Shown: positions 1-26,649 of the stretch, one piece after another
Layout of the letters: the number at the start of each line of letters is the position of its first letter
Position numbering within the stretch: position 1 is the first letter of the stretch
Program-made: the position numbers and the translations under genes
Virus record (IMG/VR): IMGVR_UViG_2778261572_000013
Span: 1 to 26,649 of that record
Origin: a virus
Taxonomy: Duplodnaviria > Heunggongvirae > Uroviricota > Caudoviricetes
Length of the DNA stretch: 26,649 nucleotides
Reading direction: 5' to 3' (one strand)
Notes under the pieces: generated by a model
Told to the model about the DNA's origin: nothing
What the model saw: the letters and a program-made list of their open reading frames with translations, nothing else
The model's database searches: none

Positions 1-17
1 TAGATAAGTTTTAGATA

Positions 18-43
18 ACAAAAAACCCATTTATGTAAACGGG
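18..43 (-). terminator. Putative rho-independent terminator downstream of int
   Basis: On the minus strand, hairpin CCCGUUUA-ca-UAAAUGGG (one G-U wobble) followed by U6 (plus-strand A-tract 18-25), immediately 3' of the int stop. Confidence 0.45.
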
Positions 44-49
44 TTAATG

Positions 50-81
50 AAAACAATAAGTTAGAGTAAAAACAATAAGTT
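50..81. repeat. Two direct copies of AAAACAATAAGTT (50-62 and 69-81), candidate integrase arm-type binding sites
   Basis: Exact 13-bp direct repeat with 19-bp period read in the sequence, located between the putative att core and the int 3' end. Confidence 0.4.
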
Positions 82-104
82 GGGTTGGTGGTCAGTGGTG
101 GTTA

Positions 105-1157
105 TTACGGGGTAATGCCAACCGCTGCCGCCACTTTGTCGCCACTTGGCAGCGTTGCCAGAGGATTGAAACGGAGCGCCGTTTCCAGATGATCTGGTGC
201 CAGATGTGCGTAACGCATAGTCATTTTTATATCGTGGTGTCCGAGAATTTTTTGTAAGGCGAGAATGTTTCCACCCGACATCATGAAGTGCGCCGCAAAC
301 GTATGGCGCAGAACGTGTGTGAGTTGACCGCGAGGGAGCACGATAGACGTTTTTTCCATCACGGATAAAAATTGAAAATAGCAGTCTGTAAAGAAATTGA
401 ACCCATCAAGCGCCATGATCTCTTCGTAAAGCTCTTTACTGATAGGGATGCTTCTGTTTTTCTTCCCCTTCGTTCTGACAAAGGTAATTCGGTATTTGGT
501 CACCTGTGAGCGGGTAAGATTTACGGCTTCACGCCAGCGTGCACCTGTGCTTAAGCATATCTTAACTACCAGTGCCAGAATTGGGTCCTGACGTTTGCAA
601 TCAGCCAGCAATTCAACAATCTGCTCATGGGTAAGCCATGCCATCTCTTTTTCTGCGATGGTGAATTTTCGCATGTTCTCCAGTGGGTTCGGATACGACC
701 ATTCGCCCAGACGGGATAGTTCGCTAAAAACACTACTTAGATAGCTTTGCTCCAGGTTAATGGTGACCGGGCTTGCTCCTTTCTTCCATTTCTCGCTGAA
801 GTAGATCTCGCCTGTCAGGCGTTTATCTCGATAGTGGGCAAACATTTTAGAGGTGAGATCGGTTGCAAGAGGATTGCCCAGAGCGTCAACCATCAACAGC
901 AATTTGTCATAGACATGCTGCCCAGCTGTCAGAGATTTACCATGTAGTTTGAACCATAGCTCAACCACGTCTTTCAGTGTTCGACGATCCACTGATTCAC
1001 CCAGCCAGGGCTTTGCTTCGGTTTCTTCCATCGTGTGGCGCTCAAAAGCCAGAGCTTCGCCTTTGGTGGCGAATTGTTTACGCACCCGACGCCCACTACG
1101 TCCGGCGGGGTAACATTCGCAAAGCCATTTTCCTGTGGTGAGTTTTCGTACTGCCAT
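105..1157 (-). CDS. int: Tyrosine recombinase / phage integrase (P2 Int-like)
   Basis: 350-aa ORF. C-terminal HxxR...H...Y catalytic region (LTHVLRHTFAAHFMMSGGNILALQKILGHHDIKMTMRYAHL) is typical of tyrosine integrases; first gene of the prophage as in P2. Confidence 0.93.
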   Translation of the reverse strand: MAVRKLTTGKWLCECYPAGRSGRRVRKQFATKGEALAFERHTMEETEAKPWLGESVDRRTLKDVVELWFKLHGKSLTAGQHVYDKLLLMVDALGNPLATDLTSKMFAHYRDKRLTGEIYFSEKWKKGASPVTINLEQSYLSSVFSELSRLGEWSYPNPLENMRKFTIAEKEMAWLTHEQIVELLADCKRQDPILALVVKICLSTGARWREAVNLTRSQVTKYRITFVRTKGKKNRSIPISKELYEEIMALDGFNFFTDCYFQFLSVMEKTSIVLPRGQLTHVLRHTFAAHFMMSGGNILALQKILGHHDIKMTMRYAHLAPDHLETALRFNPLATLPSGDKVAAAVGITP

Positions 1158-1230
1158 AAAAAAGCCCTCATGTCAGAGGGCTAAATTTAACTGTATGTTT
1201 GACCAGTGGTCAATGTATGTAAATATTAAA

Positions 1231-3000
1231 TCATACGTCAGGGGTAATCCAGTCGACTAAAGCCTCAATACTTTCGAAATCTGCACAGATATCTGAAAGA
1301 GGTTGTGTATCTGCTTTTGTTTTGAAATCAGCCCATACTGATTCATTTTTTTCTGTAAGACCCAAATGGTTTTCTATCGAACCATTTAGCCAAATCCAAA
1401 TATTTGCATTTCTCAGTTTTGCGGCTAATGATGACAAAAATTCTCTGGCGCCGGGCTTTTGAGACATAATAGCAAATGCTTCAGCTGCGGTAGTGTTACT
1501 ACCCTTTGTAGGCAAACCGGATCCATCGAGAGTGCATTCTCCATTAGCATGCATACTTCTCAAGATTTCTTTTAGTCGTAAAATATCCTCGTCATTATGT
1601 TCTAAGAAGTTGTTCCTTATTGCACCGCGGAACGCAAAATCTAAATCAACAATTGCTTTTGTAGGTATATCCATTGAATTTAGAATTTGCATCGTTTTAG
1701 ATATACTTTCAACGGACCCTGTTTCAATTAGTGCTATTTGCATCTGACCTAATGTTTTATTTTTAACTTTGTTAAAAATAAATGGGAGCAGAGTAGTCTC
1801 TGTTTTACCTTCTGTTAGTATTACATTGTTAGCAAACAAAACTTTTGAAGACTGTGTTAATGAAAATAAATGGGTTGCTTGTGCTGGTCGTTGTTCGATT
1901 ACTTTATTGACTGCTTCTTTTAATGTTAATCTGCAATGAGTGCCACGCTGACTGTTTTTTCTGATTAACACAGTGTCTTTTGCTAAGTCAGAGGTAATCA
2001 TTTGAGATGAATGGGTAGAGAAAATTATTTGATATCCATGATGAGATAGTGTTTTTAGAGATTCTCTAATTTGTTCGATAGCAAATGGGTGAAGATATAA
2101 CTCAGGTTCATCTATTAACAGTAGAGTAGTTGTTTTAATATCATCACCGTTGGTTATATCAGCTAAATGTCTTATTAGAGCCATCTGAATCGAACGCTGT
2201 GTGCCATGACCATAAGAAGAACAGTCACGAGCAATGCCGGGAAATGAATCTTCATATACTTTTACAGTCCCTGATTTAAATATATCCTTGAAGTCAGGGA
2301 GTTCGAAGTGTAGTTTTAAACTTATCCCAGGGAAGAAATCAGCAACTTTACTACTTATTGAATCATCAATATCATTGAGGTCCGATATTCGTTTATTACC
2401 GGTTGCAGTCATTCTTCTATTAACGGCATTTAAATGGCTTAGTATCCTTTGAGTGTGCTTCTCTTCTATTTTGCAACTCAATTCTGCCAGCAACTTACCT
2501 ATTGTAGTTCCTGTTTTTGATTTTGAAGAATCATCCGCTGCATTTTCCATTGCACCTATACGTATTGGGTCTGGAAATAAAGCTTTTATCGCATTCTCAA
2601 TACCCGTTGGTGATGTCCTGAATTCGTTATTTTCTGGGTTTTTAATTAATAATCTGACGTCTTTTGCACTTTGAGCACCAACAGGCTGTTGACGTTTAAA
2701 TATCAATACCCCATCAATAATGTAGGGTGAAATTCTAGTTCTGTTTTCTTCTGTTAAAGCTGACAAAATATCTTCAGTAATACCCTTAACTGTACCTATA
2801 ACTTCTATAGGGTTATCTGGATTAGTATAATCATCAGAGGACAAAAGTTTTTTCTTAAAAAGCCATTCAATAGCATTTAAAATCGTTGACTTACCAGCAT
2901 TGTTGTAACCGATTAAAGGCGTGAATGAAGAAAAATTGATATCAATATCTTTGCAAGATCTAAAGTTTTTTATAGAAATCTTTGAAAGATGATGATTCAT
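1231..3000 (-). CDS. OLD-family ATP-dependent endonuclease (ABC-type ATPase N-terminus plus Toprim C-terminus)
   Basis: 589 aa. Walker A GYNNAGKST, signature-like HGTQRS, Walker B LLLIDEPELYLHP, H-loop FSTHS, then Toprim-like E (ILTEGKTE) and DxD (VDLDFA). Size matches P2 Old (586 aa). AT-rich relative to the phage core. No adjacent helicase gene. Confidence 0.75.
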   Translation of the reverse strand: MNHHLSKISIKNFRSCKDIDINFSSFTPLIGYNNAGKSTILNAIEWLFKKKLLSSDDYTNPDNPIEVIGTVKGITEDILSALTEENRTRISPYIIDGVLIFKRQQPVGAQSAKDVRLLIKNPENNEFRTSPTGIENAIKALFPDPIRIGAMENAADDSSKSKTGTTIGKLLAELSCKIEEKHTQRILSHLNAVNRRMTATGNKRISDLNDIDDSISSKVADFFPGISLKLHFELPDFKDIFKSGTVKVYEDSFPGIARDCSSYGHGTQRSIQMALIRHLADITNGDDIKTTTLLLIDEPELYLHPFAIEQIRESLKTLSHHGYQIIFSTHSSQMITSDLAKDTVLIRKNSQRGTHCRLTLKEAVNKVIEQRPAQATHLFSLTQSSKVLFANNVILTEGKTETTLLPFIFNKVKNKTLGQMQIALIETGSVESISKTMQILNSMDIPTKAIVDLDFAFRGAIRNNFLEHNDEDILRLKEILRSMHANGECTLDGSGLPTKGSNTTAAEAFAIMSQKPGAREFLSSLAAKLRNANIWIWLNGSIENHLGLTEKNESVWADFKTKADTQPLSDICADFESIEALVDWITPDV

Positions 3001-3043
3001 TTTAGACTCCTCCAGTAAGTATTTAAAAGTAATGTCTGCAATG

Positions 3044-3982
3044 TTATTGTATTGTTAAGATAATGCTGGCTATAATTTGAATATCCTCAATGGAACACTC
3101 AAAATCCTTACTCCCACCAGAAACAAGAATTTTGTTCTTAGGTAAACGAGTTAACTCTTTTAAAGATAACTCATTGTCAATTCCTACTAACCATTTTCCA
3201 TCTCTAATTAGGTGAAATTCTTTATCACATATGACATGTTTTTCTCCATTGCTTACAAACATCAAGCTGCTAGTTTCTTGCTTCGGAAGTAGACACCGAT
3301 CCATGGATAAAAAACCTGACTCGACAAGCACGCCATTGACCAAATTGAACTTATTTAAAATTACAGTGTTTTCTTCTTGTGAACTATTTGGTGTTTCGAT
3401 TCCTGTAACTAGCCAGGCGAGATCCGCTTTGGTTTCTAATGCGCATTTAATCACCCAATCCGCAGGGAAAGAATCTCGCATGTATCGTGTGGCTAATGTG
3501 CTTTTTGAAATACCAAGGTGGTCGGCTAAGGCTTGGCGGGTTTTAAACCCGTAAGCATTAACAATCCTCTCTATCGCGGCTTTTCCTCCGTTAGTAAGCT
3601 CAATGTGATTCTCAATGCGGCGCTTAAAGGATGATTGATGAGCGTTGCTGTTAAACCCCTCATGTGGGACTGTTTCATCATGTTGTTCCACATAAGGGGG
3701 GAAACTTTCTTCTGCATTGTTAGAACCAAAGGCCAGCCATTCTAGGGATGCGCCAGTTTCCATTGAACATATAACAACCCAATCAGCAGGGAAGGTATCG
3801 CGTGCATATCTATTAGCCATTGTGCTTTGTGAAATACCAAGATGCTTACAGAAGGCTTGGCGTGATTTGAAACCATAGGCCTTGAGTATCCTCTCAATGA
3901 CTTTTTGCCCTCCACGATTCTGCATGACCATAGCTTTCAGACTATCTTCAATATGGCGAAATGTGATTTTTTGAGTTGACAT
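3044..3982 (-). CDS. 186 CI-like immunity repressor with tandemly duplicated N-terminal DNA-binding domain
   Basis: 312 aa. Residues about 29-85 and 137-193 are paralogous (IERI.AYGFK.RQA..HLGIS.ST.A.RY.RD.FPADWV..C..ET.A.L.WL), resembling the phage CI repressor N-terminal domain. Divergent from the cox/cII operon, as expected for the repressor. Confidence 0.7.
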   Translation of the reverse strand: MSTQKITFRHIEDSLKAMVMQNRGGQKVIERILKAYGFKSRQAFCKHLGISQSTMANRYARDTFPADWVVICSMETGASLEWLAFGSNNAEESFPPYVEQHDETVPHEGFNSNAHQSSFKRRIENHIELTNGGKAAIERIVNAYGFKTRQALADHLGISKSTLATRYMRDSFPADWVIKCALETKADLAWLVTGIETPNSSQEENTVILNKFNLVNGVLVESGFLSMDRCLLPKQETSSLMFVSNGEKHVICDKEFHLIRDGKWLVGIDNELSLKELTRLPKNKILVSGGSKDFECSIEDIQIIASIILTIQ

Positions 3983-4069
3983 ATTCTTTATGTGAACCTA
4001 TTCTCCGTTTTGTGATGTTTTGTCACGATTAATACCGGCTCACCACAAGCCAATAGGAGATGTTGCATC
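3983..4069. promoter_or_regulatory. Divergent promoter/operator region of the immunity switch
   Basis: Lies between the leftward repressor gene and the rightward early operon; contains the direct repeat GTTTTGTGA/GTTTTGTCA and an RBS (GGAG) for the 4070 ORF. Confidence 0.5.
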
Positions 4070-4291
4070 ATGACCCCTAACATTTCAATAACTCTGAATA
4101 CGCCACACGTCACAATTGAGCGTTATAGCGAACTTACTGGTCTTTCTATCGACACCATCAACGATATGCTGGCTGATGGTCGTATCCCTCGCCATCGCCT
4201 TCGGAAAGACAAGAAAAGAGAAAAGGTAATGATCAACCTTGCTGCTCTTACCGTTGATGCACTTACTGATTGCAATGTTGTATTCAACTAG
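4070..4291 (+). CDS. Small DNA-binding protein, Cox/Apl-like (excisionase/switch regulator) candidate
   Basis: 73-aa basic protein, first gene of the rightward early operon, with an HTH-like segment ([25 protein letters not shown]). Assigned by position and size only. Confidence 0.5.
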
Positions 4292-4323
4292 TTCCATTTT
4301 GGGATGCATCAGGAGTGTCGACT

Positions 4324-4833
4324 ATGTTTGATTACCAAGTTTCCAAACATCCACATTTTGATGAAGCCTGTCGTGCATTTGCATTGCGCCACAACTTGGT
4401 GCAACTGGCAGAACGTGCAGGTATGAATGTGCAGATTCTGCGGAACAAGCTGAATCCAGCTCAACCTCATTTATTAACCGCACCAGAAATTTGGTTGCTT
4501 ACTGATCTGACAGAAGACTCAACACTGGTAGATGGTTTTCTGGCACAGATTCACTGCCTGCCATGTGTTCCGATTAATGAGGTGGCAAAAGAGAAACTGC
4601 CGCATTACGTCATGAGTGCAACAGCAGAGATCGGGCGTGTAGCTGCAGGCGCGGTATCTGGCGATGTAAAAACCAGTGCAGGCCGTCGTGATGCTATCAG
4701 CAGCATTAACTCTGTAACACGACTGATGGCGTTGGCTGCTGTTTCATTGCAGGCCCGTTTACAGGCTAACCCTGCGATGGCGAGTGCAGTTGATACCGTG
4801 ACTGGCCTCGGTGCTTCATTTGGTTTGCTGTGA
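4324..4833 (+). CDS. Phage regulatory protein CII-like (186 CII/CP76 family)
   Basis: 169 aa starting at MFDYQV with an AGGAG RBS 5 nt upstream; position after the apl-like gene as in 186. Family assignment is from memory of the CP76-type sequence, not verified. Confidence 0.55.
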
Positions 4834-4992
4834 GGTGCTTATGCTGACGAAAGAACCATCATTTGCATCGCTGCTGGTAAAATAAAGCCCGGCAATGCAC
4901 TACGGTCACGGCTGGATCATGGGAGAGGATGGTAAACGCTGGCATCCATGTCATTCACAAGATGAATTGCTGTCTGAATTGACCACGAGAAA

Positions 4993-5232
4993 ATGGAGAA
5001 AGTCCAAATGTATGCGGCAGAAAGTGAAGTGGTTTATCAGTTTCGTTACAGAGGGGAGAGTTATTCAGTACCTGAAGATGATTTGCTCTGTTGCTATCCG
5101 TCGTTGTCGGGCGATGGTAGCTACTTTTTCACGCTAAAGGATGGAACCTTTATACGTGGTGAAAAAGTACAAGAAGTGATGCGTATAAAGACATCACCTC
5201 TTGAACGTTATCGGCGAAGTATTTATCGGTAA
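4993..5232 (+). CDS. Hypothetical early protein
   Basis: 79-aa ORF (alternative ATG at 5008 preceded by GGAG). No recognisable motif. Confidence 0.4.
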   Translation: MEKVQMYAAESEVVYQFRYRGESYSVPEDDLLCCYPSLSGDGSYFFTLKDGTFIRGEKVQEVMRIKTSPLERYRRSIYR

Positions 5233-5471
5233 CGATCTATCAGTGTCTGTATCAGATGAGTGAATTCTTGTTGTTTAACCGAACCTAAAGGAAGTTTGTT
5301 TAATTCTTCGCGGAGGAGCTCAAAAAATGCAGATTGATTTGCTGAGTCAGTTCGAAATAAGGAGTGGATCAGACCTGAAACAAGAATTCGTTGAACTGCA
5401 ACCTCATCGCGAAGACTGGAGATCTCGTTTTCAAGTTGCTCTAAACGCTCTCTTTCAACCGGGTTCAACAT
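5223..5471 (-). CDS. Hypothetical coiled-coil protein encoded antisense to the early operon
   Basis: 82 aa with a good RBS (GAAGGAA 7 nt upstream of ATG) and coherent helical sequence; overlaps the 3' end of the 4993-5232 ORF by 10 bp, convergently. Confidence 0.45.
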   Translation of the reverse strand: MLNPVERERLEQLENEISSLRDEVAVQRILVSGLIHSLFRTDSANQSAFFELLREELNKLPLGSVKQQEFTHLIQTLIDRYR

Positions 5472-5552
5472 TGATGATTCCTTCTAGCTATCAATATGTT
5501 GGTAATGGATCATATCAAAAATTTTTTAGTAGATGTGTTGTGGGATGCATAA

Positions 5553-5894
5553 ATGGCTATTGAAGGCGCTGCGGCGACTGTTCCATTAAGTCCCGGTGAA
5601 CGCCTGAATGGACTTAATCACATAGCGGAATTAAGGGCGAAAGTTTTTGGCCTGAATATTGAGTCAGAGCTTGAGCGGTTTATTAAAGATATGCGTGATC
5701 CACGGGATATCAATAATGAACAAAATAAACGGGCACTGGCTGCCATATTCTTTATGGCAAAAATTCCAGCTGAACGTCATAGCATCAGCATTAATGAGCT
5801 GACCACTGACGAAAAGCGGGAGCTGATTAAAGCAATGAATCATTTTCGTGCAGTGGTGAGCTTATTTCCCAGACGGCTAACCATGCCGAATTAA
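5553..5894 (+). CDS. Hypothetical early protein
   Basis: 113-aa ORF in the early operon; weak RBS. Confidence 0.45.
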   Translation: MAIEGAAATVPLSPGERLNGLNHIAELRAKVFGLNIESELERFIKDMRDPRDINNEQNKRALAAIFFMAKIPAERHSISINELTTDEKRELIKAMNHFRAVVSLFPRRLTMPN

Positions 5895-5961
5895 CCAACT
5901 AATGAAATTAATGGCGTAAACCCGCCGGGCATCCCTTTATCTAAATTCAGGAGAATTGATT

Positions 5962-6195
5962 ATGCGTAATATTGAAATCCTCACGACTAAAACCGGACCG
6001 GATGACGCAGGGCTTAATATTTTACTGACAGAGGCTCGTCTGGAAGAACGTCGGGCAAGGGCTGAAGCAATGGCAGCTCGCCTTGATAGCCTGGCGTGTC
6101 ATATCACATCCCGCCAGCTAAACCACGTCGAAGCGGCAGAACTGCTGCGTGTAACTGCTGAAGCAATCCAGAACGAAGCGCAGGAGATCCACTAA
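5962..6195 (+). CDS. Hypothetical early protein
   Basis: 77 aa from ATG 5962 with AGGAGAA RBS; its stop overlaps the next start (TAATG). Confidence 0.5.
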   Translation: MRNIEILTTKTGPDDAGLNILLTEARLEERRARAEAMAARLDSLACHITSRQLNHVEAAELLRVTAEAIQNEAQEIH

Positions 6196-6422
6196 TGGCT
6201 GATGCAATGGATCTCGTACAGCAGCGCGTTGAAGAAGAACACCAGCGCCATATTCGTGCTGCCCGTGCCAAAACACCGGGCGTGTCTCGCGTGCTTTGTA
6301 TTGAATGTGAAGCGCCAATTCCGCCAGCACGACGCCGCGCCATTCCGGGAGTGCAGCTTTGCATTACCTGCCAGGAAATCGCAGAGCTGAAAGGCAAACA
6401 TTACAACGGAGGTGCTGTATGA
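6195..6422 (+). CDS. TraR/DksA-family C4 zinc-finger protein
   Basis: 75 aa with CxxC...CxxC (CIECEAPIP...CITCQ) in the arrangement typical of phage TraR/DksA-like proteins. Confidence 0.7.
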
Positions 6423-6721
6423 CAAGGGCAGTGCGTATCCATCAATTAAAAATTGCACCTAAGTATTTCAACGCTGTGGTTGCAGGTCAAAAGACGGCTG
6501 AACTTCGTAAAGACGATCGTGGCTATAAAGTTGGTGATGTTCTTTCTCTTTGCGAATGGAAGCATGGCGTATTTACGGGTAGGGAATGGGCCGCTGTTAT
6601 CTCTCATGTGCTTCCGGTTAATGACGTCATGGCAGTTTCAGAACAATGGGTGATGCTATCAATTCGCCCATTAACCCCATTAGAAGCTTTAGGATATGTT
6701 ATTGCAGGAGGTGCTGTATGA
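6419..6721 (+). CDS. DUF3850/ASCH-like small protein
   Basis: 100 aa from ATG 6419 (overlaps upstream stop, ATGA). Family assignment from recalled similarity, moderate. Confidence 0.5.
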
Positions 6722-7575
6722 GTACCATCCTGAAATGGGCGGGTAATAAAACTGCCATTATGTCCGAACTGAAAAAACATCTTCCTGCTGGCCCGCGACT
6801 GGTTGAACCTTTCGCGGGTTCCTTTGCTGTGATGATGGAGACGGATTACCCCAGCTATCTTGTTGCGGATATTAATCCTGATTTAATCAACCTCTATAAA
6901 AAGGTTGCTGCTGATTGCGAGGCGTTTATATCTCGTGCCAGAGCTTTATTTGAGGAAGCAAACAGGGAGTTGGCTTATTACAACATAAGGCAGGAGTTTA
7001 ATTACTCCACTGAAATTACTGATTTCATGAAAGCGGTATATTTCCTGTATCTCAATCGTCATGGTTACCGTGGGTTATGTCGTTATAACAAGAGCGGGCA
7101 TTTCAACATTCCATACGGTAATTATAAAAATCCGTATTTCCCTGAAAAAGAAATTCGCGCATTTGCAGAGAAAGCCCAGCGAGCAACGTTTATCTGCGCC
7201 AGCTTTGATGAAACGCTGGCGATGCTGCAGGTGGGGGATGTGGTGTATTGCGATCCGCCTTATGACGGTACGTTTTCCGGCTATCACACTGACGGCTTCA
7301 CTGAAGATGACCAGTATCACCTGGCATCTGTTCTTGAATATCGATCATCAGAAGGTCATCCAGTCATTGTTTCTAACAGTGACACATCCCTGATCCGTTC
7401 GCTGTATCGAAATTTCACTCACCACTACATCAAGGCAAAACGCAGCATCGGCGTAGCAGCTGGTGAGAGTAAATCTGCAACAGAAATCATCGCTGTTTCT
7501 GGGGCGCGCTGCTGGGTGGGATTTGATCCTTCGCGTGGCGTGGATAGTTCTGCCGTGTACGGAGTGCGTGCATGA
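6718..7575 (+). CDS. dam: DNA adenine methyltransferase (Dam/D12-class N6-MTase), orphan
   Basis: 285 aa from ATG 6718 (AGGAGG RBS). N-terminal KWAGNK AdoMet motif and catalytic DPPY motif. No partner restriction enzyme nearby. Confidence 0.85.
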
Positions 7576-9986
7576 GCCATGCTGATATGAACAACTGCAG
7601 CGGCTTTAACGAGGCCGCCGCAGCATTCTCATGGAACAGCCCGAAAAAGGCTATTAACCCTTATCTGGACCCGGCGGAAGTTGCGCCGGTTTCTGCGCTT
7701 TCAAACCTGATCACTCTGTACGCTGCCGATAACGAGCAGGAACAACTGCGCCGCGAGGCACTGAGTGATCAGGTTTGGGAGCGTTATTTCTTTAATGAAT
7801 CCCGTGATCCTGTCCAGCGCGAAATGGAGCAGGATAAGCTCATTAGCCGGGCAAAGTTGGCGCATGAGCAGCAGCGTTTTAACCCGGACATGGTCATTCT
7901 GGCAGACGTTAACGCCCAGCCTTCCCATATCAGCAGGCCGCTGATGCAACGTATTGAATACTTCAGCAGCCTTGGCAGGCCAAAGGCTTATTCCCGCTAT
8001 TTGCGTGAGACGATTAAGCCATGTCTGGAACGGCTGGAGCATGTACGCGACAGTCAGCTATCCACTTCTTTTCGCTTTATGGCAAGCCATGAAGGGCTGG
8101 ACGGCCTGCTGATTCTGCCTGAAATGAGTCAGGATCAGGTGAAACGCCTGTCCACCCTTGTTGCTGCGCATATGAGCATGTGCCTTGATGCAGCTTGTGG
8201 CGATTTGTATGCCACCGATGACGTTAAGCCAGAAGAAATCCGCAAGACATGGGAAAAGGTGGCAGCAGAAACCCTGCGACTGGATGTCATACCGCCTGCG
8301 TTTGAGCAACTCCGCCGGAAAAGAAACCGCCGTAAACCCGTGCCCTATGAACTCATTCCGGGTTCGCTGGCGCGTATGTTGTGCGCCGATTGGTGGTACC
8401 GGAAATTATGGAAGATGCGTTGCGAATGGCGGGAAGAGCAGTTGCGTGCTGTTTGCCTGGTCAGCAAAAAAGCATCTCCCTATGTCAGCTATGAAGCCGT
8501 GATGCATAAACGTGAGCAGCGCCGTAAGTCGCTGGAGTTTTTCCGTTCTCATGAACTGGTGAACGAAGACGGCGACACGCTGGACATGGAGGATGTGGTA
8601 AACGCCAGCAGCAGCAACCCTGCGCATCGCCGCAATGAGATGATGGCCTGTGTTAAAGGTCTGGAGCTTATCGCGGAAATGCGCGGTGACTGCGCCGTTT
8701 TCTACACCATCACCTGTCCGTCACGTTTCCATTCCACGCTAAATAACGGCAGGCTCAACCCGACCTGGACAAATACGACGGTAAGACAAAGCAGTGATTA
8801 TCTGGTCGGCATGTTTGCTGCATTTCGTAAGGCGATGCACAAAGCCGGATTGCGCTGGTATGGCGTGCGGGTGGCTGAGCCGCATCATGACGGTACAGTT
8901 CACTGGCACCTGTTGTGTTTTATGCGCAAAAAAGATCGCCGCACCATTACTGCTTTGTTGCGTAAGTTTGCCATTCGTGAAGACCGCGAGGAGCTGGGTA
9001 ATAACACGGGACCACGCTTTAAGTCTGAGCTGATAAACCCGCGCAAAGGTACGCCAACAAGCTACATCGCGAAATACATCAGTAAGAACATTGACGGGCG
9101 TGGTCTGGCTGGCGAGATCAGCAAGGAAACGGGTAAATCCCTGCGTGATAACGCTGAATACGTTAATGCCTGGGCGTCTCTGCATCGTGTTCAGCAATTC
9201 CGCTTCTTTGGAATTCCGGGGCGTCAGGCTTACCGTGAACTGCGATTGCTGGCTGGTCAGGCGGCAAGGCAACAGGGGGACAAAAAAGCAGGTGCGCCGG
9301 TACTGGATAACCCGCGCCTTGATGCAATCCTGGCTGCTGCTGATGCTGGTTGTTTTGCCACCTACATCATGAAGCAGGGCGGCGTACTGGTTCCCCGCAA
9401 ATATCACCTCATCAGAACTGCTTATGAAATCAACGAAGAACCGACCGCATATGGCGATCACGGTATTCGTATTTATGGCATCTGGTCACCCATTGCAGAG
9501 GGCAAGATCTGCACTCATGCGGTGAAGTGGAAAATGGTTCGTAAGGCCGTTGACGTTCAGGAGGCGGCAGCCGACCAGGGCGCTTGCGCCCCTTGGACTC
9601 GTGGCAATAACTGTCCCCTTGCTGAAAATTTGTACCAACAAGGGAAAGACAAATCAGCTGATGGAGATACCAGAACGGATATCACCCGCATGGATGACAA
9701 GGAGTTGCACGATTACCTGCACAGTATGAGCAAAAAAGAGCGCCGGGAACTGGCTGCAAGGTTACGCCTGGTGAAACCGAAACGGCGTAAAGACTACAAA
9801 CAGCGAATTACAGACCATCAGCGACAGCAGCTCGTCTATGAACTGGAGTCCAGAGGATTTAATGGCAGCGAGAAAGAGGTCGATTTACTCCTTCGCGGCG
9901 GCAGTATTCCGTCAGGAGCAGGTCTGCGTATCTTCTATCGGAACCAGCGTTTGCAGGAAGATGATAAGTGGCGAAACCTGTATTAA
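7572..9986 (+). CDS. A: Replication initiation endonuclease (P2 gpA-like rolling-circle initiator)
   Basis: 804-aa ORF at the P2 gene A position, start overlapping the dam stop. Contains an HxH-type motif (GTVHWHLL) and a Tyr-containing region ([10 protein letters not shown]) consistent with Rep-type nickases. Confidence 0.85.
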
Positions 9987-10078
9987 TTACGCGGGTTAAC
10001 AATTCGTGCTCTTAATAATACCAGGCATATCAGGCTGATGAACGTAAAAAAACGTTTTACATCAGTAAGATTATTATA

Positions 10079-10098
10079 TACTGTAAATATAAACAGTG
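10079..10098. promoter_or_regulatory. LexA (SOS) box
   Basis: taCTGTaaatataaACAGtg matches the CTGT-N8-ACAG consensus, with promoter-like hexamers just upstream, about 45 bp before the 10140 ORF. Confidence 0.7.
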
Positions 10099-10139
10099 GT
10101 TATATATACAGTATTGCTTGTGGTGTCATAGGAGGAAAG

Positions 10140-10328
10140 ATGCAGGACTATTTTTTGGAGTCTTTGAAGCTCCAGCGCATTGATTTTTTTCTTAAGCTTG
10201 TAGCGGCTAGTGAGTGTAGTGATGAAGAGAAGGGGCTGGCTTTGCAGTGGGTTTCTGAACTGACAGATGAACTCATGGCAAAAATCAGAAGCCACGAATA
10301 CAACCGCTCAATGGATGTCATCAGCTGA
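10140..10328 (+). CDS. Small SOS-controlled protein, possible Tum-like antirepressor N-terminal module
   Basis: 62-aa ORF with strong RBS (AGGAGG) directly downstream of the LexA box; position matches the LexA-controlled tum locus of phage 186 after gene A. Confidence 0.45.
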   Translation: MQDYFLESLKLQRIDFFLKLVAASECSDEEKGLALQWVSELTDELMAKIRSHEYNRSMDVIS

Positions 10329-10338
10329 GGGGACTTTT

Positions 10339-10572
10339 ATGCGCATTGAAATAATGATCGATAAAGAGCAGAAGATTAGCCAGTCTACCCTGGACGCCCT
10401 TGAATCCGAGCTTTACCGCAATCTGCGCCCCCTGTATCCCAAAACGGTAATTCGTATCCGTAAAGGTAGCTCTAACGGTGTGGAACTGACCGGACTGCAA
10501 CTGGACGAAGAAAGGAAGCAAGTGATGAAAATTATGCAGAAGGTGTGGGAAGACGACAGCTGGCTGCATTAA
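10339..10572 (+). CDS. DinI-family protein
   Basis: 77 aa starting MRIEIMIDKEQ, ending WEDDSWLH; resembles DinI (MRIEVTIAK ... WESADDWF). RBS GAGGGGA. Confidence 0.75.
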   Translation: MRIEIMIDKEQKISQSTLDALESELYRNLRPLYPKTVIRIRKGSSNGVELTGLQLDEERKQVMKIMQKVWEDDSWLH

Positions 10573-10842
10573 GAAACGTTGCTGGCGTCTGAACTTGCTT
10601 CTGGCGTCAGCAAGGTTGAACAACGAGCTGTGCGAGGCGTTAGTGTCAATTTGTTACCTTAACCACGATATATGCTAGGAAATTAACAGTTCTTAAGAAA
10701 CCGCTTGCATGATCGAGCGCATTGAACTTAAGTTTAAGTAACGAAATCAACAGATGATATTGTTGTCTAAATTTTAAAGATAATCTGTTGAGGTTGTAGG
10801 CGTCGGAGTGTAGACTTCCGCGCCATGTAAAAAGGGGGAGTT

Positions 10843-11058
10843 ATGTCAAGCATCGCCGCATTTAGCCTGGGTAACCCAGTTGAACGTCTGGCAAGGGTTC
10901 TTAAAGAGAACCAGGACAAACTCAATCTTAGTAAAGATGGTTTTGTGTCCGTAGACTTGTCTAACAAAAGAGCAATGGATGCCATCAAGGCACAGATGGA
11001 TAAGCTTGAAGGCATCAAAACGAGCACTGTAAAAGAGAAAACTAATAGAACCAGATAA
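10843..11058 (+). CDS. Hypothetical small soluble protein (cassette 1, gene 1)
   Basis: 71 aa with strong RBS (AAGGGGGAG). AT-rich. Stop overlaps the next start (TAATG). Confidence 0.55.
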   Translation: MSSIAAFSLGNPVERLARVLKENQDKLNLSKDGFVSVDLSNKRAMDAIKAQMDKLEGIKTSTVKEKTNRTR

Positions 11059-11900
11059 TGGCAACATTACTTTTAGCAGTGATTTTGGTTAGTGGTTTTA
11101 TTTATGTAAACCTATCACTTTCAACAAGATACCGATATAAGCGTTCCAACGGCTGGGACGCTTATTTTTTTGTGGCTGCCTGGGGTATCGTTTTTTTTCT
11201 CCTTGGCGGTTTTTTCACCTTTATTTTGAACGTCAGCGGAGGGTTTCGTTGGCTGGCTAATGCCTTGAATCTAACACCTGACAGTTTTAATGGCATGTTG
11301 TCTTCATCGAAAGACAAACTTCAAAGAATAAATGAAATCAAACAGATAGCATGGGTTATGATTTCAATTGTCCTCGCTGCGATTTCAGGTTTTGGAAATA
11401 AGTTACGCACATCACGTGGAGATCGTCGCTGGGATGCCTTAGCTAAAGCTGTGGGTAATAACGCTTTCGAATCATTACTCATGGAAGCGTCCGCAAGACA
11501 GTTTCCGATCATAGCAACTCTGTCGTCTCGCAAAATCTATGTTGGTCTTGTTACTTGTCCGGCGTTAGAAAACGGGCTTTCAGAGCACCTTGAACTTCTC
11601 CCGATGTTAAGCGGATATCGGGATAAAGATGATCTAACGATTAGTATCACGACTAACTATCACCAACATTATCTTGATAGTGGTGTGATAAGTGGAATGT
11701 CTCGGCTTAATATCGAAGATTTCCGTGTGCTCATACCAAAAGATGAGGTTGAAACAATTTCGTTTTTTGATACTGAGACATATAACAAATTTAAAGAAAA
11801 TGAAGCCAGGGATAGAAAGAGCTGTCGAAAGATTGGTAGTAAAAGTGCATCTTCGCACAGCAAGCGTGCAGCAGATACTGAGTCAAATGATCGTGCATGA
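11058..11900 (+). CDS. Hypothetical membrane protein (cassette 1, gene 2)
   Basis: 280 aa; three hydrophobic segments in the first about 115 residues, then a hydrophilic domain of about 165 aa. Translationally coupled to the 71-aa gene. Confidence 0.55.
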   Translation: MATLLLAVILVSGFIYVNLSLSTRYRYKRSNGWDAYFFVAAWGIVFFLLGGFFTFILNVSGGFRWLANALNLTPDSFNGMLSSSKDKLQRINEIKQIAWVMISIVLAAISGFGNKLRTSRGDRRWDALAKAVGNNAFESLLMEASARQFPIIATLSSRKIYVGLVTCPALENGLSEHLELLPMLSGYRDKDDLTISITTNYHQHYLDSGVISGMSRLNIEDFRVLIPKDEVETISFFDTETYNKFKENEARDRKSCRKIGSKSASSHSKRAADTESNDRA

Positions 11901-11948
11901 CTATGCTGCATGAGATCGCATGATCGTTTGAGGATCGTTTTTGCTAAG

Positions 11949-11972
11949 GCCCGCCAGAACTGGCGGGCTTTT
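11949..11972 (+). terminator. Rho-independent terminator after cassette 1
   Basis: GCCCGCCAG-aa-CTGGCGGGC perfect 9-bp stem followed by TTTT. Confidence 0.7.
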
Positions 11973-12231
11973 GCATAGATCATGCACCTGCATGAAAACT
12001 ACTACATAAAGCGGGCAGGCGTGGCGGGGATACGAGCGCGCGCTGTCGGTATTTTCAAAATTTAAGTAAGATAGTAAATGCAAAATGTGTATCACTCTAT
12101 CGGGTACAGAAAAACCATTCAGAAACTATAATTGAACAGTAACAAACGTGATGATGTTCACTTTTTTAAATTTTTTATATAAACTGATGGGTACTATGAC
12201 AGTAATATGCCAGCTTGCGTGAGAATGAATT

Positions 12232-12696
12232 GTGGAAAAAGAGCTAAATCAAAATCAGATCAGTGAAGTGCAGATTAATGTCTGCCACAAAATCTATGAA
12301 TTTTTTAAGTCTTTAGATGGAGCATCCGATTTCAAAATCGAAACTGAAACCAGTGGCGATGATGGCGATCTAAGTTTTTCTTTTGAGCAATCAAAGACTA
12401 TTTTTAAAGTGGAAGTGCTTTCTACAGAATACTTTAAATTAATTAGAATTATAAATGCATTTGACTTTACCGCAACAAAGTCTATTGAGGAAATGAATTT
12501 ATTAGGCAGGGCAAATCAATTTAATGCATATGCAGTGGGCATTAAGGCTCTGGTTCATACTAAAAAAGTAGGTTATGTTGATTTCTGCGTAGATATATTA
12601 TCTTCTAAAGGTGACGTTAATTCTAGCGATCTTAATTTATCCTTGGTCTTACTAAGAAGTGCGCCAATGAATTTTCTGGCAGTAACTAAGGACTAG
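12232..12696 (+). CDS. Hypothetical acidic soluble protein (cassette 2, gene 1)
   Basis: 154-aa ORF from a GTG start, AT-rich, no recognised motif; followed 10 bp later by the next gene. Confidence 0.45.
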   Translation: MEKELNQNQISEVQINVCHKIYEFFKSLDGASDFKIETETSGDDGDLSFSFEQSKTIFKVEVLSTEYFKLIRIINAFDFTATKSIEEMNLLGRANQFNAYAVGIKALVHTKKVGYVDFCVDILSSKGDVNSSDLNLSLVLLRSAPMNFLAVTKD

Positions 12697-12706
12697 TGAG
12701 GACAAT

Positions 12707-13480
12707 ATGCCAACAAAGCCTAGTTTAGATGAAAATTCAACGTTAAACTTGAAGGCGCAATCTTATTTAAAAGCTGTCTCGGTAGATGCCTCAAATGATT
12801 CTACCCACAATGGATGGAATGCTGATGTAATTATTTTTTTTGTTTTCATTGTTGTTGTAATGGCTCTGACACTATCAAAATGGCTTCAGAATAAAATAGA
12901 TGAATTTATTTCAAAAAAATATTTTAGATGGGTTTTTTCTGGGGTAATTCTTCCAGCGATATCGTTAGGCTTAGCAAGCTACACAACAGCATCAAATCAA
13001 AAATTTGTATACATTGCTACAATTATAGTAAGTCTTGTGATTGGTGAGCGAGCTTCTGCACTGACAGCTGAGAAATCCGAACAACAACTTGAGGCTGAGA
13101 CAGGAAAATTAACTAGCAAAATAAGTGTGCTAGAAGCTGCACATACTAAGGCTTTGGAAAAGAAAGATGCTGAACTTGCAGCTAAAGGTAATGAAATTAG
13201 AGCTGTATCTGATGAGCTTACTAAAAGAGTTGATGAGTTACGTCAGAATTATTTGCGAAGATTGTACGAAATAGCTACAGATCATCAAGAGGCTGATTGT
13301 GTTGTCATTAAATTGAGAGTAAAAGAGGTGGCTCAAGATATTATGGCAACAAGTGGGCTTCTTTTAACTATGGATAGTATTGATTATCAGGTGAGAAATA
13401 ACCAAGTTCCGTTGCCACAGGAAAGTTCAATTGTTTATGAATATGCTATGAAGAATGCTAAAGCTCGAAATCAGCAATGA
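12707..13480 (+). CDS. Hypothetical membrane protein with coiled-coil domain (cassette 2, gene 2)
   Basis: 257 aa with RBS GTGAGGA; three hydrophobic segments (about residues 41-113), then a heptad-like charged region (EKSEQQLEAETGKLTSKISVLEAAHTKALEKKDAELAAKGNEIRAVSDELTKRVDELRQ). Confidence 0.55.
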   Translation: MPTKPSLDENSTLNLKAQSYLKAVSVDASNDSTHNGWNADVIIFFVFIVVVMALTLSKWLQNKIDEFISKKYFRWVFSGVILPAISLGLASYTTASNQKFVYIATIIVSLVIGERASALTAEKSEQQLEAETGKLTSKISVLEAAHTKALEKKDAELAAKGNEIRAVSDELTKRVDELRQNYLRRLYEIATDHQEADCVVIKLRVKEVAQDIMATSGLLLTMDSIDYQVRNNQVPLPQESSIVYEYAMKNAKARNQQ

Positions 13481-13484
13481 TTTT

Positions 13485-13516
13485 AAAGCCAAGTCAGTGT
13501 TAACTGACTTGGCTTT
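13485..13516. terminator. Bidirectional hairpin terminator between cassette 2 and portal gene
   Basis: Perfect 14-bp inverted repeat AAAGCCAAGTCAGT-gtta-ACTGACTTGGCTTT flanked by T/A runs, between convergent genes. Confidence 0.7.
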
Positions 13517-13518
13517 AA

Positions 13519-14547
13519 TTACAGTTTATATTCAGAGAAATTTATAATGCGCTCACCCAACCAATAATTAATCTCTGCAATCCGCATTTGCAGGGCTACT
13601 AGCTCATTTCGCACAAAAACATTTGCCGCCTTCTCTACATCCCCAAACCCTCCAACATTATTAGGCATTATCCCCATCATTTGCGGCGGTACGCGGTGCG
13701 CCGCCATCATGTCGTCCCGGCTCACGTTCTTGATATTCAGAAACTCATCCTTCGCCGCGACTTCTGACAGAGGAATGATCTGAAGCCCATCCTTTTTGCC
13801 GTTAGGCGAGTACATAAACAGGTTGCGGAAGTTACCCGGTCCTTTGGCGCTTTTCATTGCGTTGCGGAGGTTGTTCACATCCTCCTGGTTTTGCGCGGCA
13901 TCGGTCATGTACATGATGAAGCCTGCATGACTGCCGTTAATGTAATACTTCCGGCGGAACAGCGTGGCGGACTCGTTGAGCAGAGCGGATGGAATAGCAG
14001 AAAGATAGCCAGGCAGGCCGTAGATCTCCTGATTAATATCCGGTTCCATCAGATGAAAGATGCTGCCTTTCGTGAACTGATACGGCTGGGTTGCCATACC
14101 GTATTGCACAAACCAGTAGGTATCCAGGTCTAATCCGCGTCGAGTGTATTTTGCCAGGGCAGGTTCAAGGGCGATAACTTCACCGAAGCGGTTCGTGCGT
14201 TTCTCCAGGTAGGCATTACCAAATACCAGATAGTCCTGCACAAAACGTGAAAAAGCCTGCTGGCTGAGCAACGGGTGAGGGATATAGGTGCTGGTCAGAA
14301 TGTTGCACTTTACTGCAATCGGTGAGCTGTGGTGTACGGCGGCGCGGAAGGTTCGCGCCAGGCCGTCGAAACTCACTGGTGGCTCATACCAACGGTCCAT
14401 CTGTACGCATTCCACATAGTCCAGCAGTTCGCGGCGGTCCAGAACAGGAACGGGATCACCGAAGCTGAATGCTTCGGCTGAAGTCTGGTTTTTATGCTGG
14501 ATCTGTTTCGTCGCCGCAGCGCGGTTCTTCTTACTCTTTCCCATCAA
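13519..14547 (-). CDS. Q: Portal vertex protein (P2 gpQ-like)
   Basis: 342 aa (P2 Q is about 344 aa), leftward, adjacent to the terminase remnant, in the P2 cos-Q-P arrangement. Confidence 0.8.
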   Translation of the reverse strand: MMGKSKKNRAAATKQIQHKNQTSAEAFSFGDPVPVLDRRELLDYVECVQMDRWYEPPVSFDGLARTFRAAVHHSSPIAVKCNILTSTYIPHPLLSQQAFSRFVQDYLVFGNAYLEKRTNRFGEVIALEPALAKYTRRGLDLDTYWFVQYGMATQPYQFTKGSIFHLMEPDINQEIYGLPGYLSAIPSALLNESATLFRRKYYINGSHAGFIMYMTDAAQNQEDVNNLRNAMKSAKGPGNFRNLFMYSPNGKKDGLQIIPLSEVAAKDEFLNIKNVSRDDMMAAHRVPPQMMGIMPNNVGGFGDVEKAANVFVRNELVALQMRIAEINYWLGERIINFSEYKL

Positions 14548-15236
14548 AAAATCTCCACAATATTGCTGGTATTGGCGGACTCGCCCTGCAGTGGTTCGTT
14601 AAACAGTGCGTGCATTGTTGCCCAGGCCAGATCGGCATGGCTGGCTTCTTCGCTGCGGCTGGCTTCATAGGTCGGGCGGTTGCCGCTGGCGGTGGTGGCG
14701 CGACGGATTGCCATGAATGACTGCGCAATGTCGGTGTGCCCGGCGTCAAACTCAAGACGGCGGTGGCTGATAATGTCGTAGGCCTTGAGTACCAGGGCGT
14801 TTTTAACGTTGGGGTTGTAGACAAACTCCCGGACGGCAGGAAAAAACGCTTTCACGTTCTCGTAAACCCCGTGACCAACGCCGGTTGAGTCGATGCCGAT
14901 ATAGGTCACGTTGTACTGTTCGGTCAGTTTTTTGATGGCGTCAGCTTGGGCGCGAAAGTCCATTCCGCGCCACTGGTGACGCTCAAGAATGCGGAACTTA
15001 CCGCCTGGCACGGCTGGCGGTGCCACCACCACGCATCCGGCGCTGTCGCCGTTCTGCGTACCTTTTGCCGGGTCATAACCGATCCACACTTCGCGCCAGC
15101 CAAACGGGCGCAGGGCCAGTGCATGAAAGTCGGTCCAGACTTCCCAGCTGTCGGTACAAATACCGCGCATTGTTTCACTGCCCCCATCACCGCAACCATA
15201 AGGCTCCAGTAAGTTTTTTCTAACGGAGCACGGCTC
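14544..15236 (-). pseudogene. P: Terminase large subunit (gpP) 3' fragment; N-terminal ATPase domain missing
   Basis: Open frame ends where the O gene starts. The segment from about WIGYDPAKG...DSAGCVVVAPP onward resembles a terminase nuclease domain. No Walker A region is present, and the frame's first 47 codons are antisense to the O start. Confidence 0.6.
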
Positions 15237-16070
15237 ATGACAGTGAAAGCAAAGCGTTTTCGCATCGGGGTGGAAGGTGCCACCACCGACGGACGCGAAA
15301 TCCAGCGTGAATGGCTGGAACAGATGGCAGCCAGCTACAACCCGGCGGTGTATACCGCGCTGATTAACCTTGAGCACATCAAGTCTTATCTGCCGGACAG
15401 CACCTTTAACCGCTACGGCAAGGTGACGGCGCTGTTTGCTGAAGAAATCACGGAGGGTCCGCTGGCGGGCAAGATGGCACTGTATGCCGACGTTGAGCCA
15501 ACGGAGTCCCTGGTGGAACTGGTGAAAAAAGGCCAGAAATTATTCACCTCTATGGAAGTCAGCCCGAAGTTTGCTGATACGGGCAAAGCCTACCTGGTCG
15601 GCCTGGCAGCCACTGATGACCCAGCCAGTCTGGGTACGGAAATGCTGACATTCAGCGCCAGCGCAGCCCATAACCCGCTGGCAAACCGCAAGCAGAATCC
15701 CGCCAATCTCTTTACCGCCGCAGAGGAAACGGTGATCGAACTGGAAGAAATCCAGGATGACAAACCGTCCCTGTTTGCCCGTGTCACGGCGCTGTTTACA
15801 AAAAAAGAGCAGTCCGACGATGCCCGGTTTTCTGATGTGCATAAGGCCGTGGAACTGGTCGCCACTGAGCAGCAAAACCTGAGTGTGCGCACCGAAAAAT
15901 CCCTTTCTGAGCAGGAAGAACGTCTGTCTGAGCTGGAGACAGTTCTGCAGGCACAACAGGCCGCCTTTAACGAACTGGTGGACAAGCTGAGCCATGAAGA
16001 CAGCCGCCAGGACTACCGCCAGCGTGCAACGGGCGGTAACGCCCCCGCTGACACTCTGACCAATTGCTGA
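15237..16070 (+). CDS. O: Capsid scaffolding protein (P2 gpO-like)
   Basis: 277 aa (P2 O is about 284 aa), first gene of the rightward head operon, GGAG RBS. Confidence 0.8.
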   Translation: MTVKAKRFRIGVEGATTDGREIQREWLEQMAASYNPAVYTALINLEHIKSYLPDSTFNRYGKVTALFAEEITEGPLAGKMALYADVEPTESLVELVKKGQKLFTSMEVSPKFADTGKAYLVGLAATDDPASLGTEMLTFSASAAHNPLANRKQNPANLFTAAEETVIELEEIQDDKPSLFARVTALFTKKEQSDDARFSDVHKAVELVATEQQNLSVRTEKSLSEQEERLSELETVLQAQQAAFNELVDKLSHEDSRQDYRQRATGGNAPADTLTNC

Positions 16071-16086
16071 TGGAGCACAAAACCTG

Positions 16087-17145
16087 ATGAAGAAGAATAC
16101 CCGCTTTGCTTTTAACGCTTACCTGCAGCAGCTGGCGCGTCTGAACGGTGTGGCAGTTGAAGAACTGTCCAGCAAGTTCACCGTGGAGCCGTCTGTACAG
16201 CAGACGCTGGAAGACCAGATCCAGCAGTCCGCCGCTTTCCTGACGCTGATTAACGTCACGCCAGTGACTGAGCAGTCCGGTCAGCTGCTGGGGCTGGGTG
16301 TTGGCAGCACCATTGCCGGAACCACTGACACCACCGCGAAAGAGCGTGAACCTGTCGATCCGACGCTGATGGTCGATGTGGAATACAAATGCGAACAGAC
16401 CAACTTTGACACAGTGCTGACCTACGCGAAGCTGGACCTGTGGGCGAAGTTTCAGGATTTCCAGGTGCGTATCCGTAACGCCATTGTGAAACGTCAGGCA
16501 CTGGACCGCATCATGATCGGCTTTAACGGCGTGAAGCGTGCGAAAACCTCCAACCGCAGCGAAAACCCGCTGCTGCAGGATGTGAACAAAGGCTGGTTGC
16601 AGAAAATCCGTGAGGATGCACCGGATCACGTCATGGGCACCACCACCACGGGCGGTGAAACCACACCGGGTGCGGTGAAAGTCGGGAAAGGTGGCGAATA
16701 TGCCAACCTGGACGCCGTAGTGATGGATGCCGTCAATGAGCTTATCGACGTGGTCTACCAGGACGATGATGATCTGGTGGTGATTTGCGGTCGTGAACTG
16801 CTGTCTGACAAGTACTTCCCGCTGGTCAATAAAGAGCAGGAAAACAGTGAAAAACTGGCTGCCGATATGATCATCAGTCAGAAACGCATGGGTGGCCTGC
16901 AGGCCGTGCGTGCGCCGTTCTTCCCGCCGAATGCGCTGCTGATCACCCGTCTGGATAACCTGTCCATCTACTGGCAGGAAGATACCCGCCGCCGTTCAGT
17001 TATCGACAACCCGAAACGTGACCGGATTGAAAATTTTGAATCCGTTAACGAAGCCTATGTGGTTGAGGACTATCGCTGCGCTGCACTGGTGGAAAACATC
17101 CAGATTGGTGACTTCAGCGCCGCCGCAGCAGAAACCGGAGCGTAA
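16087..17145 (+). CDS. N: Major capsid protein (P2 gpN-like)
   Basis: 352 aa, follows O; size and order as P2 N. Confidence 0.8.
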   Translation: MKKNTRFAFNAYLQQLARLNGVAVEELSSKFTVEPSVQQTLEDQIQQSAAFLTLINVTPVTEQSGQLLGLGVGSTIAGTTDTTAKEREPVDPTLMVDVEYKCEQTNFDTVLTYAKLDLWAKFQDFQVRIRNAIVKRQALDRIMIGFNGVKRAKTSNRSENPLLQDVNKGWLQKIREDAPDHVMGTTTTGGETTPGAVKVGKGGEYANLDAVVMDAVNELIDVVYQDDDDLVVICGRELLSDKYFPLVNKEQENSEKLAADMIISQKRMGGLQAVRAPFFPPNALLITRLDNLSIYWQEDTRRRSVIDNPKRDRIENFESVNEAYVVEDYRCAALVENIQIGDFSAAAAETGA

Positions 17146-17148
17146 TTC

Positions 17149-17799
17149 ATGAGCCTGAGTCCCGCACGGCAGCATCGCCTGCGCGTTCAGGCTGAACAGG
17201 CCGCTCGCGAGGGTGGCAGTGTTCGCCACGCGTCGGGCTATGACCTGATGCTGCTGCAACTGGCGGAAGACCGCCGCCGTCTCAAGGGCGTTCAGTCCAC
17301 GGTCAAAAAAGCGGAAATCAAGGTGGAGCTGCTGCCGAAATATGCCGCCTGGGCGGAGGGCGTTCTGGCTGCCGGAGGCGCTCAACAGGATGACGTGCTG
17401 ATGTACGTGATGCTGTGGCGCATTGATGCCGGAGATTATGCCGGGGCGCTGGAGATCGGGCGTCATGCCCTGCGTCATGGCTGGGTGATACCGCTGGGTA
17501 ACCGCAACGTGCAGACCGTGCTGGCAGAGGAAATGGCAGACGCGGCGCAGAGCGCAATGCTTGCCGCCACCGGCTTTGATGCCGATCTGTTGCTGCAGAC
17601 GCTGGAGCTGACAGACGGTCTGGATATGCCGGACCAGTCACGGGCGCGTCTGCATAAAGCGATTGGCGCTGTCCTGAGTGAAAGCAATCCGGCGTCTGCC
17701 CTTAATCATCTCAACCATGCGTTACAGCTCGATCCCCGCTGTGGCGTGAAAAAAGACAAACAGCAGCTGGAGCGCAGACTGCGCAATGACAGCCGCTGA
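17149..17799 (+). CDS. M: Terminase endonuclease/small subunit (P2 gpM-like)
   Basis: 216 aa, follows N; order as in P2. Confidence 0.7.
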   Translation: MSLSPARQHRLRVQAEQAAREGGSVRHASGYDLMLLQLAEDRRRLKGVQSTVKKAEIKVELLPKYAAWAEGVLAAGGAQQDDVLMYVMLWRIDAGDYAGALEIGRHALRHGWVIPLGNRNVQTVLAEEMADAAQSAMLAATGFDADLLLQTLELTDGLDMPDQSRARLHKAIGAVLSESNPASALNHLNHALQLDPRCGVKKDKQQLERRLRNDSR

Positions 17800-17894
17800 C
17801 AGAACGTGCCCCCGCGCACGGGCGGCACGGGGTGGCGAAAGGCATAGCCACATCAAAATCCCGTTCACCGCCCTCTATTTCAGGAGAAAGCAGC

Positions 17895-18125
17895 ATGAAG
17901 TTTGTTGCGCCAGAACAGGCACCGGAACAGGCGGAAATCATCAGAAATACGCCGTTCTGGCCTGATGTGGACCTGTCGGAGTTTCGCAGCGTGATGCGCA
18001 CTGACGGCACGGTGACGCAGCCGCGTTTAAAGCAGGTTGCCCTGTCTGGACCGACGGCATTGGTAATACGTCGGGCGTCATTCCCGGCAAAACCATTACG
18101 GAGCGACAGGCAGCAGAAGGGCTGA
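17895..18125 (+). CDS. L: Head completion protein gpL-like, probably 3'-truncated
   Basis: ATG 17895 with AGGAGAAAG RBS; only 76 codons (P2 L is about 169 aa); frame is lost where lysozyme-like sequence begins in another frame. Confidence 0.4.
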   Translation: MKFVAPEQAPEQAEIIRNTPFWPDVDLSEFRSVMRTDGTVTQPRLKQVALSGPTALVIRRASFPAKPLRSDRQQKG

Positions 18126-18397
18126 TCTCCAACGTGCTGCGTGTGGAGCGGGCGCTGGAAAGGTGTGTGAAGCAACAGCCGCCGCAGAAGGTGTATGACG
18201 CTGCGGTGTCGTTTGCCTTCAACGTGGGTACGGGCAATGCCTGCAGTTCCACGCTGGTGAAATTGCTCAATCAGCGGCGCTGGGCGGATGCGTGCCGACA
18301 GTTGCCGCGCTGGGTGTATGTAAAAGGTGTGTTTAATCAGGGGCTGGATAACCGCCGTGCACGGGAGATGGCCTGGTGCTTACAGGGAGCAAACTGA
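18005..18397 (+). pseudogene. K: Phage lysozyme (gpK-like, GH24 family) lacking the N-terminal catalytic region
   Basis: Frame-2 open stretch encodes CPVWTDGIGNTSG...GKTITERQAAEGL...SFAFNVGTGN...RRW..., matching the middle and C-terminus of lambda/P21-type lysozymes; no in-frame N-terminus with the catalytic Glu upstream. Confidence 0.55.
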
Positions 18398-18398
18398 A

Positions 18399-18836
18399 AT
18401 GAAAAAGAAAGTAATCAGCGGACTGTTTCTGATGTTATGGATGGCGCTGTTAATCGCAGCAATGGTGTATCCGCAGGGGATTTTTCCGGTACTGGCAGCG
18501 TCCGGTGTCTGGGTAGCCTGTCTGCTGACATGGGGGGCAATTCCGGTAGCACTGGTTGCGTTAATTAAGAACGGCCCGCTCTGGCAGGAGTTGAGGGCAT
18601 CTTTGCTGAAGAGCATTACCCGAAAAGAAAACGTATTTATCAGCTGGATGATGCGATTGCTGATTGTCGTAAGTCTCGCCTGGACGGGGTGGGCTATTAC
18701 CCTGGTCTTTTATCTGCTGACCGTTATCGCCACCATTTTTCACTGGCCGCCATCCGTTACTGACGTTATGCCGCTGACCGAAGTGCTGGAATGGCGGTAT
18801 AAAGCGATTCAGAGAAGCGGGGACAACGATGAGTGA
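18399..18836 (+). CDS. Small membrane protein, LysA-like candidate
   Basis: 145 aa with four hydrophobic segments, RBS AGGGAG, immediately after the lysozyme remnant as P2 lysA follows K. Its stop overlaps the T start. Confidence 0.4.
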   Translation: MKKKVISGLFLMLWMALLIAAMVYPQGIFPVLAASGVWVACLLTWGAIPVALVALIKNGPLWQELRASLLKSITRKENVFISWMMRLLIVVSLAWTGWAITLVFYLLTVIATIFHWPPSVTDVMPLTEVLEWRYKAIQRSGDNDE

Positions 18837-21800
18837 TAACAACCTGCGGCTGCAGGTCATTCTTAATGCGGTTGACAAACTCACCCGCCCATTCCGTGCT
18901 GCACAGGCCAGTTCGAAAGAGCTGGCTGGCGCAATCAGAAACTCCCGTGACGCATTAAAGCAACTCAATCAGGCGGGTAACAGCCTGGAAAAATTTCGCA
19001 AGCTGCAGGCCGATAACAAGAAGTTAGGCGACAGGCTGAACTATGCCAGACAGAAGGCTAATTTACTTAGCTCTGAGCTGGAGTCGATGGAACAACCATC
19101 ACAACGGCACCTTGTGGCTTTAGGTCGGCAAACGCTGGCAGTCCAACGCCTGGAAGAACAACAAAAATATTTGCAGAAGCAAACGGCGCTTGTGCGTGCA
19201 GAACTGTACCGGGCGGGAATTTCTGCGAAAGATGATGCGGGAGCAACTGCCCGTTTAGCCCGTGAAACATCACGTTATAACCAGGAATTGTCGCAACAGG
19301 AGGCGAGGCTGAAGCGACTGGGGGAAGCTCAGCGCAGGATGAATGCAGCGCGTGCCAGTTATGCCCGTTCGCTGGAGGTGCGTGATCGTATTGCAGGTGT
19401 TGGAGCCACCACCACGGCTGCAGGGCTGGCAATGGGCGCACCAGTGATGGCGGCAGTAAAAAGCTATACCAGCATGGAAGATGCTATGAAAGGTGTGGCA
19501 AAGCAGGTCAATGGTCTGCGTGACGATAATGGCAACCGCACTGCACGTTTTTATGAAATGCAGGATGCCATCAAGGCTGCCAGCGAACAGTTGCCGATGG
19601 AAAACGGTGCGGTGGACTTCGCTGCACTGGTTGAAGGTGGTGCGCGCATGAACGTCGCAAACCCTGACGACAGCTGGGAAGACCAGAAACGTGATCTGCT
19701 GGCCTTCGCCAGCACGGCAGCAAAGGCGGCAACAGCCTTTGAGCTGCCAGCGGATGAACTGTCAGAAAGTCTGGGTAAAATCGCCCAGCTCTACAAAATC
19801 CCTACCCGCAATATTGAACAGCTCGGTGATGCGCTGAACTATCTGGATGATAACGCCATGTCGAAAGGGGCAGACATCATTGATGTCATGCAACGCCTGG
19901 GCGGTGTGGCTGATCGTCTGGATTATCGTAAAGCGGCGGCGCTGGGTTCCACCTTCCTGACACTGGGTGCTGCGCCGGAGGTTGCAGCCAGTGCAGCAAA
20001 CGCGATGGTGCGTGAATTGTCCATTGCCACCATGCAAAGCAAGAGTTTCTTTGAAGGAATGAATCTGCTGAAACTCAATCCTGAAGTGATTGAAAAGCAG
20101 ATGACGAAGGATGCGATGGGAACCATCCAGCGCGTGCTGGAGAAGGTGAACGCACTGCCACAGGACAAGCGTCTGTCTGCCATGACCATGTTGTTTGGTA
20201 AAGAGTTTGGTGATGACGCGGCGAAACTGGCAAACAACCTTCCGGAACTGCAGCGCCAGCTAAAACTGACAGCGGGCAATGATGCGCTCGGTTCCATGCA
20301 GAAAGAATCCGACATCAACAAAGACTCACTTTCTGCTCAGTGGTTGCTGGTCAAAACCGGAGCGCAGAACACCTTCAGCAGCCTGGGCGAAACGCTGCGC
20401 CAGCCGCTGATGGATATTCTGTACACGGTGAAAAGCATCACGGGGGCGTTGCGCCGCTGGGTGGAAGCTAACCCGGAACTGACAGGCACACTGGTGAAAG
20501 TAGCGGCTGTTGTGGCTGCGGTTACCGTTGGCCTCGGCACCTTAGCGGTGGCGCTGGCTGCAGTGCTGGGGCCGCTGGCAGTGATTCGTCTGGGATTCTC
20601 TGTGCTGGGTATCAAAACGTTACCTTCCGTTACGGCAGCAGTAACCCGAACCAGCAGCGCGTTGTCCTGGCTGGCTGGCGCACCACTGGCACTGCTGCGA
20701 CGCGGGCTTGCTTCATCGGGCAACGCCGCAGGTTTACTTACTGCGCCGTTGTCGTCTTTGCGCCGCACGGCATTACTGACGGGAAATGTCCTGAAAACTG
20801 TAGCAGGTGCGCCGGTTGCACTTTTGCGGTCTGGATTATCCGGTTTACGTGCTGTTGCTGTGATGTTTATGAATCCTCTGGCGGTACTGCGCGGTGGACT
20901 GGCCGCCGCAGGCACGGTGCTGCGAGTACTGGCATCTGGTCCACTGGCGATGCTGCGCGTTGCCCTGTATGCCGTATCTGGTCTGTTAGGTGCTCTGCTC
21001 AGTCCGATAGGTCTTGTGGTTACTGCACTGGCGGGCGTGGCGCTGGTTGTCTGGAAATACTGGCAACCCATCACCGCATTTCTTGGTGGCGTGGTGGAAG
21101 GATTCAAAGCGGCGGCAGGTCCCGTCAGTGAAGCATTCGAACCGCTTAAGCCCGTGTTCCAGTGGATTGGCGACAAAGTACAGGCGCTGTGGGGCTGGTT
21201 TACTGATCTGCTGACGCCCGTTAAGTCGACCTCTGCCGAACTGCAGAGTGCAGCGGCAATGGGGCGACGATTCGGGGAGGCACTGGCGGAAGGGCTAAAT
21301 ATGGTCATGCATCCGCTGGACTCCCTGAAATCCGGCGTTTCCTGGTTGCTGGAGAAGCTCGGCATTGTCAGTAAAGAGGCCGCAAAGGCAAAACTGCCGG
21401 AAAGCGTGACGCGTCAGCAACCTGCGACGGTGAATGCAGACGGTAAAGTGATGATGCCATCGGGTGGTTTTCCATCATGGGGATATGGCTTTGCGGGGAT
21501 GTATGACAGCGGCGGGTATATCCCGCGCGGGCAGTTTGGCATCGTCGGTGAAAACGGGCCGGAAATTGTTAACGGCCCGGCAAATGTGACCAGCCGGAGA
21601 AATACAGCTGCACTGGCTGCCGTTGTTACCGGAATGATGGGCGTTGCTGCCGCGCCTGCAGAGCTTCCACCGTTGCACCCTTTGGCACTTCCCGCGAAAG
21701 GTGGAGAAGCAATTGTGAGTCGCGCAGCCACTGTGCCGCCCGTTTACAGGATTGAGGCACCGACGCAGATCATCATCCAGACGCAGCCAGGACAAAGTGC

Positions 21801-21906
21801 GCAGGATATTGCGCGGGAGGTGGCCCGCCAGCTTGATGAACGTGAACGCAGGCTGAAGGCAAAGGCCAGGAGTAACTACAGCGATCAGGGGGGATACGAC
21901 GCATGA
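18829..21906 (+). CDS. T: Tail tape measure protein (P2 gpT-like)
   Basis: 1025 aa; N-terminal coiled-coil region, central Gly/Ala-rich hydrophobic repeats (xPLAxLRxGL units); followed by U and D as in P2. Confidence 0.8.
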   Translation: MSDNNLRLQVILNAVDKLTRPFRAAQASSKELAGAIRNSRDALKQLNQAGNSLEKFRKLQADNKKLGDRLNYARQKANLLSSELESMEQPSQRHLVALGRQTLAVQRLEEQQKYLQKQTALVRAELYRAGISAKDDAGATARLARETSRYNQELSQQEARLKRLGEAQRRMNAARASYARSLEVRDRIAGVGATTTAAGLAMGAPVMAAVKSYTSMEDAMKGVAKQVNGLRDDNGNRTARFYEMQDAIKAASEQLPMENGAVDFAALVEGGARMNVANPDDSWEDQKRDLLAFASTAAKAATAFELPADELSESLGKIAQLYKIPTRNIEQLGDALNYLDDNAMSKGADIIDVMQRLGGVADRLDYRKAAALGSTFLTLGAAPEVAASAANAMVRELSIATMQSKSFFEGMNLLKLNPEVIEKQMTKDAMGTIQRVLEKVNALPQDKRLSAMTMLFGKEFGDDAAKLANNLPELQRQLKLTAGNDALGSMQKESDINKDSLSAQWLLVKTGAQNTFSSLGETLRQPLMDILYTVKSITGALRRWVEANPELTGTLVKVAAVVAAVTVGLGTLAVALAAVLGPLAVIRLGFSVLGIKTLPSVTAAVTRTSSALSWLAGAPLALLRRGLASSGNAAGLLTAPLSSLRRTALLTGNVLKTVAGAPVALLRSGLSGLRAVAVMFMNPLAVLRGGLAAAGTVLRVLASGPLAMLRVALYAVSGLLGALLSPIGLVVTALAGVALVVWKYWQPITAFLGGVVEGFKAAAGPVSEAFEPLKPVFQWIGDKVQALWGWFTDLLTPVKSTSAELQSAAAMGRRFGEALAEGLNMVMHPLDSLKSGVSWLLEKLGIVSKEAAKAKLPESVTRQQPATVNADGKVMMPSGGFPSWGYGFAGMYDSGGYIPRGQFGIVGENGPEIVNGPANVTSRRNTAALAAVVTGMMGVAAAPAELPPLHPLALPAKGGEAIVSRAATVPPVYRIEAPTQIIIQTQPGQSAQDIAREVARQLDERERRLKAKARSNYSDQGGYDA

Positions 21907-22388
21907 TGATGGTGCTGGGATTGTACGTGTTTATGCTGCGCACCGTGCCGTATCAGGAACTGCAGTATCAGCGCAGCTGGCGACATGCGGCTAACAGCCG
22001 GGTAAATCGTCGTCCGTCCACGCAGTTTCTGGGACCGGACAACGACATGCTGACGCTTTCCGGTGTTCTTATGCCGGAGATAACAGGCGGCAGGCTGTCG
22101 TTGCTGGCACTGGAGCAGATGGCAGAACAGGGGAAAGCATGGCCTCTGATTGAAGGCAGCGGCACGATTTACGGCATGTATGTGATTGAGGGACTGAATC
22201 AGACTAAAACGGAGTTTTTCCGCGACGGTATGCCGCGCCGGATTGAGTTCACCCTGTCGCTCAAACGGGTGGATGAATCCCTGTCCGATATGTTCGGTGA
22301 TCTCAGTGCGCAGCTGAATAATCTGCAGGGAGCGGCAACATCAGCCTTAAGCGATATCAGTAAAACGGTGGGAGGGCTTCTGTCGTGA
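21903..22388 (+). CDS. U: Tail protein gpU-like
   Basis: 161 aa (P2 U is about 159 aa), overlaps the T stop, precedes D. Confidence 0.75.
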   Translation: MMMVLGLYVFMLRTVPYQELQYQRSWRHAANSRVNRRPSTQFLGPDNDMLTLSGVLMPEITGGRLSLLALEQMAEQGKAWPLIEGSGTIYGMYVIEGLNQTKTEFFRDGMPRRIEFTLSLKRVDESLSDMFGDLSAQLNNLQGAATSALSDISKTVGGLLS

Positions 22389-23485
22389 ATTTCAGCTCTG
22401 AACTGCTTAACAAAGGCAACAAAACTCCGGCATTCAGCATCAGTATTGAAGGCAGGGATATCACCACTGTGCCGGACAACCGCCTGATGGGGCTGACGCT
22501 GACGGATAACCGGGGATTTGAAGCGGACCAGCTTGATCTGGAGCTGGACGACGCCGATGGAAAAATCGTGCTGCCGCGCCGTGGTGCGGTCATTACGCTG
22601 GCGCTGGGCTGGAAGGGGCAGCCGCTTTTCCCGAAAGGGGCATTCACGGTGGACGAGATTGAACACACTGGCGCACCGGACCGCCTGACTATCCGGGCGC
22701 GAAGTGCTGATTTTCGGGAAACCCTGAATACCCGCCGTGAAAAATCTTGGCACAAGACCACCGTCGGGGAAGTGGTAAAGGAAATAGCCGCGCGTCACAA
22801 GCTGAAGATGGCGCTGGGTAAAGACCTGTCGGATAAGCCCGTGGAACATATAGACCAGACTAATGAGAGTGACGGCAGTTTTCTGATGCGGCTGGCGCGA
22901 CAGTACGGTGCCATCGCGTCGGTGAAAAATGGCAATCTGCTATTCATCCGGCAGGGGCAGGGCAAAAGCGCCACTGGTAAACCACTGCCAGTGATCACTA
23001 TCACACGCAAGGACGGCGACAGTCACCGCTTTACCCTGGCAGATCGCGGAGCCTACACGGGCGTAATTGCCAGCTGGTTGCATACCCGCGAACCTGCGAA
23101 GAAAGAAAGCACCACGGTGAAGCGTAAGCGCAGAACTAAGAAGCAGAAGAAAGAGCCAGAAGCGAAGCAGGGCGATTACCTGGTGGGTACGGATGAAAAC
23201 GTGCTGGTACTTAATCGCACTTATGCCAACCGGAGCAACGCCGAACGAGCGGCGAAAATGCAGTGGGAACGCCTGCAACGCGGCGTTGCGTCATTCTCGC
23301 TACAACTGGCAGAAGGGCGGGCAGATCTCTACACGGAAATGCCAGTGAAAGTCAGTGGCTTTAAACAGCCGATAGATGATGCGGAATGGACCATTACGAC
23401 TCTGACGCATACCGTCAGCCCGGATAACGGTTTTACGACCAGTCTGGAGCTTGAAGTGAGGATTGATGATTTCGAAATGGAATGA
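22385..23485 (+). CDS. D: Tail protein / late control gene D-like
   Basis: 366 aa (P2 D is about 387 aa), position between U and ogr. Confidence 0.75.
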   Translation: MNFSSELLNKGNKTPAFSISIEGRDITTVPDNRLMGLTLTDNRGFEADQLDLELDDADGKIVLPRRGAVITLALGWKGQPLFPKGAFTVDEIEHTGAPDRLTIRARSADFRETLNTRREKSWHKTTVGEVVKEIAARHKLKMALGKDLSDKPVEHIDQTNESDGSFLMRLARQYGAIASVKNGNLLFIRQGQGKSATGKPLPVITITRKDGDSHRFTLADRGAYTGVIASWLHTREPAKKESTTVKRKRRTKKQKKEPEAKQGDYLVGTDENVLVLNRTYANRSNAERAAKMQWERLQRGVASFSLQLAEGRADLYTEMPVKVSGFKQPIDDAEWTITTLTHTVSPDNGFTTSLELEVRIDDFEME

Positions 23486-23575
23486 TTCTTCGCAATGGAG
23501 AACTTTTAAGTTTGCAAAATGGAATAATGCGGTATCATTATTGTGAATTTAGCAAAAATGGGGAGAACTCGAAAA

Positions 23576-23794
23576 ATGATGATTTGCCCACTGTGTGGAA
23601 GTGCCGCCCATACTCGCAGCAGTTTTCAGGTATCTTCATTGACCAAAGAGCGTTACAACCAGTGCCAGAACATTAACTGCAGCCATACTTTTGTTACCCA
23701 TGAAACTTTTGTTCGTTCGATTGCAACGCCAAAAGAGTCAAATCCGGTTCAGCCGCATCCAATGAAATCAGGACAGGTGGCGCTCTCTCTTTGA
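23576..23794 (+). CDS. ogr: Ogr-type zinc-finger late-gene transcription activator
   Basis: MMICPLCGSAAHTRSS...KERYNQCQNINCSHTF... closely parallels P2 Ogr (MFHCPLCQHAAH...KERYHQCQNVNCSATF); last prophage gene before attR, as in P2. Confidence 0.9.
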   Translation: MMICPLCGSAAHTRSSFQVSSLTKERYNQCQNINCSHTFVTHETFVRSIATPKESNPVQPHPMKSGQVALSL

Positions 23795-23816
23795 CGCTGC
23801 CGCCATTTTGTCGCCA
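23795..23816. repeat. 22-bp repeat CGCTGCCGCCA(T)TTTGTCGCCA, also present at 123-144 (one mismatch)
   Basis: Direct repeat read at both prophage ends: the left copy inside the int 3' end, the right copy immediately after the ogr stop. Candidate arm-type Int site or alternative att core. Confidence 0.5.
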
Positions 23817-23870
23817 TCGTTAAAAAACAGTGTTTCTAACATCATGATTTTAAACAGCTTAAATTTCAGG

Positions 23871-23917
23871 CAACAAAAAACCCATCAACCTTGAACCGAA
23901 ATGGCGGGGTTGATGGG
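23871..23917 (-). terminator. Rho-independent terminator of ybjL, containing the putative attR core
   Basis: Perfect 10-bp stem CCCATCAACC/GGTTGATGGG followed on the minus strand by U-tract; the 14-mer AACAAAAAACCCAT (23872-23885) is identical to 17-30 at the left end. Confidence 0.6.
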
Positions 23918-24029
23918 CTCCACAAAATGGGGACATCAAAGAAAAGCAGTGGCACTAATTAAGACTGATGCCCTGCGGAAAAGTTCTGCGGTTGTGCAAA
24001 AAAATTTCATTTTCAGGGCAACTTCAGTT

Positions 24030-25715
24030 TTATCCTAATCCTGGCCATACCATGACGATGATTGTCCCTGCCAGCGTCAGCAGGACGTTGGCGATTGCAT
24101 AGGTGCCCGCATAGCCCAGCGCCGGGATGTTACTGCGAGCTGTATCACTGATGATCTCCATTGCCGGCGCGCAGGTACGTGCGCCCATCATTGCGCCGAA
24201 CAACAGTGCGCGGTTCATTCGCAATACATAAGCACCGAACAAGAAACAGATAACCACGGGCACCAGACTGACAATCAATCCGGCAATCAACATCTGACCG
24301 CCAATCGCGCCCAGGCCGTTATTAATACCGCTACCGGCGCTCAGACCAACGCCTGCTATAAACACCATCAAGCCGAACTCTTTCACCATGCTTAATGCAC
24401 CTTGCGGAATGTAACCGAAGGTCGGGTGGTTAGCACGCATAAAGCCCAGCATAATTCCGGCGAATAACAACCCGGCAGCGTTCCCCATGCCGAAACTGAA
24501 TGTGCTGAACTGGAAGGTGATCATCCCGATCATCAGCCCAATAACAAAGAAGGCGCAAAATGCCAGCAGGTCAGTGACCTGGCTGTGAATCGAGATAAAG
24601 CCGATGCGATCGGCGATGGTTTTTACGCGACGGGCATCACCGCTGACTTGTAAAACGTCACCTTTGTTAAGCACGACGTTGTCATCTATCGGCATCTCAA
24701 TCTGGCTACGAATGACGCGGTTAAGGAAGCAACCGTGATCGGTCAACTTCAGTTGTGCGAGACGTTTACCTACAGCGTTATGGTTTTTAACGACCACTTC
24801 TTCAGTGACGATACGCATGTCGAGAAGGTCACGATCGAAAACTTCTTTACCGTTACGGAAGCTGGGATCGAGTCGGGCATGGGCGTCGGGATAGCCTACC
24901 AACGCTATTTCATCGCCCATTTGTAGCACGGCATCACCGTCTGGATTTGCCAGAATCCCGTTACGTCGAATACGTTCAATGTAGCAGCCGGTTTGTCGAT
25001 AAATACCCAGTTCACGCAGATTTTTGCCGTCGGTCCAGGCCACCAGCTCCGGGCCGACGCGATAGGCGCGGATCACCGGTAAATAAACCTTACGGTTGGC
25101 ATCAGTGTCCAGGCCACGTTCGCGGGCGATTTGCTGGGCGCTGGTCTGTAAGTCCTGATGCTGCAATTTCGGCAAGTAACGCGCACCAACAATCAAACTC
25201 ACCAGACCGATTAAATAGGTTAAGGCATACCCGAGGCTCAGATTATCCAGTGCCAGTGAGAGCTGCCTGCTTTCCATGCCGGAATGACGCAGTGTATCGC
25301 CAGCACCGACCAGAACCGGTGTCGACGTCATAGAGCCTGCTAACATACCGGCCGTCAGGCCAATATCCCAGCCAAACAGCTTACCTAACCCTAAGGCGAT
25401 CACCAGCGCACTGCCAACCATCACCAGTGCTAACATTAGGTAATTTTTCCCATCGCGAAAAAAAATGGAAAAAAAGTTCGGTCCGGCTTCGACCCCGACG
25501 CAGAAAATAAACAGCATAAAGCCAAGATTAAGCGCATCGGTGTTAATGCTGAAATGTTGTTGGCCTAATAACAGCGATACGACTAAAACGCCAATGGAAT
25601 TACCCAGTTGGATCGAACCAAGTCGTAACTTTCCGAGACATAGCCCAAGCGCGAGGACCACAAATAATAACAGAATGTAATTCCCATTTAACAATTCGGC
25701 GACGTTTATATTCAC
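24030..25715 (-). CDS. ybjL: Putative transport protein YbjL (AspT/YidE/YbjL family)
   Basis: 561-aa polytopic membrane protein recognised as E. coli-type YbjL from its sequence ([20 protein letters not shown]...), with TM blocks flanking a central soluble domain. Confidence 0.85.
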
Positions 25716-25984
25716 GGAGGCTAACTTCTTGTTTACTAGTAAGCTGTTGAAAGAAATGGTAATTTACGATAATGTTTTTTACCAGAATTCAGGGCGCAGA
25801 TTCATTCAGCGCACCTAAACGATAGTAAAGTAACAATATATTTTACTAGTGTAATCACATTAGGTATCAACGGCTATATGAATTGCGTTGGCCTATATTA
25901 GCATGGAATGCGAAGCGGCTTTATCTTACTGAACGCCACACTGGCGAAAAATGTGTTCGATAGACGCAGTGTCAGGAGGAACGA

Positions 25985-26362
25985 GTGAAACATAAACAAC
26001 GTTGGGCGGGGGCAATCTGCTGTTTTGTCCTCTTCATTGTGGTGTGCCTTTTTCTGGCGACGCACATGAAAGGCGCTTTTCGGGCTGCCGGGCATCCTGA
26101 AATCGGCTTGCTATTTTTCATTCTTCCTGGAGCAGTGGCCAGCTTCTTTTCACAGCGTAGAGAAGTCCTGAAACCTCTGTTTGGCGCAATGCTGGCGGCA
26201 CCCTGTTCGATGCTCATTATGCGGCTGTTTTTTTCACCGACGCGCTCATTCTGGCAAGAGCTGGCATGGTTACTAAGCGCGGTGTTCTGGTGTGCGCTGG
26301 GGGCACTGTGTTTCTTATTTATCAGTAGTTTGTTTAAACCACAGCACAGAAAAAATCAGTAA
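25985..26362 (+). CDS. ybjM: Inner membrane protein YbjM
   Basis: 125-aa hydrophobic protein, GTG start, located between ybjL and grxA as in E. coli. Confidence 0.7.
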   Translation: MKHKQRWAGAICCFVLFIVVCLFLATHMKGAFRAAGHPEIGLLFFILPGAVASFFSQRREVLKPLFGAMLAAPCSMLIMRLFFSPTRSFWQELAWLLSAVFWCALGALCFLFISSLFKPQHRKNQ

Positions 26363-26383
26363 AGCCCTCAACGCGAGGGCTTG
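26361..26383. terminator. Bidirectional terminator between ybjM and grxA
   Basis: AGCCCTC-aacgc-GAGGGCT hairpin between convergent genes. Confidence 0.6.
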
Positions 26384-26391
26384 TCAGACGA

Positions 26392-26649
26392 TCAGGCGTC
26401 CAGATTTTCTTTCACCCATGCAGCAAAATCGGTATAGCCGCCGATATGTTGCTGATCGACAAAAATCTGCGGCACGGTTTCTACGGGTTTACCTGCCTTT
26501 TGTTGTAGATCTTCTTTAGTGATCCCTTCCGCACGAATATCTACATACTGATACTGAAAATCATCGCGTTCATTGCTCAATTTCTCAGCCAGATCTTTTG
26601 CACGCACACAGTAAGGGCAACCCGAACGACCAAAAATAACGGTTTGCAT
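26392..26649 (-). CDS. grxA: Glutaredoxin 1
   Basis: 85 aa with CPYC active site (MQTVIFGRSGCPYCVRAKDLAEKL...), matching E. coli Grx1. Confidence 0.92.
   Translation of the reverse strand: MQTVIFGRSGCPYCVRAKDLAEKLSNERDDFQYQYVDIRAEGITKEDLQQKAGKPVETVPQIFVDQQHIGGYTDFAAWVKENLDA

Follow-up and report, generated by a model that had tools for sequence, protein, structure and literature searches.

A 14-bp core at the 3′ end of the small RNA gene rybB bounds a very probable 186-type P2-like prophage

The stretch of DNA analyzed here (26,649 nucleotides; hereafter the window) carries near its left end int, the gene for a tyrosine integrase, and at its right end the host genes rybB and ybjL (Table 1). 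The int product shares 56% identity with the Int protein of phage 186 over 334 amino acids, the N-terminal region included, with which integrases of this family recognise their arm sites. Next to int lies a defence-type cargo gene for an OLD-family nuclease. A gene in the position of cox or apl, a candidate for the excisionase (RDF) gene, adjoins cI; its product gave no Pfam match and resembles 186 Apl weakly and in the HTH region only. The last prophage gene encodes an ogr/B-type late activator. Both int on the minus strand and ogr on the plus strand lie at the positions given in an earlier note, which had been made from the sequence alone. The gene order attL-int-cI-cox/apl ... D-ogr-attR is present, and approximately 10 kb with lysis and tail genes, together with a portion of the terminase gene, are missing; the deleted prophage is probably defective. 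The deletion junctions in the interval 17950–18800 were contiguous in none of the best-matching complete E. coli genomes listed.

Table 1. Coordinates of genes, attachment-site elements and host sequences in the window.
Feature	Position	Strand	Remark
Host DNA, left flank of attB	1–16		Spacer from rcdA stop codon to core; identical 16 bases in empty sites
attL copy of the 14-bp core AACAAAAAACCCAT	17–30	+	Crossover inside
int intrinsic terminator	17–45	-	Stem-loop 45–24 plus U-tract from the core
IHF-like site AAACAATAAGTTA, P′ arm	51–63	+	12/13 to WATCAANNNNTTR; position partly conserved in relatives
IHF-like site AAACAATAAGTTG, P′ arm	70–82	+	12/13 to consensus WATCAANNNNTTR
int, tyrosine integrase	105–1157	-	Pfam Int_N and Phage_integrase
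P′ arm, tandem 11-bp 186-type Int arm sites (predicted) TGCCGCCACTT, TGTCGCCACTT	126–147	+	Also encode the Int C-terminal tail
OLD-family nuclease, defence-type cargo gene	1231–3000		Adjoins int
Cox/Apl-position gene, candidate excisionase/RDF	4070–4291	+	Adjoins cI
ogr/B-type late activator, last prophage gene	23576–23794	+	Pfam Ogr_Delta, E 5e-22
P arm, tandem arm-type sites (predicted) TGCCGCCATTT, TGTCGCCATCG	23798–23819	+	Motif match
IHF-like site AATCATGATGTTA, P arm	23837–23849	-	12/13 to consensus WATCAANNNNTTR
attR copy of the 14-bp core, last 14 nucleotides of rybB	23872–23885	+	
rybB sRNA gene, full length	23872–23950	-	Rfam RF00110, 105.3 bits, E 1e-22, model 1–79/79
ybjL (aspartate:alanine antiporter), host gene	24030–25715	-	Same strand as rybB, 80 nucleotides upstream

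The 14-mer AACAAAAAACCCAT occurs exactly twice in the whole window (chance expectation 0.01), with both copies at precisely the places that the earlier note had assigned to them. The first base of the window is the first base 3′ of the rcdA stop codon (rcdA ends at position 3000 of locus L001, and window base 1 is L001 position 3001). Alignment to the empty sites of E. coli strains 7A and TA8571 revealed window positions 1–30 joined straight to 23886 onward, in the order rcdA stop codon, TAGATAAGTTTTAGAT, AACAAAAAACCCAT, CAACCTTGAACC. A contiguous attP is present in Klebsiella phage KP12 (OM835953), in which the side of the window ending at 23885 is joined to 31 onward; the order there is ogr, the ogr-side copy of a 22-mer described below, ∼55 nucleotides, AAATTTCAGAC AACAAAAAACCCAT TTATGTAAACGGG, the int-side 22-mer and int. 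In an alignment of attL, attR, the 7A/TA8571 attB and the KP12 attP, the 14-mer alone is common to all four. To the left of position 17 the sequence is host-type at attL and phage-type at attR, and to the right of position 30 it is phage-type at attL and host-type at attR. Because the flank types swap at 17 and 30, both strand exchanges fall within the 14-mer. The earlier note had named the 14-mer as a candidate att core at the prophage boundaries and had suggested alignment to an unoccupied rcdA–ybjL region as a check; that alignment places the junctions at the 14-mer, and the boundary claim is thereby upheld. Host DNA comprises positions 1–16 at the left end and everything from 23886 on at the right end, which settles the border between host and phage in the window.

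Positions 17–23885 very probably constitute a 186-type P2-like prophage (Peduoviridae) integrated at the 3′ end of rybB, of a kind that is filed with Fels-2 or Felsduovirus in the literature cited (PMC10121019, PMC4048246). A 120-bp probe for the empty junction was covered over at least 80% of its length in 4227 of 5426 complete E. coli genomes; for a 120-bp probe spanning rcdA, the core and phage DNA (attL), the same coverage was obtained in 1122 of the 5426. About a fifth (∼21%) of complete E. coli genomes thus have a prophage junction at the rybB site. Among the thousands of non-lysogens listed, the match to the attL probe ends at probe base 72–73, which corresponds to window positions 29–30. 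No clear inverted core-type Int sites flanking a 6–8 bp overlap were found around the 14-mer, either by eye or in an inverted-repeat search. The dyad CATAAAT...ATTTATG seen in relatives was rejected as a core dyad; its halves lie 19 bp apart, too far for a canonical core.

The right-hand copy of the core belongs to a full-length rybB gene, whose score exceeds the RF00110 gathering score of 40 bits (Table 1). A RybB match of equal score was obtained at the empty site, its 3′ end lying at the first base of the 14-mer. Read on the minus strand, the 14-mer is exactly the last 14 nucleotides of rybB, consisting of AUGGG, which closes the terminator stem, and UUUUUUGUU. The right-hand hairpin has a 12-bp stem, with a folding energy of -24 kcal/mol for the whole RNA, and together with its U-tract corresponds to positions 32–79 of the full-length RybB match. 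A simple terminator scan misses this terminator because its loop exceeds the 8-nucleotide limit of the scan; folding and Rfam confirm it instead. The predicted RybB fold is identical in lysogen and non-lysogen. Past the U-tract, the sequence reads AUCUAA at the empty site and GCCUGA in the lysogen. The rybB sequence is unchanged by the insertion and is left intact at attR, and the integration target is the 3′ end of rybB, between rcdA and ybjL. In general, rybB is known as a gene with a sigma-E-dependent promoter and expression.

At the left end, the terminator scan and folding agree on an int terminator that uses the T-tract of the core, as the earlier note had claimed. It consists of AACCCGTTTACATAAATGGGTT followed by TTTTGTT, with 9 pairs, a folding energy of -9 kcal/mol and a z-score of -2.6. 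In the RNA, AACCCGUUUACAUAAAUGGGUU and then UUUUGUU stand directly after the int stop codon. The hairpin is kept in relatives of other genera. Of the proposal that terminators occupy both ends, the hairpins themselves stand; the assignment of the right-hand one to ybjL does not, since Rfam identifies it as the rybB terminator.

Outside the core, the 22-mer CGCTGCCGCCAYTTTGTCGCCA is present in exactly two copies in the whole window (0 expected), at 123–144 in the 3′ end of int and at 23795–23816 just past ogr, both as stated earlier. It is composed of two tandem 11-bp units of the form TGYCGCCAYTT. The distance to the core is ∼55 bp for the pair of units on its left and ∼95 bp for the pair on its right. 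For attP arms of the 186 type, the available part of PMC3448106 gives the consensus tgccGCCActt, and for those of the P2 type tgTGGaCa. The annotated 186 record (NC_001317) has arm sites of consensus YAYCGCCAYTY, labelled 'predicted' there, three of them to the left and two to the right of attP, in tandem and at 11-bp spacing. The pattern YRYCGCCAYTY has four matches in the window compared with 0.56 expected, and three of the four are in the att arms. The consensus is matched at 126–136, 137–147 and 23798–23808, and 23809–23819 matches at 9 of 11 positions. The P2-type motif tgTGGaCa had no match in either arm with up to one mismatch. By homology we infer that the 22-mers are paired arm-type Int sites, one pair in each arm; this agrees with one of the two roles that the earlier note had offered for them, and binding is predicted.

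Between the arm sites and the core, AAAACAATAAGTT is duplicated at 50–62 and 69–81, 19 bp from start to start, in keeping with the duplication that had been reported at 50–81. Each copy overlaps an IHF-like site (Table 1). In most relatives the position equivalent to 70–82 reads AATCAATAAGTTA, a perfect IHF consensus. In the P arm, TAAnnnnnTGATT is the sole conserved block in a spacer that is otherwise variable across genera, and some relatives match the IHF consensus perfectly at its position. The IHF footprints of phage 186 lie on both sides of its core, at the same relative positions as 70–82 and 23837–23849. With one mismatch allowed, the IHF consensus had 35 matches in the window compared with 28 expected and is not enriched; because matches of this quality occur at chance level, the IHF assignments are based on position and cross-genus conservation. 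It is plausible that the AAACAATAAGTT repeats are IHF sites.

We scanned species-representative genomes for the 19-mer TGCCGCCANTTTGTCGCCA and found at least 120 loci in Enterobacterales, Vibrio, Shewanella, Photobacterium and others; a few matches in unrelated high-GC genomes are apparently fortuitous. Sixteen attR loci from other Enterobacterales species, among the matches listed, have the order arm pair, ∼55 nucleotides, ..CAGGCAAYAAAAAACCCAT, RybB. They come from Siccibacter, Kluyvera, Phytobacter, Serratia, Silvania, Scandinavium, Enterobacter, an Escherichia clade and others. RybB is full length in 15 of the 16, and in the remaining one (L102) it is cut by the end of the locus. The attL side was seen at 16 further loci among the matches listed. 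As the 19-mer was the search pattern, its invariance across genera is given by construction; what we regard as informative in this set of sequences is that its distance to the core stays constant and that it accompanies other cores in other taxa.

Several other readings of these elements have to be weighed. The 22-mer is the longer of the direct repeats near both ends, and the earlier note had considered that it might itself be the core. If CGCTGCCGCCAYTTTGTCGCCA were the site of crossover, host DNA would start at approximately 122 on the left and 23817 on the right. The empty sites of 7A and TA8571, however, hold no copy of it and are colinear with window 1–30 joined to 23886 onward, and in the KP12 attP both copies are found, ∼55 and ∼95 bp from a single 14-mer. 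The two copies moreover differ at one base, and the 19-mer is found next to different cores in Vibrio, Shewanella, Pantoea, Providencia and others. As the core, the 22-mer is refuted by the sequences of the empty sites and of attP, and the probability left to such a crossover is vanishingly small. It also seems very improbable that the P′-arm copy has been kept only since it encodes the Int C-terminus and not as a binding site. Positions 108–147 do encode the last Int residues in the window, but the second copy, past ogr, is non-coding. An extra gene of 270 nucleotides stands between the block and int in E. coli HS and CFT073, and the 3′ end of int is different there, yet the block up to ...TTTGTCGCCACTTG is kept. 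Several other genera diverge right after the motif, and the motif has been described independently for attP arms of the 186 type (available part of PMC3448106; 186 record). As for the duplicated AAACAATAAGTT units, they form direct repeats in the interval from the core to the P′ arm sites, the place of the Apl operators in 186, and might on that account be Cox/Apl-like excisionase operators instead of IHF sites. We consider this unlikely: the spacing is 19 bp, as against the 10–11 bp typical of RDF operators (PMC7498355), there are two copies only, the cI-cox switch region lacks the motif and the second unit is a perfect IHF consensus in relatives. A k-mer comparison detected no repeat family common to 31–126 and the switch region 3983–4069, and a search for repeats spaced 10–11 bp apart yielded no convincing Cox/Apl operators in the att arms, the yield being a GGTGGT pair at 87/97 and scattered 6-mers.

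At the core itself, the target hairpin could be read as the ybjL terminator, with rybB incidental. The ybjL gene is on the same strand, 80 nucleotides upstream, and the terminator scan detected no further terminator-like site between the ybjL stop codon and the hairpin. Against this, the hairpin belongs to a full-length RybB of 105 bits, the end of the core coincides exactly with the RybB 3′ end, the association with RybB is kept in 16 other species, and rybB is named as the target in PMC10121019 and PMC4048246; we judge the ybjL reading to be quite unlikely. Because no other terminator-like site intervenes, ybjL read-through may also end at the rybB terminator. With rybB as the target, a further question concerns the length of the functional core. 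It could comprise ∼27 bp (ATAAATTTCAGGCAACAAAAAACCCAT), with an Int core-type site on the left side of the 14-mer; this would refine the 14-bp result without contradicting it, and the 14-mer would then be no more than the stretch of perfect match in hosts whose attB is of the K-12 type. In E. coli A4 the empty attB consists of ATAAATTTCAGGC and the 14-mer, is identical to the phage side of the window attR over 26 bp and agrees with the KP12 attP at 26 of 27 positions. In addition, the K-12-type flank still matches at 8 of the 13 bases preceding the 14-mer, Klebsiella lysogens have 19–20 bp in common, and strain Nissle 1917 has tandem copies of the 27-bp unit. On the other side, the sequence left of position 17 is host-type at attL and phage-type at attR, which places both exchanges within the 14-mer, and Silvania lysogens have just 14 consecutive bp in common. 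From these sequences we regard the chances for and against a 27-bp functional core as evenly balanced. Serratia relatives have ...AAAAAACCCG, matching the Serratia rybB terminator. Probably the functional site reaches beyond the 14-mer on the left, with the 14-mer as the minimal common block that contains the crossover in this host.

Two forms of the site occur in E. coli. The ancestral-looking allele, ATAAATTTCAGGC followed by the core, is found in strains A4 and Nissle, matches attP over 26–27 bp and has related flanks in other genera. The K-12-type allele, ATAAGTTTTAGAT followed by the core, matches attP perfectly over 14 bp only. Should an Int core-type site lie in the 13 bp on the left, the K-12-type allele might be partly phage-resistant; if it is, the tandem repeats of core, rybB and ybjL fragments in Nissle 1917 could be scars of aberrant Int recombination. 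The whole of this idea, two attB alleles at rybB of which one is a partly resistant variant and the Nissle repeats as recombination scars, is tentative and unlikely to hold.

We propose that the tyrosine integrase would carry out site-specific recombination between the phage attP and the 3′ end of rybB. The attP copy of AACAAAAAACCCAT is identical to the last 14 nucleotides of rybB, and exchange inside it would leave one copy at each end of the prophage. At attR the core copy completes an unchanged rybB, and at attL it supplies the U-tract and the stem end of the phage's own int terminator. The four arm units would presumably be bound by the N-terminal domain of Int, and the IHF-like sites between the arms and the core would bend the DNA into an intasome, as in 186 and P2. 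The exact cleavage positions would lie inside the 14-mer.

The rybB site, the core and the class of arm site have already been published, and the feature is an ordinary one with nothing new in principle. For the window, the annotation of the target is corrected from a ybjL terminator to the 3′ end of rybB, the gene for a sigma-E sRNA. The use of the 3′ end of a structured-RNA gene, followed by restoration of the gene, is classical for tRNA and tmRNA targets. Here rybB survives integration because the phage carries a replacement 3′ end, and in this the prophage is a textbook example of a temperate phage that targets a structured-RNA gene at its 3′ end and brings its own copy of that end.

Prophages at the same locus have been described before. 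According to the available part of PMC3448106 (Nilsson, Karlsson and Haggard-Ljungquist 2011), PhiECO1 occupies 916812–948276 in E. coli HS, and the site is common to PhiECO2, PhiECO3 (CFT073) and PhiSEN1; rybB is not named in that part of the text. In HS the two PhiECO1 coordinates fall, between rcdA and ybjL, on the initial A of the 14-mer at attL and at attR, respectively. In so far as that part of the source covers them, PhiECO1–3 and PhiSEN1 agree with the window in locus (rcdA–ybjL), 14-mer, 186-type CI, Int and class of arm site. HS and CFT073 differ from it by the extra gene between the P′ arm sites and int and in the Int C-terminus. Felsduovirus prophages are reported at E. coli defence hotspot #29 'within the small RNA rybB' (Hochhauser et al. 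2023, PMC10121019), and the Klebsiella Fels-2-like island Kpn38RybB lies 'precisely within' rybB (Hudson et al. 2014, PMC4048246); both share the target gene and the kind of phage with the window. Defence cargo adjoining int is described for Felsduovirus prophages (PMC10121019, PMC4048246), and the window has its OLD-family nuclease in that place. The window prophage differs from those at hotspot #29 and from Kpn38RybB in its losses, ∼10 kb with lysis and tail genes plus a portion of the terminase gene.

The attP of P2 follows the same logic, with direct-repeat Int arm sites in both arms, IHF and Cox sites, and a location between ogr and int (available part of PMC3448106). P2 differs in its arm motif, tgTGGaCa, which is absent from the window arms, and in using sites outside RNA genes. 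The attP of phage 186 runs from B/ogr through arm sites, IHF, core, IHF and (Apl sites) to arm sites and int, an order that the window repeats in its genes, its core and its predicted arm and IHF-like sites. Both have tandem 11-bp arm units with CGCCAYTY, and in both a structured RNA gene provides the core with its 3′ part. The target of 186 is a tRNA-Ile gene (ileY) with 36 bp of common sequence, whereas that of the window prophage is rybB with a 14-mer. In 186 the terminator of the lysogenic operon lies across the core from int, whereas the int terminator in the window is at attL beside int; 186 has five mapped Apl operators, whereas none was found in the window. The Klebsiella phages 4LV2017 (KY271398) and KP12 (OM835953) have int, ogr and att arms 96–98% identical to those of the window. 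The 4LV2017 GenBank record annotates attL and attR over CAGGCAACAAAAAACCCAT, and the common core in Klebsiella is 19–20 bp because the host flank also reads CAGGC. The genomes of 4LV2017 and KP12 are complete, at 33–35 kb.

Comparison of strains A4 and 7A revealed two alleles of the empty attachment site at rybB in E. coli. In the A4- or Nissle-type allele, the 13 bases preceding the 14-bp core (ATAAATTTCAGGC) are identical to the phage attP flank, whereas the K-12-type allele carries ATAAGTTTTAGAT at these positions; the HS flank, ATAAATTTTAGAT, is intermediate between the two. The locus of Nissle 1917 (CP007799) contains three full-length copies of rybB in tandem, in a repeat unit of ~510 bp in which every copy is accompanied by a 3' fragment of ybjL. 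The 14-mer occurs four times in this locus, one copy lying immediately after rcdA in a core-TTA-core arrangement, and the repeat junction within ybjL (...ATAAACACCAT) is similar to the core. Aberrant Int recombination could have left the tandem repeats as scars; the repeats could also be an artefact of assembly.

Coordinates of features in the window and in the comparison loci.
Feature	Sequence	Position	Strand
Degenerate form of a candidate third arm-type unit	window	94-104	
7-bp inverted repeat, CGCTGCC/GGCAGCG	window	123-129 and 148-154	
OLD-family ATPase/TOPRIM nuclease, 589 aa	window	1231-3000	minus
First deletion junction, versus 4LV2017	window	15149-15152	
Second deletion junction, versus 4LV2017	window	18043-18046	
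Third deletion junction, versus 4LV2017	window	18712-18731	
Empty site	A4 (L134)	224-304	
Empty site	7A (L002)	1480-1560	
rybB tandem repeats	Nissle 1917 (L004)	980-2110	
Hypothetical gene	HS (L009)	1147-1416	
Hypothetical gene	CFT073 (L011)	1005-1274	

Outside E. coli, the core of the Serratia relatives (L044, L051 and L095) takes the form ...CAGGCAACAAAAAACCCG, a variant that matches the Serratia rybB terminator with the compensatory change in its stem; the P' arm of these relatives, from the core to the arm sites, is quite different. Among the matches listed (L014-L132), an identical 19-bp double arm site is found in many other Gammaproteobacteria, including Vibrio, Shewanella, Photobacterium, Pantoea, Erwinia, Providencia, Photorhabdus and Brenneria. 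In these taxa another A-rich tract and a hairpin (e.g. caacaaaaaagccaccc...ggtggc) often follow the site within 10-30 nt, which suggests integrases of the 186 type that target other terminators or RNA genes.

In the related prophages of HS and CFT073 the 3' end of int differs from that in the window, and an inserted hypothetical gene of 270 nt separates int from the P' arm sites. Upstream of this gene the arm-site block has been retained, along with an apparent remnant of the sequence that encodes the C-terminus of Int.

The prophage in the window, ~23.9 kb in size, is almost certainly defective. Comparison with the 33.5-kb Klebsiella phage 4LV2017 revealed three internal deletions. The first removed the P-O promoter region and the 5' portion of gpP, the terminase gene; the second begins in the 3' end of L, runs through X and the holin gene, and takes in part of the lysozyme gene; the third, of ~8 kb, extends from lysB to E and covers the genes for tail completion, baseplate, fibre, sheath and tube. 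The junctions within 17950-18800 were not contiguous in any of the complete E. coli genomes that matched best.

The two halves of a 7-bp inverted repeat lie on either side of the two P' arm units. In a cross-genus alignment, most relatives carry AGTGGCGAT at a position where the window has a degenerate version, AGTGGTGGT; read as its reverse complement, AATCGCCACTC, the sequence of these relatives would form a third arm-type unit in inverted orientation. The left arm of phage 186 likewise includes an inverted unit (gaaagtggcggta). For Felsduovirus prophages at the rybB site, variable defence cargo has been reported between int and cI (PMC10121019); the window prophage has its OLD-family nuclease gene at this position.

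Follow-up and report, generated by a model that had tools for sequence, protein, structure and literature searches.

A defective P2/186-like prophage in the rcdA/ybjL interval of Escherichia coli with three late-region deletions and intact cargo modules

Introduction

Is a decayed prophage with intact accessory genes kept for its cargo, or has it recently decayed from a functional phage? The question is raised by a P2/186-like element of 23.9 kb in the rcdA/ybjL interval of E. coli, which spans positions 5-23885 of the 26,649-nt stretch of DNA analysed here (the window). A sequence-only reading of 105-23794, an interval that runs from the first gene to the last gene and not from att to att, had proposed selection for the cargo and domestication as a defence island. 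We consider it quite likely that the element is a defective P2/186 temperate phage at rcdA-ybjL, descended from an ancestor of about 35.7 kb that lost parts of its late region in three microhomology-mediated deletions; on this reading its cargo was inherited unchanged from the functional phage and its decay is recent.

Results

The boundaries of the element were set by a repeat search together with same-site relatives and empty sites. The attL site (5..30) is a 26-bp imperfect repeat of attR with a phage-type core variant, and attR (23860..23885) has the bacterial-type core of the empty site; empty-site genomes align with the window from 23860 on, and the attB core is visible in the alignment. 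Intact relatives at the same site measure 33-37 kb. The element is syntenic with these prophages and with Klebsiella phage 4LV2017, at 96-99.9% identity. The defective prophage is thus present as described, and it is of an ordinary, already known kind, a defective P2/186-like prophage (Peduoviridae). Retention of the integration, immunity, replication and cargo genes was borne out by full-length int, cI, A and cargo ORFs; int, Old, cI, apl, cII, dam, A and the cargo ORFs all align to relatives at full length and without gaps.

The left arm begins with an intact tyrosine integrase of 350 aa (105..1157, minus strand; Pfam Int_N and Phage_integrase), which aligns gaplessly at 99.8-99.9% with the integrases of the relatives L001 and L013. 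The 186-type CI repressor (3044..3982, minus strand; 312 aa) matches Pfam Phage_CI_repr in two stretches and Phage_CI_C, that is, a tandem pair of N-terminal HTH domains with a single C-terminal domain, and its gene contains an internal DNA repeat (3432-3589 and 3756-3913). A CI gene 99.8% identical at the nucleotide level is the sole repressor of the intact prophage L013. On the plus strand, a pR-like promoter is predicted at 3976-4004, followed by an intact apl/cox-like excisionase-repressor gene (4070-4291) and an intact cII (4324-4833), a pair listed under phrog_575 and Pfam Phage_CP76. Next comes a fil pseudogene (4841..5137, plus strand) with an in-frame stop at codon 15; the frame is open again from an internal ATG at 4895, and Pfam Phage_186_Fil matches 4895-5137. 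In L001 fil is an annotated truncated pseudogene, and in L013 and L014 it is intact (98 aa). An antisense moron ORF of 82 aa (5223..5471, minus strand; phrog_26925, E = 6.5e-57) with a strong terminator at 5203-5170 is found in L001 and L014 and is missing from L013.

The early operon proper (5553..9986, plus strand) encodes, by Pfam, DUF5347, DUF2732, TraR/DksA, DUF3850/ASCH, the Dam methylase (6718-7575) and the replication endonuclease A (7572-9986), all intact, and aligns gaplessly with that of L014 at 99.3-100% identity. The description of the early operon as intact therefore holds from DUF5347 through A, but not for fil with its nonsense codon. An SOS operon follows (10081..10572, plus strand), in which a perfect LexA box, CTGTAAATATAAACAG (10081-10096), precedes a 62-aa ORF (10140-10328) and a DinI-like 77-aa ORF (10339-10572). 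The latter is homologous to the C-terminal half of 186 Tum, being 41% identical to residues 71-145; the 62-aa ORF showed no similarity to the Tum N-terminus.

Deletions were called against L001, L013 and L014, relatives at the same site that are intact or nearly so. In total, three deletions have stripped about 12 kb from the packaging, lysis and tail genes; their junctions are exact and lie in unique sequence with 3-6 nt of microhomology. Deletion a (1213 bp; junction 15149-15152, microhomology TGTC) has cut the first 386 codons from terminase P and, with them, the greater part of the P-O intergenic region. The remnant P' of the terminase large subunit (14544..15152, minus strand), which ends at the junction, consists of the C-terminal 202 codons with the nuclease domain; it matches only Pfam Terminase_6C, whereas the 588-aa P of the relatives also carries Terminase_5 and Terminase_6N. 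Within the P-O intergenic remnant (15153..15236, plus strand), alignment shows that the upstream half of a TGT-N12-ACA dyad has been replaced, so that TGTGTGGTTGTCGGTACA has become TTCCCAGCTGTCGGTACA. By analogy with P2 late promoters, this dyad is presumed to be the site at which Ogr/B activates the O promoter.

Deletion b (873 bp; junction 18043-18046) removed the 3' end of L, X, the holin gene Y and the 5' end of the lysozyme gene, leaving an L'-K' join (17895..18397, plus strand) of the first ~50 codons of the head completion gene L and the last 118 codons of lysozyme K. Deletion c (about 9.7 kb; junction 18712-18731) extends from the 3' end of lysA through tail gene E and took with it lysB/C, R, S, V, W, J, I, H, G, the invertase gene, FI and FII. 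It created a LysA'::E' fusion ORF of 145 aa (18399..18836, plus strand) across the junction, with Pfam LysA and Phage_P2_GpE on a single product.

Because the sequence comes from a draft contig (NLMV01000024.1, 57.8 kb), the three deletions might be collapses or mis-joins of short reads. We regard such an artefact as having a negligible chance: an independent Logan assembly of SRR3989759 is identical across all three junctions, junction a was seen again in five other assemblies, the short microhomologies lie in unique sequence, and the ORFs run continuously across the junctions.

The remaining late genes are complete. Portal gpQ (13519..14544, minus strand; 341 aa, Pfam Phage_portal) has the length found in intact relatives and a dN/dS of 0.05. 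On the plus strand, the capsid scaffold O (15237-16070), the major capsid protein N (16087-17145) and the small terminase M (17149-17799) are full length with dN/dS of 0.03-0.04, as are the tape measure T (18829-21906), U (21903-22388), D (22385-23485) and the late activator ogr/B (23576-23794), with dN/dS of 0.03-0.10. Together, the retained late genes contain zero indels and have a dN/dS of 0.06, with 104 synonymous and 24 non-synonymous private changes. The low dN/dS of the late remnants may partly reflect gene conversion by intact P2-like phages and not recency.

Since nothing is missing from Q, O, N, M, T, U, D or ogr either, the damage to the late genes comes down to the three deletions alone. 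The claim that packaging, lysis and tail genes are truncated or deleted was accordingly right for the stretches hit by a, b and c but not for these eight genes. Point-mutational erosion is absent, and the decay is a matter of a few clean deletions.

The accessory modules were called AT-rich, and GC content is indeed lowered at three places (0.33-0.36 at 1501-3500, 0.40-0.44 at 10001-12000 and 0.34-0.37 at 12001-13500). Module 1, in the int-cI slot, is an AT-rich gene for an Old-family ATPase-TOPRIM nuclease of 589 aa (1231..3000, minus strand), matched at full length by PADLOC Old (E = 1.4e-234). The Pfam matches of this protein are AAA_15, AAA_21 and OLD-like_TOPRIM, and the gene has a terminator of its own at 1182-1163. 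Module 2, in the A-cos slot (10843..11900, plus strand), comprises a 71-aa ORF and a predicted membrane protein of 280 aa, with a helical, putatively transmembrane N-terminal half and an Sm/Hfq-like beta-barrel. Module 3, in the cos-Q slot (12232..13480, plus strand), is an ORFan pair of 154 and 257 aa, the longer of which, judged by eye, appears to have hydrophobic N-terminal segments and a long helical region. Searches of modules 2 and 3 yielded no PADLOC, Pfam or NCBIfam assignment; for module 3 there was also no PHROG family, and its Pfam and NCBIfam matches were all sub-threshold. Module 3 forms just 2-3 clusters among 5.8 billion proteins and was not found in RefSeq complete E. coli genomes or the phage database, and the exact protein occurs in the intact prophages L006-L012. 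Of the three supposedly defence-type modules, then, all are intact, but only one contains a recognised defence gene, Old.

A probable cos cohesive-end sequence, GGCGTGGCGGGGATACGAG followed by CGCGCGCTGTCGGT (12018..12036, plus strand), was located by similarity to P2 cosL (ggcgaggcggggaaagcac tgcgcgctgacggt) and divides the A-Q hotspot into two cargo slots. The block around it (11894-12045) is conserved in all relatives, with recombination breakpoints on both sides. The int-cI, A-cos and cos-Q slots are variable slots known from P2-like phages, and Old belongs to a genuine exclusion gene family (PMC9122126).

We then compared the element with its relatives. Intact prophages hold copies of its cargo genes at 99.3-100% identity, and at least 12 of the 14 complete genomes with the same Old-CI arm carry full-length prophages. 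The cargo differences amount to 2 synonymous and 4 non-synonymous changes, and because there are just these six substitutions, selection on the cargo is not measurable. None of junctions a, b and c occurs in 5426 complete E. coli genomes, and elsewhere they were found in 2-6 contigs only; b and c occur together in one assembly and one sequencing run in a 153-billion-gene index. The sister isolate L020 has 0 substitutions over 6.4 kb of common prophage and 1 in 3.9 kb of flank, and it carries a different late-region deletion of 6.8 kb with the cargo kept. Decay, as read from these junctions, is stepwise.

Junction a recurs in one other element only, a divergent decayed element at the same locus (the L018 type; three samples), which differs from the window element in integrase, cargo and host background. 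Its CI is truncated or lost and the whole fil-A segment is gone, and therefore the keeping of immunity and replication is no rule. It retains all three of its own cargo slots, including a candidate HEC-01 system. In one of the three samples a cargo gene is interrupted by a nonsense codon, which is one of only two SNPs across 13.4 kb; this is an observation of the kind that had been named as speaking against selection for the cargo. Since junction a is also present in this different host lineage, it would be older or have arisen twice, and since the further deletions differ between near-identical isolates, these would be recent.

The flanks of junction a carry different polymorphisms in the two elements, all at third codon positions, with selection-filtered polymorphisms within 36 bp on one side. 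Such flanks, in elements with different integrases, cargo and hosts, might suggest that a terminase-less element moves by excision, replication and cos packaging via a co-infecting P2-like phage of different immunity, recombining with this helper, and the att sites, int, apl, A, cos, Q, O, N and M have all been kept. We nevertheless judge such mobility very improbable. The L018-type carrier is without A and has a truncated CI, hence no autonomous replication; the window element, at 24 kb, has about two thirds the length of a P2-type genome (67% of the ancestor reconstructed at 35.7 kb); genes of the sid/psu/delta type for manipulating a helper are absent from it; searches of viral, metagenome and species-representative genome collections did not turn up junction a; and gene conversion halting at a heterology boundary explains the mosaic flanks with no transfer of the element.

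Finally, we asked how unusual the deletion pattern is. If deletions are placed at random, the chance that the late region receives all three is P = 0.18, and the chance that none of them touches cargo is P = 0.28; with the L020 deletion added, the value is about 0.04-0.06. This null leaves out that loss of cI is lethal while lytic genes work and that loss of lysis genes is advantageous. The deletion pattern is real but statistically not unusual. All four deletions in the clone, as well as those of the L018 type, miss every cargo slot, which leaves room for cargo selection.

Discussion

Would the host have kept the remnant because Old and modules 2 and 3 protect it, with purifying selection on cargo, integration and immunity and neutral decay of the structural genes? 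Old is of a genuine exclusion gene family (PMC9122126), the cargo lies in recognised P2 defence hotspots (PMC9122126; PMC13586616), deletions a, b, c and that of L020 spare it (combined P of about 0.06), and the L018 type retained its cargo slots while losing core genes. Such a pattern is reported at scale, and earlier work has described defective P2-like elements in which defence genes are conserved (PMC13586616). However, the near-identity of the cargo to intact-phage copies provides no measurable selection signal, the b/c forms are limited to essentially one clone, eight late genes of no defence use are perfectly intact, fil is already a pseudogene, the L018 type lost CI and A and acquired a cargo nonsense mutation in one of three samples, and counterselection of lysis genes with the lethality of cI loss predicts the same picture. 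The proposal of domestication was therefore not sustained: selection on the cargo is possible, not demonstrated, and we hold this explanation to be unlikely.

On the preferred reading, a recently decayed phage, deletion a stripped terminase P of its DNA-binding and ATPase domains and also took the P promoter and one half of the presumed O-promoter activator site; this deletion by itself abolishes packaging and probably transcription of the capsid operon too. Deletions b and c cost the element its holin and spanins, part of its lysozyme and almost all of the tail. The left arm would constitute a complete 186-type lysogeny and early module (att, Int, CI, Apl, CII, A and the LexA-controlled Tum/DinI-like operon). 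We infer excision, replication, repressor activity and cargo expression: the element should still give immunity to phages of the same immunity type, its cargo, including Old-type exclusion, should be expressed in the lysogen, and SOS induction might lead to excision and replication but not to packaging, tail building or lysis. The simplest account of why losses concentrate in late genes combines two forces: lytic functions that are lethal and useless are selected against or simply not maintained, and loss of the repressor is constrained. A general pattern of cryptic-prophage decay was reportedly described by Bobay et al. in PNAS in 2014. Preferential loss of packaging and release genes with retention of the integrase is a published general pattern of incomplete prophages (PMC7744054).

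The closest known systems are the P2-like Peduoviridae coliphage 186 (Eganvirus) and Klebsiella phage 4LV2017 (Elveevirus), the latter 95.8% identical at the nucleotide level over 73% of the query (window 1-25000). They share with the element the gene order int-cI / apl-cII-fil-...-A / LexA-controlled tum operon / cos / Q-P / O-N-M-L ... T-U-D-ogr and the 186-type CI, Apl, CII and Fil families. By contrast, the window element lacks about 12 kb of late genes and differs in cargo, its CI is 312 aa long and contains the HTH domain in duplicate whereas that of 186 has 192 aa, and a 62-aa ORF with a separate DinI-like ORF replaces the single 146-aa Tum of 186. Like the P2 old/tin lysogenic-conversion loci and cos-proximal hotspot (Rousset et al. 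2022, PMC9122126), it has AT-rich variable cargo between gpA and gpQ beside cos, and its Old, an ATPase-TOPRIM nuclease, aligns with P2 Old along its full length at 37% identity. Here, however, Old is in the int-cI slot and not beside cos, the A-Q hotspot is visibly two slots split by cos, and the occupants of both are uncharacterised. In a survey of defective P2-like prophages, A is the core gene most often pseudogenised (PMC13586616), whereas here it is intact; compared with those prophages and with cryptic-prophage decay (PMC7744054), the element has a few clean deletions and no point-mutational erosion. P4-like satellites are likewise small integrated elements with int, cos and a cargo hotspot that form no particles alone. 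Unlike them, the window element is without sid, psu and delta, and its capsid, portal and replication genes are of the P2 type; it clearly arose from the helper type by deletion and is not a satellite lineage.

Insertion site and classification of the prophage

The prophage lies between rcdA and ybjL and is bounded by an imperfect 26-bp repeat (5-30 and 23860-23885). Genomes with an empty site match the window from 23860 on, and the attB core is visible in the alignment to one such genome. The window is E. coli chromosome; its right flank carries ybjL, ybjM and grxA, with positions 23790-24300 matched in 5419 of the 5426 complete E. coli genomes. A tRNA scan of the window returned none, and the att site is not within a tRNA. 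Contig NLMV01000024.1 (assembly GCA_002229415.1) is 100% identical to the window. A 36-kb RefSeq "plasmid", NZ_CP019257.1, matches the right flank at 100% and was rejected as a source of the element, since the prophage that it carries is a different one, ridden with pseudogenes. That record is a chromosomal piece that extends from a P2-like prophage to rlmC and contains many frameshifted genes; the contig has probably been mis-assembled or mis-assigned.

Overall, the element has the organization of the Peduoviridae. A tyrosine integrase gene sits beside the att duplication that flanks the element. A divergent repressor/Cox-Apl switch (Phage_CI_repr/CI_C, phrog_575 and Phage_CP76, in a gene order that agrees with the 186 annotation) is followed by an early operon that ends in the gpA replication endonuclease; the Phage_GPA domain is recorded on the gene in L003, which is identical to A in the window. 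The gpQ-P / O-N-M-L cluster is in P2 order, with P and L truncated and hence recognizable but non-functional. As in a cryptic prophage, the terminase ATPase domain, holin, spanins, baseplate, fibres, sheath and tube are all missing. A P4-like satellite does not fit: O, N, M and Q are present, every ORF is a P2/186-type gene or cargo, and no sid, psu or delta was found. The element derives by deletion from a known phage group and measures 23.9 kb, as against 33-37 kb for prophages that complete genomes carry at this site.

Outside E. coli, Klebsiella pneumoniae phage 4LV2017 (NC_047818.1) has 95.8% identity on the backbone common with window 17-23985 and carries a retron in its cos-Q slot. This likeness points to a recent spread of the phage lineage across genera.

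Three deletions in the late region

Deletions were defined by BLAST against the closest relative, the same-site prophage L001, and by inspection of the junctions. Deletion a (1213 bp; junction 15149-15152, microhomology TGTC) removed codons 1-386 of terminase P together with the greater part of the P-O intergenic region. The remaining P' holds the Terminase_6C nuclease domain only, whereas P in the relatives is a 588-aa protein with Terminase_5 and Terminase_6N. The same deletion swaps out the upstream half of a TGT-N12-ACA dyad before O, a presumed activator site by analogy with P2 late promoters; this probably silences O-N-M. Deletion b (873 bp; junction 18043-18046, microhomology of ~3-4 nt) removed the 3' end of L, X, holin Y and codons 1-52 of lysozyme K. 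Deletion c (~9.7 kb; junction 18712-18731, microhomology ATYGCC) removed the 3' end of lysA, lysB/C, R, S, V, W, J, I, H, G, the invertase, FI, FII and E, and generated a LysA'::E' fusion ORF.

Full length and gapless against the relatives are int, Old, cI, apl, cII, the early operon, dam, A, the 62-aa ORF, the DinI-like ORF and both downstream cargo pairs, and likewise Q, O, N, M, T, U, D and ogr. The sequence-only reading, which described a decayed prophage that keeps its integration, immunity, replication and accessory genes, is borne out in this respect. Its statement that packaging, lysis and tail genes are truncated or deleted is right for what the three deletions took and too broad for the eight late genes that remain whole. 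Its intact early operon has one exception, the cell-division inhibitor gene fil (4841-5137), which carries an in-frame stop at codon 15; the copies in the same-site prophages L013 and L014 are intact. The defective fil allele may have travelled with infectious phage. In L001, from another host lineage, the annotation likewise gives fil as a truncated pseudogene. The AT-rich composition of the three accessory modules was confirmed and their ORFs are full length, and plausible terminators are predicted downstream of Old, orf82, module 2 and module 3, both as had been read.

Cargo modules and their slots

Module 1 (1231-3000), in the int-cI slot, encodes an OLD nuclease. The protein matches the PADLOC Old model from end to end (E = 1.4e-234, residues 3-585 of 589), has AAA_15/AAA_21 and OLD-like_TOPRIM domains, and aligns over its full length to P2 Old at 37% identity. 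The motifs expected of such a protein can be found by eye (Walker A GYNNAGKST, Walker B LLLIDEPE, TOPRIM LTEGKTE and DLD). With ATPase and TOPRIM in one protein of ~590 aa and no partner gene, it is a single-gene OLD nuclease as in P2. Relatives carry HEC-01, a KAP NTPase, SNIPE or YdcA in the same slot. Old is the only recognized defence gene among the three modules, and its protection of the host is putative, by homology to P2 Old.

Modules 2 and 3 were assigned to no family by PADLOC or by profile searches. In module 2 (10843-11900), which pairs a 71-aa protein with a 280-aa putative membrane protein of Sm-like type (m2b), no homology was found between m2b and Orf97 of phage 186, which has the equivalent position. 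Module 3 (12232-13480) encodes proteins of 154 aa (m3a) and 257 aa (m3b) directly between a cos-like site and the portal gene. By eye, m3b has N-terminal hydrophobic segments and a long helical region. Just 2-3 clusters were matched by m3a and m3b among 5.8 billion proteins (from E. coli-like hosts and Cedecea davisae), too few for an alignment. The module 3 DNA had no match in RefSeq complete E. coli genomes, and the m3b protein had none among phage records. A single-sequence AF2 model of m3a was set aside for its low confidence (pLDDT 47).

The cos-like site itself (12018-12050, GGCGTGGCGGGGATACGAG-CGCGCGCTGTCGGT) is similar to P2 cosL. Even with as many as 3 mismatches allowed, no match to the P2/186 cos 19-mer was found in the window, and the site was located only by a shorter core pattern and then compared with P2: judged from sequence alone, 12 of the first 13 nucleotides agree with P2 cosL and its flank, followed by GCGCGCTG-CGGT. 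It lies within a conserved block of ~150 bp that has recombination breakpoints directly on either side. It is established that P2 has such hotspots and that they carry defence genes (PMC9122126); gpA-gpQ, int-primase, int-att and tail hotspots have been listed (PMC13586616). Since the cos-like site lies inside the conserved block, the published gpA-gpQ hotspot here amounts to two independent cargo slots, A-cos and cos-Q, which hold modules 2 and 3 respectively. About one third of tested P2-hotspot gene sets proved to be anti-phage systems (PMC9122126). Taking this hit rate of cloned systems as a guide, we regard it as possible but rather unlikely that module 2, module 3 or both are new anti-phage systems.

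Repressor, SOS operon and predicted behaviour

The switch region is of the 186 type, with CI, Apl, CII and Fil. CI (3044-3982, minus strand; 312 aa) has two Phage_CI_repr domains and one C-terminal domain, its N-terminal HTH being tandemly duplicated (DNA repeat 3432-3589 / 3756-3913, 70% identical). The sole repressor of the fully intact L013 is encoded by a CI gene 99.8% identical in nucleotides, and the tandem-HTH CI is therefore a working variant and not a lesion. In one relative (L008), CI genes of 307 aa and 189 aa lie adjacent to each other. Further along, a perfect LexA box (10081-10096) is followed by a 62-aa ORF and then by the DinI-like ORF. The latter has 41% identity to the C-terminal half of 186 Tum; no homology was found between the 62-aa ORF and the N-terminus of Tum.

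From these parts, CI would hold the element repressed and make the lysogen immune to phages that share its immunity type, while Old and the other cargo would rely on signals of their own for expression. If SOS induces the LexA-controlled operon, derepression of the early operon could follow and lead to Int/Apl excision and A-dependent replication, in an element that has no terminase ATPase, tail, holin or spanin.

A shared junction and a series of decayed forms

Exact-protein look-ups of the junction products revealed further decayed forms. The junction-c fusion was found on one NCBI contig and in one Logan assembly, and the junction-b chimera on 3 contigs. The P' protein of junction a occurs on six contigs or assemblies belonging to two element types, which rules out that all deletions are private to one isolate. 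The six known carriers are GCA_002229415.1, SRR3989759, ERR8651074, SRR29457349, SRR5588551 and SRR32904592. Other "terminase-like" proteins of ~200 aa in the same 90% cluster were discarded, as they start inside native P (MVDSWEVW...) and are without junction a. An exact 28-mer over junction a had no match in metagenome, species-representative genome or viral collections, and junctions a, b and c occur in none of the 5426 complete genomes.

A sister isolate (L020, run ERR8651074) differs from the window by 1 SNP in the 10.3 kb common to both (0 substitutions in 6.4 kb of prophage, 1 in 3.9 kb of flank). It is without window 16020-22784, from the 3' end of O to the 5' part of D (6.8 kb; 16015-16019 joined to 22785), and it retains Q, P', the cargo and ogr. 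Near-identity together with a different deletion indicates stepwise loss of the late region within one clone. This suggests that, in the dead late region, deletions appear or become fixed far more quickly than point changes do.

The second element type is represented by L018, L021 and L023, from three different runs, which are 99.985-100% identical to each other and occupy the rcdA-ybjL locus in another host background. They carry a junction a identical to that of the window (at ~10577 in reverse-complemented L018) and have ~95% identity with the window over Q-P'-O-N. Elsewhere they differ: the integrase is another one, of 339 aa, the int-cI slot holds HEC-01, and the cos-Q cargo is not that of the window. 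CI is reduced to an 89-aa C-terminal fragment, and a deletion has taken out fil, A and all that lies between them. N is incomplete and FII through D are missing; W through G remain, together with an acyltransferase. Since this element has neither a full CI nor A, immunity and replication are not reliably kept in such decay.

How two otherwise dissimilar elements came to share one junction bears on how their genes are to be read. The nearest differences flanking junction a are 36 bp to the left and 29 bp to the right, and the differences in P' all fall at third codon positions, several of them also being present in intact phages. Junction a may have arisen twice. We favour the explanation that it is identical by descent and that gene conversion, with intact P2-like phages as donors, replaced the sequence on either side, each tract ending at the heterology. 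A separate reading is that terminase-less elements with junction a are not dead remnants but helper-dependent hitchers, which still excise, replicate and are cos-packaged by P2-like phages of different immunity, swapping arms with these helpers. This would account for one P-O junction in two elements of differing integrase, cargo and host, with selection-filtered flanks; we nevertheless consider it very improbable. If descent with gene conversion is true, low dN/dS is weaker as a clock, and if such refreshing of dead prophage genes is common, low dN/dS is no evidence of function in cryptic prophages.

The forms in the window, L020 and the L018-type elements make up a small natural decay series in public data, from which the succession of inactivation steps could be worked out. 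The most widely shared lesion is the terminase/promoter deletion, which either came first or has recurred; the lysis and tail losses are separate and later. The series could also directly test whether selection sees the cargo or the loss of killing functions.

Retention of the cargo

The sequence-only reading had gone further and proposed that the cargo was selected for, the prophage being domesticated as a defence island. We find no support for this. The Old-CI arm is present in 14 complete genomes at 99.7-99.9% identity, of which at least 12 hold 33-37-kb prophages. The exact m3b protein occurs in at least seven distinct contexts (L006-L012) from draft or other assemblies, all with full-length P, L, X, holin, lysozyme, LysA and tail genes up to the beginning of J, which is as far as the examined sequence reaches, and each with a lysis-spanin ORF called (LysB-sized or LysC). 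Module 2 is carried by the intact L014. The normal vehicle of the cargo is thus a complete phage. Junctions b and c are confined to one assembly and one run, which is not vertical inheritance of the defective form across a host clade.

Against its nearest relatives, the cargo has 2 synonymous and 4 non-synonymous differences, which leave a selection test no power. The retained late genes have a dS of 0.097 and a dN/dS of 0.06, with 104 synonymous and 24 non-synonymous private changes and no indels, and they are thus not in neutral decay.

Simulated random placement of the three deletions gave P = 0.18 for all falling in the late region and P = 0.28 for all missing the cargo; adding the L020 deletion lowers the chance figure to ~0.04-0.06. 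This null is too simple, because losing cI is lethal for as long as the lytic genes function, and because losing the holin and lysis genes is advantageous once packaging is dead. These are the genes that deletion b removes, and the L020 deletion too, if it arose from a form still having them.

In the L018-type element, a C-to-T nonsense change (L018 position 12444, from the comparison with L021 and L023) splits the 324-aa cos-Q cargo gene. It is present in one of the three samples and is one of only two SNPs in 13.4 kb. Premature stops in accessory genes, if as frequent in close relatives as those in structural genes, are what the sequence-only reading had named as refuting it, and this is an observation of that kind. 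Domestication is possible, unsupported and partly contradicted by the L018-type element.

Comparison with known systems

In general terms the element is of little significance, and only three of its features merit a further look: the tandem-HTH CI, the shared junction a and the ORFan cargo pair. The element does add two two-gene modules of no known family, in slots where about one third of tested sets prove to be anti-phage. The pattern of prophage decay seen here is the general one (PMC7744054). For P2-like elements the same pattern has been described specifically, with the question of domestication left open (PMC13586616, section 29), and to this pattern, already described at scale, the window adds a further defective P2-like prophage whose hotspot cargo is intact.

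Follow-up and report, generated by a model that had tools for sequence, protein, structure and literature searches.

A P2-Old-type ATPase-Toprim gene in the repressor-integrase cargo slot of a defective 186-like prophage

The gene at positions 1231-3000 (minus strand) of the stretch of DNA analysed here is a true relative of the Old anti-phage nuclease of phage P2. This stretch, which we call the window, comprises positions 1 to 26,649 of the IMG/VR virus record IMGVR_UViG_2778261572_000013. The gene encodes a stand-alone Class 1 protein of 589 amino acids: the N-terminal part is an ABC-type ATPase that contains a helical insertion, and the C-terminal part is a Toprim nuclease. The gene lies between the repressor and integrase genes of a 186-like prophage that is integrated beside rcdA in E. 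coli and is now defective. This slot holds interchangeable cargo between conserved flanks and is enriched in defence systems. The explanation that we favour, and believe to be probably right as a whole, is that the OLD gene is P2-Old-type cargo in the cI-int slot, that its product is made together with the repressor, and that it would act by abortive infection in the manner of P2 OLD.

The reading frame of OLD is uninterrupted and opens with an ATG; our reading of the sequence places a strong GGAGG Shine-Dalgarno element (3009-3013, minus strand) 8 nt 5' of that codon. An earlier note on this DNA had assigned the gene to the OLD-family ATPase/Toprim nucleases, and the HMM searches bear this out. 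Pfam returned AAA_15 (5.5e-33), AAA_21 (3.9e-17) and OLD-like_TOPRIM (PF20469; 1.5e-16, aa 388-454). The PADLOC "Old" model (PDLC02358) matched aa 3-585 of the 589 on profile positions 2-578 of 578, with an E-value of 1.4e-234 and a score of 778 bits, against 118 bits for AriA, the second-best PADLOC family. By BLASTP, the protein is collinear with P2 Old (NP_046798) over its full length, at 37% identity (E=2e-134). The similarity in size that the note had remarked upon is also real, the P2 protein having 586 residues.

All of the motifs expected of the two activities are common to the window protein and P2 Old, and they were compared across 122 family members. The Walker A sequence, G31-YNNAGK37S38 (2887-2910, minus strand), is the same as the GYNNAGKS of P2 Old, and K37 is kept in 122 of 122 proteins. 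Walker B reads LLLID297E298 (2107-2124, minus strand), with D297 present in all 122 and E298 in 121; nearby are a signature-like GHGxQR (aa 264-269), which is conserved with P2 Old, and the H-loop H330 (122/122). Thus, the ATPase motif residues are invariant or near-invariant among the homologues. In the Toprim domain, E397-G-K399-T-E401 (1798-1812, minus strand) aligns with E398/K400/E402 of P2 Old; both glutamates are universal in the family and K399 occurs in 118 members. The DxD motif, D452-L-D454 (1639-1647, minus strand; D453/D455 in P2), has both aspartates in every member. A last motif, S541-I-E543 (1372-1380, minus strand), is the counterpart of D541-I-E543 in P2, with serine in place of an aspartate of the P2 catalytic pocket. 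E543 is invariant, and column 541 holds alanine in 105 members, serine in 15, threonine in one and aspartate in P2 only. Five of the six P2 pocket residues (E398, K400, E402, D453, D455 and D541, as listed in bioRxiv 10.64898/2026.07.10.737580) are therefore conserved, D541 being the one that is replaced.

The predicted structure agrees with this assignment. The AlphaFold2 monomer model has an overall pLDDT of 83 (mostly above 85 in the C-terminal third) and a pTM of 0.72, and long helices at aa 166-222 fill an insertion in the ATPase domain. In a Foldseek search with this model, the top match in the Protein Data Bank was the OLD protein of Thermus scotoductus (Ts OLD, 6P74; E=2e-21, 624 alignment columns, TM 0.50-0.55), followed by GajA and the retron-Eco8 OLD (E-values of 1e-15 to 1e-20). 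A sequence search of the same database concurs, with 6P74 as the best match (E=1.9e-13). The predicted C-terminal fold is that of the OLD family, and the alignment to P2 Old continues through residue 585. Ts OLD is the structural prototype of Class 1, and the window model aligns with it over the full chain. The two share about 17% identity only. In contrast to the window protein, Ts OLD is not prophage-borne; it is reported to be a dimer and to cut DNA in vitro, and it has no known phage-defence phenotype.

The fold is also common to the OLD proteins of multi-component systems, namely GajA of Gabija (Class 4) and the retron-Eco8 OLD (Class 3). However, GajA needs the helicase GajB, and the retron protein needs a reverse transcriptase and msDNA. 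The earlier note had described a single-gene, Class 1-like arrangement devoid of partners, and the neighbourhood is as it said: cI and int are the sole flanking genes, and no UvrD/PcrA/Rep-like helicase (the mark of Class 2), GajB or reverse transcriptase gene adjoins OLD. The length of 589 aa is also within the 500-600 aa or so that is usual for Class 1. The same two neighbours flank OLD at six orthologous loci. Membership in Gabija, retron or PARIS systems was rejected on account of the missing partners and of scores (1e-20 to 1e-29 for the PADLOC GajA models) that lie far under that of the Old model and under the NCBIfam cut-offs. Class 1 OLDs are the founding members of the ATPase-Toprim defence family that includes Gabija, PARIS and retron effectors.

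P2 OLD, the closest characterised relative, excludes lambda and is lethal in recB or recC hosts (PMC12445682; 10.64898/2026.07.10.737580). It is an auto-inhibited tetramer, which an insertion of the ATPase domain locks through dimerisation, and is activated by RecBCD defects or by hairpins of the lambda origin (PMC12445682; 10.64898/2026.07.10.737580); it is reported to act then as a tRNA anticodon-stem nuclease in abortive infection (PMC12445682). Its triggers, tRNA cleavage, lambda exclusion and recB/recC lethality are traits known for P2 OLD only. Like the window gene, P2 old is a single gene on a temperate phage of the P2 family, and it is similarly AT-rich (34.8% GC, as compared to 35.3%). 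The two proteins nevertheless differ in 63% of their residues. Further, P2 old sits in the cos-proximal gpA-gpQ hotspot, where it has its own promoter and tin as a partner, whereas the window gene is in the cI-int slot and probably on the repressor transcript. The P2 annotation confirms the note's statement that old adjoins cos after gene A. The note's suggestion of a test against T-even phages is less apt, in that T-even exclusion is annotated in P2 to tin and not to old.

By homology to P2 OLD, the window protein at rest would be an auto-inhibited oligomer. Aberrant DNA from an infecting phage, such as replication-origin hairpins or the unprocessed ends that arise when RecBCD is inhibited, would be the trigger, and it may be sensed via the ATPase part. 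The Toprim site would then open and cut nucleic acid. Its most probable target would be the anticodon stem of host tRNAs, whose cleavage would halt translation and abort the infection. Because the identity to P2 OLD is 37%, neither the substrate nor the trigger can be safely transferred from one protein to the other. Another possibility is that this clade has the same ancestry and a different biochemistry, attacking DNA by nicking or by exonucleolytic degradation of phage replication intermediates, and perhaps independently of RecBCD. The replacement of D541, which is missing from the window protein and from nearly all of its clade, is compatible with such a difference, as are the modest identity to P2 OLD and the resemblance of the predicted model to Ts OLD, a cutter of DNA in vitro. 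There is also a precedent in Class 1: Vc OLD of Vibrio cholerae is a RecBCD-independent DNA nickase that is countered by the ICP1 protein Oad1 (PMC12392090). Like the window protein, Vc OLD is a stand-alone defence protein of the ATPase-Toprim type, carried by a mobile element that has an integrase; its phenotype is abortive infection (PMC12392090). However, it belongs to another clade with other motif numbering (K48, D313, D468/D470). Given an identity to P2 OLD of under 25% and a different motif spacing, Vc OLD stands much farther from the window protein than P2 OLD does, and we rejected it as the nearest functional model on these grounds. P2 OLD, in contrast, aligns with the window protein from end to end. 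Moreover, P2 OLD itself cuts DNA in vitro, yet its target in vivo is tRNA. We thus regard a DNA-directed activity as unlikely, and a P2-OLD-like attack on tRNA remains the preferred reading. In vivo study of Class 1 has been limited to P2 OLD and Vc OLD, and their substrates differ (tRNA and DNA, respectively). The present clade, which is large and lies nearer to P2 OLD than to Vc OLD, could be of use as a third case in which to examine how widely tRNA targeting and RecBCD-linked sensing occur.

The element that carries OLD is a deleted remnant and not an active phage. The prophage has lost a large share of the genes for terminase, lysis, baseplate, fibre and sheath, and its closest RefSeq relative has pseudogenes in place of fil and the portal gene. 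These losses invite the view that OLD is a non-functional or silenced relic with no present role. The state of the gene and its surroundings speaks otherwise: the reading frame is unbroken, as are those of the neighbouring cI, int and cII, and every catalytic residue, position 541 aside, is kept. Further, among 5,426 complete genomes of E. coli, 14, which come from unrelated sources, have the gene intact and 99.6-99.9% identical. The ratio dN/dS is 0.070 between the window and Citrobacter and 0.058 between Klebsiella and Raoultella, synonymous sites being saturated in more distant pairs. OLD is under strong purifying selection across genera, and we consider a relic very improbable. The preferred reading of OLD as working cargo does carry a caveat on control: because the prophage is degraded, regulation may differ from that in an intact lysogen. 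The gene is AT-rich, as the earlier note had observed, with 35.3% GC (25% at third codon positions) against 48.8% for int, 52.8% for gene A and 55.2% for the capsid gene.

The same note had located OLD between repressor and integrase, and the annotation of the region places it there. The tyrosine integrase gene (105-1157, minus strand; Pfam Int_N and Phage_integrase) forms the left flank of the slot. The cI gene (3044-3982, minus strand) encodes a repressor of 312 aa with two Phage_CI_repr HTH domains and a CI_C domain in Pfam, and ends 43 bp upstream of OLD. Opposing cI, as in the 186-type lysis-lysogeny switch, are an apl/cox-like gene (4070-4291, plus strand), assigned from RefSeq and the 186 map, and cII (4324-4833, plus strand), assigned by a Pfam Phage_CP76 match, the annotation of a 99.9% identical RefSeq locus and the map of phage 186.

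Homology to relatives breaks at about 1224-1236, at the OLD stop codon, and again at 3432 or 3970, inside or after cI. The co-variation of the C-terminal domain of cI with OLD predicts that 1231-3432 would travel as one block. In a sample of 60 evenly spaced records out of 1,329 from E. coli, the span from int to cII ranged from 3.08 kb, when the slot is empty, to 5.3 kb, with several types of cargo. Among sampled E. coli relatives, the slot contains the defence systems PD-Lambda-1 (3e-120), PDC-S20, a KAP NTPase (2.6e-171), and PDC-M11A/B (2e-130 and 4.5e-48, respectively), as well as a 660-aa OLD-like ATPase-Toprim protein; in others it contains unknown proteins, IS5 or nothing. All of the cargo inspected is co-oriented with cI and int.

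OLD is no newcomer to this site. Six orthologues, with identities of 84, 77, 63, 53, 53 and 52%, all occur in the order cI-OLD-int, and the orthologues down to 52% identity that occupy the same slot come from Citrobacter, Klebsiella, Serratia and Raoultella. The Enterobacterales clade of OLD (52-100% identity) is thus a resident of the cI-int slot in six of six further contexts. Because orthologues from several genera share the location, the arrangement is old and recurrent and does not represent a fresh insertion. The wider clade of the window protein is large (47-84% identity) and extends through the Gamma- and Betaproteobacteria, with P2 Old as an outlier at 35-40%. Searching with the OLD protein in a set that represents each species by a single genome gave two remote matches only (22-24% identity).

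The earlier note had called the slot unusual. That view has to be given up: cI-int is a published hotspot, and both other defence systems and OLD orthologues occupy it. The accessible portions of two reports describe a hotspot, ranked as a minor "third", that in P2-like phages separates CI from int or the tail genes (10.1101/2024.10.15.618418; PMC13586616), and those of another describe a cI-int hotspot in Vibrio K139-like phages (PMC9122126). As far as this text describes them, these sites have the same position, conserved flanks and exchangeable, mostly defence-related, AT-rich cargo. The OLD clade is not singled out there as a long-term resident. Because the slot was already described as a site for defence cargo, our finding is correct yet fairly ordinary. 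Existing annotation tools recognise the gene, and current understanding is unchanged. The location of OLD shows that defence genes have a lasting place between repressor and integrase in 186-like prophages, where they stay intact even as the prophage decays.

The position of OLD bears on its expression. The earlier note had envisaged a single transcription unit running leftward from repressor to int, from which OLD would be expressed in the lysogen. Since OLD is co-oriented with cI and begins 43 bp downstream of it, expression in the lysogen is plausible. In phage 186, pL and pE drive an annotated lysogenic operon that comprises cI and int, and by this analogy OLD is probably co-transcribed with cI. 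The spacer between cI and OLD has no terminator match and no stable structure (fold z=-0.5). Neither a consensus scan nor inspection by eye located the leftward promoter pL; a TTGAAA-17-CAACAT candidate at about 4087-4059, positionally analogous to 186 pL, was too weak to be claimed. Because the scan yielded no pL, co-transcription is argued from layout and analogy. We propose that OLD would be transcribed with cI from leftward lysogenic promoters, pL for maintenance and a CII-activated pE for establishment, and hence would be made whenever repressor is made.

Alternatively, OLD could stand outside the cI transcript and have a constitutive promoter of its own, in the 3' end of cI or in the 43-bp spacer, as old-tin does. 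P2 old has mapped transcript starts of its own, and fortuitous promoters are frequent in AT-rich cargo. Indeed, there is a weak promoter-like match at 3027-2999 (minus strand), but its -10 element ends at 2999, in the start codon, so a transcript made from it would be without the ribosome-binding site and ATG; we rejected it as the OLD promoter for this overlap. Promoter-like matches in the region are also no more frequent than in shuffled sequence (13 against 11.6 expected). In addition, the gap between cI and OLD is just 20-52 bp in seven lineages, and the inspected cargo of the slot is co-oriented with cI. A private promoter therefore seems to us quite improbable, and read-through from cI is the reading that we retain.

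The part of the envisaged unit that extends to int is doubtful. A hairpin, AGCCCTC-TGACAT-GAGGGCT (1163-1182, minus strand), is followed by a T-run (1158-1162) that leads into the int ATG and is terminator-like. It matches in a terminator scan, with a folding energy of -13.3 kcal/mol (z=-2.7), and the Shine-Dalgarno sequence of int lies in its 3' arm. A second allele of the hairpin, present in relatives, folds as well (-14.5 kcal/mol, z=-3.7). The idea of a compensatory change between the alleles was dropped, the 3' arm GAGGGC being common to both; RNAalifold, run on 12 sequences, mis-registered the alleles and returned only three pairs with almost no covariation. Ahead of the hairpin, a promoter scan predicts a conserved sigma70-like promoter facing int (TTGACC-17-TTAAAT, 1185-1213, minus strand), and between its hexamers is a LexA-box-like CTG-N10-CAG (1189-1208, minus strand). 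The box has a PWM score of 17.8, which ranks third among 26,630 positions (the relatives score 16-25), and the promoter/LexA-box region has bases that are invariant across 12 relatives with eight cargo states. With these two elements in front of it, int is probably controlled separately. The cI-OLD transcript would probably stop or be attenuated at the hairpin, with int on its own LexA-box promoter. A literature search on LexA as a regulator of int in P2-like phages returned nothing relevant, and the accessible portions of the three hotspot surveys contain no description of a promoter/LexA-box/hairpin module that bounds the slot on the int side. Nor did the literature searched describe insulation of int from a cI-cargo transcript in P2- or 186-like phages.

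These features suggest two linked ideas, which we advance jointly and tentatively, as they may well not hold: that the OLD clade of the cI-int slot is a functionally distinct Class 1 lineage, and that the slot is a purpose-built expression socket. In such a socket, transcription would continue from the repressor gene into the cargo, so that every lysogen would make the cargo at the level of the repressor; the hairpin would end the cargo transcript as a terminator or attenuator; and a LexA-repressed promoter, with its start site inside the 5' arm of the hairpin, would drive int only during SOS. The notion of a distinct lineage draws on the 35-40% identity to P2 OLD and on the replaced P2 D541. 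As regards the repressor, a functional tie of its duplicated HTH to OLD was ruled out, given that OLD also occurs beside single-HTH cI and that double-HTH cI also occurs beside other cargo; the C-terminal domain of cI co-varies with OLD.

The uninterrupted open reading frame at 1231-3000 (- strand; 589 codons in the ORF list) encodes a protein that matches the Pfam profiles AAA_15, AAA_21 and OLD-like_TOPRIM and is covered end to end by the PADLOC "Old" profile (E=1.4e-234). The NCBIfam retron-Eco8, MADS and PtuA effector models score far under their cut-offs. A GGAGG ribosome-binding site precedes the gene's ATG by 8 nt, and the gene lies between int (105-1157, - strand; a 350-aa tyrosine integrase with Pfam Int_N and Phage_integrase) and cI (3044-3982, - strand; a 312-aa 186-type CI repressor with two Phage_CI_repr HTH domains and Phage_CI_C). 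To the right of cI, Pfam matches identify a divergent apl/cox-like gene and then a 186-type cII (Phage_CP76). No helicase, GajB or reverse transcriptase adjoins OLD in the ORF list or in the RefSeq annotation of the neighbouring genes; thus, by the published class definitions, OLD is a stand-alone Class 1 OLD-family protein. These results bear out an earlier note on this DNA, which had described an OLD-family ATPase/Toprim gene between repressor and integrase, with no UvrD or GajB partner, and had proposed the profile search that now detects both domains. That note also rightly placed P2 old beside cos, after gene A, as in the P2 annotation, and rightly called the window gene AT-rich: at 35.3% GC (GC3 25%) it falls below int (48.8%), gene A (52.8%) and the capsid and tape-measure genes (55-56%).

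In a tblastn search of phage genomes, the sole full-length match to OLD was P2 old, at 37% identity, and the two proteins align collinearly over residues 1 to 585. They have in common Walker A (GYNNAGK37S), a signature-like motif (G264-HGxQR), Walker B (D297-E298), H330, the Toprim motif E397-G-K399-T-E401 and D452-x-D454, all of which are invariant or nearly so among 122 aligned family members. The catalytic pocket of P2 OLD comprises E398, K400, E402, D453, D455 and D541 (cryo-EM preprint, bioRxiv 10.64898/2026.07.10.737580). Five of these six residues are kept in OLD; the sixth, D541, aligns with a serine. Because the family has alanine (105/122) or serine (15/122) in that column and an invariant glutamate two residues on, the exception at this position is P2, not the window protein. 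Among solved structures, the complete Class 1 OLD protein from Thermus scotoductus (6P74, E=2e-21, ~620 aligned columns) is the best match to an AlphaFold2 model built with 35 homologues (pLDDT 83, pTM 0.72; C-terminal third mostly above 85). GajA and the retron-Eco8 OLD come next, and a search of the PDB by sequence alone gives the same ranking. The failings that the earlier note had named as fatal to its reading, a lack of OLD/Toprim profile matches or a different C-terminal fold, are not seen: the profiles match, and the fold agrees with a solved OLD. We conclude that the gene was correctly identified and is very probably functional.

Two recent studies report that P2 OLD kills through removal of the anticodon arm from tRNA, preferably tRNA-Thr(UGU). 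In their account it is an auto-inhibited tetramer that destabilisation activates, and its triggers are single-stranded hairpins at the lambda origin and, in RecBCD-deficient cells, aberrant DNA (PMC12445682; 10.64898/2026.07.10.737580). The other Class 1 OLD studied in vivo, Vc OLD, is a RecBCD-independent DNA nickase (PMC12392090). Vc OLD shares less than 25% identity with P2 OLD and differs from it in motif spacing; it is thus much further from the window protein, and P2 OLD is, by alignment, the closest characterised protein. For this reason we favour a P2-like abortive infection, in which the ATPase would sense phage-induced DNA structures and this sensing would unlock the Toprim site. Its most probable target is tRNA, to which we give about an even chance, because the identity to P2 OLD is 37% and the two proteins differ at D541. 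The main alternative is that OLD, like the more distant Vc OLD, cleaves DNA.

More than 2,000 homologues are found in the protein database at E <1e-30. The best 120 are 46-99% identical to the query and 560-643 aa long (mostly 575-600 aa); the named ones among them come from Gamma- and Betaproteobacteria, and every one of the 120 is nearer than P2 Old to the query. In a neighbour-joining tree, the window protein falls within a clade of 14 whose named members are all from Enterobacterales, with pairwise identities down to 52%, and P2 Old is 35-40% identical to every member compared, inside or outside this clade. Six clade contigs were inspected (Citrobacter, 84% identity; Klebsiella michiganensis, 77% and 53%; Serratia, 63% and 53%; Raoultella, 52%), and all six carry cI, OLD and int in that order within a 186-like prophage, cI and OLD being 20-52 bp apart. 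The earlier note's "horizontally acquired moron" in an "unusual slot" is therefore acceptable in the broad sense of moron, but the slot is the usual one for this clade; that a whole Enterobacterales clade resides there is of modest interest. Outside the clade, a 54%-identical Pseudomonas aeruginosa homologue (L012:6001-7761, JBNTER010000021.1) directly precedes the integrase in a Pf-type filamentous prophage, with a 232-aa protein on its other side and Zot and DUF2523 genes close by. Integrase-proximal placement of OLD is thus seen in an unrelated type of temperate phage too. A Vibrio homologue adjoins an integrase together with an nSTAND/Mrr gene, and those of Aeromonas and Stutzerimonas lie in small chromosomal islets.

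In prototype 186, cI abuts int, and the two are annotated as one lysogenic operon served by pL and the CII-activated pE; the window lineage has a cargo site in between. Homology to related phages breaks at the OLD stop codon (~1224-1236) and restarts either within cI at 3432 (Klebsiella phage 4LV2017, whose slot holds a 349-aa protein of no assigned identity) or past cI at 3970 (E. coli phage 813R9, which, like KP12, carries PD-Lambda-1). Among 60 evenly spaced records from the 1,329 E. coli records matching the region, the slot is empty in roughly half: it spans ~3.08 kb and has no more than a 63-aa ORF. In the others it contains PD-Lambda-1, a KAP NTPase (PDC-S20), a PDC-M11 pair plus one further gene, a distant ATPase-Toprim protein of 660 aa, uncharacterised 329- and 349-aa proteins, or IS5. 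Every cargo inspected is AT-rich (31-37% GC) and oriented like cI and int. Conserved flanks around varied defence cargo mark the slot as a defence-cargo hotspot. Such a hotspot is already published; Rousset et al. 2022 (PMC9122126) report, at least, one between cI and int in Vibrio K139-like P2 relatives. OLD itself is recognised by standard defence-annotation models and is already in RefSeq.

The 660-aa protein (L021:1335-3317; E. coli C4, NZ_CP010121.1) matches an AriA-like ATPase at 5e-22, OLD-like Toprim just over the Pfam cut-off and PADLOC Old at only 1e-15; a second OLD-family lineage, highly divergent, occupies the slot here. The 63-aa ORF of empty slots (L022:1446-1637 in E. coli isolate AF6) is annotated either as hypothetical or as a "YdcA family protein" and matches no Pfam family; a 60-aa ORF holds the same position next to the KAP NTPase (L024). 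In a related prophage (E. coli STEC307), a DUF2971/PDC-S31 candidate defence gene (L025:590-1342) lies between the rcdA-side attachment site and int, a position that appears in the 2026 survey as a separate "att-to-integrase" minor hotspot.

The window cI has two tandem HTH domains in 312 aa, whereas 186 CI has one in 192 aa; double-HTH cI proteins (299-313 aa) recur in several relatives. Sequence comparison shows the window cI to be mosaic: the first HTH most resembles cI proteins accompanying other cargo (84-86%), and the second HTH and C-terminal domain most resemble the single-HTH cI found in the OLD carriers of Citrobacter and Klebsiella (C-terminal domain 64% and 54%, respectively, versus 28-44% in others). 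The 3' part of cI (3044-3432) has 35% GC, which fits both the mosaic and the 3432 breakpoint. Taken together, the C-terminal kinship, the base composition and the breakpoint suggest that OLD and the 3' part of cI probably travel as one block.

Terminator scanning and folding found no terminator-like element or stable structure in the 43-bp cI-OLD spacer. The one promoter-like match there was rejected as the OLD promoter because its transcript would begin within the coding sequence. Co-transcription with cI is the simplest reading; it stays an inference because a consensus promoter search did not locate pL. The 73-nt OLD-int spacer belongs to the conserved int flank and contains a sigma70-like promoter match, TTGACC-17-TTAAAT, on the - strand aimed at int (TTGACA-16-TAAAAT in relatives). 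Before int stands a GC-rich hairpin (-13.3 kcal/mol, z=-2.7; a second allele in relatives, -14.5 kcal/mol, z=-3.7), followed on the - strand by a T-run ending at the int ATG, and the int Shine-Dalgarno sits in the hairpin's 3' arm; covariation support for the hairpin was sought but not obtained. Across 12 loci with eight cargo states, the invariant bases include ACTG...ACAGT between the two hexamers. In a rough test with a weight matrix of E. coli SOS boxes, this LexA-box-like site (CTG-N10-CAG between -35 and -10) scores 17.8 and ranks third of 26,630 window positions. A tandem pair at 10079-10113 alone does better, and below these three the best position reaches 8.6. Equivalent sites score 16-25 in relatives and ~0-3 in the corresponding P2 and 186 regions, from which the whole promoter/LexA-box/hairpin module is absent. 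The module (1158-1213, - strand) is kept in relatives across eight cargo states and also in Serratia, Raoultella and Citrobacter. These features suggest that int is under SOS control and shielded from the cI-cargo transcript, which would be terminated, or translationally silenced, at the hairpin; int would be driven by its own promoter, starting within the hairpin's 5' arm. Such an apparently SOS-controlled boundary on the int side of the slot is of modest interest. The leftward repressor-to-int unit of the earlier note is thus plausible for cI and OLD, by analogy to 186 and given the terminator-free spacer, but run-on into int is doubtful, with a promoter and hairpin between.

The -35 region of the int-directed promoter belongs to a perfect palindrome, TTGACCACTGGTCAA (1199-1213), which also yields a + strand promoter-like match (1199-1227) directed antisense into the OLD 3' end; this match occurs only in the window's allele of the spacer. 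The tandem pair at 10079-10113 consists of two overlapping near-consensus LexA boxes, TACTGTAAATATAAACAGTG and CAGTGGTTATATATACAGTA, which precede a small ORF and a DinI-like gene (10267-10572) and hold the same position as the LexA-controlled tum antirepressor locus of phage 186.

Among 5,426 complete E. coli genomes, 14 have the same arrangement (at least 99.2% identity over 4.9 kb). Their sources are cattle, pigs, poultry, dogs, humans and seawater, and RefSeq names their OLD gene "ATP-dependent nuclease". Nei-Gojobori dN/dS, limited to closer pairs as synonymous sites are saturated in more distant ones, is 0.070 for OLD against its Citrobacter orthologue and 0.058 for the Klebsiella orthologue against that of Raoultella, values that indicate strong purifying selection. 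The element, a 186-like prophage, has rcdA on one side and ybjL/ybjM (24030-25715 and 25985-26362, beyond the prophage end) on the other, and it is defective, as seen in the stretch 13500-23500. Next to a close relative, it keeps of the large terminase only the C-terminal RNaseH-like domain (14544-15377), has a truncated gpL (17832-18125), and lacks the lysis, baseplate, tail-fibre and sheath/tube genes between ~18.1 and 18.8 kb. It is of modest interest that OLD persists intact within this decayed prophage.

The canonical P2 gpA-gpQ (old/tin) hotspot of the prophage (10600-13500) contains AT-rich ORFs with no PADLOC match and no convincing Pfam match, which we regard as candidate defence or accessory genes. 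They encode 280 aa (11058-11900), 154 aa (12232-12696) and 257 aa (12707-13480; a TetR_C_4 match barely over cut-off), and the latter two stand where the closest relative has a PIN-domain gene.

Follow-up and report, generated by a model that had tools for sequence, protein, structure and literature searches.

The cI gene of the window (the whole 26,649-nucleotide stretch of DNA that we analysed) codes for the repressor that maintains lysogeny (immunity) in a 186-like prophage of E. coli, and this repressor carries two intact DNA-binding domains (DBDs), D1 and D2, in each subunit. Whereas 186-type CIs with one DBD are already known, the two-DBD variant is, as far as we found, new to the literature; our search of open-access papers returned no description of a tandem 186-type CI. 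The analysis shows which domains the protein has and how they are related, the selection on them, the mosaic make-up of the gene, its neighbourhood and the conservation of the half-sites; the pairing of DBDs with sites, the oligomeric state and induction through a Tum-like antirepressor are inferences. The explanation that we propose as a whole is an immunity repressor of a 186-like prophage with two functional DBDs per subunit, an array of half-sites over the lytic promoter pR and an origin by fusion of D1, to which we assign a probability of about 0.7.

Domain organization and predicted structure

The gene, its domains and the DNA repeat within it are arranged as follows.

3044..3982 (-), cI gene, tandem-DBD 186-type immunity repressor, 312 aa (ORF with two PF07022 matches and PF16452)
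3917..3982 (-), residues 1-22, N-terminal extension found only with the D1 lineage, D1-only CIs included
3719..3916 (-), DBD 1 (D1), residues 23-88, recognition helix QSTMANRY (Pfam; AF2 helices 25-85)
3590..3718 (-), inter-DBD linker, residues 89-131, acidic/polar and predicted disordered (alignment A1)
3392..3589 (-), DBD 2 (D2), residues 132-197, recognition helix KSTLATRY (best Pfam stretch 135-197)
3047..3355 (-), C-terminal oligomerization domain (CTD), residues 210-312, fold of the 186 CI CTD (PF16452; 2fkd, E 2e-12)
3432..3589, DNA repeat copy A, within D2 (repeat search)
3756..3913, DNA repeat copy B, within D1, 70% identical to copy A; direct, start-to-start offset 324

The Pfam search, a check that the earlier note had proposed, matched PF07022 (Phage_CI_repr) in two stretches of the 312-residue CI (E 1.5e-58) and PF16452 (Phage_CI_C) at residues 210-308 (E 1.4e-22). 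When residues 1-109 were compared with residues 110-312 by BLASTP, residues 9-86 aligned with residues 121-194 at 55% identity (E 7e-31), a sequence similarity far beyond chance. The claim of the earlier note that one gene holds two homologous CI-type DBDs with a DNA repeat period of 324 is therefore confirmed; its two quoted 15-mers lie at 3453 and 3777 as it said, and phage 186 CI indeed has one such domain. D2 aligns to the N-terminal domain of 186 CI in 2fjr, and the CTD is 36% identical to that of 186 (BLASTP). Identical E. coli prophages carry the same gene under the label 'phage repressor protein CI'. The GC content is 30-36% over ~3001-3450, which encodes the CTD, 30-40% in the adjacent OLD gene and 41-46% across both DBDs, so that the AT-richness shared with OLD, which had been ascribed to the whole gene, holds for the CTD-coding part and not for the two DBDs.

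The AlphaFold (AF2) monomer consists of the two DBDs and the CTD with a low-confidence linker of ~40 residues between the DBDs (pLDDT < 50 for residues 90-128). The model has a pTM of 0.40, and neither a fixed inter-domain arrangement nor a D1-D2 interface appears in it; being a monomer without DNA, it says nothing either way about transient D1-D2 packing. The linker also differs in length and sequence among relatives (alignment A1). The modelled CTD superposes on 2fkd_A with a TM score of 0.89 and an rmsd of 1.3 Å (Foldseek), indicating that the 186-type oligomerization fold is kept.

Gene neighbourhood and induction module

The gene order of the prophage, int-OLD-cI / pR/pL / apl(cox-like)-cII-fil...repA, follows that of phage 186. 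The window cI sits where 186/P2-like prophages usually have this gene, at the head of the leftward lysogenic operon. The relevant neighbours are given below.

105..1157 (-), integrase (Pfam Int_N and Phage_integrase)
1231..3000 (-), OLD nuclease, 3' of cI and co-directional with it (full-length PADLOC Old match, E 1.4e-234; Pfam AAA_15 and OLD-like_TOPRIM)
4070..4291 (+), apl/cox-like gene, first of the lytic operon (phrog_575 'Cox-like excisionase and repressor', E 9.6e-32)
4324..4833 (+), cII-like gene (PF06892 Phage_CP76, E 4.4e-42; RefSeq annotation)
10081..10096 (+), perfect LexA box, 5' of a split tum-like pair (10140-10572)

OLD presumably lies within the lysogenic operon. Downstream of the LexA box, a DinI domain is found at 10267-10572 in an arrangement like tumA/tumB of PsP3; the window ORF 5' of the DinI-like gene gave no alignment with PsP3 TumA. 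In phage 186, CI is inactivated by the Tum antirepressor, itself under LexA control, and not by RecA-mediated cleavage; the LexA box together with the tum-like pair is likely to provide an SOS antirepressor route onto the window CI.

Origin of the two domains

D1 and D2 group with different DBD clades; that of D1 contains 73 first domains and 15 sole domains. D1 is 83-89% and D2 75-85% identical to CIs in which each is the sole DBD (for D2, 84-85% against the only DBD of P0033 and P0036), and these single-DBD relatives are nearer to D1 and to D2 than the two are to one another. D1 and D2 have reached saturation at synonymous sites (pS 0.71). On these distances the two domains represent two old DBD lineages, and the internal duplication of the earlier note, taken as a recent event, is not borne out. 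The pN/pS ratios of 0.11 (D1) and 0.19 (D2) indicate strong purifying selection on both DBDs, and each recognition helix is almost the same as in CIs that have that DBD alone.

The part of the gene encoding D2 and the CTD forms one block with OLD and int, with ~81% DNA identity to prophages with a single-DBD cI, and D1, the linker and the switch region resemble other tandem phages; by these comparisons, the window cI is a mosaic gene. The suggestion that cI and OLD arrived together thus stands for D2 and the CTD but fails for D1, the linker and the switch, which come from the tandem lineage. Single-DBD CIs begin with a sequence homologous to the C-terminal end of the linker, where some relatives have an internal Met, and this match bears the marks of a fossil of the fusion. 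An internal start giving a short single-DBD isoform was considered and rejected, as the fusion point holds Met in some relatives and Ile in the window. We propose that a D1 module with promoter-proximal operators was placed in frame ahead of a complete D2-type cI, and that the window copy later would have swapped its D2, CTD, OLD and int block with a single-DBD phage.

Distribution of tandem repressors

Single- and double-DBD repressors both occur among related prophages, in which the earlier note had suggested such a survey. The tandem architecture is present in at least 218 of the 5,426 complete E. coli genomes (~4%) and also in Klebsiella phage 4LV2017, phage PsP3, Pantoea and Shewanella; tandem-DBD CI is common in gut bacteria. 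A scan of contigs with one genome per species returned mostly single-DBD loci and only two tandems, IMG/VR being the more productive source of tandem loci. The CI of locus L107 has up to three DBDs, and in prophages of the L066 type the cargo slot after the resident single-DBD cI contains a tandem cI that lacks a switch of its own. Four proteins from the search of representatives with 4-7 'stretches' (P0165, P0230, P0221 and P0243) were rejected as CI arrays, being SUMO-like repeats, low-complexity sequences or other HTH_3 arrays.

Switch region and putative operators

We aligned 16 tandem-phage switch regions (alignment A2) and located the following elements, the last of which lies at a second promoter.

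3962..3967 (+), putative half-site O1, TGTGAT, within cI codons 5-8; AATGTG invariant in A2
3976..4004 (+), predicted lytic promoter pR, TTGACA 3976-3981, 17 nt, TATTCT 3999-4004 (10/12 matches, promoter scan)
3991..3997 (+), putative half-site O2, TGTGAAC, in the pR spacer; TGNGAWCC conserved in A2
4011..4016 (+), putative half-site O3, TGTGAT, just 3' of the pR -10; TGTGA.GTT invariant in A2
4022..4028 (+), putative inverted half-site a', GTCACGA, tentatively assigned to CI; CAC.A invariant in A2
4040..4049 (+), putative inverted half-site a'', TCACCACAAG; CACAAG invariant in A2
23540..23548 (+), ATTGTGAAT, the same kind of half-site just 3' of the -10 of putative pB (ogr/B gene promoter)

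The -35 hexamer of pR extends over the cI start codon (CAT at 3980-3982). Across the 16 regions there is little or no variation in the -35 and in a large part of the -10 region, and O1, O3, a' and a'' are invariant blocks with variable DNA between them. Both the -35 hexamer and O1 overlap the first ~10 cI codons; among the 34 genes compared for synonymous variation, codons 1-10 show almost none (nil in the codons overlapping O1) and later codons vary freely. O2 is also found in D1-only phages and in single-DBD phages whose CI has 198 residues. O3 co-varies with D1: it is present in D1-only phages, and in the 198-residue single-DBD phages, which have the rest of the region in common, the palindrome GTACCCAATTGGGTAC (a CCCAATTGGG palindrome) replaces it. 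The gap between O3 and a' is 7-9 nt depending on the phage, and both its sequence and its length (by 0-2 nt) vary; this variability and the disorder of the linker suggest a flexible tether.

The half-site a'' lies 20 nt from a', mirroring the spacing of O2 and O3, and may be an Apl or pL element instead of a CI site. Indeed, both a' and a'' could be such elements: they are common to all phages with a promoter-distal block of the same Apl lineage. Against this, they are absent from phages with an 86%-identical Apl but another CI type. On the strength of conservation and co-variation, we take the TGTGA(A/T) half-sites around pR as putative CI operators. In phage 4LV2017, TTCACAAT ... ATTGTGAA flank the corresponding pB promoter; ESSI2_ev129, which belongs to a different genus and has no comparable pB, was left out of this comparison.

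Other candidates were set aside. The 186 B-type pattern TTCAC-N5-GTGAA (up to two mismatches) occurs 17 times in the window against 12.5 expected, with none at the switch, and was discarded as the operator of this phage. Neither a CCCAATTGGG-type palindrome nor the palindromic A-type operator of the closest D2 relatives of most tandems was found at the window pR. TTCACAA at 3828 (D1 codons I50-S51-Q52) was rejected as an FL-like operator since these codons vary synonymously in the 34 genes, and the A-type-like CCCAATTGAGA or CCCAATTGGG at the linker/D2 junction, present in many tandem genes, was set aside for the window, whose copy is degenerate like those of its closest relatives. Plus-strand TGTGA(A/T) at 3378 and 3604 was likewise not retained as an operator candidate.

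Proposed mechanism and alternative readings

The CTD of 186 CI forms dimers and a wheel of seven dimers, wrapping and looping DNA. In the mechanism that we propose, each subunit of the window CI would consist of D1 with its N-terminal extension, a flexible linker of ~40 residues, D2 and a dimer-forming 186-type CTD; two DBDs per subunit and a dimerizing CTD would give four DBDs per dimer. The pairing of DBDs with sites may be such that they occupy the TGTGA(A/T) array over pR, with O1 (3962), O2 (3991) and O3 (4011) in one orientation and a' (4022) and perhaps a'' (4040) in the opposite one, and the related half-site at the late-activator promoter pB would also belong to this scheme. CI on the array would switch off apl-cII and lytic transcription. 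That such an architecture works in real phages follows from its presence in PsP3 and 4LV2017.

The earlier note had proposed that the covalently linked DBDs act as a single-chain pseudo-dimer; in the narrower form considered here, D1 and D2 of one chain would bind O3 and a' of one composite operator, one subunit would do the job of an ordinary repressor dimer and the CTD would add only higher-order cooperativity. O3 and a' do adjoin, are oppositely oriented and invariant, and have a spacer whose variation of 0-2 nt suits a flexible tether; moreover, O3 tracks D1, and a' is also found in the D2-type (198-residue) phages. However, the dimer and wheel domain is fully kept, which argues that covalent linkage is not a substitute for dimerization, the predicted model shows a flexible linker and no contact between D1 and D2, more than two conserved half-sites lie at pR, and a' is perhaps no CI site at all. 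We regard this arrangement as unlikely. It is rather unlikely, too, that the repressor is bispecific, with D1 and D2 keeping the specificities of two heteroimmune lineages, so that the phage's own hybrid switch and also D1-only and D2-only phages would be silenced; the DBDs of both lineages would then be fused onto one wheel (28 DBDs per 14-mer), and the L066-type copy would be anti-phage cargo. In its favour, close relatives of D1 and of D2 serve as the only DBD in other phages, the switch combines D1-type with D2-type regions, and the switch-less tandem cI of L066-type prophages fits the same idea, but the recognition helices of D1 and of the relatives of the window D2 seem to be paired with similar TGTGA(A/T)C half-sites, so the specificities may largely overlap.

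One of the DBDs might instead be a regulatory module, for example a decoy or docking site for a Tum-like antirepressor or an auto-inhibitory mask of the other DBD. The LexA-controlled tum-like pair is compatible with this, and the strong conservation of D1 would also suit a protein-protein role; yet each DBD has a whole HTH and the near-unchanged recognition helix of sole-DBD repressors, O3 co-varies with D1 and the N-terminal codons bearing O1 travel with D1, which makes such a module quite improbable. Still further from the evidence, and extremely improbable, is that the protein mainly regulates the adjacent OLD defence gene and is not the prophage immunity repressor, a role in defence that the earlier note had raised and that adjacency, common strand and the low GC content that the CTD-coding part shares with OLD would suit. 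Against it, cI lies at its usual place opposite apl-cII, its start is overlapped by pR, and no other CI-family match occurs in the first 9 kb of the window. OLD matches the full-length PADLOC Old model, which we take to be a stand-alone one-gene system, and the window CI has no PADLOC match. OLD of the same kind is also found 3' of single-DBD cI genes, and tandem cI genes elsewhere adjoin unrelated cargo or none. An immunity repressor with two functional DBDs remains our preferred reading.

Significance

Phage 186 CI is a textbook alternative to lambda CI, and a large natural family with two DBDs offers a ready-made experiment on how DBD number and tethering relate to operator architecture, cooperativity and immunity specificity on the wheel, as well as on how new immunity types evolve through domain accretion and recombination. 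Annotation and the prediction of prophage immunity are affected, since tandem proteins are all labelled just 'repressor protein CI'. In the cI-OLD-int block, the C-terminal half of the repressor travels with defence cargo, which bears on the spread of defence genes among P2-like prophages. If the repressor were bispecific, a lysogen would be immune to both parental immunity types, and DBD accretion at the 5' end of cI (at least two probably independent cases, with up to three DBDs in L107) would be a general route of P2/186-like phages to new or broader immunity.

Comparison with known systems

The window CI shares both domain families (PF07022 and PF16452) with 186 CI (PDB 2FJR, 2FKD), on which its CTD superposes, and the two phages also have in common cI opposite apl-cII, pR adjoining the cI start, a CI-type half-site at the late-activator promoter and a LexA-controlled tum-like module. 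The window operator elements are 20-21 bp apart, about two helical turns, as are the 'two turns' in 186 (PMC3675496). The differences are considerable: 186 CI has one DBD and ~190 residues, whereas the window CI has 312 residues, two DBDs and a disordered inter-DBD linker of ~40 residues, and shares only 35% identity with 186 CI where Foldseek aligns it to 2fjr_A. In contrast to 186, the window pR has a -35 that overlaps the cI start codon and, instead of three A-type inverted repeats, TGTGA-type half-sites that are mostly direct repeats; the operators do not follow the A and B types defined for 186 (pR, pB, FL, FR), as TTCAC-N5-GTGAA is not enriched in the window and does not occur at the switch, and pR has no CCCAATTGGG-type palindrome.

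The same pair of PF07022 domains with PF16452 occurs in the CIs of PsP3 (NP_958086, 286 aa) and 4LV2017 (ARB15674, 313 aa), for neither of which did we find a characterization as a tandem-DBD protein in the open-access literature. The 4LV2017 protein has a D1 95% and a D2 79% identical to those of the window and the same switch region, but its CTD is 28% identical and the cargo 3' of the gene is another. The DBDs of PsP3 are only 34-51% identical to those of the window and their recognition helices differ, so that PsP3 probably represents an independent tandem event. PsP3 CI has been described as having a longer C-terminal domain (PMC3448106).

The C repressor of P2, an immunity repressor of the P2 family, binds direct repeats that lie about two turns apart on either side of the early-promoter -10 (PMC1904268, PMC2995052). 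The pR -10 of the window is similarly flanked by O2 and O3, which have the same orientation and a spacing of 20 bp. P2 C has ~99 residues and a single domain and cannot be aligned with CI (PMC3448106). There is no homology between P2 C and the window CI.

The organization of the window CI also recalls repressors in which two domains of one chain contact DNA. Engineered single-chain repressors, such as single-chain 434 repressor, can use two HTHs, covalently tied by a flexible linker, to read two half-sites, even non-identical ones. Such constructs replace dimerization, whereas the window CI keeps its natural oligomerization domain and would thereby present four DBDs per dimer. The cluster-A mycobacteriophage repressor is a monomer that places two domains on an asymmetric site (PMC9283540); it combines an HTH with a non-HTH domain and belongs to an unrelated family, but like the window CI it is a natural immunity repressor with two different DNA-contacting domains per chain.

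Genomic Setting

The window is a 186/P2-like prophage. Over 2900-4300 it is 100% identical to prophages that several complete E. coli genomes carry between rcdA and ybjL. The features around the repressor gene are as follows:

105-1157, minus strand: int
1231-3000, minus strand: OLD nuclease gene
3044-3982, minus strand: cI
3976-4004: predicted lytic promoter pR, near-consensus (TTGACA-17-TATTCT), with the -35 overlapping the cI start codon
4070-4291, rightward: Cox/Apl-like gene (phrog_575, E 9.6e-32)
after the Cox/Apl-like gene, rightward: cII (PF06892)

Rightward of cII are fil, DUF5347, DUF2732, a TraR/DksA-like gene, dam, and a replication endonuclease gene. This layout is that of phage 186, except that OLD is inserted between cI and int. 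The OLD protein is a P2-Old-type nuclease of full length that covers the whole PADLOC Old profile (E 1.4e-234); its gene lies on the cI strand, and the usual old locus of P2 is elsewhere. The mechanical ORF of cII (4270-4833) begins with TTG at 4270, while the 169-aa RefSeq protein begins with ATG at 4324, in agreement with a Pfam match beginning at residue 28. The first 9 kb of the window gave no further match to the CI family.

A Repressor with Two DNA-Binding Domains

The cI ORF encodes 312 aa. Pfam assigns two stretches of it to the 186-type HTH domain Phage_CI_repr (PF07022; E 1.5e-58) and residues 210-308 to Phage_CI_C (PF16452; E 1.4e-22). When the N-terminal 109 residues were compared with the rest by BLASTP, residues 9-86 aligned with 121-194 at 55% identity (E 7e-31), and the DNA of 3432-3589 and 3756-3913 is 70% identical at an offset of exactly 324 nt. 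These results confirm the duplicated CI-type DNA-binding domain (DBD) described in the earlier note, and the two 15-mers that it quoted lie where it placed them. The alignment of 186 CI (2fjr) spans residues 136-308 (E 2.2e-28), which comprise the second DBD (D2) and the C-terminal oligomerization domain (CTD).

The AlphaFold2 model, built with a 41-sequence alignment (mean pLDDT 78, pTM 0.40), contains confident helical DBDs (helices 25-85 and 133-193) and a confident β-rich CTD (residues 206-311), and the linker residues 90-128 have a pLDDT below 50. Foldseek matches the model to 186 CI (2fjr_A, E 1.6e-16), and the CTD superposes on 2fkd_A with a TM of 0.89 and an rmsd of 1.3 Å. The low pTM points to no fixed inter-domain arrangement; hence, the model gives no sign of packing into the single-chain pseudo-dimer that had been proposed, and the oligomerization module is kept.

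Distribution of the Tandem Architecture

Tandem (two-DBD) proteins of 290-330 aa account for 42 of the best 120 clusters in a search of 5.8 billion proteins, and they come from E. coli, Salmonella, Klebsiella, Citrobacter, Enterobacter, Kosakonia, and Edwardsiella. The two-DBD segment (3432-3982) has a match over at least 80% of its length in at least 218 of the 5,426 complete E. coli genomes, all annotated "phage repressor protein CI". Tandem cI genes also occur in Klebsiella phage 4LV2017, in related Klebsiella prophage records, and in phage PsP3 (3219-4079 of L178; 286 aa, two PF07022 and one PF16452), and distant proteins of this architecture (28-45% identity) in Citrobacter, Pantoea, and Shewanella algae. 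The tandem CI is widespread, stands in databases under a generic name, and occurs in two or more sequenced phages. In the searchable literature we found neither a characterization of it nor a description of a tandem DBD in a 186-type CI; a 2011 comparative paper ascribed the extra length of the PsP3 and PhiECO3 CIs to a longer C-terminal domain (PMC3448106). One IMG/VR locus (L056) carries an otherwise identical copy of the window cI truncated within the CTD (237 aa), probably by a frameshift or an assembly error.

Two DBD Lineages in a Mosaic Gene

The first DBD (D1) is 83-89% identical to the sole DBD of a group of 207-209-aa CIs, with which it has a 24-residue N-terminal extension in common, and D2 is 75-85% identical to the sole DBD of 185-199-aa CIs, while the identity between D1 and D2 is about 55-63%. 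Clustering of 325 DBDs gave two main clades, one with 85 second and 135 sole domains and the other with 73 first and 15 sole domains; other first domains fell into small clades. Synonymous differences between the window's D1 and D2 are saturated (pS 0.71; pN 0.24), which speaks against a recent internal duplication. In a set of ten tandem genes, where pS is about 0.74, the pN/pS ratio is 0.11 (D1) and 0.19 (D2), indicating that both DBDs are old and under strong purifying selection. The selection appears stronger on both DBDs than on the CTD, whose identity among tandem proteins is only 28-45%.

DNA comparisons show that the cI gene is a mosaic:

154-3577: int, OLD, CTD, D2; closest to prophages L175/L172, about 78-81% identity
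3432-5010: D2, linker, D1, switch, apl, cII; closest to tandem phages L002/L003, about 90%
3735-4015: D1 through half-site O3; closest to a D1-only phage, 74%
3970-5213: switch rightward; closest to a 198-aa single-DBD phage, 92%

L175/L172 have a single-DBD cI followed by a 589-aa OLD and int, and in L002/L003 the CTD and cargo differ from those of the window. The GC profile agrees with this picture (OLD, 30-40%; CTD-coding part, 30-36%; DBDs, 41-46%), so the AT-richness once ascribed to the whole gene holds only for its CTD-coding part. Likewise, the suggestion that cI and OLD arrived together stands for D2 and the CTD, but D1, the linker, and the switch resemble tandem phages. The block cI(D2+CTD)-OLD-int has about 78-81% DNA identity to Citrobacter and metagenome prophages with a one-DBD cI (L172, L173, L175), so the 3' half of the repressor and the defence gene travel together.

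The C-terminal end of the linker is a fossil left by the joining of the DBDs. Many tandems carry K-F/S-P-I-E-x-x-I-N-P-N-x-GGKAAIERL there, and this sequence is homologous to MSTSKYPSEIKINPNKGGKAAIERL at the N-terminus of the 198-aa CIs; other tandems have ...H-M-D/N-F-T-x-GGK, in which the Met stands exactly at the start position of the 185-189-aa CIs. The window linker is of the latter type, but Ile replaces Met. The DBDs of PsP3 are 51% identical mutually and 34-51% identical to those of the window, which suggests an independent tandem event.

Other arrangements were observed. Prophage L066 (2375-3924), like L154, L155, L156, and L159, has two cI genes in direct succession. The first (189-191 aa, single DBD) adjoins the switch; the second (307 aa, tandem) begins 50 nt after it, has no switch of its own and a destroyed O1, and is followed by a P-loop (KAP-like) protein of 505 aa and then by the integrase that the window also has. 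The second gene may represent a repressor kept as anti-phage cargo, or a transitional stage toward domain fusion. Locus L107 (2360-3516) has three CI-type DBDs in series: ORF1 (198 aa) comprises two DBDs without a CTD, and its stop forms an ATGA overlap with the start of ORF2, a normal single-DBD cI (187 aa, DBD+CTD); the end of ORF1 and the post-DBD hinge of ORF2 are paralogues.

Switch Region and Candidate Operators

An alignment of 16 different tandem-phage switch regions shows invariant blocks separated by variable DNA:

3962: O1, AATGTG
pR -35: TTG.CAT
3991: O2, G.GA.CC
4011: O3, TGTGA.GTT
4022-4028: a', CAC.A
4040-4049: a'', CACAAG

The spacings of the half-sites are two-fold symmetric (O2-O3, 20 bp; O3-a', 12 bp; a'-a'', 20 bp), matching the two-turn operator spacing of phage 186 (PMC3675496), and the O3-a' spacer differs by 0-2 nt among the 16 regions. 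The cI start codon lies within the pR -35 (TTGACAT). In 34 non-redundant genes of the D1 type, synonymous variation is almost absent from the first ~10 cI codons (3953-3982), and later codons vary freely or are saturated, which argues for a DNA-level constraint from the -35 and the TGTGAT half-site O1 overprinting cI. In the same genes, the synonymous positions of a TTCACAA in D1 codons 50-52 are not conserved, and it was rejected as an operator.

From this conservation, O1-O3, a', and a'' are candidate operators of CI. In D1-only phages, direct repeats of the TTGTGAAC type, three in all, occupy the places of O2, O3, and O4, and 198-aa single-DBD phages have a region almost wholly as in the window, but with the palindrome GTACCCAATTGGGTAC in place of O3; the element co-varying with D1 is therefore O3. 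The 185-189-aa single-DBD phages, whose CIs are the closest relatives of D2, have GTGAAC, GTGATC, and GTTCAC elements around pR. The a' and a'' elements might belong to Apl or pL, although they are missing from phages whose Apl is 86% identical but whose CI is of another type. No enrichment of 186-type B sites was found. The putative pB promoter of the ogr/B gene has ATTGTGAAT directly after the -10, and that of 4LV2017 is flanked by TTCACAAT and ATTGTGAA, a parallel to 186, in which CI controls pB.

At the linker/D2 junction of several tandem cIs (e.g., L004, L078, L082, L142, L169), the K-F/S-P-I-E/G codons form A-type operator-like DNA (TTCCCAATTGAGA) about 350 bp from pR, reminiscent of the FL site inside 186 cI; in L082 the CCCAATTGGG palindrome is perfect and the amino acids have become PIG, and the junction is degenerate in the window. 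Among single-DBD loci, the recognition helix STLANRY pairs with a CCCAATTGGG-type palindrome at pR (L008, L110) and STLATRY with GTGAAC/GATCAC-type half-sites (L084, L175); this one N/T difference may follow the distinction between A-type and B-type site preference that is known from 186 CI.

Proposed Mechanism and Comparison with Phage 186

The best-supported reading is that the window CI is the immunity repressor of the prophage. Both HTH domains would be functional DNA binders, as each recognition helix is nearly identical to those of repressors with that sole DBD. If the CTD dimerizes or oligomerizes as in 186, the four DBDs of a dimer, each on a flexible tether, would meet an array of TGTGA(A/T) half-sites, at least four in number, that covers pR.

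Other roles for the two DBDs were weighed. Bispecific immunity is unlikely but the least so of these, and dual immunity conferred by two DBDs, if true, would raise the interest of the tandem CI, as would a new mode of DNA loading onto the CI wheel. Somewhat more doubtful is binding of O3/a' by D1 and D2 of one chain, to which the former pseudo-dimer is narrowed, and a regulatory or decoy role for one DBD seems improbable. That CI regulates OLD, a defence-system role that the earlier note left open, is very improbable: the position of cI contradicts it, OLD also stands behind single-DBD cI genes, and tandem cI genes exist with other cargo.

A perfect LexA box (CTGTAAATATAAACAG, 10081-10096) is followed by a small ORF (phrog_698) and a DinI-domain ORF (10267/10339-10572). 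This module (10081-10572) looks like a split tum antirepressor module and resembles the tumA/tumB arrangement of PsP3, although similarity between PsP3 TumA and the ORF upstream of the DinI-domain ORF was not detectable; by analogy, it suggests SOS induction via an antirepressor as in 186. After the tum region come two ORFs with no functional annotation: 11058-11900 (280 aa; phrog_3630, unknown function), apparently membrane-associated by sequence, and 12232-12696 (154 aa), with no Pfam, PHROG, or PADLOC match. P2-like phages often have cargo in this region.

The window CI belongs to the 186 CI family by both domains and context, and it departs from the one-DBD architecture of that family and from the operator types of 186.

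What the first reader, a model, noticed from the sequence alone, without database searches (positions are those of the whole stretch)
5223..5471. Antisense coiled-coil gene embedded in the early operon, overlapping a convergent ORF
An 82-aa helical protein with a good RBS is encoded on the opposite strand to all surrounding early genes, and its 3' end overlaps the 4993-5232 ORF by 10 bp. Convergent overlapping transcription in a lytic/lysogenic control region could give antisense interference. Alternatively the gene is a small moron, such as an antitoxin-like or regulatory protein.
Basis: seen in the sequence. Interest (0 to 1): 0.4.

Follow-up and report, generated by a model that had tools for sequence, protein, structure and literature searches.

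The report
Conserved backward-facing small prophage gene
The 82-codon reading frame that runs against the early genes of this 186-like prophage is a real, conserved gene for a small helical protein with its own promoter, already annotated in databases as a hypothetical protein, and its function is still unknown.

Summary
An 82-aa ORF lies at 5223-5471 on the minus strand, has a good ribosome-binding site, and overlaps the stop of a plus-strand gene by 10 bp.

It is a true gene:
- Homologues at 63-70% identity change mostly at its third codon positions (dN/dS 0.13-0.18).
- All 24 E. coli-lineage copies examined are intact.
- The rival plus-strand ORF 5327-5563 is only a shadow of it.

The family (phrog_26925, 79-86 aa) is small and confined to Enterobacterales. 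In every locus examined it sits in the early operon of a 186-like prophage, on the opposite strand, tail-to-tail with a phrog_4312-like gene that follows cII.

An extended -10 promoter (TGATATGAT, 5517-5509) is kept 35-37 nt upstream of the start codon in seven diverged lineages. A hairpin at 5170-5203 could end the transcript.

The gene has co-diverged with cII, so it is an old accessory part of the operon. It is present in 65 of about 598 related E. coli prophages.

The predicted fold is three helices, and no database match is significant. A weak, unstable similarity to the RssB anti-adaptor IraP is only a lead.

The most likely role is a protein-binding factor made in the lysogen and silenced by lytic transcription. 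That role is inferred, not shown. Interest is modest.

The parts
5223..5471 (-). Coding sequence of the 82-aa helical protein (phrog_26925 family; stop codon at 5223-5225).
   Evidence: ORF listed. phrog_26925 match with E 6.5e-57 over the full length. Third-codon-position excess and dN/dS 0.13-0.18. RefSeq annotates the same CDS in E. coli as WP_001556502.1 and WP_000934004.1.
5479..5485 (-). Ribosome-binding site AGAAGGA, 7 nt upstream of the ATG.
   Evidence: Read from the sequence. A purine- or G-rich block sits at the same place in homologues (GGGG, AGAGGA, GGGAG).
5487..5494 (-). Conserved box TTGATAGC in the predicted 5' untranslated region. Its role is unknown.
   Evidence: The same position holds CTGATAGC, TTGATTAC or GAGATAAC in L007, L012, L005 and L045.
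5509..5517 (-). Extended -10 promoter element TGATATGAT for leftward transcription. The predicted transcription start is near 5502. There is no good -35 hexamer.
   Evidence: The block TG(A/G)TA(T/A)(G/A/C)(A/C)T is kept 35-37 nt upstream of the start codon in 7 diverged lineages whose flanks have diverged. This includes L021, where the neighbouring gene is fil rather than DUF5347. It is inferred, not mapped.
5160..5203 (-). Terminator-like hairpin (stem-loop 5203-5170) followed by a U-run, 20 nt downstream of the stop codon and inside the 3' end of the convergent gene.
   Evidence: Found by the terminator scan. Folding gives -21.5 kcal/mol, z -4.5. The consensus fold has 12 pairs; one pair is G.U in 7 of 10 sequences, which would be a C.A mismatch on the plus-strand RNA, and 2 pairs show compensatory changes. 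The U-run is present only in the window lineage and in Pantoea, and the hairpin is absent in L017 and L019.
5008..5232 (+). Convergent partner gene (phrog_4312 family, 74 aa, unknown function). It follows cII in all loci examined, and its stop overlaps the target by 10 bp.
   Evidence: phrog_4312 match with E 1.8e-48. Third-position excess lies in this frame even where it overlaps fil. It is present tail-to-tail with the target in every lineage examined.
5327..5563 (+). Shadow ORF on the opposite strand of the target. It is not a gene.
   Evidence: Substitutions fall on its second codon positions, and a stop or indels break the frame in L007 and L005. It has no family match.

Best explanation
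Shown: this is a genuine protein-coding gene and an old accessory member of the early region of 186-like prophages. It encodes a 9.6-kDa, mildly acidic protein.

Predicted from sequence:
- The protein forms three helices, and the long N-terminal helix has leucine-zipper spacing.
- The gene is transcribed leftward from its own extended -10 promoter (5517-5509), against the rightward early lytic operon.
- The transcript probably ends at a hairpin inside the 3' end of the convergent phrog_4312 gene.

Inferred:
- The promoter shows no CI, LexA or conserved CII site, so it should fire when the early promoter pR is repressed. The protein would therefore be made in the lysogen.
- When pR fires, RNA polymerases reading through from the left should suppress the promoter by transcriptional interference. 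The two mRNAs would also pair over their 3' ends. Expression of the small protein and of the lytic operon would then be reciprocal.
- The protein itself most likely works by binding and inhibiting another protein. It has no DNA-binding, enzymatic or membrane features. The partner is unknown.
For: It is a gene:
- Codon-position pattern and dN/dS 0.13-0.18.
- 23 clusters of constant length.
- 24 intact E. coli-lineage copies.
- It is intact here although the prophage is defective and fil carries a stop codon.

It is an old resident of the operon:
- Identical placement and orientation in Escherichia, Klebsiella, Lelliottia, Pantoea and Pectobacterium prophages.
- Its identity to homologues correlates with that of cII and of the phrog_4312 gene.

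It is accessory:
- The cassette is in 65 E. coli genomes, against 598 that carry the neighbouring module.
- It is absent from close relatives 813R9 and 4LV2017.

Promoter and transcript end:
- Conserved extended -10 at a fixed distance from the start codon.
- No 7-mer is shared with the immunity switch region, and there is no LexA box at the promoter.
- Hairpin with variation compatible with the minus-strand RNA.

Fold: three helices, pLDDT 77.5.

Convergent-promoter interference is established for pR and pL of phage 186 itself, according to the 186 record annotation and my own knowledge of the literature.
Against: - No transcript data were available. The promoter and the transcript end are predictions.
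- The promoter scan that requires a -35 hexamer did not call this site.
- The hairpin is also kept in 813R9, which lacks the gene. It lacks a U-run in most lineages and is absent in the Pectobacterium-type loci.
- A CII-site-like sequence (2 mismatches) overlaps the -10 in the window lineage. Regulation by CII in this lineage therefore cannot be excluded.
- Nothing identifies a binding partner. Fold and sequence searches gave no significant match.
Confidence: 0.5

Rival explanations
1. The protein is a prophage-borne relative of IraP, the host anti-adaptor. It would bind RssB, block delivery of RpoS to ClpXP, and so raise the general stress response in lysogens.
For: - IraP is the most recurrent weak family hit: PF10796 is hit by 3 of 16 members, best E 0.02, and NCBIfam PRK10244 gives E 0.0088.
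- Profile-profile alignment is colinear over 66 columns, with score 25.3 and P 3.7e-4. Column shuffles give mean 11 and maximum 17.7; reversed profiles score 9-10.
- The two proteins have about the same length and the same predicted helix layout: 4-40/43-58/64-81 against 2-38/42-58/67-82.
- Both families are confined to Enterobacterales.
Against: - The similarity is not robust. With larger alignments the score falls to 20.0 (P 0.0038, probability 8.7%), barely above the best of 100 shuffles at 19.3.
- Identity is 17%.
- A HMMER search of 1.8 billion representative proteins with the family profile did not list IraP.
- IraP sequences do not hit phrog_26925.
- Both proteins are helical with heptad patterns, which inflates such scores.
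Confidence: 0.13
2. The protein is an antidote to a neighbouring host-takeover protein (the phrog_4312 product or Fil). It would protect the lysogen from leaky early expression, or neutralise the same protein of a superinfecting relative.
For: - The gene is tail-to-tail with the phrog_4312-like gene in every lineage, and within one gene of fil or a fil-like gene.
- fil is repeatedly inactivated in these prophages, which points to a cost of leaky expression.
- The arrangement of a small convergent gene beside a gene that may be toxic resembles toxin-antidote layouts.
Against: - About 89% of E. coli prophages with the fil/phrog_4312 module lack the gene.
- The phrog_4312-like gene may simply be a core gene of this clade, which would make the co-occurrence uninformative.
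- Toxicity of the phrog_4312 protein is unknown.
- There is no match to defence or antitoxin families.
Confidence: 0.15
3. The main function is at the level of transcription or RNA. The convergent promoter and antisense transcript would act as a brake or insulator between the early genes (apl, cII, fil) and the replication genes, at the place where phage 186 has terminator tR1. The protein would be secondary.
For: - The position matches tR1 of phage 186.
- No plus-strand terminator is predicted here.
- The 3' ends of the two mRNAs must overlap.
- Interference between convergent promoters is known in phage 186.
Against: - Strong purifying selection acts on the protein sequence over long divergence.
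- Close relatives do without both the cassette and any terminator at this junction.
Confidence: 0.1
4. The ORF is not a gene. The real gene would be the plus-strand ORF 5327-5563, or the region would be non-coding.
For: The plus-strand frame is open for 78 codons in the window and stays largely open in some homologues.
Against: - Substitutions fall on the second codon positions of the plus frame, and indels or a stop break it in L005 and L007.
- It has no family match, whereas the minus frame has every mark of a coding sequence.
Confidence: 0.02

Closest known systems
PHROG family phrog_26925; RefSeq hypothetical proteins WP_001556502.1 and WP_000934004.1
   Same: Full-length match (E 6.5e-57), the same 82 aa, and the same CDS annotated by PGAP in 65 E. 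coli genomes, including E. coli W.
   Different: Nothing differs; this is the same family. It carries no functional annotation, and I found no paper that mentions it.
IraP (YaiB), anti-adaptor of RssB, Pfam PF10796
   Same: Similar size, three-helix layout with a long N-terminal coiled-coil helix, restriction to Enterobacterales, and a weak colinear profile similarity.
   Different: The similarity is below any accepted threshold and is unstable. IraP is a chromosomal gene next to phoA, not a prophage gene. No shared diagnostic motif is known.
Lysogen-expressed accessory genes ('morons') of temperate phages, such as old in this same prophage
   Same: Own promoter, orientation independent of the surrounding operon, and present in only some relatives.
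   Different: It was not recently inserted, because it has co-diverged with cII. It lies inside the early lytic operon, not at the known P2-type cargo sites. It has no terminator of its own outside a neighbouring gene.
Convergent and antisense control elements of temperate phages (pR/pL of phage 186; OOP RNA of lambda, antisense to the end of cII)
   Same: A leftward transcript starts downstream of cII and runs against the early rightward transcript, overlapping the 3' end of an early gene (and for OOP).
   Different: This transcript encodes a conserved protein. It overlaps the gene after cII, not cII itself. No regulatory effect has been shown.
TF-smORF modules of Silpe et al. 2023 (PMC10432266), in which a small orphan protein inactivates the phage repressor
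   Same: A small orphan helical protein encoded near the immunity and replication region, divergent from a possible DNA-binding protein (DUF5347 has a weak HTH_22 hit).
   Different: The gene on the promoter side is not constant: it is DUF5347, fil, a 58-aa ORF or a 108-aa ORF. The promoter looks constitutive. This prophage already has a LexA-controlled DinI/Tum-like gene.

Membership tests
phrog_26925 (unknown function) | Full-length match to the family profile. | tested here: met
   E 6.5e-57, residues 1-82 matched to profile positions 1-82 of 82. Distant members also match, with E from 1e-9 to 1e-21.
IraP anti-adaptor (Pfam PF10796 / NCBIfam PRK10244) | Score above the curated family cut-off. 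| tested here: not met
   The window protein has no hit. The best member gives 16.5 bits against a cut-off of 78. PF10796 is hit by 3 of 16 members, best E 0.02.
IraP anti-adaptor (Pfam PF10796 / NCBIfam PRK10244) | Significant and robust profile-profile similarity. | tested here: inconclusive
   P 3.7e-4 and probability 36% with 16 against 15 sequences. P 0.0038 and probability 8.7% with 30 against 102 sequences, where the best shuffle scored 19.3 against the real 20.0.
IraP anti-adaptor (Pfam PF10796 / NCBIfam PRK10244) | Binds RssB and stabilises RpoS. | not testable with these tools
   Needs an interaction assay and an RpoS half-life measurement.
Moron / lysogenic-conversion gene | Own promoter, independent of the surrounding operon. 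| tested here: met
   Conserved extended -10 element 35-37 nt upstream of the start codon in 7 lineages. This is a prediction only.
Moron / lysogenic-conversion gene | Own terminator flanking the gene. | tested here: inconclusive
   A hairpin with a U-run is present in the window and in Pantoea. It lies inside the neighbouring gene, lacks a U-run elsewhere, and is also kept in a phage without the gene.
Moron / lysogenic-conversion gene | Inserted between genes that are adjacent in relatives, with patchy distribution. | tested here: met
   In 813R9 and 4LV2017 the phrog_4312 stop is followed directly by the DUF5347 ribosome-binding site. The cassette is in 65 of 598 E. coli genomes that carry the module.
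Moron / lysogenic-conversion gene | Recent horizontal acquisition (foreign composition or a phylogeny unlinked to the neighbours). | tested here: not met
   GC content is 0.40-0.42, like the flanks. Divergence tracks cII and the phrog_4312 gene.
Moron / lysogenic-conversion gene | Expressed in the lysogen. | not testable with these tools
   No transcript data are held.
Type II antitoxin / known anti-phage defence component | Match to a known antitoxin or defence family. | tested here: not met
   No PADLOC, Pfam or NCBIfam match for the window protein or three homologues.

The most novel reading that the evidence does not exclude
A family of prophage-borne IraP-like anti-adaptors. The 82-aa protein, made from its own promoter in lysogens of 186-like phages, would bind RssB (or another adaptor or response regulator) and stabilise RpoS. 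It would be switched off by convergent lytic transcription on induction. The prophage would then tune the host's general stress response through a gene hidden antisense in its early operon.
Probability: 0.12. Interest if true: 0.7.

Novelty: new member of a known kind. Interest (0 to 1): 0.35.

Why it matters
The early operon of phage 186 is a textbook system for the lysis-lysogeny switch and for interference between convergent promoters. This work shows that a sizeable subgroup of its relatives carries a conserved gene pointing the wrong way inside that operon, with its own promoter.

Such a gene would be made when the rest of the operon is silent and silenced when the operon fires. That is the expression pattern expected of a factor serving the lysogen. 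If so, it is a compact natural case for studying reciprocal control by convergent transcription, and possibly a new small inhibitor protein.

As it stands it is an uncharacterised hypothetical protein already present in databases. The immediate value is modest: a clean annotation, a predicted promoter and transcript end, and clear experiments.

Tried and rejected
Searches that found nothing useful:
- Pfam, NCBIfam and PADLOC scans of the protein and its homologues: nothing significant.
- PDB sequence search: only a synthetic zipper at E 0.85.
- tblastn against 50,697 phage records and 72,556 plasmids: no homologue.
- blastn of the cassette against phages: none.
- Rfam scan of 3900-6400: nothing relevant. 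No tRNA genes.
- Literature search for the accessions: none.
- The search for related loci on genome contigs with the 16-sequence alignment failed, because no stretch was conserved enough.

Ideas tested and rejected:
- CII activation of the leftward promoter. A CII-like site (2 mismatches) lies at 5496-5522, but it covers the -10 instead of flanking the -35 as at pE. It is also not conserved in L005, L007 or L012 (and read).
- CI or LexA control. No 7-mer is shared with the switch region, and there is no LexA box near the promoter.
- The phrog_4312 protein as a homologue of 186 Dhr. No similarity by BLASTP or profile comparison.
- A TF-smORF module with DUF5347. The neighbour on the promoter side varies between lineages.
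- The plus-strand ORF 5327-5563 as the real gene.

Full report
**Setting.** The window holds the left part of a 186-like (Peduoviridae) prophage.
- On the minus strand lie an integrase gene, an old-type defence gene (PADLOC Old, E 1e-234) and a CI repressor gene.
- On the plus strand, in order, lie an apl/cox-like gene, cII (Pfam Phage_CP76), fil, a DUF5347 gene, a DUF2732 gene, a TraR/DksA zinc-finger gene, a DUF3850 gene, dam and the replication gene A.
- The finding lies between fil and the DUF5347 gene.

**The observation.**
- The minus-strand ORF 5223-5471 (82 aa) is there. AGAAGGA sits 7 nt upstream of its ATG.
- Its last 10 bases overlap the plus-strand ORF 4993-5232.
- That partner is itself a real gene. 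It matches phrog_4312 (E 1.8e-48).
- In the stretch where the partner overlaps the annotated 98-aa fil frame, substitutions between lineages pile up on third positions of the phrog_4312 frame, not the fil frame.
- Its likely start is ATG 5008. Relatives have ACG at 4993, and a GGAG precedes 5008.

**Is the 82-aa ORF a gene?** Yes.
- RefSeq annotates the same CDS as a hypothetical protein in 65 of 5,426 complete E. coli genomes, among them E. coli W.
- It matches phrog_26925, a family of unknown function, over its whole length.
- Homologues of 63-70% identity, all 82 aa, occur in Lelliottia, Klebsiella and metagenomes.
- Aligned at the DNA level, changes fall 17/14/50, 22/13/39 and 19/18/42 on codon positions 1/2/3 of the minus frame. 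These are second positions of the rival plus ORF 5327-5563, whose frame is also broken by indels or a stop in two lineages.
- dN/dS is 0.13-0.18.
- Twenty-four copies of the E. coli lineage are all intact, with five synonymous and three conservative replacement polymorphisms.
- The plus-strand ORF is therefore a shadow of the minus-strand gene.

**Distribution and context.**
- A profile search of 1.8 billion representative proteins found 15 hits at E of 0.001 or below: 13 full-length members of 79-86 aa, one 33-aa fragment (P0015) and one unrelated 2,059-aa protein.
- A second search listed 23 clusters, those with a named source all from Enterobacterales: Escherichia, Pseudescherichia, Lelliottia, Klebsiella, Pantoea and Pectobacterium.
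- In every locus I could read, down to 29% identity, the gene lies in the early operon of a CI/Apl/CII-type prophage on the opposite strand. It is tail-to-tail with a phrog_4312-like gene that follows cII, with an overlap of 4-10 nt or a gap of 3-7 nt.
- The gene on its promoter side varies: DUF5347 in E. coli, Klebsiella and Lelliottia; fil in Pantoea and L021; a fil-like 58-aa ORF or a 108-aa ORF in the Pectobacterium-type loci.
- Its identity between lineages tracks that of CII and of the phrog_4312 protein (Spearman 0.87 and 0.84; the pairs are not independent). So it has been inherited with the operon for a long time.
- It is nevertheless dispensable. Close relatives (phage 813R9, Klebsiella phage 4LV2017) go straight from the phrog_4312 stop to the DUF5347 ribosome-binding site.
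- About 598 E. coli genomes carry the neighbouring fil/phrog_4312 module, against 65 with the cassette.
- No isolated phage record and no plasmid encodes a homologue. Phage 186 itself has fil, dhr and the terminator tR1 at this place.

**Transcription signals.**
- The 81-bp spacer upstream of the gene contains TGATATGAT (5517-5509 on the minus strand), an extended -10 element.
- The block TG(A/G)TA(T/A)(G/A/C)(A/C)T is kept 35-37 nt from the start codon in seven lineages whose flanking sequence has diverged. One of these has fil, not DUF5347, as the neighbour. This ties the element to the small gene.
- There is no good -35 hexamer, which is why the simple promoter scan missed the site.
- The region shares no 7-mer with the immunity switch region and has no LexA box.
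- A CII-like site with two mismatches (5496-5522; the true site at the start of cII is 4324-4350) overlaps the -10. It is not conserved in three other lineages and has the wrong geometry for activation. I regard it as probably fortuitous.
- Twenty nucleotides past the stop codon, inside the phrog_4312 gene, lies a 12-13-bp hairpin followed by a U-run (5203-5160).
- The hairpin is kept in most lineages. Its variation gives G.U pairs on the minus-strand RNA but C.A mismatches on the plus-strand RNA, and two pairs change in a compensatory way.
- It is thus a plausible 3' end for the leftward mRNA, with three caveats. The U-run is found only in the window lineage and in Pantoea. The Pectobacterium-type loci lack the hairpin. 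It is also kept in 813R9, which lacks the gene. This last point remains unexplained.

**The protein.**
- It is 9.6 kDa with pI 5.3.
- AlphaFold2 predicts three helices (4-40, 43-58, 64-81) with mean pLDDT 77.5.
- Pfam, NCBIfam and PADLOC give nothing significant. The PDB sequence search and three fold searches give nothing significant either.
- The only recurrent weak hit is IraP, the RssB anti-adaptor: PF10796 for 3 of 16 members (best E 0.02) and NCBIfam E 0.0088.
- A profile-profile comparison with 15 IraP sequences gave a colinear 66-column alignment, score 25.3, P 3.7e-4. Shuffled controls averaged 11 with a maximum of 17.7, and reversed controls scored 9-10.
- The predicted helix layout of IraP (2-38, 42-58, 67-82) is nearly the same.
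- With larger alignments, however, the score dropped to 20.0 (P 0.0038). That is barely above the best of 100 shuffles.
- IraP does not hit phrog_26925, and the HMMER search did not find IraP.
- I keep this as a lead, not a result.

**How it most likely works.**
- Shown: a conserved protein-coding gene sits convergent with, and overlapping, an early gene.
- Predicted from sequence: a promoter that looks unregulated, and a transcript that ends inside the convergent gene.
- Inferred: the gene is on when the early promoter pR is off (lysogeny). The two mRNAs can pair over at least 60 nt. The protein, which lacks DNA-binding, catalytic or membrane features, acts by binding another protein.
- Which protein it binds is open. 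Candidates are RssB (the IraP-like reading), the phrog_4312 product or Fil (the antidote reading), or a regulator such as CII.
- The gene is intact in this clearly defective prophage. Here the large terminase is truncated; the lysis, baseplate, fibre, sheath and tube genes are missing; and fil carries a stop codon. This fits a function that serves the lysogen, but it is weak evidence.

**Novelty and score.**
- The ORF is already in RefSeq and PHROGs as a hypothetical protein. No paper in the searchable library mentions it.
- What is added here is the demonstration that it is a real and ancient gene, its strict context, a predicted promoter and transcript end, and testable hypotheses.
- A wrong-way gene inside an early lytic operon is uncommon but not unprecedented.
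- I rate it a new member of a known kind (a prophage accessory gene with its own promoter), with interest 0.35.

Noticed in passing
window 4841-5137 (stop codon at 4883-4885): The fil gene carries an in-frame TAA at codon 15, where relatives have CAA. The same codon is TAA in Klebsiella-type loci (L007, L010), and fil of E. coli W is annotated as a pseudogene. This filamentation gene therefore seems to be inactivated repeatedly in prophages.
   Followed up: partly
window 5008-5137: The 3' half of the annotated 98-aa Fil frame overlaps the phrog_4312 gene in another frame. Selection, judged from the third-position excess, acts on the phrog_4312 frame. PGAP annotates only fil in E. coli genomes.
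   Followed up: partly
window 3044-3982 (minus strand): The CI repressor is 312 aa and has two Phage_CI_repr helix-turn-helix domains plus one C-terminal domain, against about 190 aa in phage 186. Similar long CI proteins occur in Klebsiella phage 4LV2017 and in Pectobacterium loci.
   Followed up: no
window 3236-3262: A near-perfect CII binding site (ATGTTTT-N13-CAAACAT, 1 mismatch) lies inside the 3' part of cI, about 240 bp upstream of the old gene. It may be a second CII-dependent leftward promoter.
   Followed up: no
window 10081-10096 and 10267-10572: A perfect LexA box (CTGTAAATATAAACAG) lies upstream of a DinI/Tum-like ORF. This is the likely SOS-controlled antirepressor operon, as in phage 186.
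   Followed up: partly
window 14544-15377 and 17832-18836: The prophage is defective. The large terminase keeps only its C-terminal nuclease domain. gpL is cut after about 36 profile positions and is followed directly by gpE, the tape measure, gpU and gpD. The lysis, baseplate, tail-fibre, sheath and tube genes are missing. Host genes (an Asp-Al_Ex family permease gene and ybjM) start at about 24030.
   Followed up: partly
window 5170-5203 and L001 2802-2884: The hairpin inside the 3' end of the phrog_4312 gene is also conserved in phage 813R9, which lacks the 82-aa gene. Its variation favours the minus-strand RNA. The reason is unknown.
   Followed up: partly
window 11058-13480: Three ORFs (280, 154 and 257 aa) lie between the Tum-like gene and the portal gene. 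The first two have no Pfam match. The third has only a weak TetR_C_4 hit (E 2e-4, 22 bits against a cut-off of 21). They may be cargo genes.
   Followed up: no

Follow-up and report, generated by a model that had tools for sequence, protein, structure and literature searches.

Which function is encoded directly 3' of the replication gene A in this 186-like prophage, and how is it controlled? In the window, i.e., the whole stretch of 26,649 nucleotides analyzed here, a sequence-only reading had placed a LexA-controlled module at this position, consisting of a 62-aa open reading frame (ORF1) and a DinI-like gene (ORF2), and had equated it with the tum locus of phage 186. The LexA box, the promoter and both ORFs were all found where that reading had placed them. 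Based on gene order and homologies, the locus very probably represents the SOS induction operon of a prophage of the 186/Fels-2 type (Peduoviridae). The module is already known as the DNA-damage switch of Fels-2/PSP3/186-type prophages and is well formed but ordinary. Results presented here concern its sequence anatomy, the homologies of its products, the conservation of its operator, the selection acting on either gene and the status of the two as independent genes. Added to the known picture are the double operator, the occurrence of TumA beside divergent CI repressors and the defectiveness of the prophage.

Genomic Context and Anatomy of the Locus

The following features were assigned within the window:

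3044–3982, minus strand: 186-type CI immunity repressor of 312 aa with duplicated N-terminal HTH domain, presumed target of TumA
4270–4833: CII (CP76)
7572–9986: gpA (Phage_GPA, E 1.3e-126)
10056–10061, plus strand: -35 hexamer TTTACA of the predicted tum promoter, equivalent to 186 p95
10079–10084, plus strand: likely -10 hexamer TACTGT after a 17-nt spacer, forming the left arm of the LexA box
10079–10098, no strand assigned: LexA (SOS) box 1, TACTGTAAATATAAACAGTG, overlapping the -10 hexamer, 17/20 matches to the 20-mer consensus
10094–10113, no strand assigned: LexA (SOS) box 2, CAGTGGTTATATATACAGTA, 16/20 matches to the consensus
10130–10135, plus strand: Shine-Dalgarno sequence AGGAGG of tumA, 4 nt 5' of the ATG at 10140
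10140–10328, plus strand: tumA (ORF1), putative 62-aa antirepressor of the Tum-N-terminal type (Fels-2 STM2728 type)
10327–10332, plus strand: Shine-Dalgarno-like GAGGGG of tumB, overlapping the tumA stop codon
10339–10572, plus strand: tumB (ORF2), 77-aa DinI-like protein
10575–10617, plus strand: stem-loop without U-tract directly 3' of tumB, at the position of 186 t95a

The genes located 5' of the locus, namely int, CI, CII, Fil, Dam and gpA, follow the order known from 186. The succession of gpA and the locus, with 186-type CI/CII immunity genes further 5', is common to the 186, PSP3 and Fels-2 records. As described previously, the box precedes the 62-aa ORF and the DinI-family gene (10081–10096, followed by 10140–10328 and 10339–10572), and the spacing of 10 bp between the two ORFs is exact (10329–10338). 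Equivalence to the 186 tum locus is supported by position as well as by sequence, i.e., by comparison with the 186 p95-tum operon. The proposed alignment to 186 Tum revealed similarity for both ORFs, at 41% identity for ORF2 and at the profile level for ORF1.

Folding of the RNA predicted an 11-bp core stem at 10579–10613 within the stem-loop, and the z-score of the whole 121-nt segment was unremarkable (-0.70). No terminator was called 3' of tumB in a generic terminator scan of positions 9800–11100; the hairpin may act as a partial terminator or as an RNA-stabilizing element. An Rfam scan of the whole window revealed no known RNAs in or near the locus.

A Predicted SOS Promoter with a Double LexA Operator

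A promoter-like region overlapped by the LexA box had been proposed, and the layout of the predicted promoter agrees with that of 186 p95. The latter is annotated with TTCACA, a spacer of 18 nt and TACTGT, resembling TTTACA, 17 nt and TACTGT in the window. In the 186 record, TACTGT represents the -10 hexamer of p95 and the left arm of the LexA box at the same time, and the LexA site is annotated as well. TTTACA is kept in all five Fels-2-type loci, and the sequence of the spacer varies. A generic scan of positions 9800–11100 called no promoter, because TACTGT fits TATAAT at only three of six positions; its position was assigned from the p95 annotation of 186. An alternative -10 hexamer, TATACT at 10077–10082, would leave a spacer of 15 nt.

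SOS boxes were judged by their matches to the 20-mer consensus and by phylogenetic conservation. The 16-nt core of box 1, CTGTAAATATAAACAG at 10081–10096, was proposed earlier as a LexA box and is an exact CTGT-N8-ACAG with a spacer composed entirely of A/T (8/8). This motif occurs once in the 26.6-kb window, compared to 0.32 occurrences expected by chance. A perfect TACTGT-N8-ACAGT was found in 10/10 related loci from seven Peduoviridae genera, 36–66 nt 5' of the start codon of a tumA-like gene, and the box is kept at these loci even though the flanking DNA has diverged beyond alignment.

Box 2 overlaps box 1 and was not part of the earlier reading. The two 16-nt cores (CTGT-N8-ACAG at 10081–10096 and GTGG-N8-ACAG at 10096–10111) share one base, G10096. 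Box 2 is kept in all Fels-2-type loci, represented by Fels-2, SopEPhi, MLG42 and ST437-OXA245phi4.1. The resulting 34-nt element CTGT-N8-ACAGTGG-N8-ACAGTAT is identical at 30–31 of 34 positions to the ColE1-type colicin operators compared (pColE1-MRE600, pF2_18C_Col and pSS046_spB). Judged by its sequence, the operator consists of two overlapping SOS boxes, as in colicin operons.

The match might be fortuitous in AT-rich intergenic DNA, in which case the operon would be constitutive or read from the gene A transcript. Of 100 shuffles of the whole window, 30 contained one or more exact CTGT-N8-ACAG motifs, and the lack of a canonical promoter call in the generic scan also points in this direction. 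However, a chance match does not account for the perfect box at the same place in all ten loci despite diverged flanks, for its coincidence with the LexA site defined by experiment at 186 p95 (PMC7708051) or for the near-identity of the double operator to colicin operators, and this explanation has next to no probability. Binding of LexA and SOS inducibility of the operon are predicted from the operator sequence and from the relatives 186, PSP3, Fels-2 and SopEPhi.

TumA Resembles the N-Terminal Part of 186 Tum

TumA was assigned to phrog_698 (E 5.9e-38) and is 96.8% identical to Fels-2 STM2728 and 90% identical to SopEPhi orf10. GGAGG of its Shine-Dalgarno sequence is kept in relatives, and pN/pS values of 0.12–0.18 were determined for the gene. 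ORF1 carries the label 'hypothetical protein' in RefSeq and in most phage records; it was assigned to no family in Pfam, NCBIfam or PADLOC, a sequence search of the PDB gave no match, and a literature search for TumA together with antirepressor returned no match either.

Homology of TumA to Tum rests on profiles, since BLASTP of ORF1 against 186 Tum and against PSP3 TumA produced no alignment. A profile of the ORF1 family (28 sequences) matched 186 Tum in hhalign with a probability of 94.9% (E 4.5e-8), placing residues 3–44 of ORF1 on residues 3–44 of Tum. The comparison of this family to PSP3 TumA alone was weak (E 0.0039, probability 8.6%). Furthermore, residues 1–70 of Tum matched phrog_698 (E 5.9e-6), and ORF1 also matched phrog_8554 (1.1e-8) and phrog_1993, the PSP3 TumA family (E 0.002). 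Cross-matches between PHROGs join phrog_698, phrog_8554, phrog_1993 and phrog_189, which contains Tum. These profile matches support homology of ORF1, in register, to the N-terminal, non-DinI part of 186 Tum. AlphaFold2 predicted a two-helix hairpin for TumA (pLDDT 88). In a Foldseek search of this model against the PDB, just non-specific helical hairpins were retrieved (best E 0.83), which is uninformative because the fold is so simple.

ORF1 might instead be a conserved small SOS-induced protein without antirepressor function, phage induction depending on something else. Its annotation as 'hypothetical protein' wherever it is found, a similarity to Tum that is detectable with profiles only and the pairing of identical TumA with very different CI proteins would be compatible with this explanation. 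It is nevertheless considered unlikely: ORF1 aligns in register to the non-DinI part of Tum, the PHROG cross-matches are transitive, and both the genomic position and the predicted control by LexA agree with 186 and PSP3. Moreover, in PSP3 the upstream gene, TumA, carries the antirepressor activity according to a personal communication cited in a passage of PMC3121763. The title of Bunny et al. 2002 (PMC151935) ascribes the lethality of a lexA-null mutation in Salmonella to Fels-2, and a passage of PMC9827884 describes SopEPhi, whose tumA is 90% identical, as induced through Tum.

TumB Represents a Phage-Type DinI Homologue

The assignment of the second ORF to the DinI family was confirmed by a match to Pfam PF06183 (DinI) covering profile positions 1–63 of 63 (E 6.6e-23, 81.3 bits compared to a cut-off of 24.2) and by an alignment to E. 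coli DinI (1ghh) over the full length (E 2.7e-6). TumB is 41% identical to residues 71–145 of 186 Tum (E 3e-24), and the start of ORF2 corresponds exactly to the internal GTG start annotated in 186 for a truncated Tum of 77 aa. Identities of 78% to PSP3 TumB and of 100% to the Fels-2 protein (STM2726.1) were determined, and pN/pS values of the gene range from 0.00 to 0.15. TumB scored below the cut-off of the NCBIfam DinI equivalog NF007893 (42.7 compared to 111 bits). These scores indicate that TumB belongs with the DinI-like paralogues of phages (TumB type) and is not an orthologue of chromosomal DinI.

As TumB is a member of the DinI family, binding to RecA filaments and modulation of RecA coprotease activity are its most likely functions; a modulation of RecA had also been considered in the earlier reading, and the 186 record states for the truncated Tum that it 'modulates SOS induction'. 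The role of TumB is uncertain, however, because Gifsy prophages from which dinI had been deleted in a non-polar manner showed no measurable change in induction (PMC3121763).

tumA and tumB Are Separate Genes

The sequence-only reading had left undecided whether the two ORFs are a natural two-gene arrangement or a split gene. On sequence grounds, it is settled that tumA and tumB are two separate genes, because both are under purifying selection, each possesses its own Shine-Dalgarno sequence, tumB occurs in all three frames relative to tumA and the arrangement is widespread. The first of the two options stands, whereas a recently broken tum is contradicted by the separate starts, the selection and the offsets in all frames.

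In such a broken tum, the ORFs would be halves of a pseudogene or would need read-through or frameshifting to yield full-length Tum. Both parts do reside in one 146-aa protein in 186, and in PSP3 tumA and tumB are in the same frame with one stop and one codon between them (offset 186 nt). In the window, however, the start codons are 199 nt apart, which places tumB in the +1 frame, and offsets of 199, 200 and 201 nt were found among relatives. Each gene has a Shine-Dalgarno sequence and an ATG of its own, and G-rich motifs equivalent to GAGGGG are located in the intergenic 10–12 nt of relatives. Purifying selection acts on both genes, with pN/pS of 0.06–0.18 for the pair and pS reaching up to 0.69. 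The pair was detected in 1125 of 5426 complete E. coli genomes and in 68 phage records, the arrangement being kept in Klebsiella, Salmonella and Yersinia phages as well, and tumA occurs without a DinI gene in the ESSI-2, ev015 and YenM phages. A HMMER search with ORF1 among 1.84 billion representative proteins yielded 67 ORF1-type clusters, nearly all of 50–100 aa, and no 146-aa fusion with an N-terminal match, fused Tum proteins being too distant for a single-sequence search with ORF1. A recently broken tum is accordingly regarded as highly improbable. Fels-2 and PSP3 tum were already described as split, with tumA as antirepressor and tumB as DinI homologue (PMC3121763).

TumA Adjoins Divergent CI Repressors

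The CI protein matches Pfam Phage_CI_repr in two stretches (E 1.5e-58) and Phage_CI_C (E 1.4e-22), and an identical 312-aa protein is named phage repressor protein CI by PGAP. By analogy to 186 (PMC7708051), this protein would be the target of TumA.

CI repressors encoded beside nearly identical TumA proteins are just 38–52% identical, to one another or to the window CI. TumA proteins of at least 97% identity adjoin at least four or five CI immunity types, one of them with the duplicated HTH domain. Such diversity of CI next to a near-invariant TumA is unexpected for a specific repressor/antirepressor pair.

Since TumA occurs beside diverse CI types, one SOS-induced TumA could inactivate the repressors of heteroimmune co-resident P2-like prophages. 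We tentatively suggest, as a possibility that is more doubtful than probable, that Fels-2-type TumA is a broad-spectrum antirepressor and that the colicin-like double operator sets a higher damage threshold than the single-box promoters of 186 and PSP3. If true, heteroimmune P2-like prophages residing in the same cell would be cross-induced, as described for the Gifsy antirepressors.

Proposed Switch and State of the Prophage

In the undamaged cell, LexA dimers on the two overlapping SOS boxes (10079–10113) would keep the promoter off, the boxes lying across the -10 hexamer and the region of the transcription start in a predicted sigma-70 promoter just 3' of gene A. DNA damage would activate RecA and lead to self-cleavage of LexA, so that the promoter would fire and give rise to a bicistronic tumA-tumB mRNA. 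TumA, predicted as a 62-aa helical hairpin, would then bind the 186-type CI encoded at 3044–3982 and stop its binding to its operators, by which the early lytic operon (apl, cII, fil, dam, A) would be derepressed. TumB would be made at the same time and most likely binds RecA filaments, tuning the strength or duration of the SOS signal. The TumA-CI and TumB-RecA interactions in this scheme are modeled on 186, PSP3, Fels-2 and SopEPhi.

The prophage itself is defective. The terminase ATPase region, the lysis genes and most tail genes are deleted, and the flanks of the deletions are 93–98% identical to an apparently complete relative. In this copy, induction could derepress early genes and replication, and virions would be impossible because much of the terminase, lysis and tail genes is lost. 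The genes tumA and tumB as well as the operator are intact and 97–100% identical to those of intact phages.

The survival of an intact module beside such losses might indicate that it was kept as an SOS accessory beneficial to the host, e.g., through damping of RecA by TumB, and not for phage induction. Against this, the deletions may simply be recent, as the high identity of their flanks to the relative suggests, and related prophages of other E. coli strains possess the compared region in full. Because the deletions may be recent, the intact module is uninformative on selection in the host, and a host-serving role is given only a small chance of being correct. A phage induction operon remains the preferred interpretation.

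Significance

The module explains how the SOS response of the host is linked to the CI repressors of 186/Fels-2-type prophages, which are themselves non-cleavable. This link controls both the induction of prophages and the transfer of genes in E. coli, Salmonella and Klebsiella, as exemplified by transfer of SopEPhi in the inflamed gut. Moreover, the 62-aa gene, which about one in five complete E. coli genomes carries and which is still listed as 'hypothetical protein', can be named a TumA-type antirepressor in annotation. The colicin-type double operator and the near-invariance of TumA compared to the diverse CI proteins are incremental and leave the known picture of the switch unchanged.

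Comparison with Known Systems

In 186, the LexA-repressed promoter p95 follows gene A and carries its box over the TACTGT -10 hexamer, as in the window. Tum, an antirepressor under LexA control, binds CI and keeps it off the operators, and its expression induces the prophage (PMC7708051); its N-terminal part is homologous to TumA and its C-terminal part to TumB. In contrast to the window, the two parts are fused in 186 Tum of 146 aa, internal starts additionally giving the 77-aa DinI-like product, the SOS box is single and orf97 is next in the same operon.

PSP3 (Eganvirus) possesses two genes after gene A behind a LexA box, as in the window. Its GenBank notes describe tumA as 'similar to 5' end 186 tum; UV induction of prophage' and tumB as 'similar to dinI and 3' end of 186 tum'. 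PSP3 TumA belongs to phrog_1993 and is only remotely similar to the window TumA of phrog_698. Furthermore, the single SOS box and the common frame of tumA and tumB in PSP3 differ from the double box and the +1 frame found here.

Close counterparts are Fels-2 STM2728/STM2726.1 and SopEPhi orf10/orf11, which represent the split tum locus of Felsduovirus prophages with the same two genes after gpA. The double SOS operator of Fels-2 is identical to that of the window at 33 of 34 positions, and the 10-nt gap and the +1 offset are the same. Downstream, Fels-2 carries a 243-aa gene that matches 186 orf97 exactly in length (732 nt), whereas unrelated ORFs follow in the window. The CI proteins of SopEPhi and of SE479_1PHIH2, a Fels-2-like Salmonella phage, are approximately 41–42% identical to the window CI, and Fels-2's own CI was not among the matches listed. 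The window CI possesses a duplicated HTH domain and belongs to an immunity type differing from those of the Fels-2-type relatives compared, and the prophage is deleted for structural and lysis genes, unlike Fels-2 and SopEPhi. For SopEPhi, a passage of PMC9827884, citing Diard 2017, states that expression of its antirepressor Tum increases upon inflammation, through activation of RecA.

ColE1-type colicin operators share the two overlapping SOS boxes. Such boxes bind two LexA dimers and thereby confer very tight repression (PMC2994835). Two of the plasmids inspected, L011 and L012, have a colicin gene in their annotation, and the operator is located about 45 nt (44–45) 5' of it. On the plasmids it drives an operon for colicin, immunity and lysis, whereas the window operator would drive an antirepressor/DinI operon in a prophage, and the flanking promoter and leader of the colicin loci are unrelated to those of the window. 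The likeness of the operators may reflect either exchange or convergence.

The Gifsy operons dinI-gfoA/gftA are likewise LexA-controlled prophage operons that combine a DinI homologue with a small antirepressor of a non-cleavable repressor (PMC3121763). They differ from the window in that dinI comes first, reversing the gene order; their antirepressors and repressors show no sequence relationship to those of the window, and the phages are lambdoid and not P2-like.

Promoter and LexA Operator

The sequence-only reading had placed a LexA box over a promoter-like region upstream of a 62-aa ORF and a DinI-family gene separated by 10 nt. This description was confirmed, and the following elements were located:

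10056-10061, plus strand: -35 element TTTACA, followed by a 17-nt spacer
10079-10084, plus strand: likely -10 element TACTGT, placed by likeness to the layout of p95, the SOS promoter of coliphage 186
10081-10096: LexA palindrome (box 1) CTGTAAATATAAACAG, exact CTGT-N8-ACAG
10094-10113: second SOS box (box 2) CAGTGGTTATATATACAGTA, 16/20 to consensus, overlapping box 1
10130-10135, plus strand: Shine-Dalgarno sequence AGGAGG before tumA
10140-10328, plus strand: tumA (ORF1), 62 codons
10-nt gap after tumA, plus strand: Shine-Dalgarno sequence GAGGGG of tumB, overlapping the tumA stop codon
10339-10572, plus strand: tumB (ORF2), 77 codons

The exact motif CTGT-N8-ACAG occurs once in the 26.6-kb window, compared to 0.32 expected occurrences; since 30 of 100 shuffles of the window also contained at least one, the count of this single motif is a weak statistic. 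The decisive evidence for a genuine, albeit predicted, LexA box is its conservation across loci. In all ten related loci compared, representing seven Peduoviridae genera (the window, Fels-2, SopEPhi, PSP3, 186 and phages of Yersinia, Cronobacter, Klebsiella and Escherichia), a perfect TACTGT-N8-ACAGT is located 36-66 nt before the start codon of the tumA-like gene; the intergenic DNA around this motif cannot otherwise be aligned. A generic promoter scan of the locus called no promoter because TACTGT is a poor -10 element. However, the layout matches that of p95 as given in the 186 GenBank record (TTCACA, 18 nt, TACTGT), where the LexA site likewise begins at the -10 element.

Box 2 is kept in every Fels-2-type locus and is missing from the 186, PSP3, YenM and ESSI-2 types. 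With box 2 overlapping box 1, the operator of the tum promoter in the window is a double one. Elsewhere in the window, a one-mismatch LexA-like motif, CTGTATGTTTGACCAG (1191-1206), was observed in the short stretch that separates the stop codon of old from the start codon of int. As 13 such matches were found in the window versus 8.9 expected, this motif probably represents a chance match.

Relationship of tumA and tumB to 186 Tum

ORF2 matched the full Pfam DinI model (E 6.6e-23; 81.3 bits, cut-off 24.2) and aligned over its full length with E. coli DinI (1ghh; E 2.7e-6), whereas its score of 42.7 bits against the NCBIfam DinI equivalog was below the 111-bit cut-off. It is accordingly a phage DinI-like paralogue and not an orthologue of chromosomal DinI. 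Moreover, residues 71-145 of 186 Tum align with ORF2 at 41% identity (E 3e-24), and the first residue of ORF2 falls on the GTG at which the 186 record has a 77-aa product begin, annotated "truncated Tum - modulates SOS induction". PSP3 TumB is 78% identical to ORF2, and Fels-2 STM2726.1 encodes an identical protein.

For ORF1, no match was obtained in Pfam, NCBIfam, PADLOC or PDB, and BLASTP returned no alignment with either 186 Tum or PSP3 TumA. Among the PHROG families, it matched its own family phrog_698 (E 5.9e-38), phrog_8554 (1.1e-8) and phrog_1993 (0.002), the last of which is defined by PSP3 TumA (E 2.7e-32). The first 70 residues of 186 Tum matched phrog_189, 1993, 8554 and 698, with residues 6-44 falling on positions 6-44 of the phrog_698 profile (E 5.9e-6), and a 60-aa Yersinia phage protein annotated as "tum protein" matched the same four families. 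Furthermore, a profile of 28 diverse ORF1 relatives, drawn from a HMMER search of 1.84 billion representative proteins, aligned with 186 Tum in hhalign (probability 94.9%, E 4.5e-8; ORF1 3-44 on Tum 3-44); against PSP3 TumA alone the match was weak (E 0.0039) and in the same register. At the level of profile similarity, these comparisons show that ORF1 belongs with the N-terminus of 186 Tum and PSP3 TumA. Fels-2 STM2728 and SopEPhi orf10 are 96.8% and 90% identical to ORF1, respectively. AlphaFold2 predicted a two-helix hairpin for ORF1 (H2-23 and H28-61; mean pLDDT 88), for which a fold search was uninformative, the fold being so simple.

The alignment to 186 Tum, set beforehand as a check, thus succeeded for ORF2 by sequence and for ORF1 by profile, and together with the position after gpA it supports the interpretation of the region as a 186-type tum locus.

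Two Genes or One Broken Gene

Whether the two ORFs represent a natural pair or a split gene had been left undecided. Both are subject to purifying selection, with pN/pS ratios of 0.12-0.18 for tumA and 0.00-0.15 for tumB and pS reaching up to 0.55-0.69. Each gene has its own ribosome-binding site. The two start codons lie 199 nt apart in the window and Fels-2; SopEPhi and a Klebsiella phage have an offset of 200 nt, a Yersinia phage one of 201 nt. Consequently, tumB occurs in all three frames relative to tumA, so that no conserved read-through or frameshift scheme is possible; PSP3, with both genes in frame at an offset of 186 nt, is the exception. Of 5426 complete E. coli genomes, 1125 carried the pair (at least 95% identical in 963 of those), as did 68 records of Klebsiella, Salmonella, Escherichia and Yersinia phages, and ORF1-type proteins among the 1.84 billion representative proteins searched with HMMER were nearly all 50-100 aa long. 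All evidence agrees, and resolves the question in favour of a natural two-gene operon.

Fused in 186, the antirepressor and DinI modules lie side by side in the PSP3 and Fels-2 types and are uncoupled elsewhere, and therefore constitute separable units. In the Peduoviridae ESSI-2, ev015 and YenM-type phages, a LexA-boxed tumA-like gene lacks an adjacent DinI-like gene:

ESSI-2 locus, 1201-1368: tumA-like gene without dinI
ev015 locus, 1201-1413: tumA-like gene without dinI
YenM_06.16-2 locus, 1477-1659: tumA-like gene without dinI

The tumA-like ORF of ESSI-2 has no annotation in its record.

Prophage Context

The window is a 186-like (P2-family) prophage with the following features:

105-1157, minus strand: integrase
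1231-3000, minus strand: full-length Old-family ATPase/TOPRIM nuclease (PADLOC Old, E 1.4e-234)
3044-3982, minus strand: 186-type CI repressor (Phage_CI_repr and Phage_CI_C)
between CI and gpA: Apl-sized ORF, CII (CP76), Fil, DUF5347 and Dam methylase
7572-9986: gpA (Phage_GPA, E 1.3e-126)
after the tum locus: about 2.9 kb of unannotatable cargo, then the portal gene on the minus strand
10843-13480, plus strand: four cargo ORFs between tumB and the portal gene, of 71 aa (phrog_9843), 280 aa (phrog_3630), 154 aa and 257 aa
23872-23950, minus strand: host sRNA gene rybB (Rfam RF00110, 105 bits), just beyond gpD
24030-25715, minus strand: permease gene (Asp-Al_Ex and TrkA-C domains), just beyond gpD

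The old gene is inserted between int and cI; in a related prophage, this place is taken by no more than a small hypothetical gene, and in P2, old is located at the other end of the early region. The tum locus occupies the position of the p95-tum-orf97 operon of 186, and the cargo ORFs, which had no significant PADLOC or Pfam match, sit where 186 has orf97. Since related prophages carry other genes there, e.g., a SieB-family protein or other hypotheticals, the region from tumB to the portal gene is a slot for variable cargo.

Compared to the prophage of E. coli DETEC-P881, a 1212-bp deletion at about 15150 removed the N-terminal ATPase part of the large terminase and the P/O intergenic promoters, and an 873-bp deletion at about 18045 removed the gpL C-terminus, X, the holin and part of the lysozyme. 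At a further gap at about 18390, everything from the lysis genes to gpE is missing, and the genes that come next are gpE, tape measure, U and D. Pfam matches beyond the gpL remnant were limited to gpE, tape measure, gpU and gpD, and genes for lysis, baseplate, fibre, sheath or tube were not detected. The prophage copy in the window is thus defective, and its induction could not yield particles. On the int side, the neighbours in related strains are rcdA and ybjJ; with rybB beyond gpD, the prophage is therefore placed between rcdA and rybB, and rybB may lie at or beside the attachment site.

CI Repressor and Conservation of TumA

The CI protein (312 aa) contains two tandem 186-type HTH copies (approximately residues 20-86 and 131-195) followed by one CI C-terminal domain. 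A related 189-aa CI has one HTH, to which each copy is about 60% identical, and the two CI forms are 52% identical. An identical 312-aa protein is annotated as CI by PGAP in other E. coli strains, and only 14 of 5426 genomes covered at least 80% of a 1.1-kb query centred on the CI gene. Some CI matches in Klebsiella phages were likewise in two pieces.

In phages with a TumA 97-98% identical to that of the window, CI is just 38-50% identical to the window's CI. Moreover, the identical RefSeq TumA (WP_001154431.1) accompanies the 189-aa CI in one E. coli prophage and the 312-aa CI of the window in another. TumA is thus far more conserved than CI, its presumed target: either it reads something that 186-family CIs have kept in common, or recombination moves the immunity module freely with respect to tum.

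Likeness to Colicin Operators

A blastn search of the tum promoter against plasmids matched 988 records. The full-length matches numbered seven, all being copies of the same prophage locus, and most of the others among the matches listed were of about 47 nt (query positions 24-70, 80-88% identity) on small Col-type plasmids. The three of these examined closely carry a double operator corresponding to window positions 10081-10114:

L011, 2508-2541: double operator
L012, 2509-2542: double operator
L013, 2509-2542: double operator

Over these 34 nt, the window and the operators of ColE1-type colicin genes are identical at 30-31 positions, whereas the flanking promoter and leader sequences are unrelated. 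Of the plasmids inspected, L011 and L012 have a colicin gene annotated; it encodes a pore-forming colicin and starts about 45 nt (44-45) downstream of the operator. Either an exchange of modules or convergence towards an optimal LexA site for two dimers may account for the resemblance. For two-box colicin-type operators, basal expression was not detectable (PMC2994835). By analogy, the Fels-2-type tum promoter should show tighter repression and later or higher-damage induction than the single-box p95. The double colicin-type operator and the mismatch in conservation between TumA and CI represent modest, testable leads.

Proposed Mechanism and Comparison with Known Systems

The best-supported mechanism is a four-step SOS induction scheme, in which we infer the steps from LexA binding onward from relatives. 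LexA bound to the operator over the -10 element and start site would repress the promoter. Following DNA damage, RecA-stimulated self-cleavage of LexA would derepress a bicistronic tumA-tumB transcript. TumA would then bind CI and block its operator binding, opening the early lytic operon, and TumB would bind RecA filaments and modulate the SOS signal.

The locus is an instance of an already known system. In 186, Tum is a LexA-controlled anti-CI factor expressed from p95 (PMC7708051), and its second half has significant identity to DinI, as described by Lemire et al. 2011, who credit Bunny, Liu and Roth 2002 and a personal communication from G. E. Christie (PMC3121763). PMC9827884, citing Diard et al. 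2017, describes SOS signalling driven by inflammation as working in SopEPhi via expression of Tum, the antirepressor. In GenBank, the two genes of PSP3 bear the names tumA ("UV induction of prophage") and tumB, and the record of Fels-2, which encodes proteins identical or nearly identical to the products of tumA and tumB in the window, cross-references TumB.

Follow-up and report, generated by a model that had tools for sequence, protein, structure and literature searches.

A mobile two-gene cassette in the gpA–gpQ hotspot of a P2-like prophage encodes a small basic protein and a predicted membrane-tethered Sm-like barrel protein

The DNA analysed here (the window) is a stretch of 26,649 nucleotides from the Caudoviricetes record IMGVR_UViG_2778261572_000013. 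Between gpA/dinI and the portal gene it carries two overlapping open reading frames, which encode proteins of 71 and 280 amino acids (Table 1). Both frames can be read directly from the sequence, as a preliminary description of this DNA had proposed, and both are under purifying selection relative to the copy in a Klebsiella phage (dN/dS 0.22 for the small gene and 0.05 for the large one), which marks them as real genes. Their placement in the A–Q hotspot, a variable slot of P2-like phages defined by Rousset et al. as the gpA–gpQ hotspot (PMC9122126), was likewise upheld, and an E. coli prophage with 99.8% identity is annotated in RefSeq in agreement with this position. The pair is also AT-rich, as described: its GC content is 41.1%, and that of the adjoining 3 kb on the left side is 49.9%. 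Together, the elements of the cassette occupy approximately 1.25 kb.

Table 1. Features of the cassette and its surroundings (positions in the window).
Feature	Position	Strand	Description
gpA	7572–9986		Backbone gene on the left side of the cassette
dinI	10339–10572		Left of the cassette, between gpA and the small gene
Cassette-specific leader	10644–10842	+	Begins where homology to cassette-free P2-like phages ends (junction alignment with phage 500465-1)
Conserved leader block	10722–10753	+	AACTTAAGTTTAAGTAACG...TCAACAG; includes a palindrome at 10722–10737
Operator-like dyad	10747–10791	.	TCAACAGATGATATT / AAGATAATCTGTTGA; 15-nt arms, 87% complementary; inverted-repeat search
Predicted sigma-70 promoter	10788–10823	+	-35 TTGAGG (10788–10793), 17-nt spacer, -10 TAGACT (10811–10816)
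GC-rich discriminator	10817–10823	+	TCCGCGC; part of the predicted promoter
Shine-Dalgarno sequence of small gene	10834–10840	+	GGGGGAG; strong; direct reading of the sequence
Small partner gene	10843–11058	+	71 aa, soluble, net charge +5
Stop/start overlap	11056–11060	+	TAATG; translational coupling of gene 2
Large gene	11058–11900	+	Predicted 280-aa inner-membrane protein; three TM helices and cytoplasmic Sm-like domain
Membrane module	11061–11405	+	TM1 ~aa 2–20, TM2 ~aa 33–60, TM3 ~aa 91–116; from hydropathy, charge and AF2 helices
Predicted Sm/LSm/Hfq-like β-barrel	11463–11765	+	Cytoplasmic; aa ~136–236
C-terminal tail	11805–11897	+	aa ~250–280; variable, disordered, basic, Ser/Arg/Lys-rich
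P2-backbone spacer	11890–12045	+	156 bp; ends the cassette and divides it from the next cargo slot
Outer stem of spacer	11893–11906 / 11973–11987	+	Encloses the terminator-like hairpin
Terminator-like hairpin	11946–11971	+	U-tract from 11969
Portal gene	13519–14547	-	Backbone gene on the right side of the cassette

The leader upstream of the small gene is specific to the cassette and contains several candidate regulatory elements. Its conserved block is invariant among the window, Klebsiella and Pectobacterium copies, despite near-saturation of synonymous sites. The dyad that follows may act as an operator; its right arm overlaps the -35 hexamer of the predicted promoter, and its arms (CAACAG...CTGTTG) are also retained at the related locus L002. 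Prediction of the promoter itself rests on conservation. The degenerate motif TASAMTBCYGCGC has a single occurrence in the window, against an expectation of 0.01. The loci L001, L002, L014, L015 and L016 contain one occurrence each, and in every case the motif lies a short distance before the small gene. A similar element (TAGAATGCCGGCGC) is found in a copy from Aeromonas. A generic sigma-70 scan upstream of the cassette returned no plus-strand promoter with at least 9 of 12 consensus positions; the predicted promoter matches at 8 of 12 and was therefore missed. Strong ribosome-binding sites had been attributed to both genes, and this holds for the first, whereas the second has no Shine-Dalgarno sequence and depends on the TAATG coupling that had been correctly recognised. 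Given its strong ribosome-binding site, the small protein is probably made in excess.

A terminator belonging to the cassette had also been proposed. The hairpin is real, but it forms part of the conserved P2 backbone, as the spacer that contains it stands directly after dinI in P2-like phages that lack the cassette. This spacer has a fold energy of -60.9 kcal/mol (z -2.96), and an Rfam search of positions 10300–12300, in which it lies, returned nothing meaningful. A terminator is located downstream of the pair in most of the contexts in which it occurs, and three of them share an identical one.

The architecture of the large protein agrees with that first described. Hydropathy and positively charged loops support three N-terminal transmembrane (TM) segments (hydrophobic stretches at aa 1–24, 32–63 and 91–116) and, from the charge of these loops, the C-terminal part of approximately 165 amino acids is placed in the cytoplasm. 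TM1 is followed by a cytoplasmic loop (RYRYKRSNGWD), a periplasmic loop lies between TM2 and TM3, and the conserved residues of the module are G13, R29, G32, Y36 and G43. The membrane module is also the region by which relatives match the domain family DUF6338. In the cytoplasmic part, which had been reported to contain no recognisable motif, structure prediction instead reveals an Sm-like fold: the AF2 model of the protein (pLDDT 78.3) places an N-terminal helix before five strongly bent β-strands, the arrangement that characterises Sm proteins. As modelled, the cytoplasmic domain is an Sm-like barrel, predicted at a pLDDT of 78 and devoid of Sm/Hfq sequence motifs, with neither Sm1/Sm2 motifs or profile nor any LSM or Hfq match detected in Pfam and NCBIfam. 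It differs from the small β-barrels of Sm/LSm/Hfq and WYL proteins in being tethered to the membrane, in carrying an insertion between β4 and β5 and in showing no sequence similarity to them. This barrel is the most conserved part of the protein across more than 2,000 clusters and bears the family signature K159-x-Y161-V-G163 ... P182-x-x-S185-G-Y-R188-D-K-D ... Y201. The C-terminal tail, by comparison, cannot be aligned among homologues, has a pLDDT of 48–50 and carries a net charge of +4. For the small protein, a helix / β-hairpin / long helix fold is predicted, and structure comparison gave no fold match and no recognisable DNA-binding fold.

An exhaustive HMM search for the family of the large protein recovered 2,891 cluster representatives, overturning the small family size indicated by a word-indexed homology search, which had returned only 57–83 clusters. 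Clustered at 50% identity, the family comprises at least 2,000 clusters, distributed across phages, plasmids and chromosomes. The large protein matches phrog_3630 (E 6.6e-99), and the PHROG matches of the cassette are exclusively to families without known function. The pair had originally been left unassigned to any named system, and this still stands: PADLOC, Pfam and NCBIfam are negative for both proteins, scans that also included their neighbours gave only noise, and a check against defence models (PADLOC-DB v2.0.0), covering both window proteins and ten distant relatives, produced nothing below E 0.1. The family profile had no matches among PDB sequences at E <= 10, and Foldseek comparison with viral structures (BFVD) yielded weak matches only (E about 1e-3), the phage proteins concerned being either uncharacterised or labelled 'Sm-like'. 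The annotation labels 'Multidrug ABC transporter ATPase', 'HrcA' and 'YobD' were discarded, being mutually contradictory and lacking HMM support. No characterisation of the cassette or its family was found in the literature; Rousset et al. list the pair as 'hypothetical + hypothetical' and it is not among the systems assayed there (PMC9122126), and it does not figure as a characterised system in the supplements of either DefensePredictor or a 2026 P2/P4 preprint.

The one domain family to which a link could be drawn is DUF6338 (PF19865), which was matched weakly, at E <= 0.1, by 15 of the 134 family representatives sampled (best E 2.8e-7). A single protein, P0236, exceeds the gathering score (30.8 vs 26.5 bits). 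In P0230 and P0236 the match covers profile positions 7–112 of 205, corresponding to the TM half, and leaves the Sm-like C-terminal domain unmatched, whilst the 280-residue protein of the window has no match to the Pfam model at E <= 1. The latter is therefore best considered a superfamily-level relative of DUF6338 rather than a member and, as DUF6338 has no known function, this link says nothing about mechanism.

Among complete E. coli genomes, the cassette is present in 52 of 5,426 (~1%) and the backbone spacer in 1,274 of the same set. Comparison of P2-like phages and E. coli genomes distinguishes an empty site of ~231 bp from a filled site of 1,473 bp; the cassette is thus an insertion polymorphism that occurs sporadically within E. 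coli. Unrelated prophages also carry the pair in their accessory slots, as does a plasmid-like contig. In lambdoid prophages it is found in the nin region (L003) or within the tail genes, between K and I (L005), and in an Aeromonas siphovirus it separates the major tail and tape-measure genes. A Shewanella copy is located at the margin of a P2-like prophage, and others lie beside the repressor and integrase region of Pseudoalteromonas phage C5a, between integrase and attP in phiES15 and, in the plasmid-like contig, amid par, kor and rep genes. In approximately 12 of the 14 contexts examined, the pair belongs to a mobile element; the two exceptions are a Pectobacterium chromosome, which has retained dinI and the pair with the rest of the prophage gone, and a metagenome-assembled chromosome, in which a family member is located near ribonucleotide reductase and LysR genes and no mobile-element or defence genes were seen. 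The small upstream gene is present in each of the 13 contexts with readable upstream DNA, and in all pairs other than that of the window the two genes overlap or are separated by a gap of at most 27 nt. In other phages, a gene for SieB or for a TIR protein comes after the cassette.

The cassette is a discrete, self-contained, mobile two-gene accessory unit of the P2 gpA–gpQ hotspot, and the pair behaves as a moron. It interrupts a run of conserved backbone genes, close relatives lack it, and its GC content is below that of both flanks in ten of ten contexts. Of the candidate signals around it, the -10 element and GC-rich discriminator are conserved and the -35 hexamer is predicted, whereas the terminator in the window belongs to the shared backbone. 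In its insertion, composition and variable position it resembles the morons HK97 gp15 and lambda lom and bor, units of promoter, genes and terminator that lie between backbone genes at lower GC than their flanks and at variable positions that include tail operons. The term moron describes genetic packaging and not function.

With regard to function, the cassette is reminiscent of lambda RexAB, in which a prophage moron also encodes a membrane protein together with a partner. The sizes are reversed in RexAB, whose soluble sensor is large and whose membrane protein is small. A second such arrangement is the '2TM + 1TM + TIR' system of the P2-like phage AC1, which resides in the same hotspot and has been validated (PMC9122126). 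The cassette is homologous to neither system and has no enzyme domain, whereas the AC1 system includes a TIR enzyme and different TM proteins; this composition rules out that the cassette is the TIR system which Rousset et al. describe for AC1. On the basis of context and architecture, we tentatively propose, at somewhat less than even probability, that the cassette is an exclusion or abortive-infection module. Cargo of this hotspot is not uniformly defensive, as partition systems and toxins are also found there (Rousset et al., PMC9122126), and in about a fifth of P2-like prophages this slot holds nothing but genes without a known function (10.64898/2026.02.27.708500).

The same evidence also fits a plain toxin–antitoxin or addiction module, or a function in host physiology. 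As the former, the pair would stabilise its carrier prophage or plasmid with no dedicated anti-phage role, the membrane protein acting as toxin and the small upstream protein as antitoxin and autorepressor. Its arrangement recalls that of a type II system: a small gene precedes a larger membrane-protein gene, to which it is coupled, and the operator-like dyad overlaps the -35 hexamer as in autoregulated type II operons. The copy among plasmid-like par, kor and rep genes and the orphan copy kept in Pectobacterium would be in keeping with this. Against it, neither protein matches a toxin–antitoxin model in Pfam, NCBIfam or PADLOC and the small protein lacks a fold match, including any recognisable DNA-binding fold. 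Sites in tail operons and a defence hotspot are, moreover, more typical of morons that benefit the lysogen, and we consider this explanation unlikely. Toxin–antitoxin activity and abortive infection are not mutually exclusive. A lysogenic-conversion or physiology factor, in the form of a membrane complex (channel, transporter regulator or envelope-stress device) that alters host fitness independently of phage attack, would be in keeping with the large size of the family and with the chromosomal copy near ribonucleotide reductase and LysR genes. The GC-rich discriminator, a trait of stringent, growth-rate-controlled promoters, suggests growth-rate control. MscS channels share the same plan in outline, with an external N-terminus, three TM helices and a cytoplasmic β-domain, which SCOP groups with Sm-like folds. 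Membership of the MscS family was nevertheless rejected: there is no Pfam match, and hhalign comparison of the family profile with an MscK-like protein gave a probability of 0.35%, so that no sequence relationship to the MscS/MscK family is apparent. DUF6338 genes have been reported near biosynthetic clusters and in operons with small proteins (PMC10433244), which would also suit a physiological role. The predominance of mobile elements among the contexts and the sporadic presence of the pair in E. coli argue in the opposite direction, and a physiological function of this kind is likewise considered unlikely.

Classical superinfection exclusion would envisage a block of related-phage DNA entry at the inner membrane, as exerted by T4 Imm, P22 SieA and HK97 gp15, with the small protein as an accessory. 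The encoding of an inner-membrane protein by a prophage moron, the adjacency of SieB in E. coli prophages and the location of two copies within tail-gene clusters, where the HK97 gp15 moron is also found, are in its favour. Known exclusion proteins, though, are of small size and narrow distribution and as a rule have no large, deeply conserved cytoplasmic domain, whereas here the cytoplasmic barrel is the best-conserved part of a widespread family; this, coupled with negative Pfam and PHROG results for SieA, SieB and Imm models, renders the explanation distinctly unlikely. Far less probable still is a structural, assembly or lysis function, such as a pair of tail-assembly chaperones or a class I holin with its regulator. 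The Aeromonas pair does fill the slot between major tail and tape-measure genes that usually houses the G/GT chaperones, and no further open reading frames fit into this slot. With a GC content of 38.6% against 61% in its flanks, this pair is foreign DNA, and the chaperone role was dropped on the grounds of composition and variable position, which differs in every phage type. Class I holins are proteins of ~90–130 aa with three TM helices and an N-out/C-in topology, encoded beside an endolysin; the topology of the large protein fits, but its 280 aa, which include a folded barrel, greatly exceed this size, and neither in the window nor in the annotated P2-like relative, nor elsewhere, does the pair adjoin lysis genes. 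Most P2-like phages also lack the cassette, and no structural or lysis family is matched in PHROGs, Pfam or NCBIfam.

Under the proposed exclusion or abortive-infection function, the cassette would be an autonomous moron of a P2-like prophage, probably expressed in the lysogen, that acts in conflicts between mobile elements as a membrane-acting switch. A small, basic cytoplasmic protein, translated from a strong ribosome-binding site, would accompany a translationally coupled inner-membrane protein, whose three TM helices (a DUF6338-like module) would hold the Sm-like barrel just beneath the membrane. Sm/LSm/Hfq proteins form RNA-binding rings of 5–8 subunits; by analogy with Sm, Hfq and WYL domains, the barrel may form oligomers, bind a nucleotide or nucleic acid as ligand, or do both, and thereby control the TM bundle. 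The small partner may bind the barrel and hold it in check in the manner of an antitoxin, such that infection or loss of the partner would release a membrane activity, either an ion leak or an entry block, with a presumed anti-phage effect. A more elaborate version, which is speculative and in our view unlikely in its entirety, is that the pair constitutes a widespread and hitherto unrecognised two-component membrane immunity system, in which a ring of membrane-tethered Sm-like barrels senses nucleic acid or nucleotide on the inner side of the membrane and gates a DUF6338-type TM bundle, with the small partner as inhibitor or adaptor.

That P2-like prophages harbour anti-phage systems is established, and the cassette represents one well-delimited entry among the unknowns of this slot; its conserved partner gene and its few invariant residues provide direct targets for mutation. 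Should it prove to be an addiction module or a physiology factor, it would caution against reading all hotspot cargo as defence. With a phenotype in hand, the DUF6338-type membrane module would gain a role and a membrane-anchored Sm-like barrel would join the known sensor/effector architectures; were the immunity-system version correct, DUF6338-type membrane modules would acquire their first function. Its relatives run to thousands, all of them without a known function, so that a phenotype established here would annotate a large family.

Both open reading frames of cassette 1, for a small protein and a larger membrane protein, were found where the preliminary description had placed them, between gpA/dinI and the portal gene, and the gene layout of the window agrees with the RefSeq annotation of an E. 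coli prophage that is 99.8% identical. The stop codon of the small gene and the start codon of the large gene overlap in a TAATG sequence and the pair is AT-rich (41% GC versus ~50% to its left), both as previously described. The strong ribosome-binding sites ascribed to the two genes apply to the first, which has the Shine-Dalgarno sequence GGGGGAG, but not to the second; because the latter has no Shine-Dalgarno sequence, it must depend on translational coupling. Comparison with the copy of the cassette in Klebsiella phage ST15-OXA48phi14.1 (79.6% DNA identity) indicates purifying selection on both genes, with dN/dS values of 0.22 (small) and 0.05 (large). At the level of sequence, both frames are genes and chance ORFs are ruled out. 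Synonymous divergence from the Klebsiella copy (window 10843-11900; L002 5125-6185) is 0.46 in the small gene and 2.08 in the large gene, a contrast that suggests recombination with a breakpoint within the cassette, or else differing constraints on its two members. Mechanical ORF calls at 10038-10572 were too long when compared with the real 62-aa and 77-aa genes of this interval.

Features of the cassette 1 region, in nucleotide positions of the window
Feature	Position	Strand	Remarks
gpA	7572-9986		upstream side of cassette 1 in the P2-like prophage
phrog_698 protein gene	10140-10328		62 aa; between gpA and dinI; RefSeq annotation and PHROG/Pfam match ranges
DinI-like gene	10339-10572		77 aa; RefSeq annotation of identical prophage and PHROG/Pfam match ranges
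Leader of cassette 1	10644-10842		holds promoter-like element
15-nt dyad	10747-10761 / 10777-10791		right arm overlaps predicted -35
Predicted -35, TTGAGG	10788-10793		followed by 17-nt spacer
Predicted -10, TAGACT	10811-10816
Discriminator, TCCGCGC	10817-10823		GC-rich; directly 3' of predicted -10
Small gene	10843-11058	+	71 aa
Large gene	11058-11900	+	280 aa
Backbone spacer	11890-12045		156 bp; homology to cassette-free phage resumes here
Second two-gene cargo	12232-13480		154 aa, then 257 aa (TM segments and coiled coil); between spacer and portal gene
Portal gene	13519-14547	-
Terminase gene		-

The three hydrophobic segments reported for the large protein were recovered (aa 1-24, 32-63 and 91-116). 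From the positive charge of its loops, the N-terminus lies outside and the final ~165 residues are cytoplasmic, as had been proposed for the C-terminal part. Neither protein matched a named system in Pfam, NCBIfam or the defence-system library PADLOC-DB v2.0.0 (2023), in line with the preliminary description; in PHROGs the two fall into phrog_9843 and phrog_3630, both families of unknown function. Their database names are mutually contradictory. The labels ‘multidrug ABC transporter ATPase’ (widespread) and ‘YobD’ for the small protein, ‘HrcA’ on a large-protein homologue from Photorhabdus and ‘DUF2207 domain-containing’ on one E. coli copy were all rejected as lacking HMM support.

An exhaustive HMM search (50% identity) recovered 2,891 representatives of the large-protein family at E <= 1e-3 and 2,010 at E <= 1e-10, nearly all members being 240-300 aa in length with end-to-end matches, and so overturned the small, Gammaproteobacteria-only family (57-83 clusters) obtained from word-indexed searches. 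Among 134 aligned representatives, residues Y161, P182, S185, G186 and Y201 are invariant, whilst G13, G32, Y36, G43, K159, G163, Y187, R188 and F237 are conserved in at least 90%. This conservation defines a family signature composed of a barrel motif, K-x-Y-V-G ... P-x-x-S-G-Y-R-D-K-D ... Y, and a pattern of glycines and tyrosines across TM1, loop 1 and TM2. DUF6338, a Pfam family without known function, is matched by 15 of the 134 (one above the gathering threshold) and no other family recurs; the two matches examined in detail cover the membrane half of the profile only. The only paper naming the family notes that, in Pseudomonas stutzeri, a DUF6338 gene shares its operon with small proteins (PMC10433244).

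All structural statements on the pair are based on predicted models. That of the small protein, of modest confidence (pLDDT 67.5), comprises a helix, a beta-hairpin and a long helix, and no fold match was found for it; no link to solved structures was found by sequence for the large-protein family profile. In its predicted outline (N-out, three TM helices and an Sm-like beta-domain) the large protein resembles MscS. However, this resemblance is not backed by sequence, the hhalign probability against an MscK-like protein being 0.35%.

The junctions of the cassette were set by alignment with phage 500465-1, which lacks it. Homology in the backbone extends from the stop codon of dinI as far as about 10643 and is back at about 11893, a few bases 5' of the large-gene stop codon. 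The spacer that follows folds strongly (-60.9 kcal/mol, z -2.96), its outer stem being a 14-nt inverted repeat (11893-11906 / 11973-11987) around a GC-rich terminator hairpin at about 11946-11971. This hairpin had been taken for the cassette's own terminator, but it is present without the cassette and belongs to the phage backbone. Of 5,426 complete E. coli genomes, 1,274 contain the spacer and 52 the cassette; at empty sites, the two backbone pieces are joined, 231 bp in all. Cassette exchange may use the spacer as an anchor of homology. Cassette 1 and the second cargo pair occur together in none of the 5,426 genomes, and the place of the second pair 3' of the spacer is taken in other phages by SieB or a TIR protein. 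The spacer therefore divides the hotspot into two slots, the first of them occupied by cassette 1 as an independent module of about 1.25 kb. The second cargo gave no significant family match, with weak PADLOC hits to AbiEii and a 2TM-effector (E about 3-5e-3).

Genomic contexts were compared in about 14 loci from a family of thousands, and in all 13 with readable upstream DNA a 55-82-aa gene directly precedes the large gene, with an overlap or a gap of at most 27 nt. The small proteins are recognisably related, their common elements being a helix at the N-terminus, a hairpin of the pattern [DN]G-x-phi ... phi-[ND]-L-x-[DN], and a second, long helix. In the window and in E. coli, Klebsiella and Salmonella SEN5, the pair sits in the gpA-gpQ slot of P2 type; elsewhere it occupies a lambdoid nin region between hok and DUF968-rusA-Q, a lambdoid tail cluster between K and I, the interval between major tail and tape-measure genes of an Aeromonas siphovirus, and, in Shewanella, Pseudoalteromonas C5a, Cronobacter phiES15 and Pseudomonas vB_Pae_U5, the ends or regulatory regions of prophages. 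It is also found on a plasmid-like contig, together with par, kor and rep genes, on a Pectobacterium chromosome, dinI being all that is left beside it, and, in one metagenome-assembled chromosome, at a site free of neighbouring mobile-element genes. In 10 of 10 contexts measured it is AT-richer than its flanks. As read from these sequences, its packaging, mobility and composition show cassette 1 to be a moron, an autonomous accessory unit moving between temperate phages and plasmids.

Three of these locations merit description. G/GT tail-assembly chaperones normally sit between major tail and tape-measure genes; in the Aeromonas prophage this slot (L018 5809-7846) holds only the AT-rich pair, no other ORF of at least 50 aa fitting. 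Replacement of the chaperones by the pair was rejected because its base composition is foreign, with an extreme gap to the flanks (38.6% versus 61% GC). In Pectobacterium (L015/L016 6372-7819), an orphan dinI with a 65-aa and a 272-aa gene lies between MscK-like channel and MFS transporter genes, with no other phage genes near, and appears to be what has been kept of a P2-like hotspot. On the plasmid-like contig (L019/L020 5810-6867), a distant pair (60 aa and 288 aa) lies between parA/parB/repA and korA/resolvase genes, with a 127-aa gene of unknown function directly 3'.

The promoter-like element of the leader was missed by a generic scan because only 8 of 12 consensus positions match, and the case for it as the candidate promoter of cassette 1 rests on conservation. 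The Klebsiella, Pectobacterium and Cronobacter phiES15 copies all have the -10 and discriminator again just 5' of their small gene; the phiES15 large protein has only about 26% identity. The Aeromonas copy has a close variant. A degenerate -10/discriminator pattern has a single match in the window, against 0.01 expected, and a single match in each compared locus; its presence there is circular, since it was derived from the same sequences, and only its uniqueness per locus is informative. The discriminator core CCGCGC is kept in very divergent copies (window 10817-10823; L002, L014, L015, L018). Such GC-rich discriminators are characteristic of promoters subject to stringent or growth-rate control. 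Synonymous sites are near saturation between the window and the Pectobacterium copies, which makes conserved non-coding blocks meaningful; one leader block, AACTTAAGTTTAAGTAACG...TCAACAG, is invariant between them. The 15-nt dyad is a second such block, a putative operator. In most other contexts an intrinsic terminator lies directly 3' of the pair. The same one, ACCCGCTTCGGCGGGTTTT, follows it in three unrelated settings, an E. coli lambdoid (after L003 6819), an Enterobacter lambdoid tail cluster (after L005 6801) and the Aeromonas siphovirus (after L018 7771); in this lineage the terminator, on such a comparison, travels with the cassette.

In Table S5A of Rousset et al., the pair is entered as ‘hypothetical + hypothetical’ cargo and the small protein's accession appears at least 21 times; the pair is not among the systems tested in that study (PMC9122126). 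Identity with its validated AC1 system was rejected, AC1 being 2TM + 1TM + TIR (PMC9122126). The pair is absent from the supplements of DefensePredictor and of a 2026 P2/P4 preprint, and a literature search found no paper on a membrane-anchored Sm-like prophage protein. Hotspot morons that encode a membrane protein and a partner are a familiar theme; neither these proteins nor their combination of domains is familiar.

A function in conflict is the leading reading of cassette 1, because it resides in the P2 gpA-gpQ slot, a validated anti-phage hotspot (PMC9122126), has SieB and TIR as neighbours, couples a membrane protein to a small partner and encodes a deeply conserved cytoplasmic barrel whose predicted fold class is ligand-sensing elsewhere. 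Much of the same evidence also fits a pure addiction module or a factor of host physiology, each of which appears unlikely, and a classical entry blocker, which is more doubtful still, whilst a part in phage structure or lysis is all but excluded. For the conflict reading, the form tentatively proposed is a TA-like membrane switch that would exclude or abort superinfecting phages, in which the barrel of the large protein would serve as sensor or gate, its TM bundle as effector and the small protein as inhibitor.

What the first reader, a model, noticed from the sequence alone, without database searches (positions are those of the whole stretch)
12232..13480. Candidate novel two-gene cassette 2 in the same hotspot: 154-aa acidic protein plus 257-aa 3-TM coiled-coil protein
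This is a second independent module, separated from cassette 1 by a terminator and a 330-bp AT-rich spacer, and closed by a perfect 14-bp-stem bidirectional terminator (13485-13516). Gene 1 is soluble and acidic. Gene 2 has three TM helices followed by an extended heptad-like coiled coil and a C-terminal domain. Neither resembles a core P2 gene. Two unrelated membrane-effector cassettes stacked in a defence hotspot make this the strongest candidate in the window for an undescribed anti-phage or exclusion system.
Basis: inference. Interest (0 to 1): 0.75.

Follow-up and report, generated by a model that had tools for sequence, protein, structure and literature searches.

The report
Unknown two-gene prophage cassette beside cos
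A defective P2/186-like prophage carries a rare two-gene operon, never described before, made of a small chaperone-like protein and a three-pass membrane protein; it sits in the exact slot where related prophages keep proven anti-phage systems, so it is a credible but untested new defence or exclusion module.

Summary
Both ORFs are real: 12232-12696 (154 aa) and 12707-13480 (257 aa). They form a tight operon that ends in a perfect 16-bp hairpin.

One correction matters. The "AT-rich spacer" upstream contains the phage cos site (about 12018-12036). Cassette 2 therefore lies between cos and the portal gene Q, and cassette 1 lies on the other side of cos.

The pair occurs in seven diverged lineages, at 89% down to 22% identity. 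It is always in this order, 4-13 nt apart, and always in the cos-Q slot. The two genes diverge in parallel (r=0.96) and are under purifying selection (dN/dS 0.13-0.38). The pair is still intact in two decayed prophage remnants (Cedecea, Enterobacter) and in this window's own deletion-ridden prophage.

Neither protein matches any PADLOC, Pfam, PHROG or NCBIfam family. In relatives the same slot holds retron Ec86-type systems, an AIPR gene or an ATPase+HNH pair.

Anti-phage function is inferred from context only.

The parts
11946..11972 (+). Backbone intrinsic terminator that closes the gpA-side (cassette 1) transcription unit. GC-rich 11-bp stem followed by UUUU.
   Evidence: dG -28.3 kcal/mol for the 61-nt context, z -4.5. 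The sequence is conserved with other P2-like elements.
11985..12043 (.). P2/186-type cos site. The cohesive-end core GGCGTGGCGGGGATACGAG lies at about 12018-12036. It divides cassette 1 (right end of virion DNA) from cassette 2 (left end).
   Evidence: 98% identity to the annotated 'putative cos site' at bases 5-59 of phage Cartapus, and the phage SEN8 record ends at window 12017; this segment is present in 1242 of 5426 complete E. coli genomes; the motif lies upstream of the pair in loci L001, L003-L011 and L013. The 19-nt core was assigned by comparison with the 186/P2 cos sequence recalled from memory.
12044..12231 (+). Cargo-specific AT-rich 5' region of cassette 2. It holds promoter-like elements: a perfect -10 TATAAT at 12127-12132, and TTCACT-17-TAAACT at 12157-12185.
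   Evidence: homology to other cargo types ends just after cos; both elements are conserved in the Cedecea copy (84% identity overall); promoter-like sites are not enriched over shuffles, so no promoter is proven.
12232..12696 (+). Gene 1: 154 aa, cytosolic, pI 4.95, with a predicted YbjN / type-III-secretion class-I chaperone ('TY-chaperone') fold.
12707..13480 (+). Gene 2: 257 aa inner-membrane protein. Layout: variable acidic N-tail (1-38, predicted periplasmic); TM1 39-57; Lys/Arg-rich loop 58-74 (cytoplasmic); TM2 75-93 with invariant Pro83; 6-residue loop; TM3 100-116 running into a long amphipathic helix (to about 192, length variable between lineages); conserved C-terminal domain (about 169-257).
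   Evidence: dN/dS 0.15-0.25. The TetR_C_4 hit (22 bits against a cutoff of 21) appears in only 2 of 7 family members, and a PDB profile search finds no TetR.
13483..13518 (.). Perfect 16-bp hairpin that fills the whole gap between the gene-2 stop (13480) and the portal stop (13519). Probably a shared convergent terminator for cassette 2 and the late P-Q operon.
   Evidence: dG about -25 kcal/mol, z -8.7; the diverged L001 and L011 copies carry a different, canonical GC hairpin with A/T runs at the same position, so the function is conserved but the sequence is not.
13519..14547 (-). Portal gene Q, the backbone right border of the slot (context, not part of the cassette).
   Evidence: It is 83-86% identical across loci whose cassette proteins are only 22-49% identical.

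Best explanation
Cassette 2 is a self-contained accessory ('moron') operon, presumably expressed in the lysogen. It occupies the cos-to-portal slot of P2/186-like prophages.

It encodes an obligate pair:
- a cytosolic protein with the YbjN/type-III-secretion-chaperone fold;
- an N-out/C-in three-pass inner-membrane protein, whose third TM helix continues into a long amphipathic cytoplasmic helix and a conserved C-terminal domain.

Most likely it is an anti-phage module with toxin-antitoxin-like, abortive-infection logic (comparable in logic to lambda RexAB). In this model the chaperone-like subunit binds an extended segment of the membrane protein's cytoplasmic part and keeps it inactive. An infection cue, such as a phage protein that competes for the peptide-binding groove (partner switching, as ExsC and CesT do), releases the membrane protein. 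The membrane protein then oligomerises through its amphipathic helix and compromises the membrane, stopping the infecting phage.

Shown: gene reality, operon structure, pair conservation, slot position, predicted topology and fold.
Inferred: expression in the lysogen, physical interaction, the trigger, the membrane effect and the anti-phage phenotype.
For: Position:
- The pair lies between gpA and gpQ, the P2 hotspot of Rousset et al. (PMC9122126).
- More precisely it is in the cos-Q sub-slot. In relatives this slot carries, in the same orientation: retron St85/Ec86-type effector+RT (BL21, E. coli C, JNE082640), AIPR (phage RE-2010) and AAA ATPase+HNH.
- Its G+C is 34%, against 51-53% for gpA and Q.
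- A 2026 preprint found that 6 of 8 randomly chosen unknown-function loci in the P4 satellite hotspot conferred defence, and it predicts antiviral function for 15-32% of unknown P2 proteins.

Obligate pair:
- 7 lineages, same order, 4-13 nt apart.
- Identities to the window are 89/45/44/34/24/23% for gene 1 and 89/49/44/32/22/24% for gene 2, with r=0.96.

Selection:
- dN/dS is 0.13-0.38.
- The cassette diverges far faster than the adjacent portal, which stays 83-86% identical.

Retention:
- Both ORFs are intact in the Cedecea remnant, where only cos and fragments of Q are left.
- Both are intact in the Enterobacter remnant, where cos and Q have decayed.
- Both are intact in this window's prophage, which has lost terminase and tail genes.

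Parts:
- Gene 1 has the TY-chaperone fold. This fold binds extended peptides and acts in partner-switching circuits (ExsC-ExsE and CesT-CsrA structures are among the hits).
- TY-chaperones have already been predicted as components of conflict systems (PMC9503650).
- Gene 2 has a conserved positive-inside topology.
- Transmembrane proteins in hotspot systems are generally taken to be suicide effectors (PMC9122126).
- Weak, sub-threshold similarity of TM2-TM3 plus the helix to a PADLOC '2TM effector' model in 2 of 7 members, and to SLATT_4 in 1 of 7.
Against: - There are no experimental data and no homology to any validated defence protein. The 2TM/SLATT and LeoBC signals are sub-threshold and inconsistent across the family.
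- The gene-1 model is only moderately confident: one of five models reached pLDDT 66.7 and the others 44-48. The gene-2 model is poor (pTM 0.27), so its C-terminal domain is uncharacterised.
- No complex prediction could be run, so the gene 1-gene 2 interaction is pure inference.
- The family was found only in the P2-like cos-Q slot or its remnants: nothing in 2.9 M IMG/VR contigs, 100k GTDB species representatives or 50,697 phage records. Many defence systems, by contrast, move between element types.
- Retention in remnants is equally expected for a selfish addiction module.
- No promoter is demonstrated.
Confidence: 0.45

Rival explanations
1. Superinfection exclusion. The membrane protein sits in the inner membrane with its hypervariable N-tail in the periplasm. 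It blocks genome entry of incoming phages, in the manner of T4 Imm, P22 SieA or HK97 gp15, without killing the cell. Gene 1 helps its folding or insertion, or regulates it.
For: The predicted periplasmic N-tail is the most variable segment (mean pairwise identity 0.19, against 0.37-0.48 for loops and TM2-TM3), as expected for a surface in an arms race. The topology is conserved. The slot is a hotspot. The family is confined to the P2 lineage.
Against: Known Sie proteins are usually single small genes. A strictly co-inherited cytosolic chaperone-fold partner and a 140-residue conserved cytoplasmic domain are not explained. The variable tail could simply be unconstrained.
Confidence: 0.15
2. Selfish toxin-antitoxin (addiction) module. 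Gene 2 is a membrane toxin and gene 1 its labile antitoxin. The pair persists because losing it kills the cell, and it has no dedicated anti-phage role.
For: The organisation is classic: a small upstream gene followed by a tightly coupled downstream gene (4-13 nt). The two genes diverge in strict parallel. The pair survives intact in heavily decayed prophage remnants. One of the decayed elements is this window's own defective prophage.
Against: No similarity to any known TA family. Chaperone-fold antitoxins are not established. Many TA modules in hotspots turn out to be abortive-infection systems anyway, so this overlaps with the best explanation.
Confidence: 0.12
3. Lysogenic-conversion or envelope-stress module. 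A YbjN-like regulator or chaperone acts with a membrane-anchored amphipathic-helix protein to modulate membrane homeostasis or stress tolerance of the host. This is analogous to the DUF2170 (BacA/YjfI) + PspA-homolog operons.
Against: Gene 2 has no PspA_IM30 or other stress-family signature. The cargo in this slot in relatives is overwhelmingly defence-type. Divergence much faster than the neighbouring portal fits conflict better than housekeeping.
Confidence: 0.13
4. A phage life-cycle function tied to cos: for example a DNA-end, injection or packaging accessory, which would explain why the pair is always next to cos.
For: Exclusive linkage to the cos-Q position in all 7 lineages.
Against: The cassette is absent from all 5426 complete E. 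coli genomes, 1242 of which carry the cos segment, and from 50,697 phage records. It is therefore dispensable. It is replaced by unrelated defence cargo in relatives. It is kept intact where the phage is dead.
Confidence: 0.04

Closest known systems
P2-like gpA-gpQ (cos-proximal) defence hotspot cargo (Rousset et al. 2022, PMC9122126), e.g. retron Ec86/St85-type, AIPR and ATPase+HNH cassettes in the cos-Q slot
   Same: Same slot and same orientation. Low G+C, own regulatory ends, presence/absence polymorphism between near-identical prophages, and a two-gene layout with a transmembrane component.
   Different: Neither protein is homologous to any listed or PADLOC-modelled system. No activity data exist. 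Unlike much hotspot cargo, the family was found nowhere outside P2-like elements.
Lambda RexA/RexB (prophage-encoded cytosolic sensor plus polytopic membrane effector; abortive infection)
   Same: Working logic only: a two-gene prophage operon with one soluble partner and one multi-pass inner-membrane protein. The comparison is from general knowledge.
   Different: No sequence similarity; no PADLOC model of any kind reached E<=1 convincingly. Different folds, sizes and gene order. RexB has 4 TM helices and no long cytoplasmic helix or C-terminal domain.
YbjN / class-I T3SS chaperone ('TY-chaperone') superfamily: YbjN, AmyR, DR_1245, ExsC, CesT, BacA/YjfI (DUF2170)
   Same: Gene 1 has the predicted a-b-b-b-a-b-b-a fold, a size of about 150 aa and (here) an acidic pI. 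One homolog almost reaches the Pfam YbjN threshold. BacA/YjfI also sits directly upstream of a helical, membrane-associated partner.
   Different: No significant sequence similarity to host YbjN (hhalign probability 0.3%) or to any PDB chain. No secretion system is present. The partner is an integral membrane protein, not an effector or a PspA homolog.
SLATT / CBASS-type 2TM effectors (PADLOC PDLC00696; Pfam SLATT_4)
   Same: A TM hairpin followed by a cytoplasmic helix. There are weak hits with consistent register in 2 of 7 members: window 59-112 to model 26-79, and L011 57-172 to model 29-142.
   Different: E-values are only 8e-4 to 2e-2, and 5 of 7 members give nothing. There is an extra N-terminal TM and a large C-terminal domain. 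No nucleotide-signal synthase is encoded alongside.
Rst Hydrolase+3TM (P4 hotspot system, Rousset et al. 2022)
   Same: A two-gene hotspot cassette whose second protein has 3 TM helices.
   Different: hhalign probability between the 3TM proteins is 0.2%. Gene 1 is not a HAD hydrolase.

Membership tests
P2-like gpA-gpQ / cos-proximal hotspot cargo | Lies between replication gene A and portal gene Q, adjacent to cos | tested here: met
   gpA 7572-9986, cos about 12018-12036, cassette 12232-13480, Q 13519-14547
P2-like gpA-gpQ / cos-proximal hotspot cargo | The slot is variable between related prophages and holds defence systems in others | tested here: met
   Retron St85/Ec86-type, AIPR, AAA ATPase+HNH, 565-aa hypothetical in Fels-2. 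The cassette is absent from 5426 complete E. coli genomes, 1242 of which carry the cos segment.
P2-like gpA-gpQ / cos-proximal hotspot cargo | Confers resistance to phage infection | not testable with these tools
   Needs plaque or liquid-infection assays.
YbjN / T3SS class-I chaperone superfamily (gene 1) | a-b-b-b-a-b-b-a fold of about 130-160 residues | tested here: met
YbjN / T3SS class-I chaperone superfamily (gene 1) | Sequence match to Pfam YbjN (PF10722) above the gathering score | tested here: inconclusive
   Window protein: no hit. L015 homolog: 19.5 bits against a cutoff of 22, E 1.2e-3, near full length. hhalign against host YbjN is negative.
YbjN / T3SS class-I chaperone superfamily (gene 1) | Homodimer that binds an extended partner peptide | not testable with these tools
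   No multimer prediction was available; needs biochemistry.
TetR/AcrR regulator C-terminal domain (NCBI name of gene 2) | N-terminal TetR_N helix-turn-helix plus a conserved ligand-binding helical C-domain | tested here: not met
   No TetR_N; the N-terminal half is 3 TM helices. TetR_C_4 scores 22.0 bits against a cutoff of 21, in only 2 of 7 family members. No TetR chain appears in the PDB profile searches.
SLATT / CBASS 2TM effector (gene 2) | Significant match to SLATT or 2TM effector models across the family | tested here: inconclusive
   PDLC00696 at E 8e-4 and 5e-3 in 2 of 7 members; SLATT_4 at E 0.022 in 1 of 7.
SLATT / CBASS 2TM effector (gene 2) | Association with a nucleotide-second-messenger synthase (SMODS/CD-NTase, TIR, SLOG) | tested here: not met
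   The only partner in all 7 loci is the chaperone-fold gene 1.
RexAB-type abortive infection | Homology to RexA/RexB | tested here: not met
   No PADLOC hit to any such model. That PADLOC holds Rex models is from memory.
Type II toxin-antitoxin | Small upstream gene tightly coupled to a downstream toxin gene, inherited together | tested here: met
   Gaps of 4-13 nt in all lineages; r=0.96 co-divergence.
Type II toxin-antitoxin | Toxicity of gene 2, neutralised by direct binding of gene 1 | not testable with these tools
   Needs expression and interaction assays.
Psp-like DUF2170+PspA operons | The partner carries a PspA_IM30 domain | tested here: not met
   No PspA_IM30 hit in any of the 7 gene-2 homologs.

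The most novel reading that the evidence does not exclude
A previously undescribed anti-phage system specific to the P2 lineage. In it, a YbjN/T3SS-chaperone-fold protein acts as a partner-switching sensor that gates a new type of 3-TM membrane effector. This would be the first defined molecular role for a YbjN-like protein in immunity. It would also be an example of a defence module that has co-diverged inside one phage slot (cos-Q) rather than shuttling between elements.
Probability: 0.3. Interest if true: 0.7.

Novelty: new variant of a known kind. Interest (0 to 1): 0.55.

Why it matters
If the cassette is active, it adds a new protein pair to the catalogue of prophage-borne defence systems. 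That pair has no Pfam, PADLOC or PHROG family.

It would link the enigmatic YbjN/T3SS-chaperone fold to immunity. It would also offer a small, tractable two-gene model for how a cytosolic adaptor controls a membrane effector.

Two further points stand on their own. First, cos splits the P2 'hotspot' into two separately evolving slots. Second, this cassette is retained intact in three independently decaying prophages in three genera (Escherichia, Cedecea, Enterobacter). That retention is a natural signature of domestication or addiction, and it can be used to prioritise other unknown hotspot genes.

Practically, NCBI's 'TetR/AcrR C-terminal domain' name for gene 2 is wrong and should not be propagated.

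Tried and rejected
- Family scans of both proteins and of 5 further homologs each (Pfam, PADLOC, PHROGs, NCBIfam) gave nothing above threshold.
- TetR_C_4 was rejected as spurious: 2 of 7 members, no TetR_N, no TetR hits in the PDB.
- A LeoBC hit (E 1.6e-5) occurs in one homolog only, so it was not pursued.
- SLATT/2TM similarity is too weak to claim.
- PDB sequence-profile searches for gene 1 found nothing even at E<=10.
- hhalign of the gene-1 family against the host YbjN proteins that happen to lie in two fetched loci was negative. The proximity of the integration site to ybjN is therefore coincidence.
- Gene 2 against the cassette-1 280-aa protein, and against Rousset's Hydrolase+3TM membrane protein, showed no relation.
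- tblastn of both proteins against 50,697 phage records found no match.
- Pattern scans of IMG/VR and GTDB representative genomes found no relatives.
- Megablast against 5426 complete E. coli genomes matched only the cos segment.
- Foldseek against viral predicted structures (BFVD) gave nothing significant.
- The AFDB library was unavailable.
- Rfam found no RNA family in the cassette.
- The supplementary tables of Rousset et al. contain no peptide from either protein, but those files were truncated when stored.
- Protein accessions were not found in any paper.
- Literature searches for YbjN or secretion chaperones in anti-phage contexts returned only the Aravind-lab prediction paper.
- The heptad (3.5-residue) periodicity test was negative; the periodicity is 3.6.
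- The gene-2 AF2 model was too poor (pTM 0.27) for fold search, so none was run on it.
- P0019 from the representative search was dismissed as a coiled-coil false positive.
Full report
**1. Observation**

- The GTG start has a weak GAGA Shine-Dalgarno 7 nt upstream. The nearby ATG at 12225 is out of frame.
- Gene 2 is preceded by GAGGA and starts 10 nt after the gene-1 stop.
- The cassette has 34% G+C, against 51-53% for gpA and Q.
- Gene 1 has pI 4.95 and no hydrophobic segment.
- Gene 2 has one strongly hydrophobic segment (39-57) and two moderately hydrophobic ones (75-93, 100-116).
- The closing hairpin is a perfect 16-bp stem at 13483-13518. It fills the entire gap between the two convergent stop codons (dG about -25 kcal/mol, z -8.7). 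Its U-tract is weak, and the consensus scan did not flag it.
- The upstream terminator is real: 11946-11972.

**2. Key correction: the 'spacer' contains cos**

Window 11985-12043 is the conserved P2/186-type cos region. The evidence is as follows.
- It is the only part of 12000-13520 that matches other genomes. It occurs in 1242 of 5426 complete E. coli genomes and in many Peduoviridae.
- It is 98% identical to the annotated 'putative cos site' at bases 5-59 of phage Cartapus.
- The phage SEN8 record ends at window position 12017.
- The core GGCGTGGCGGGGATACGAG (12018-12036) resembles the 186 cohesive end as I recall it.
- Alignment of four lineages shows that homology stops just after cos, at about 12043.

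Cassette 1 (10843-11900) and cassette 2 are therefore on opposite sides of cos. They lie at opposite ends of virion DNA and are adjacent only in the prophage.

**3. The prophage context**

The element is 186-like. It has int, a CI-type repressor, CII/CP76, Dam, gpA, a DinI/Tum-like gene, then Q, P and O.

It is defective. Compared with intact relatives (L004, L005) it has lost three stretches:
- 1.2 kb of terminase P, leaving only the nuclease domain at 14544-15377;
- 0.87 kb around the lysis genes;
- most tail genes.

Its right flank is rybB-ybjL.

**4. The pair is a conserved, obligate unit**

Exact or near-exact copies occur in a few dozen E. coli assemblies. They are always in the cos-Q slot of otherwise mosaic prophages. 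Those prophages carry different int-cI cargo and different cassette-1 alleles (71+280 aa versus 66+260+51 aa), while cassette 2 differs by only 2-3 nt in 1249.

Word-based and full-HMMER searches of billions of proteins found only six further lineages:

| Locus | Host | Gene 1 + gene 2 (aa) | Context |
|---|---|---|---|
| L003 | Cedecea davisae | 154 + 257 | prophage remnant |
| L001 | not identified | 157 + 266 | cos - pair - portal |
| L011 | not identified | 154 + 252 | cos - pair - portal |
| L013 | not identified | 154 + 265 | cos - pair - portal fragment |
| L014 | not identified | 155 + 231 | cos - pair - portal |
| L015/L016 | Enterobacter | 161 + 228 | decayed prophage remnant |

In every case the small gene is a homolog of gene 1 and lies 4-13 nt upstream of the gene-2 homolog. 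Identity to the window falls in parallel:

| Gene | L003 | L001 | L011 | L013 | L014 | L015 |
|---|---|---|---|---|---|---|
| Gene 1 | 89% | 45% | 44% | 34% | 24% | 23% |
| Gene 2 | 89% | 49% | 44% | 32% | 22% | 24% |

Over all 21 lineage pairs, r = 0.96. dN/dS is 0.13-0.38 for both genes. The adjacent portal stays 83-86% identical. The cassette is therefore either evolving much faster than the backbone or is an old polymorphism.

No relative was found in 50,697 phage records, 2.9 M IMG/VR contigs or 100k GTDB representative genomes.

**5. Retention in dead prophages**

In Cedecea the only phage material left at the orthologous chromosomal site (the same ybjL flank as the window) is cos, the intact pair and fragments of Q covering residues 146-342.

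In Enterobacter the cos core has mutated (GGCGTAGTGTGGTTACGAG) and Q is barely recognisable, yet both ORFs are intact.

Together with the window's own crippled prophage, this gives three independent cases in which the pair outlives the phage. That argues against a phage life-cycle role. It favours either a benefit to the host or addiction.

**6. What the proteins are**

*Gene 1*
- The AlphaFold2 model used a 4-sequence alignment. The best model reached pLDDT 66.7 and pTM 0.67; the other four were poor.
- Its topology is a-b-b-b-b-a-b-b-a.
- Foldseek's top 17 PDB hits are the same set, with E. coli YbjN and CesT added.
- Independently, the Enterobacter homolog aligns near full length to Pfam YbjN at E 1.2e-3. 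This is 19.5 bits, just under the cutoff of 22.
- There is no sequence-level link to host YbjN or to any PDB chain.
- I conclude that gene 1 is a divergent 'TY-chaperone' fold protein. This fold binds extended peptides and is used in partner-switching regulation. The Aravind lab has already predicted it as a component of conflict systems (PMC9503650).

*Gene 2*
- The model is poor (pTM 0.27). Family conservation is still informative.
- The acidic N-tail is hypervariable (identity 0.19).
- TM1 follows, then a loop with +4 to +6 Lys/Arg in all lineages. By the positive-inside rule this loop is cytoplasmic, so the topology is N-out/C-in.
- A strongly conserved SKKxFRW-FSxxxLP TM2 comes next, then a 6-residue loop (xNQKF), then TM3 ending in SER(A/S)S.
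- TM3 runs into a helix whose length varies between lineages: +11 residues in L001, -37 in L014 and L015.
- A conserved C-terminal domain of about 90 residues completes the protein.
- Large hydrophobic residues in the helix recur every 3.6 residues (z 6.5-8.2), not every 3.5 (z about 1). It is an amphipathic helix or a straight bundle rather than a canonical heptad coiled coil.
- NCBI's 'TetR/AcrR C-terminal domain' name comes from a 22.0-bit hit (cutoff 21). That hit occurs in only 2 of 7 members and has no TetR support in PDB profile searches. It is a misannotation.
- Weak similarity of TM2-TM3 plus the helix to a PADLOC '2TM effector' model (2 of 7 members) and to SLATT_4 (1 of 7) is a lead, not a finding.

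**7. Guilt by position**

I sampled the cos-Q sub-slot in relatives. It holds, in the same orientation:

| Relative | Cargo in the cos-Q slot |
|---|---|
| BL21(DE3), E. coli C, JNE082640 | retron St85/Ec86-type effector + RT |
| E. coli strain 120899 | AAA ATPase + HNH endonuclease |
| Salmonella phage RE-2010 | AIPR protein |
| Fels-2 | 565-aa unknown protein |

The sample is small and biased towards close cos matches, but it is consistent.

A 2026 preprint reports that 6 of 8 randomly chosen unknown-function loci in the P4 satellite hotspot conferred defence. It also predicts antiviral function for 15-32% of unknown proteins in P2.

**8. Mechanism**

My best-supported reading (about 0.45) is a TA-like, abortive-infection or exclusion module. 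The chaperone-fold protein restrains or senses, and the membrane protein executes.
- Shown: operon structure, co-inheritance, selection, slot position, predicted fold and topology.
- Inferred: expression in lysogens, physical interaction, the trigger and the membrane effect.

The rivals are injection-blocking superinfection exclusion (0.15), a Psp-like envelope module (0.13, by analogy with DUF2170+PspA operons), a purely selfish addiction module (0.12) and a cos-linked life-cycle role (0.04).

**9. Novelty and verdict**

The kind of thing is known: a two-gene cassette with a transmembrane protein in the P2 hotspot. The proteins are not. Neither has a family in any library, and no validated defence system I could find uses a YbjN/T3SS-chaperone-fold partner.

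I rate it a new variant of a known kind, with interest 0.55. It is a well-delimited candidate under clear selection and it is experimentally cheap to test. It is also rare, and it is one of many unknown hotspot cassettes.

Noticed in passing
window 1231-3000 (-): A full-length Old (OLD-family ATPase-TOPRIM nuclease) defence gene (PADLOC Old, 778 bits). It sits between the integrase (105-1157) and a 312-aa CI-type repressor with a duplicated HTH (3044-3982). This is a second cargo site of the same prophage, at 33-36% G+C.
   Followed up: partly
window 14544-15377, 15149-15152, 18043-18046, about 18731: The prophage is defective. Relative to intact relatives (L004, L005) it has lost 1.2 kb of terminase P (only the Terminase_6C domain remains), 0.87 kb around the gpL/holin/lysozyme genes, and most tail genes. 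The cos site is therefore functionless here.
   Followed up: partly
window 11985-12043: The cos site splits the classical gpA-gpQ 'hotspot' into two slots (A-to-cos and cos-to-Q). Each has its own terminators, and homology between cargo types ends within a few bases of cos.
   Followed up: yes
L019 3611-5659 (BL21(DE3)), L020 (E. coli C), L018 (JNE082640): The St85-family (Ec86-type) retron of E. coli B and C (effector + RT) sits in exactly the same cos-Q slot of a P2-like prophage as cassette 2.
   Followed up: partly
window 23872-23950 (-) and 24030-25715 (-): RybB sRNA (105 bits) and ybjL form the right host flank. The same chromosomal site carries remnants of P2-like prophages in Cedecea (L003) and Enterobacter (L015). 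It is therefore a recurrent integration site across genera.
   Followed up: partly
window 10843-11900 vs L005/L008/L010 8208-9359: Cassette 1 exists as two alleles (71+280 aa versus 66+260+51 aa) next to an essentially identical cassette 2. The 71-aa and 280-aa proteins belong to PHROGs of unknown function (phrog_9843, phrog_3630).
   Followed up: no
L015 6297-7100 (-) and 9112-9711 (-): In the Enterobacter remnant the pair is flanked by a DUF3800 gene (upstream of the decayed cos) and a GIY_YIG_2 nuclease gene (beyond the decayed portal). These may be further accessory or defence cargo of the ancestral element.
   Followed up: no
window 12707-13480: NCBI/RefSeq names this protein 'TetR/AcrR family transcriptional regulator C-terminal domain-containing protein' (e.g. 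WP_089653160.1). The name comes from a borderline Pfam hit that the rest of the family does not share.
   Followed up: yes
window 10267-10572 (+): A DinI-like ORF (Pfam DinI, 80 bits), annotated as TumB-like in Fels-2. It is probably the 186-type SOS-inducible antirepressor region. The ORF as listed (101 aa) is longer than the 77-aa gene called in relatives.
   Followed up: no
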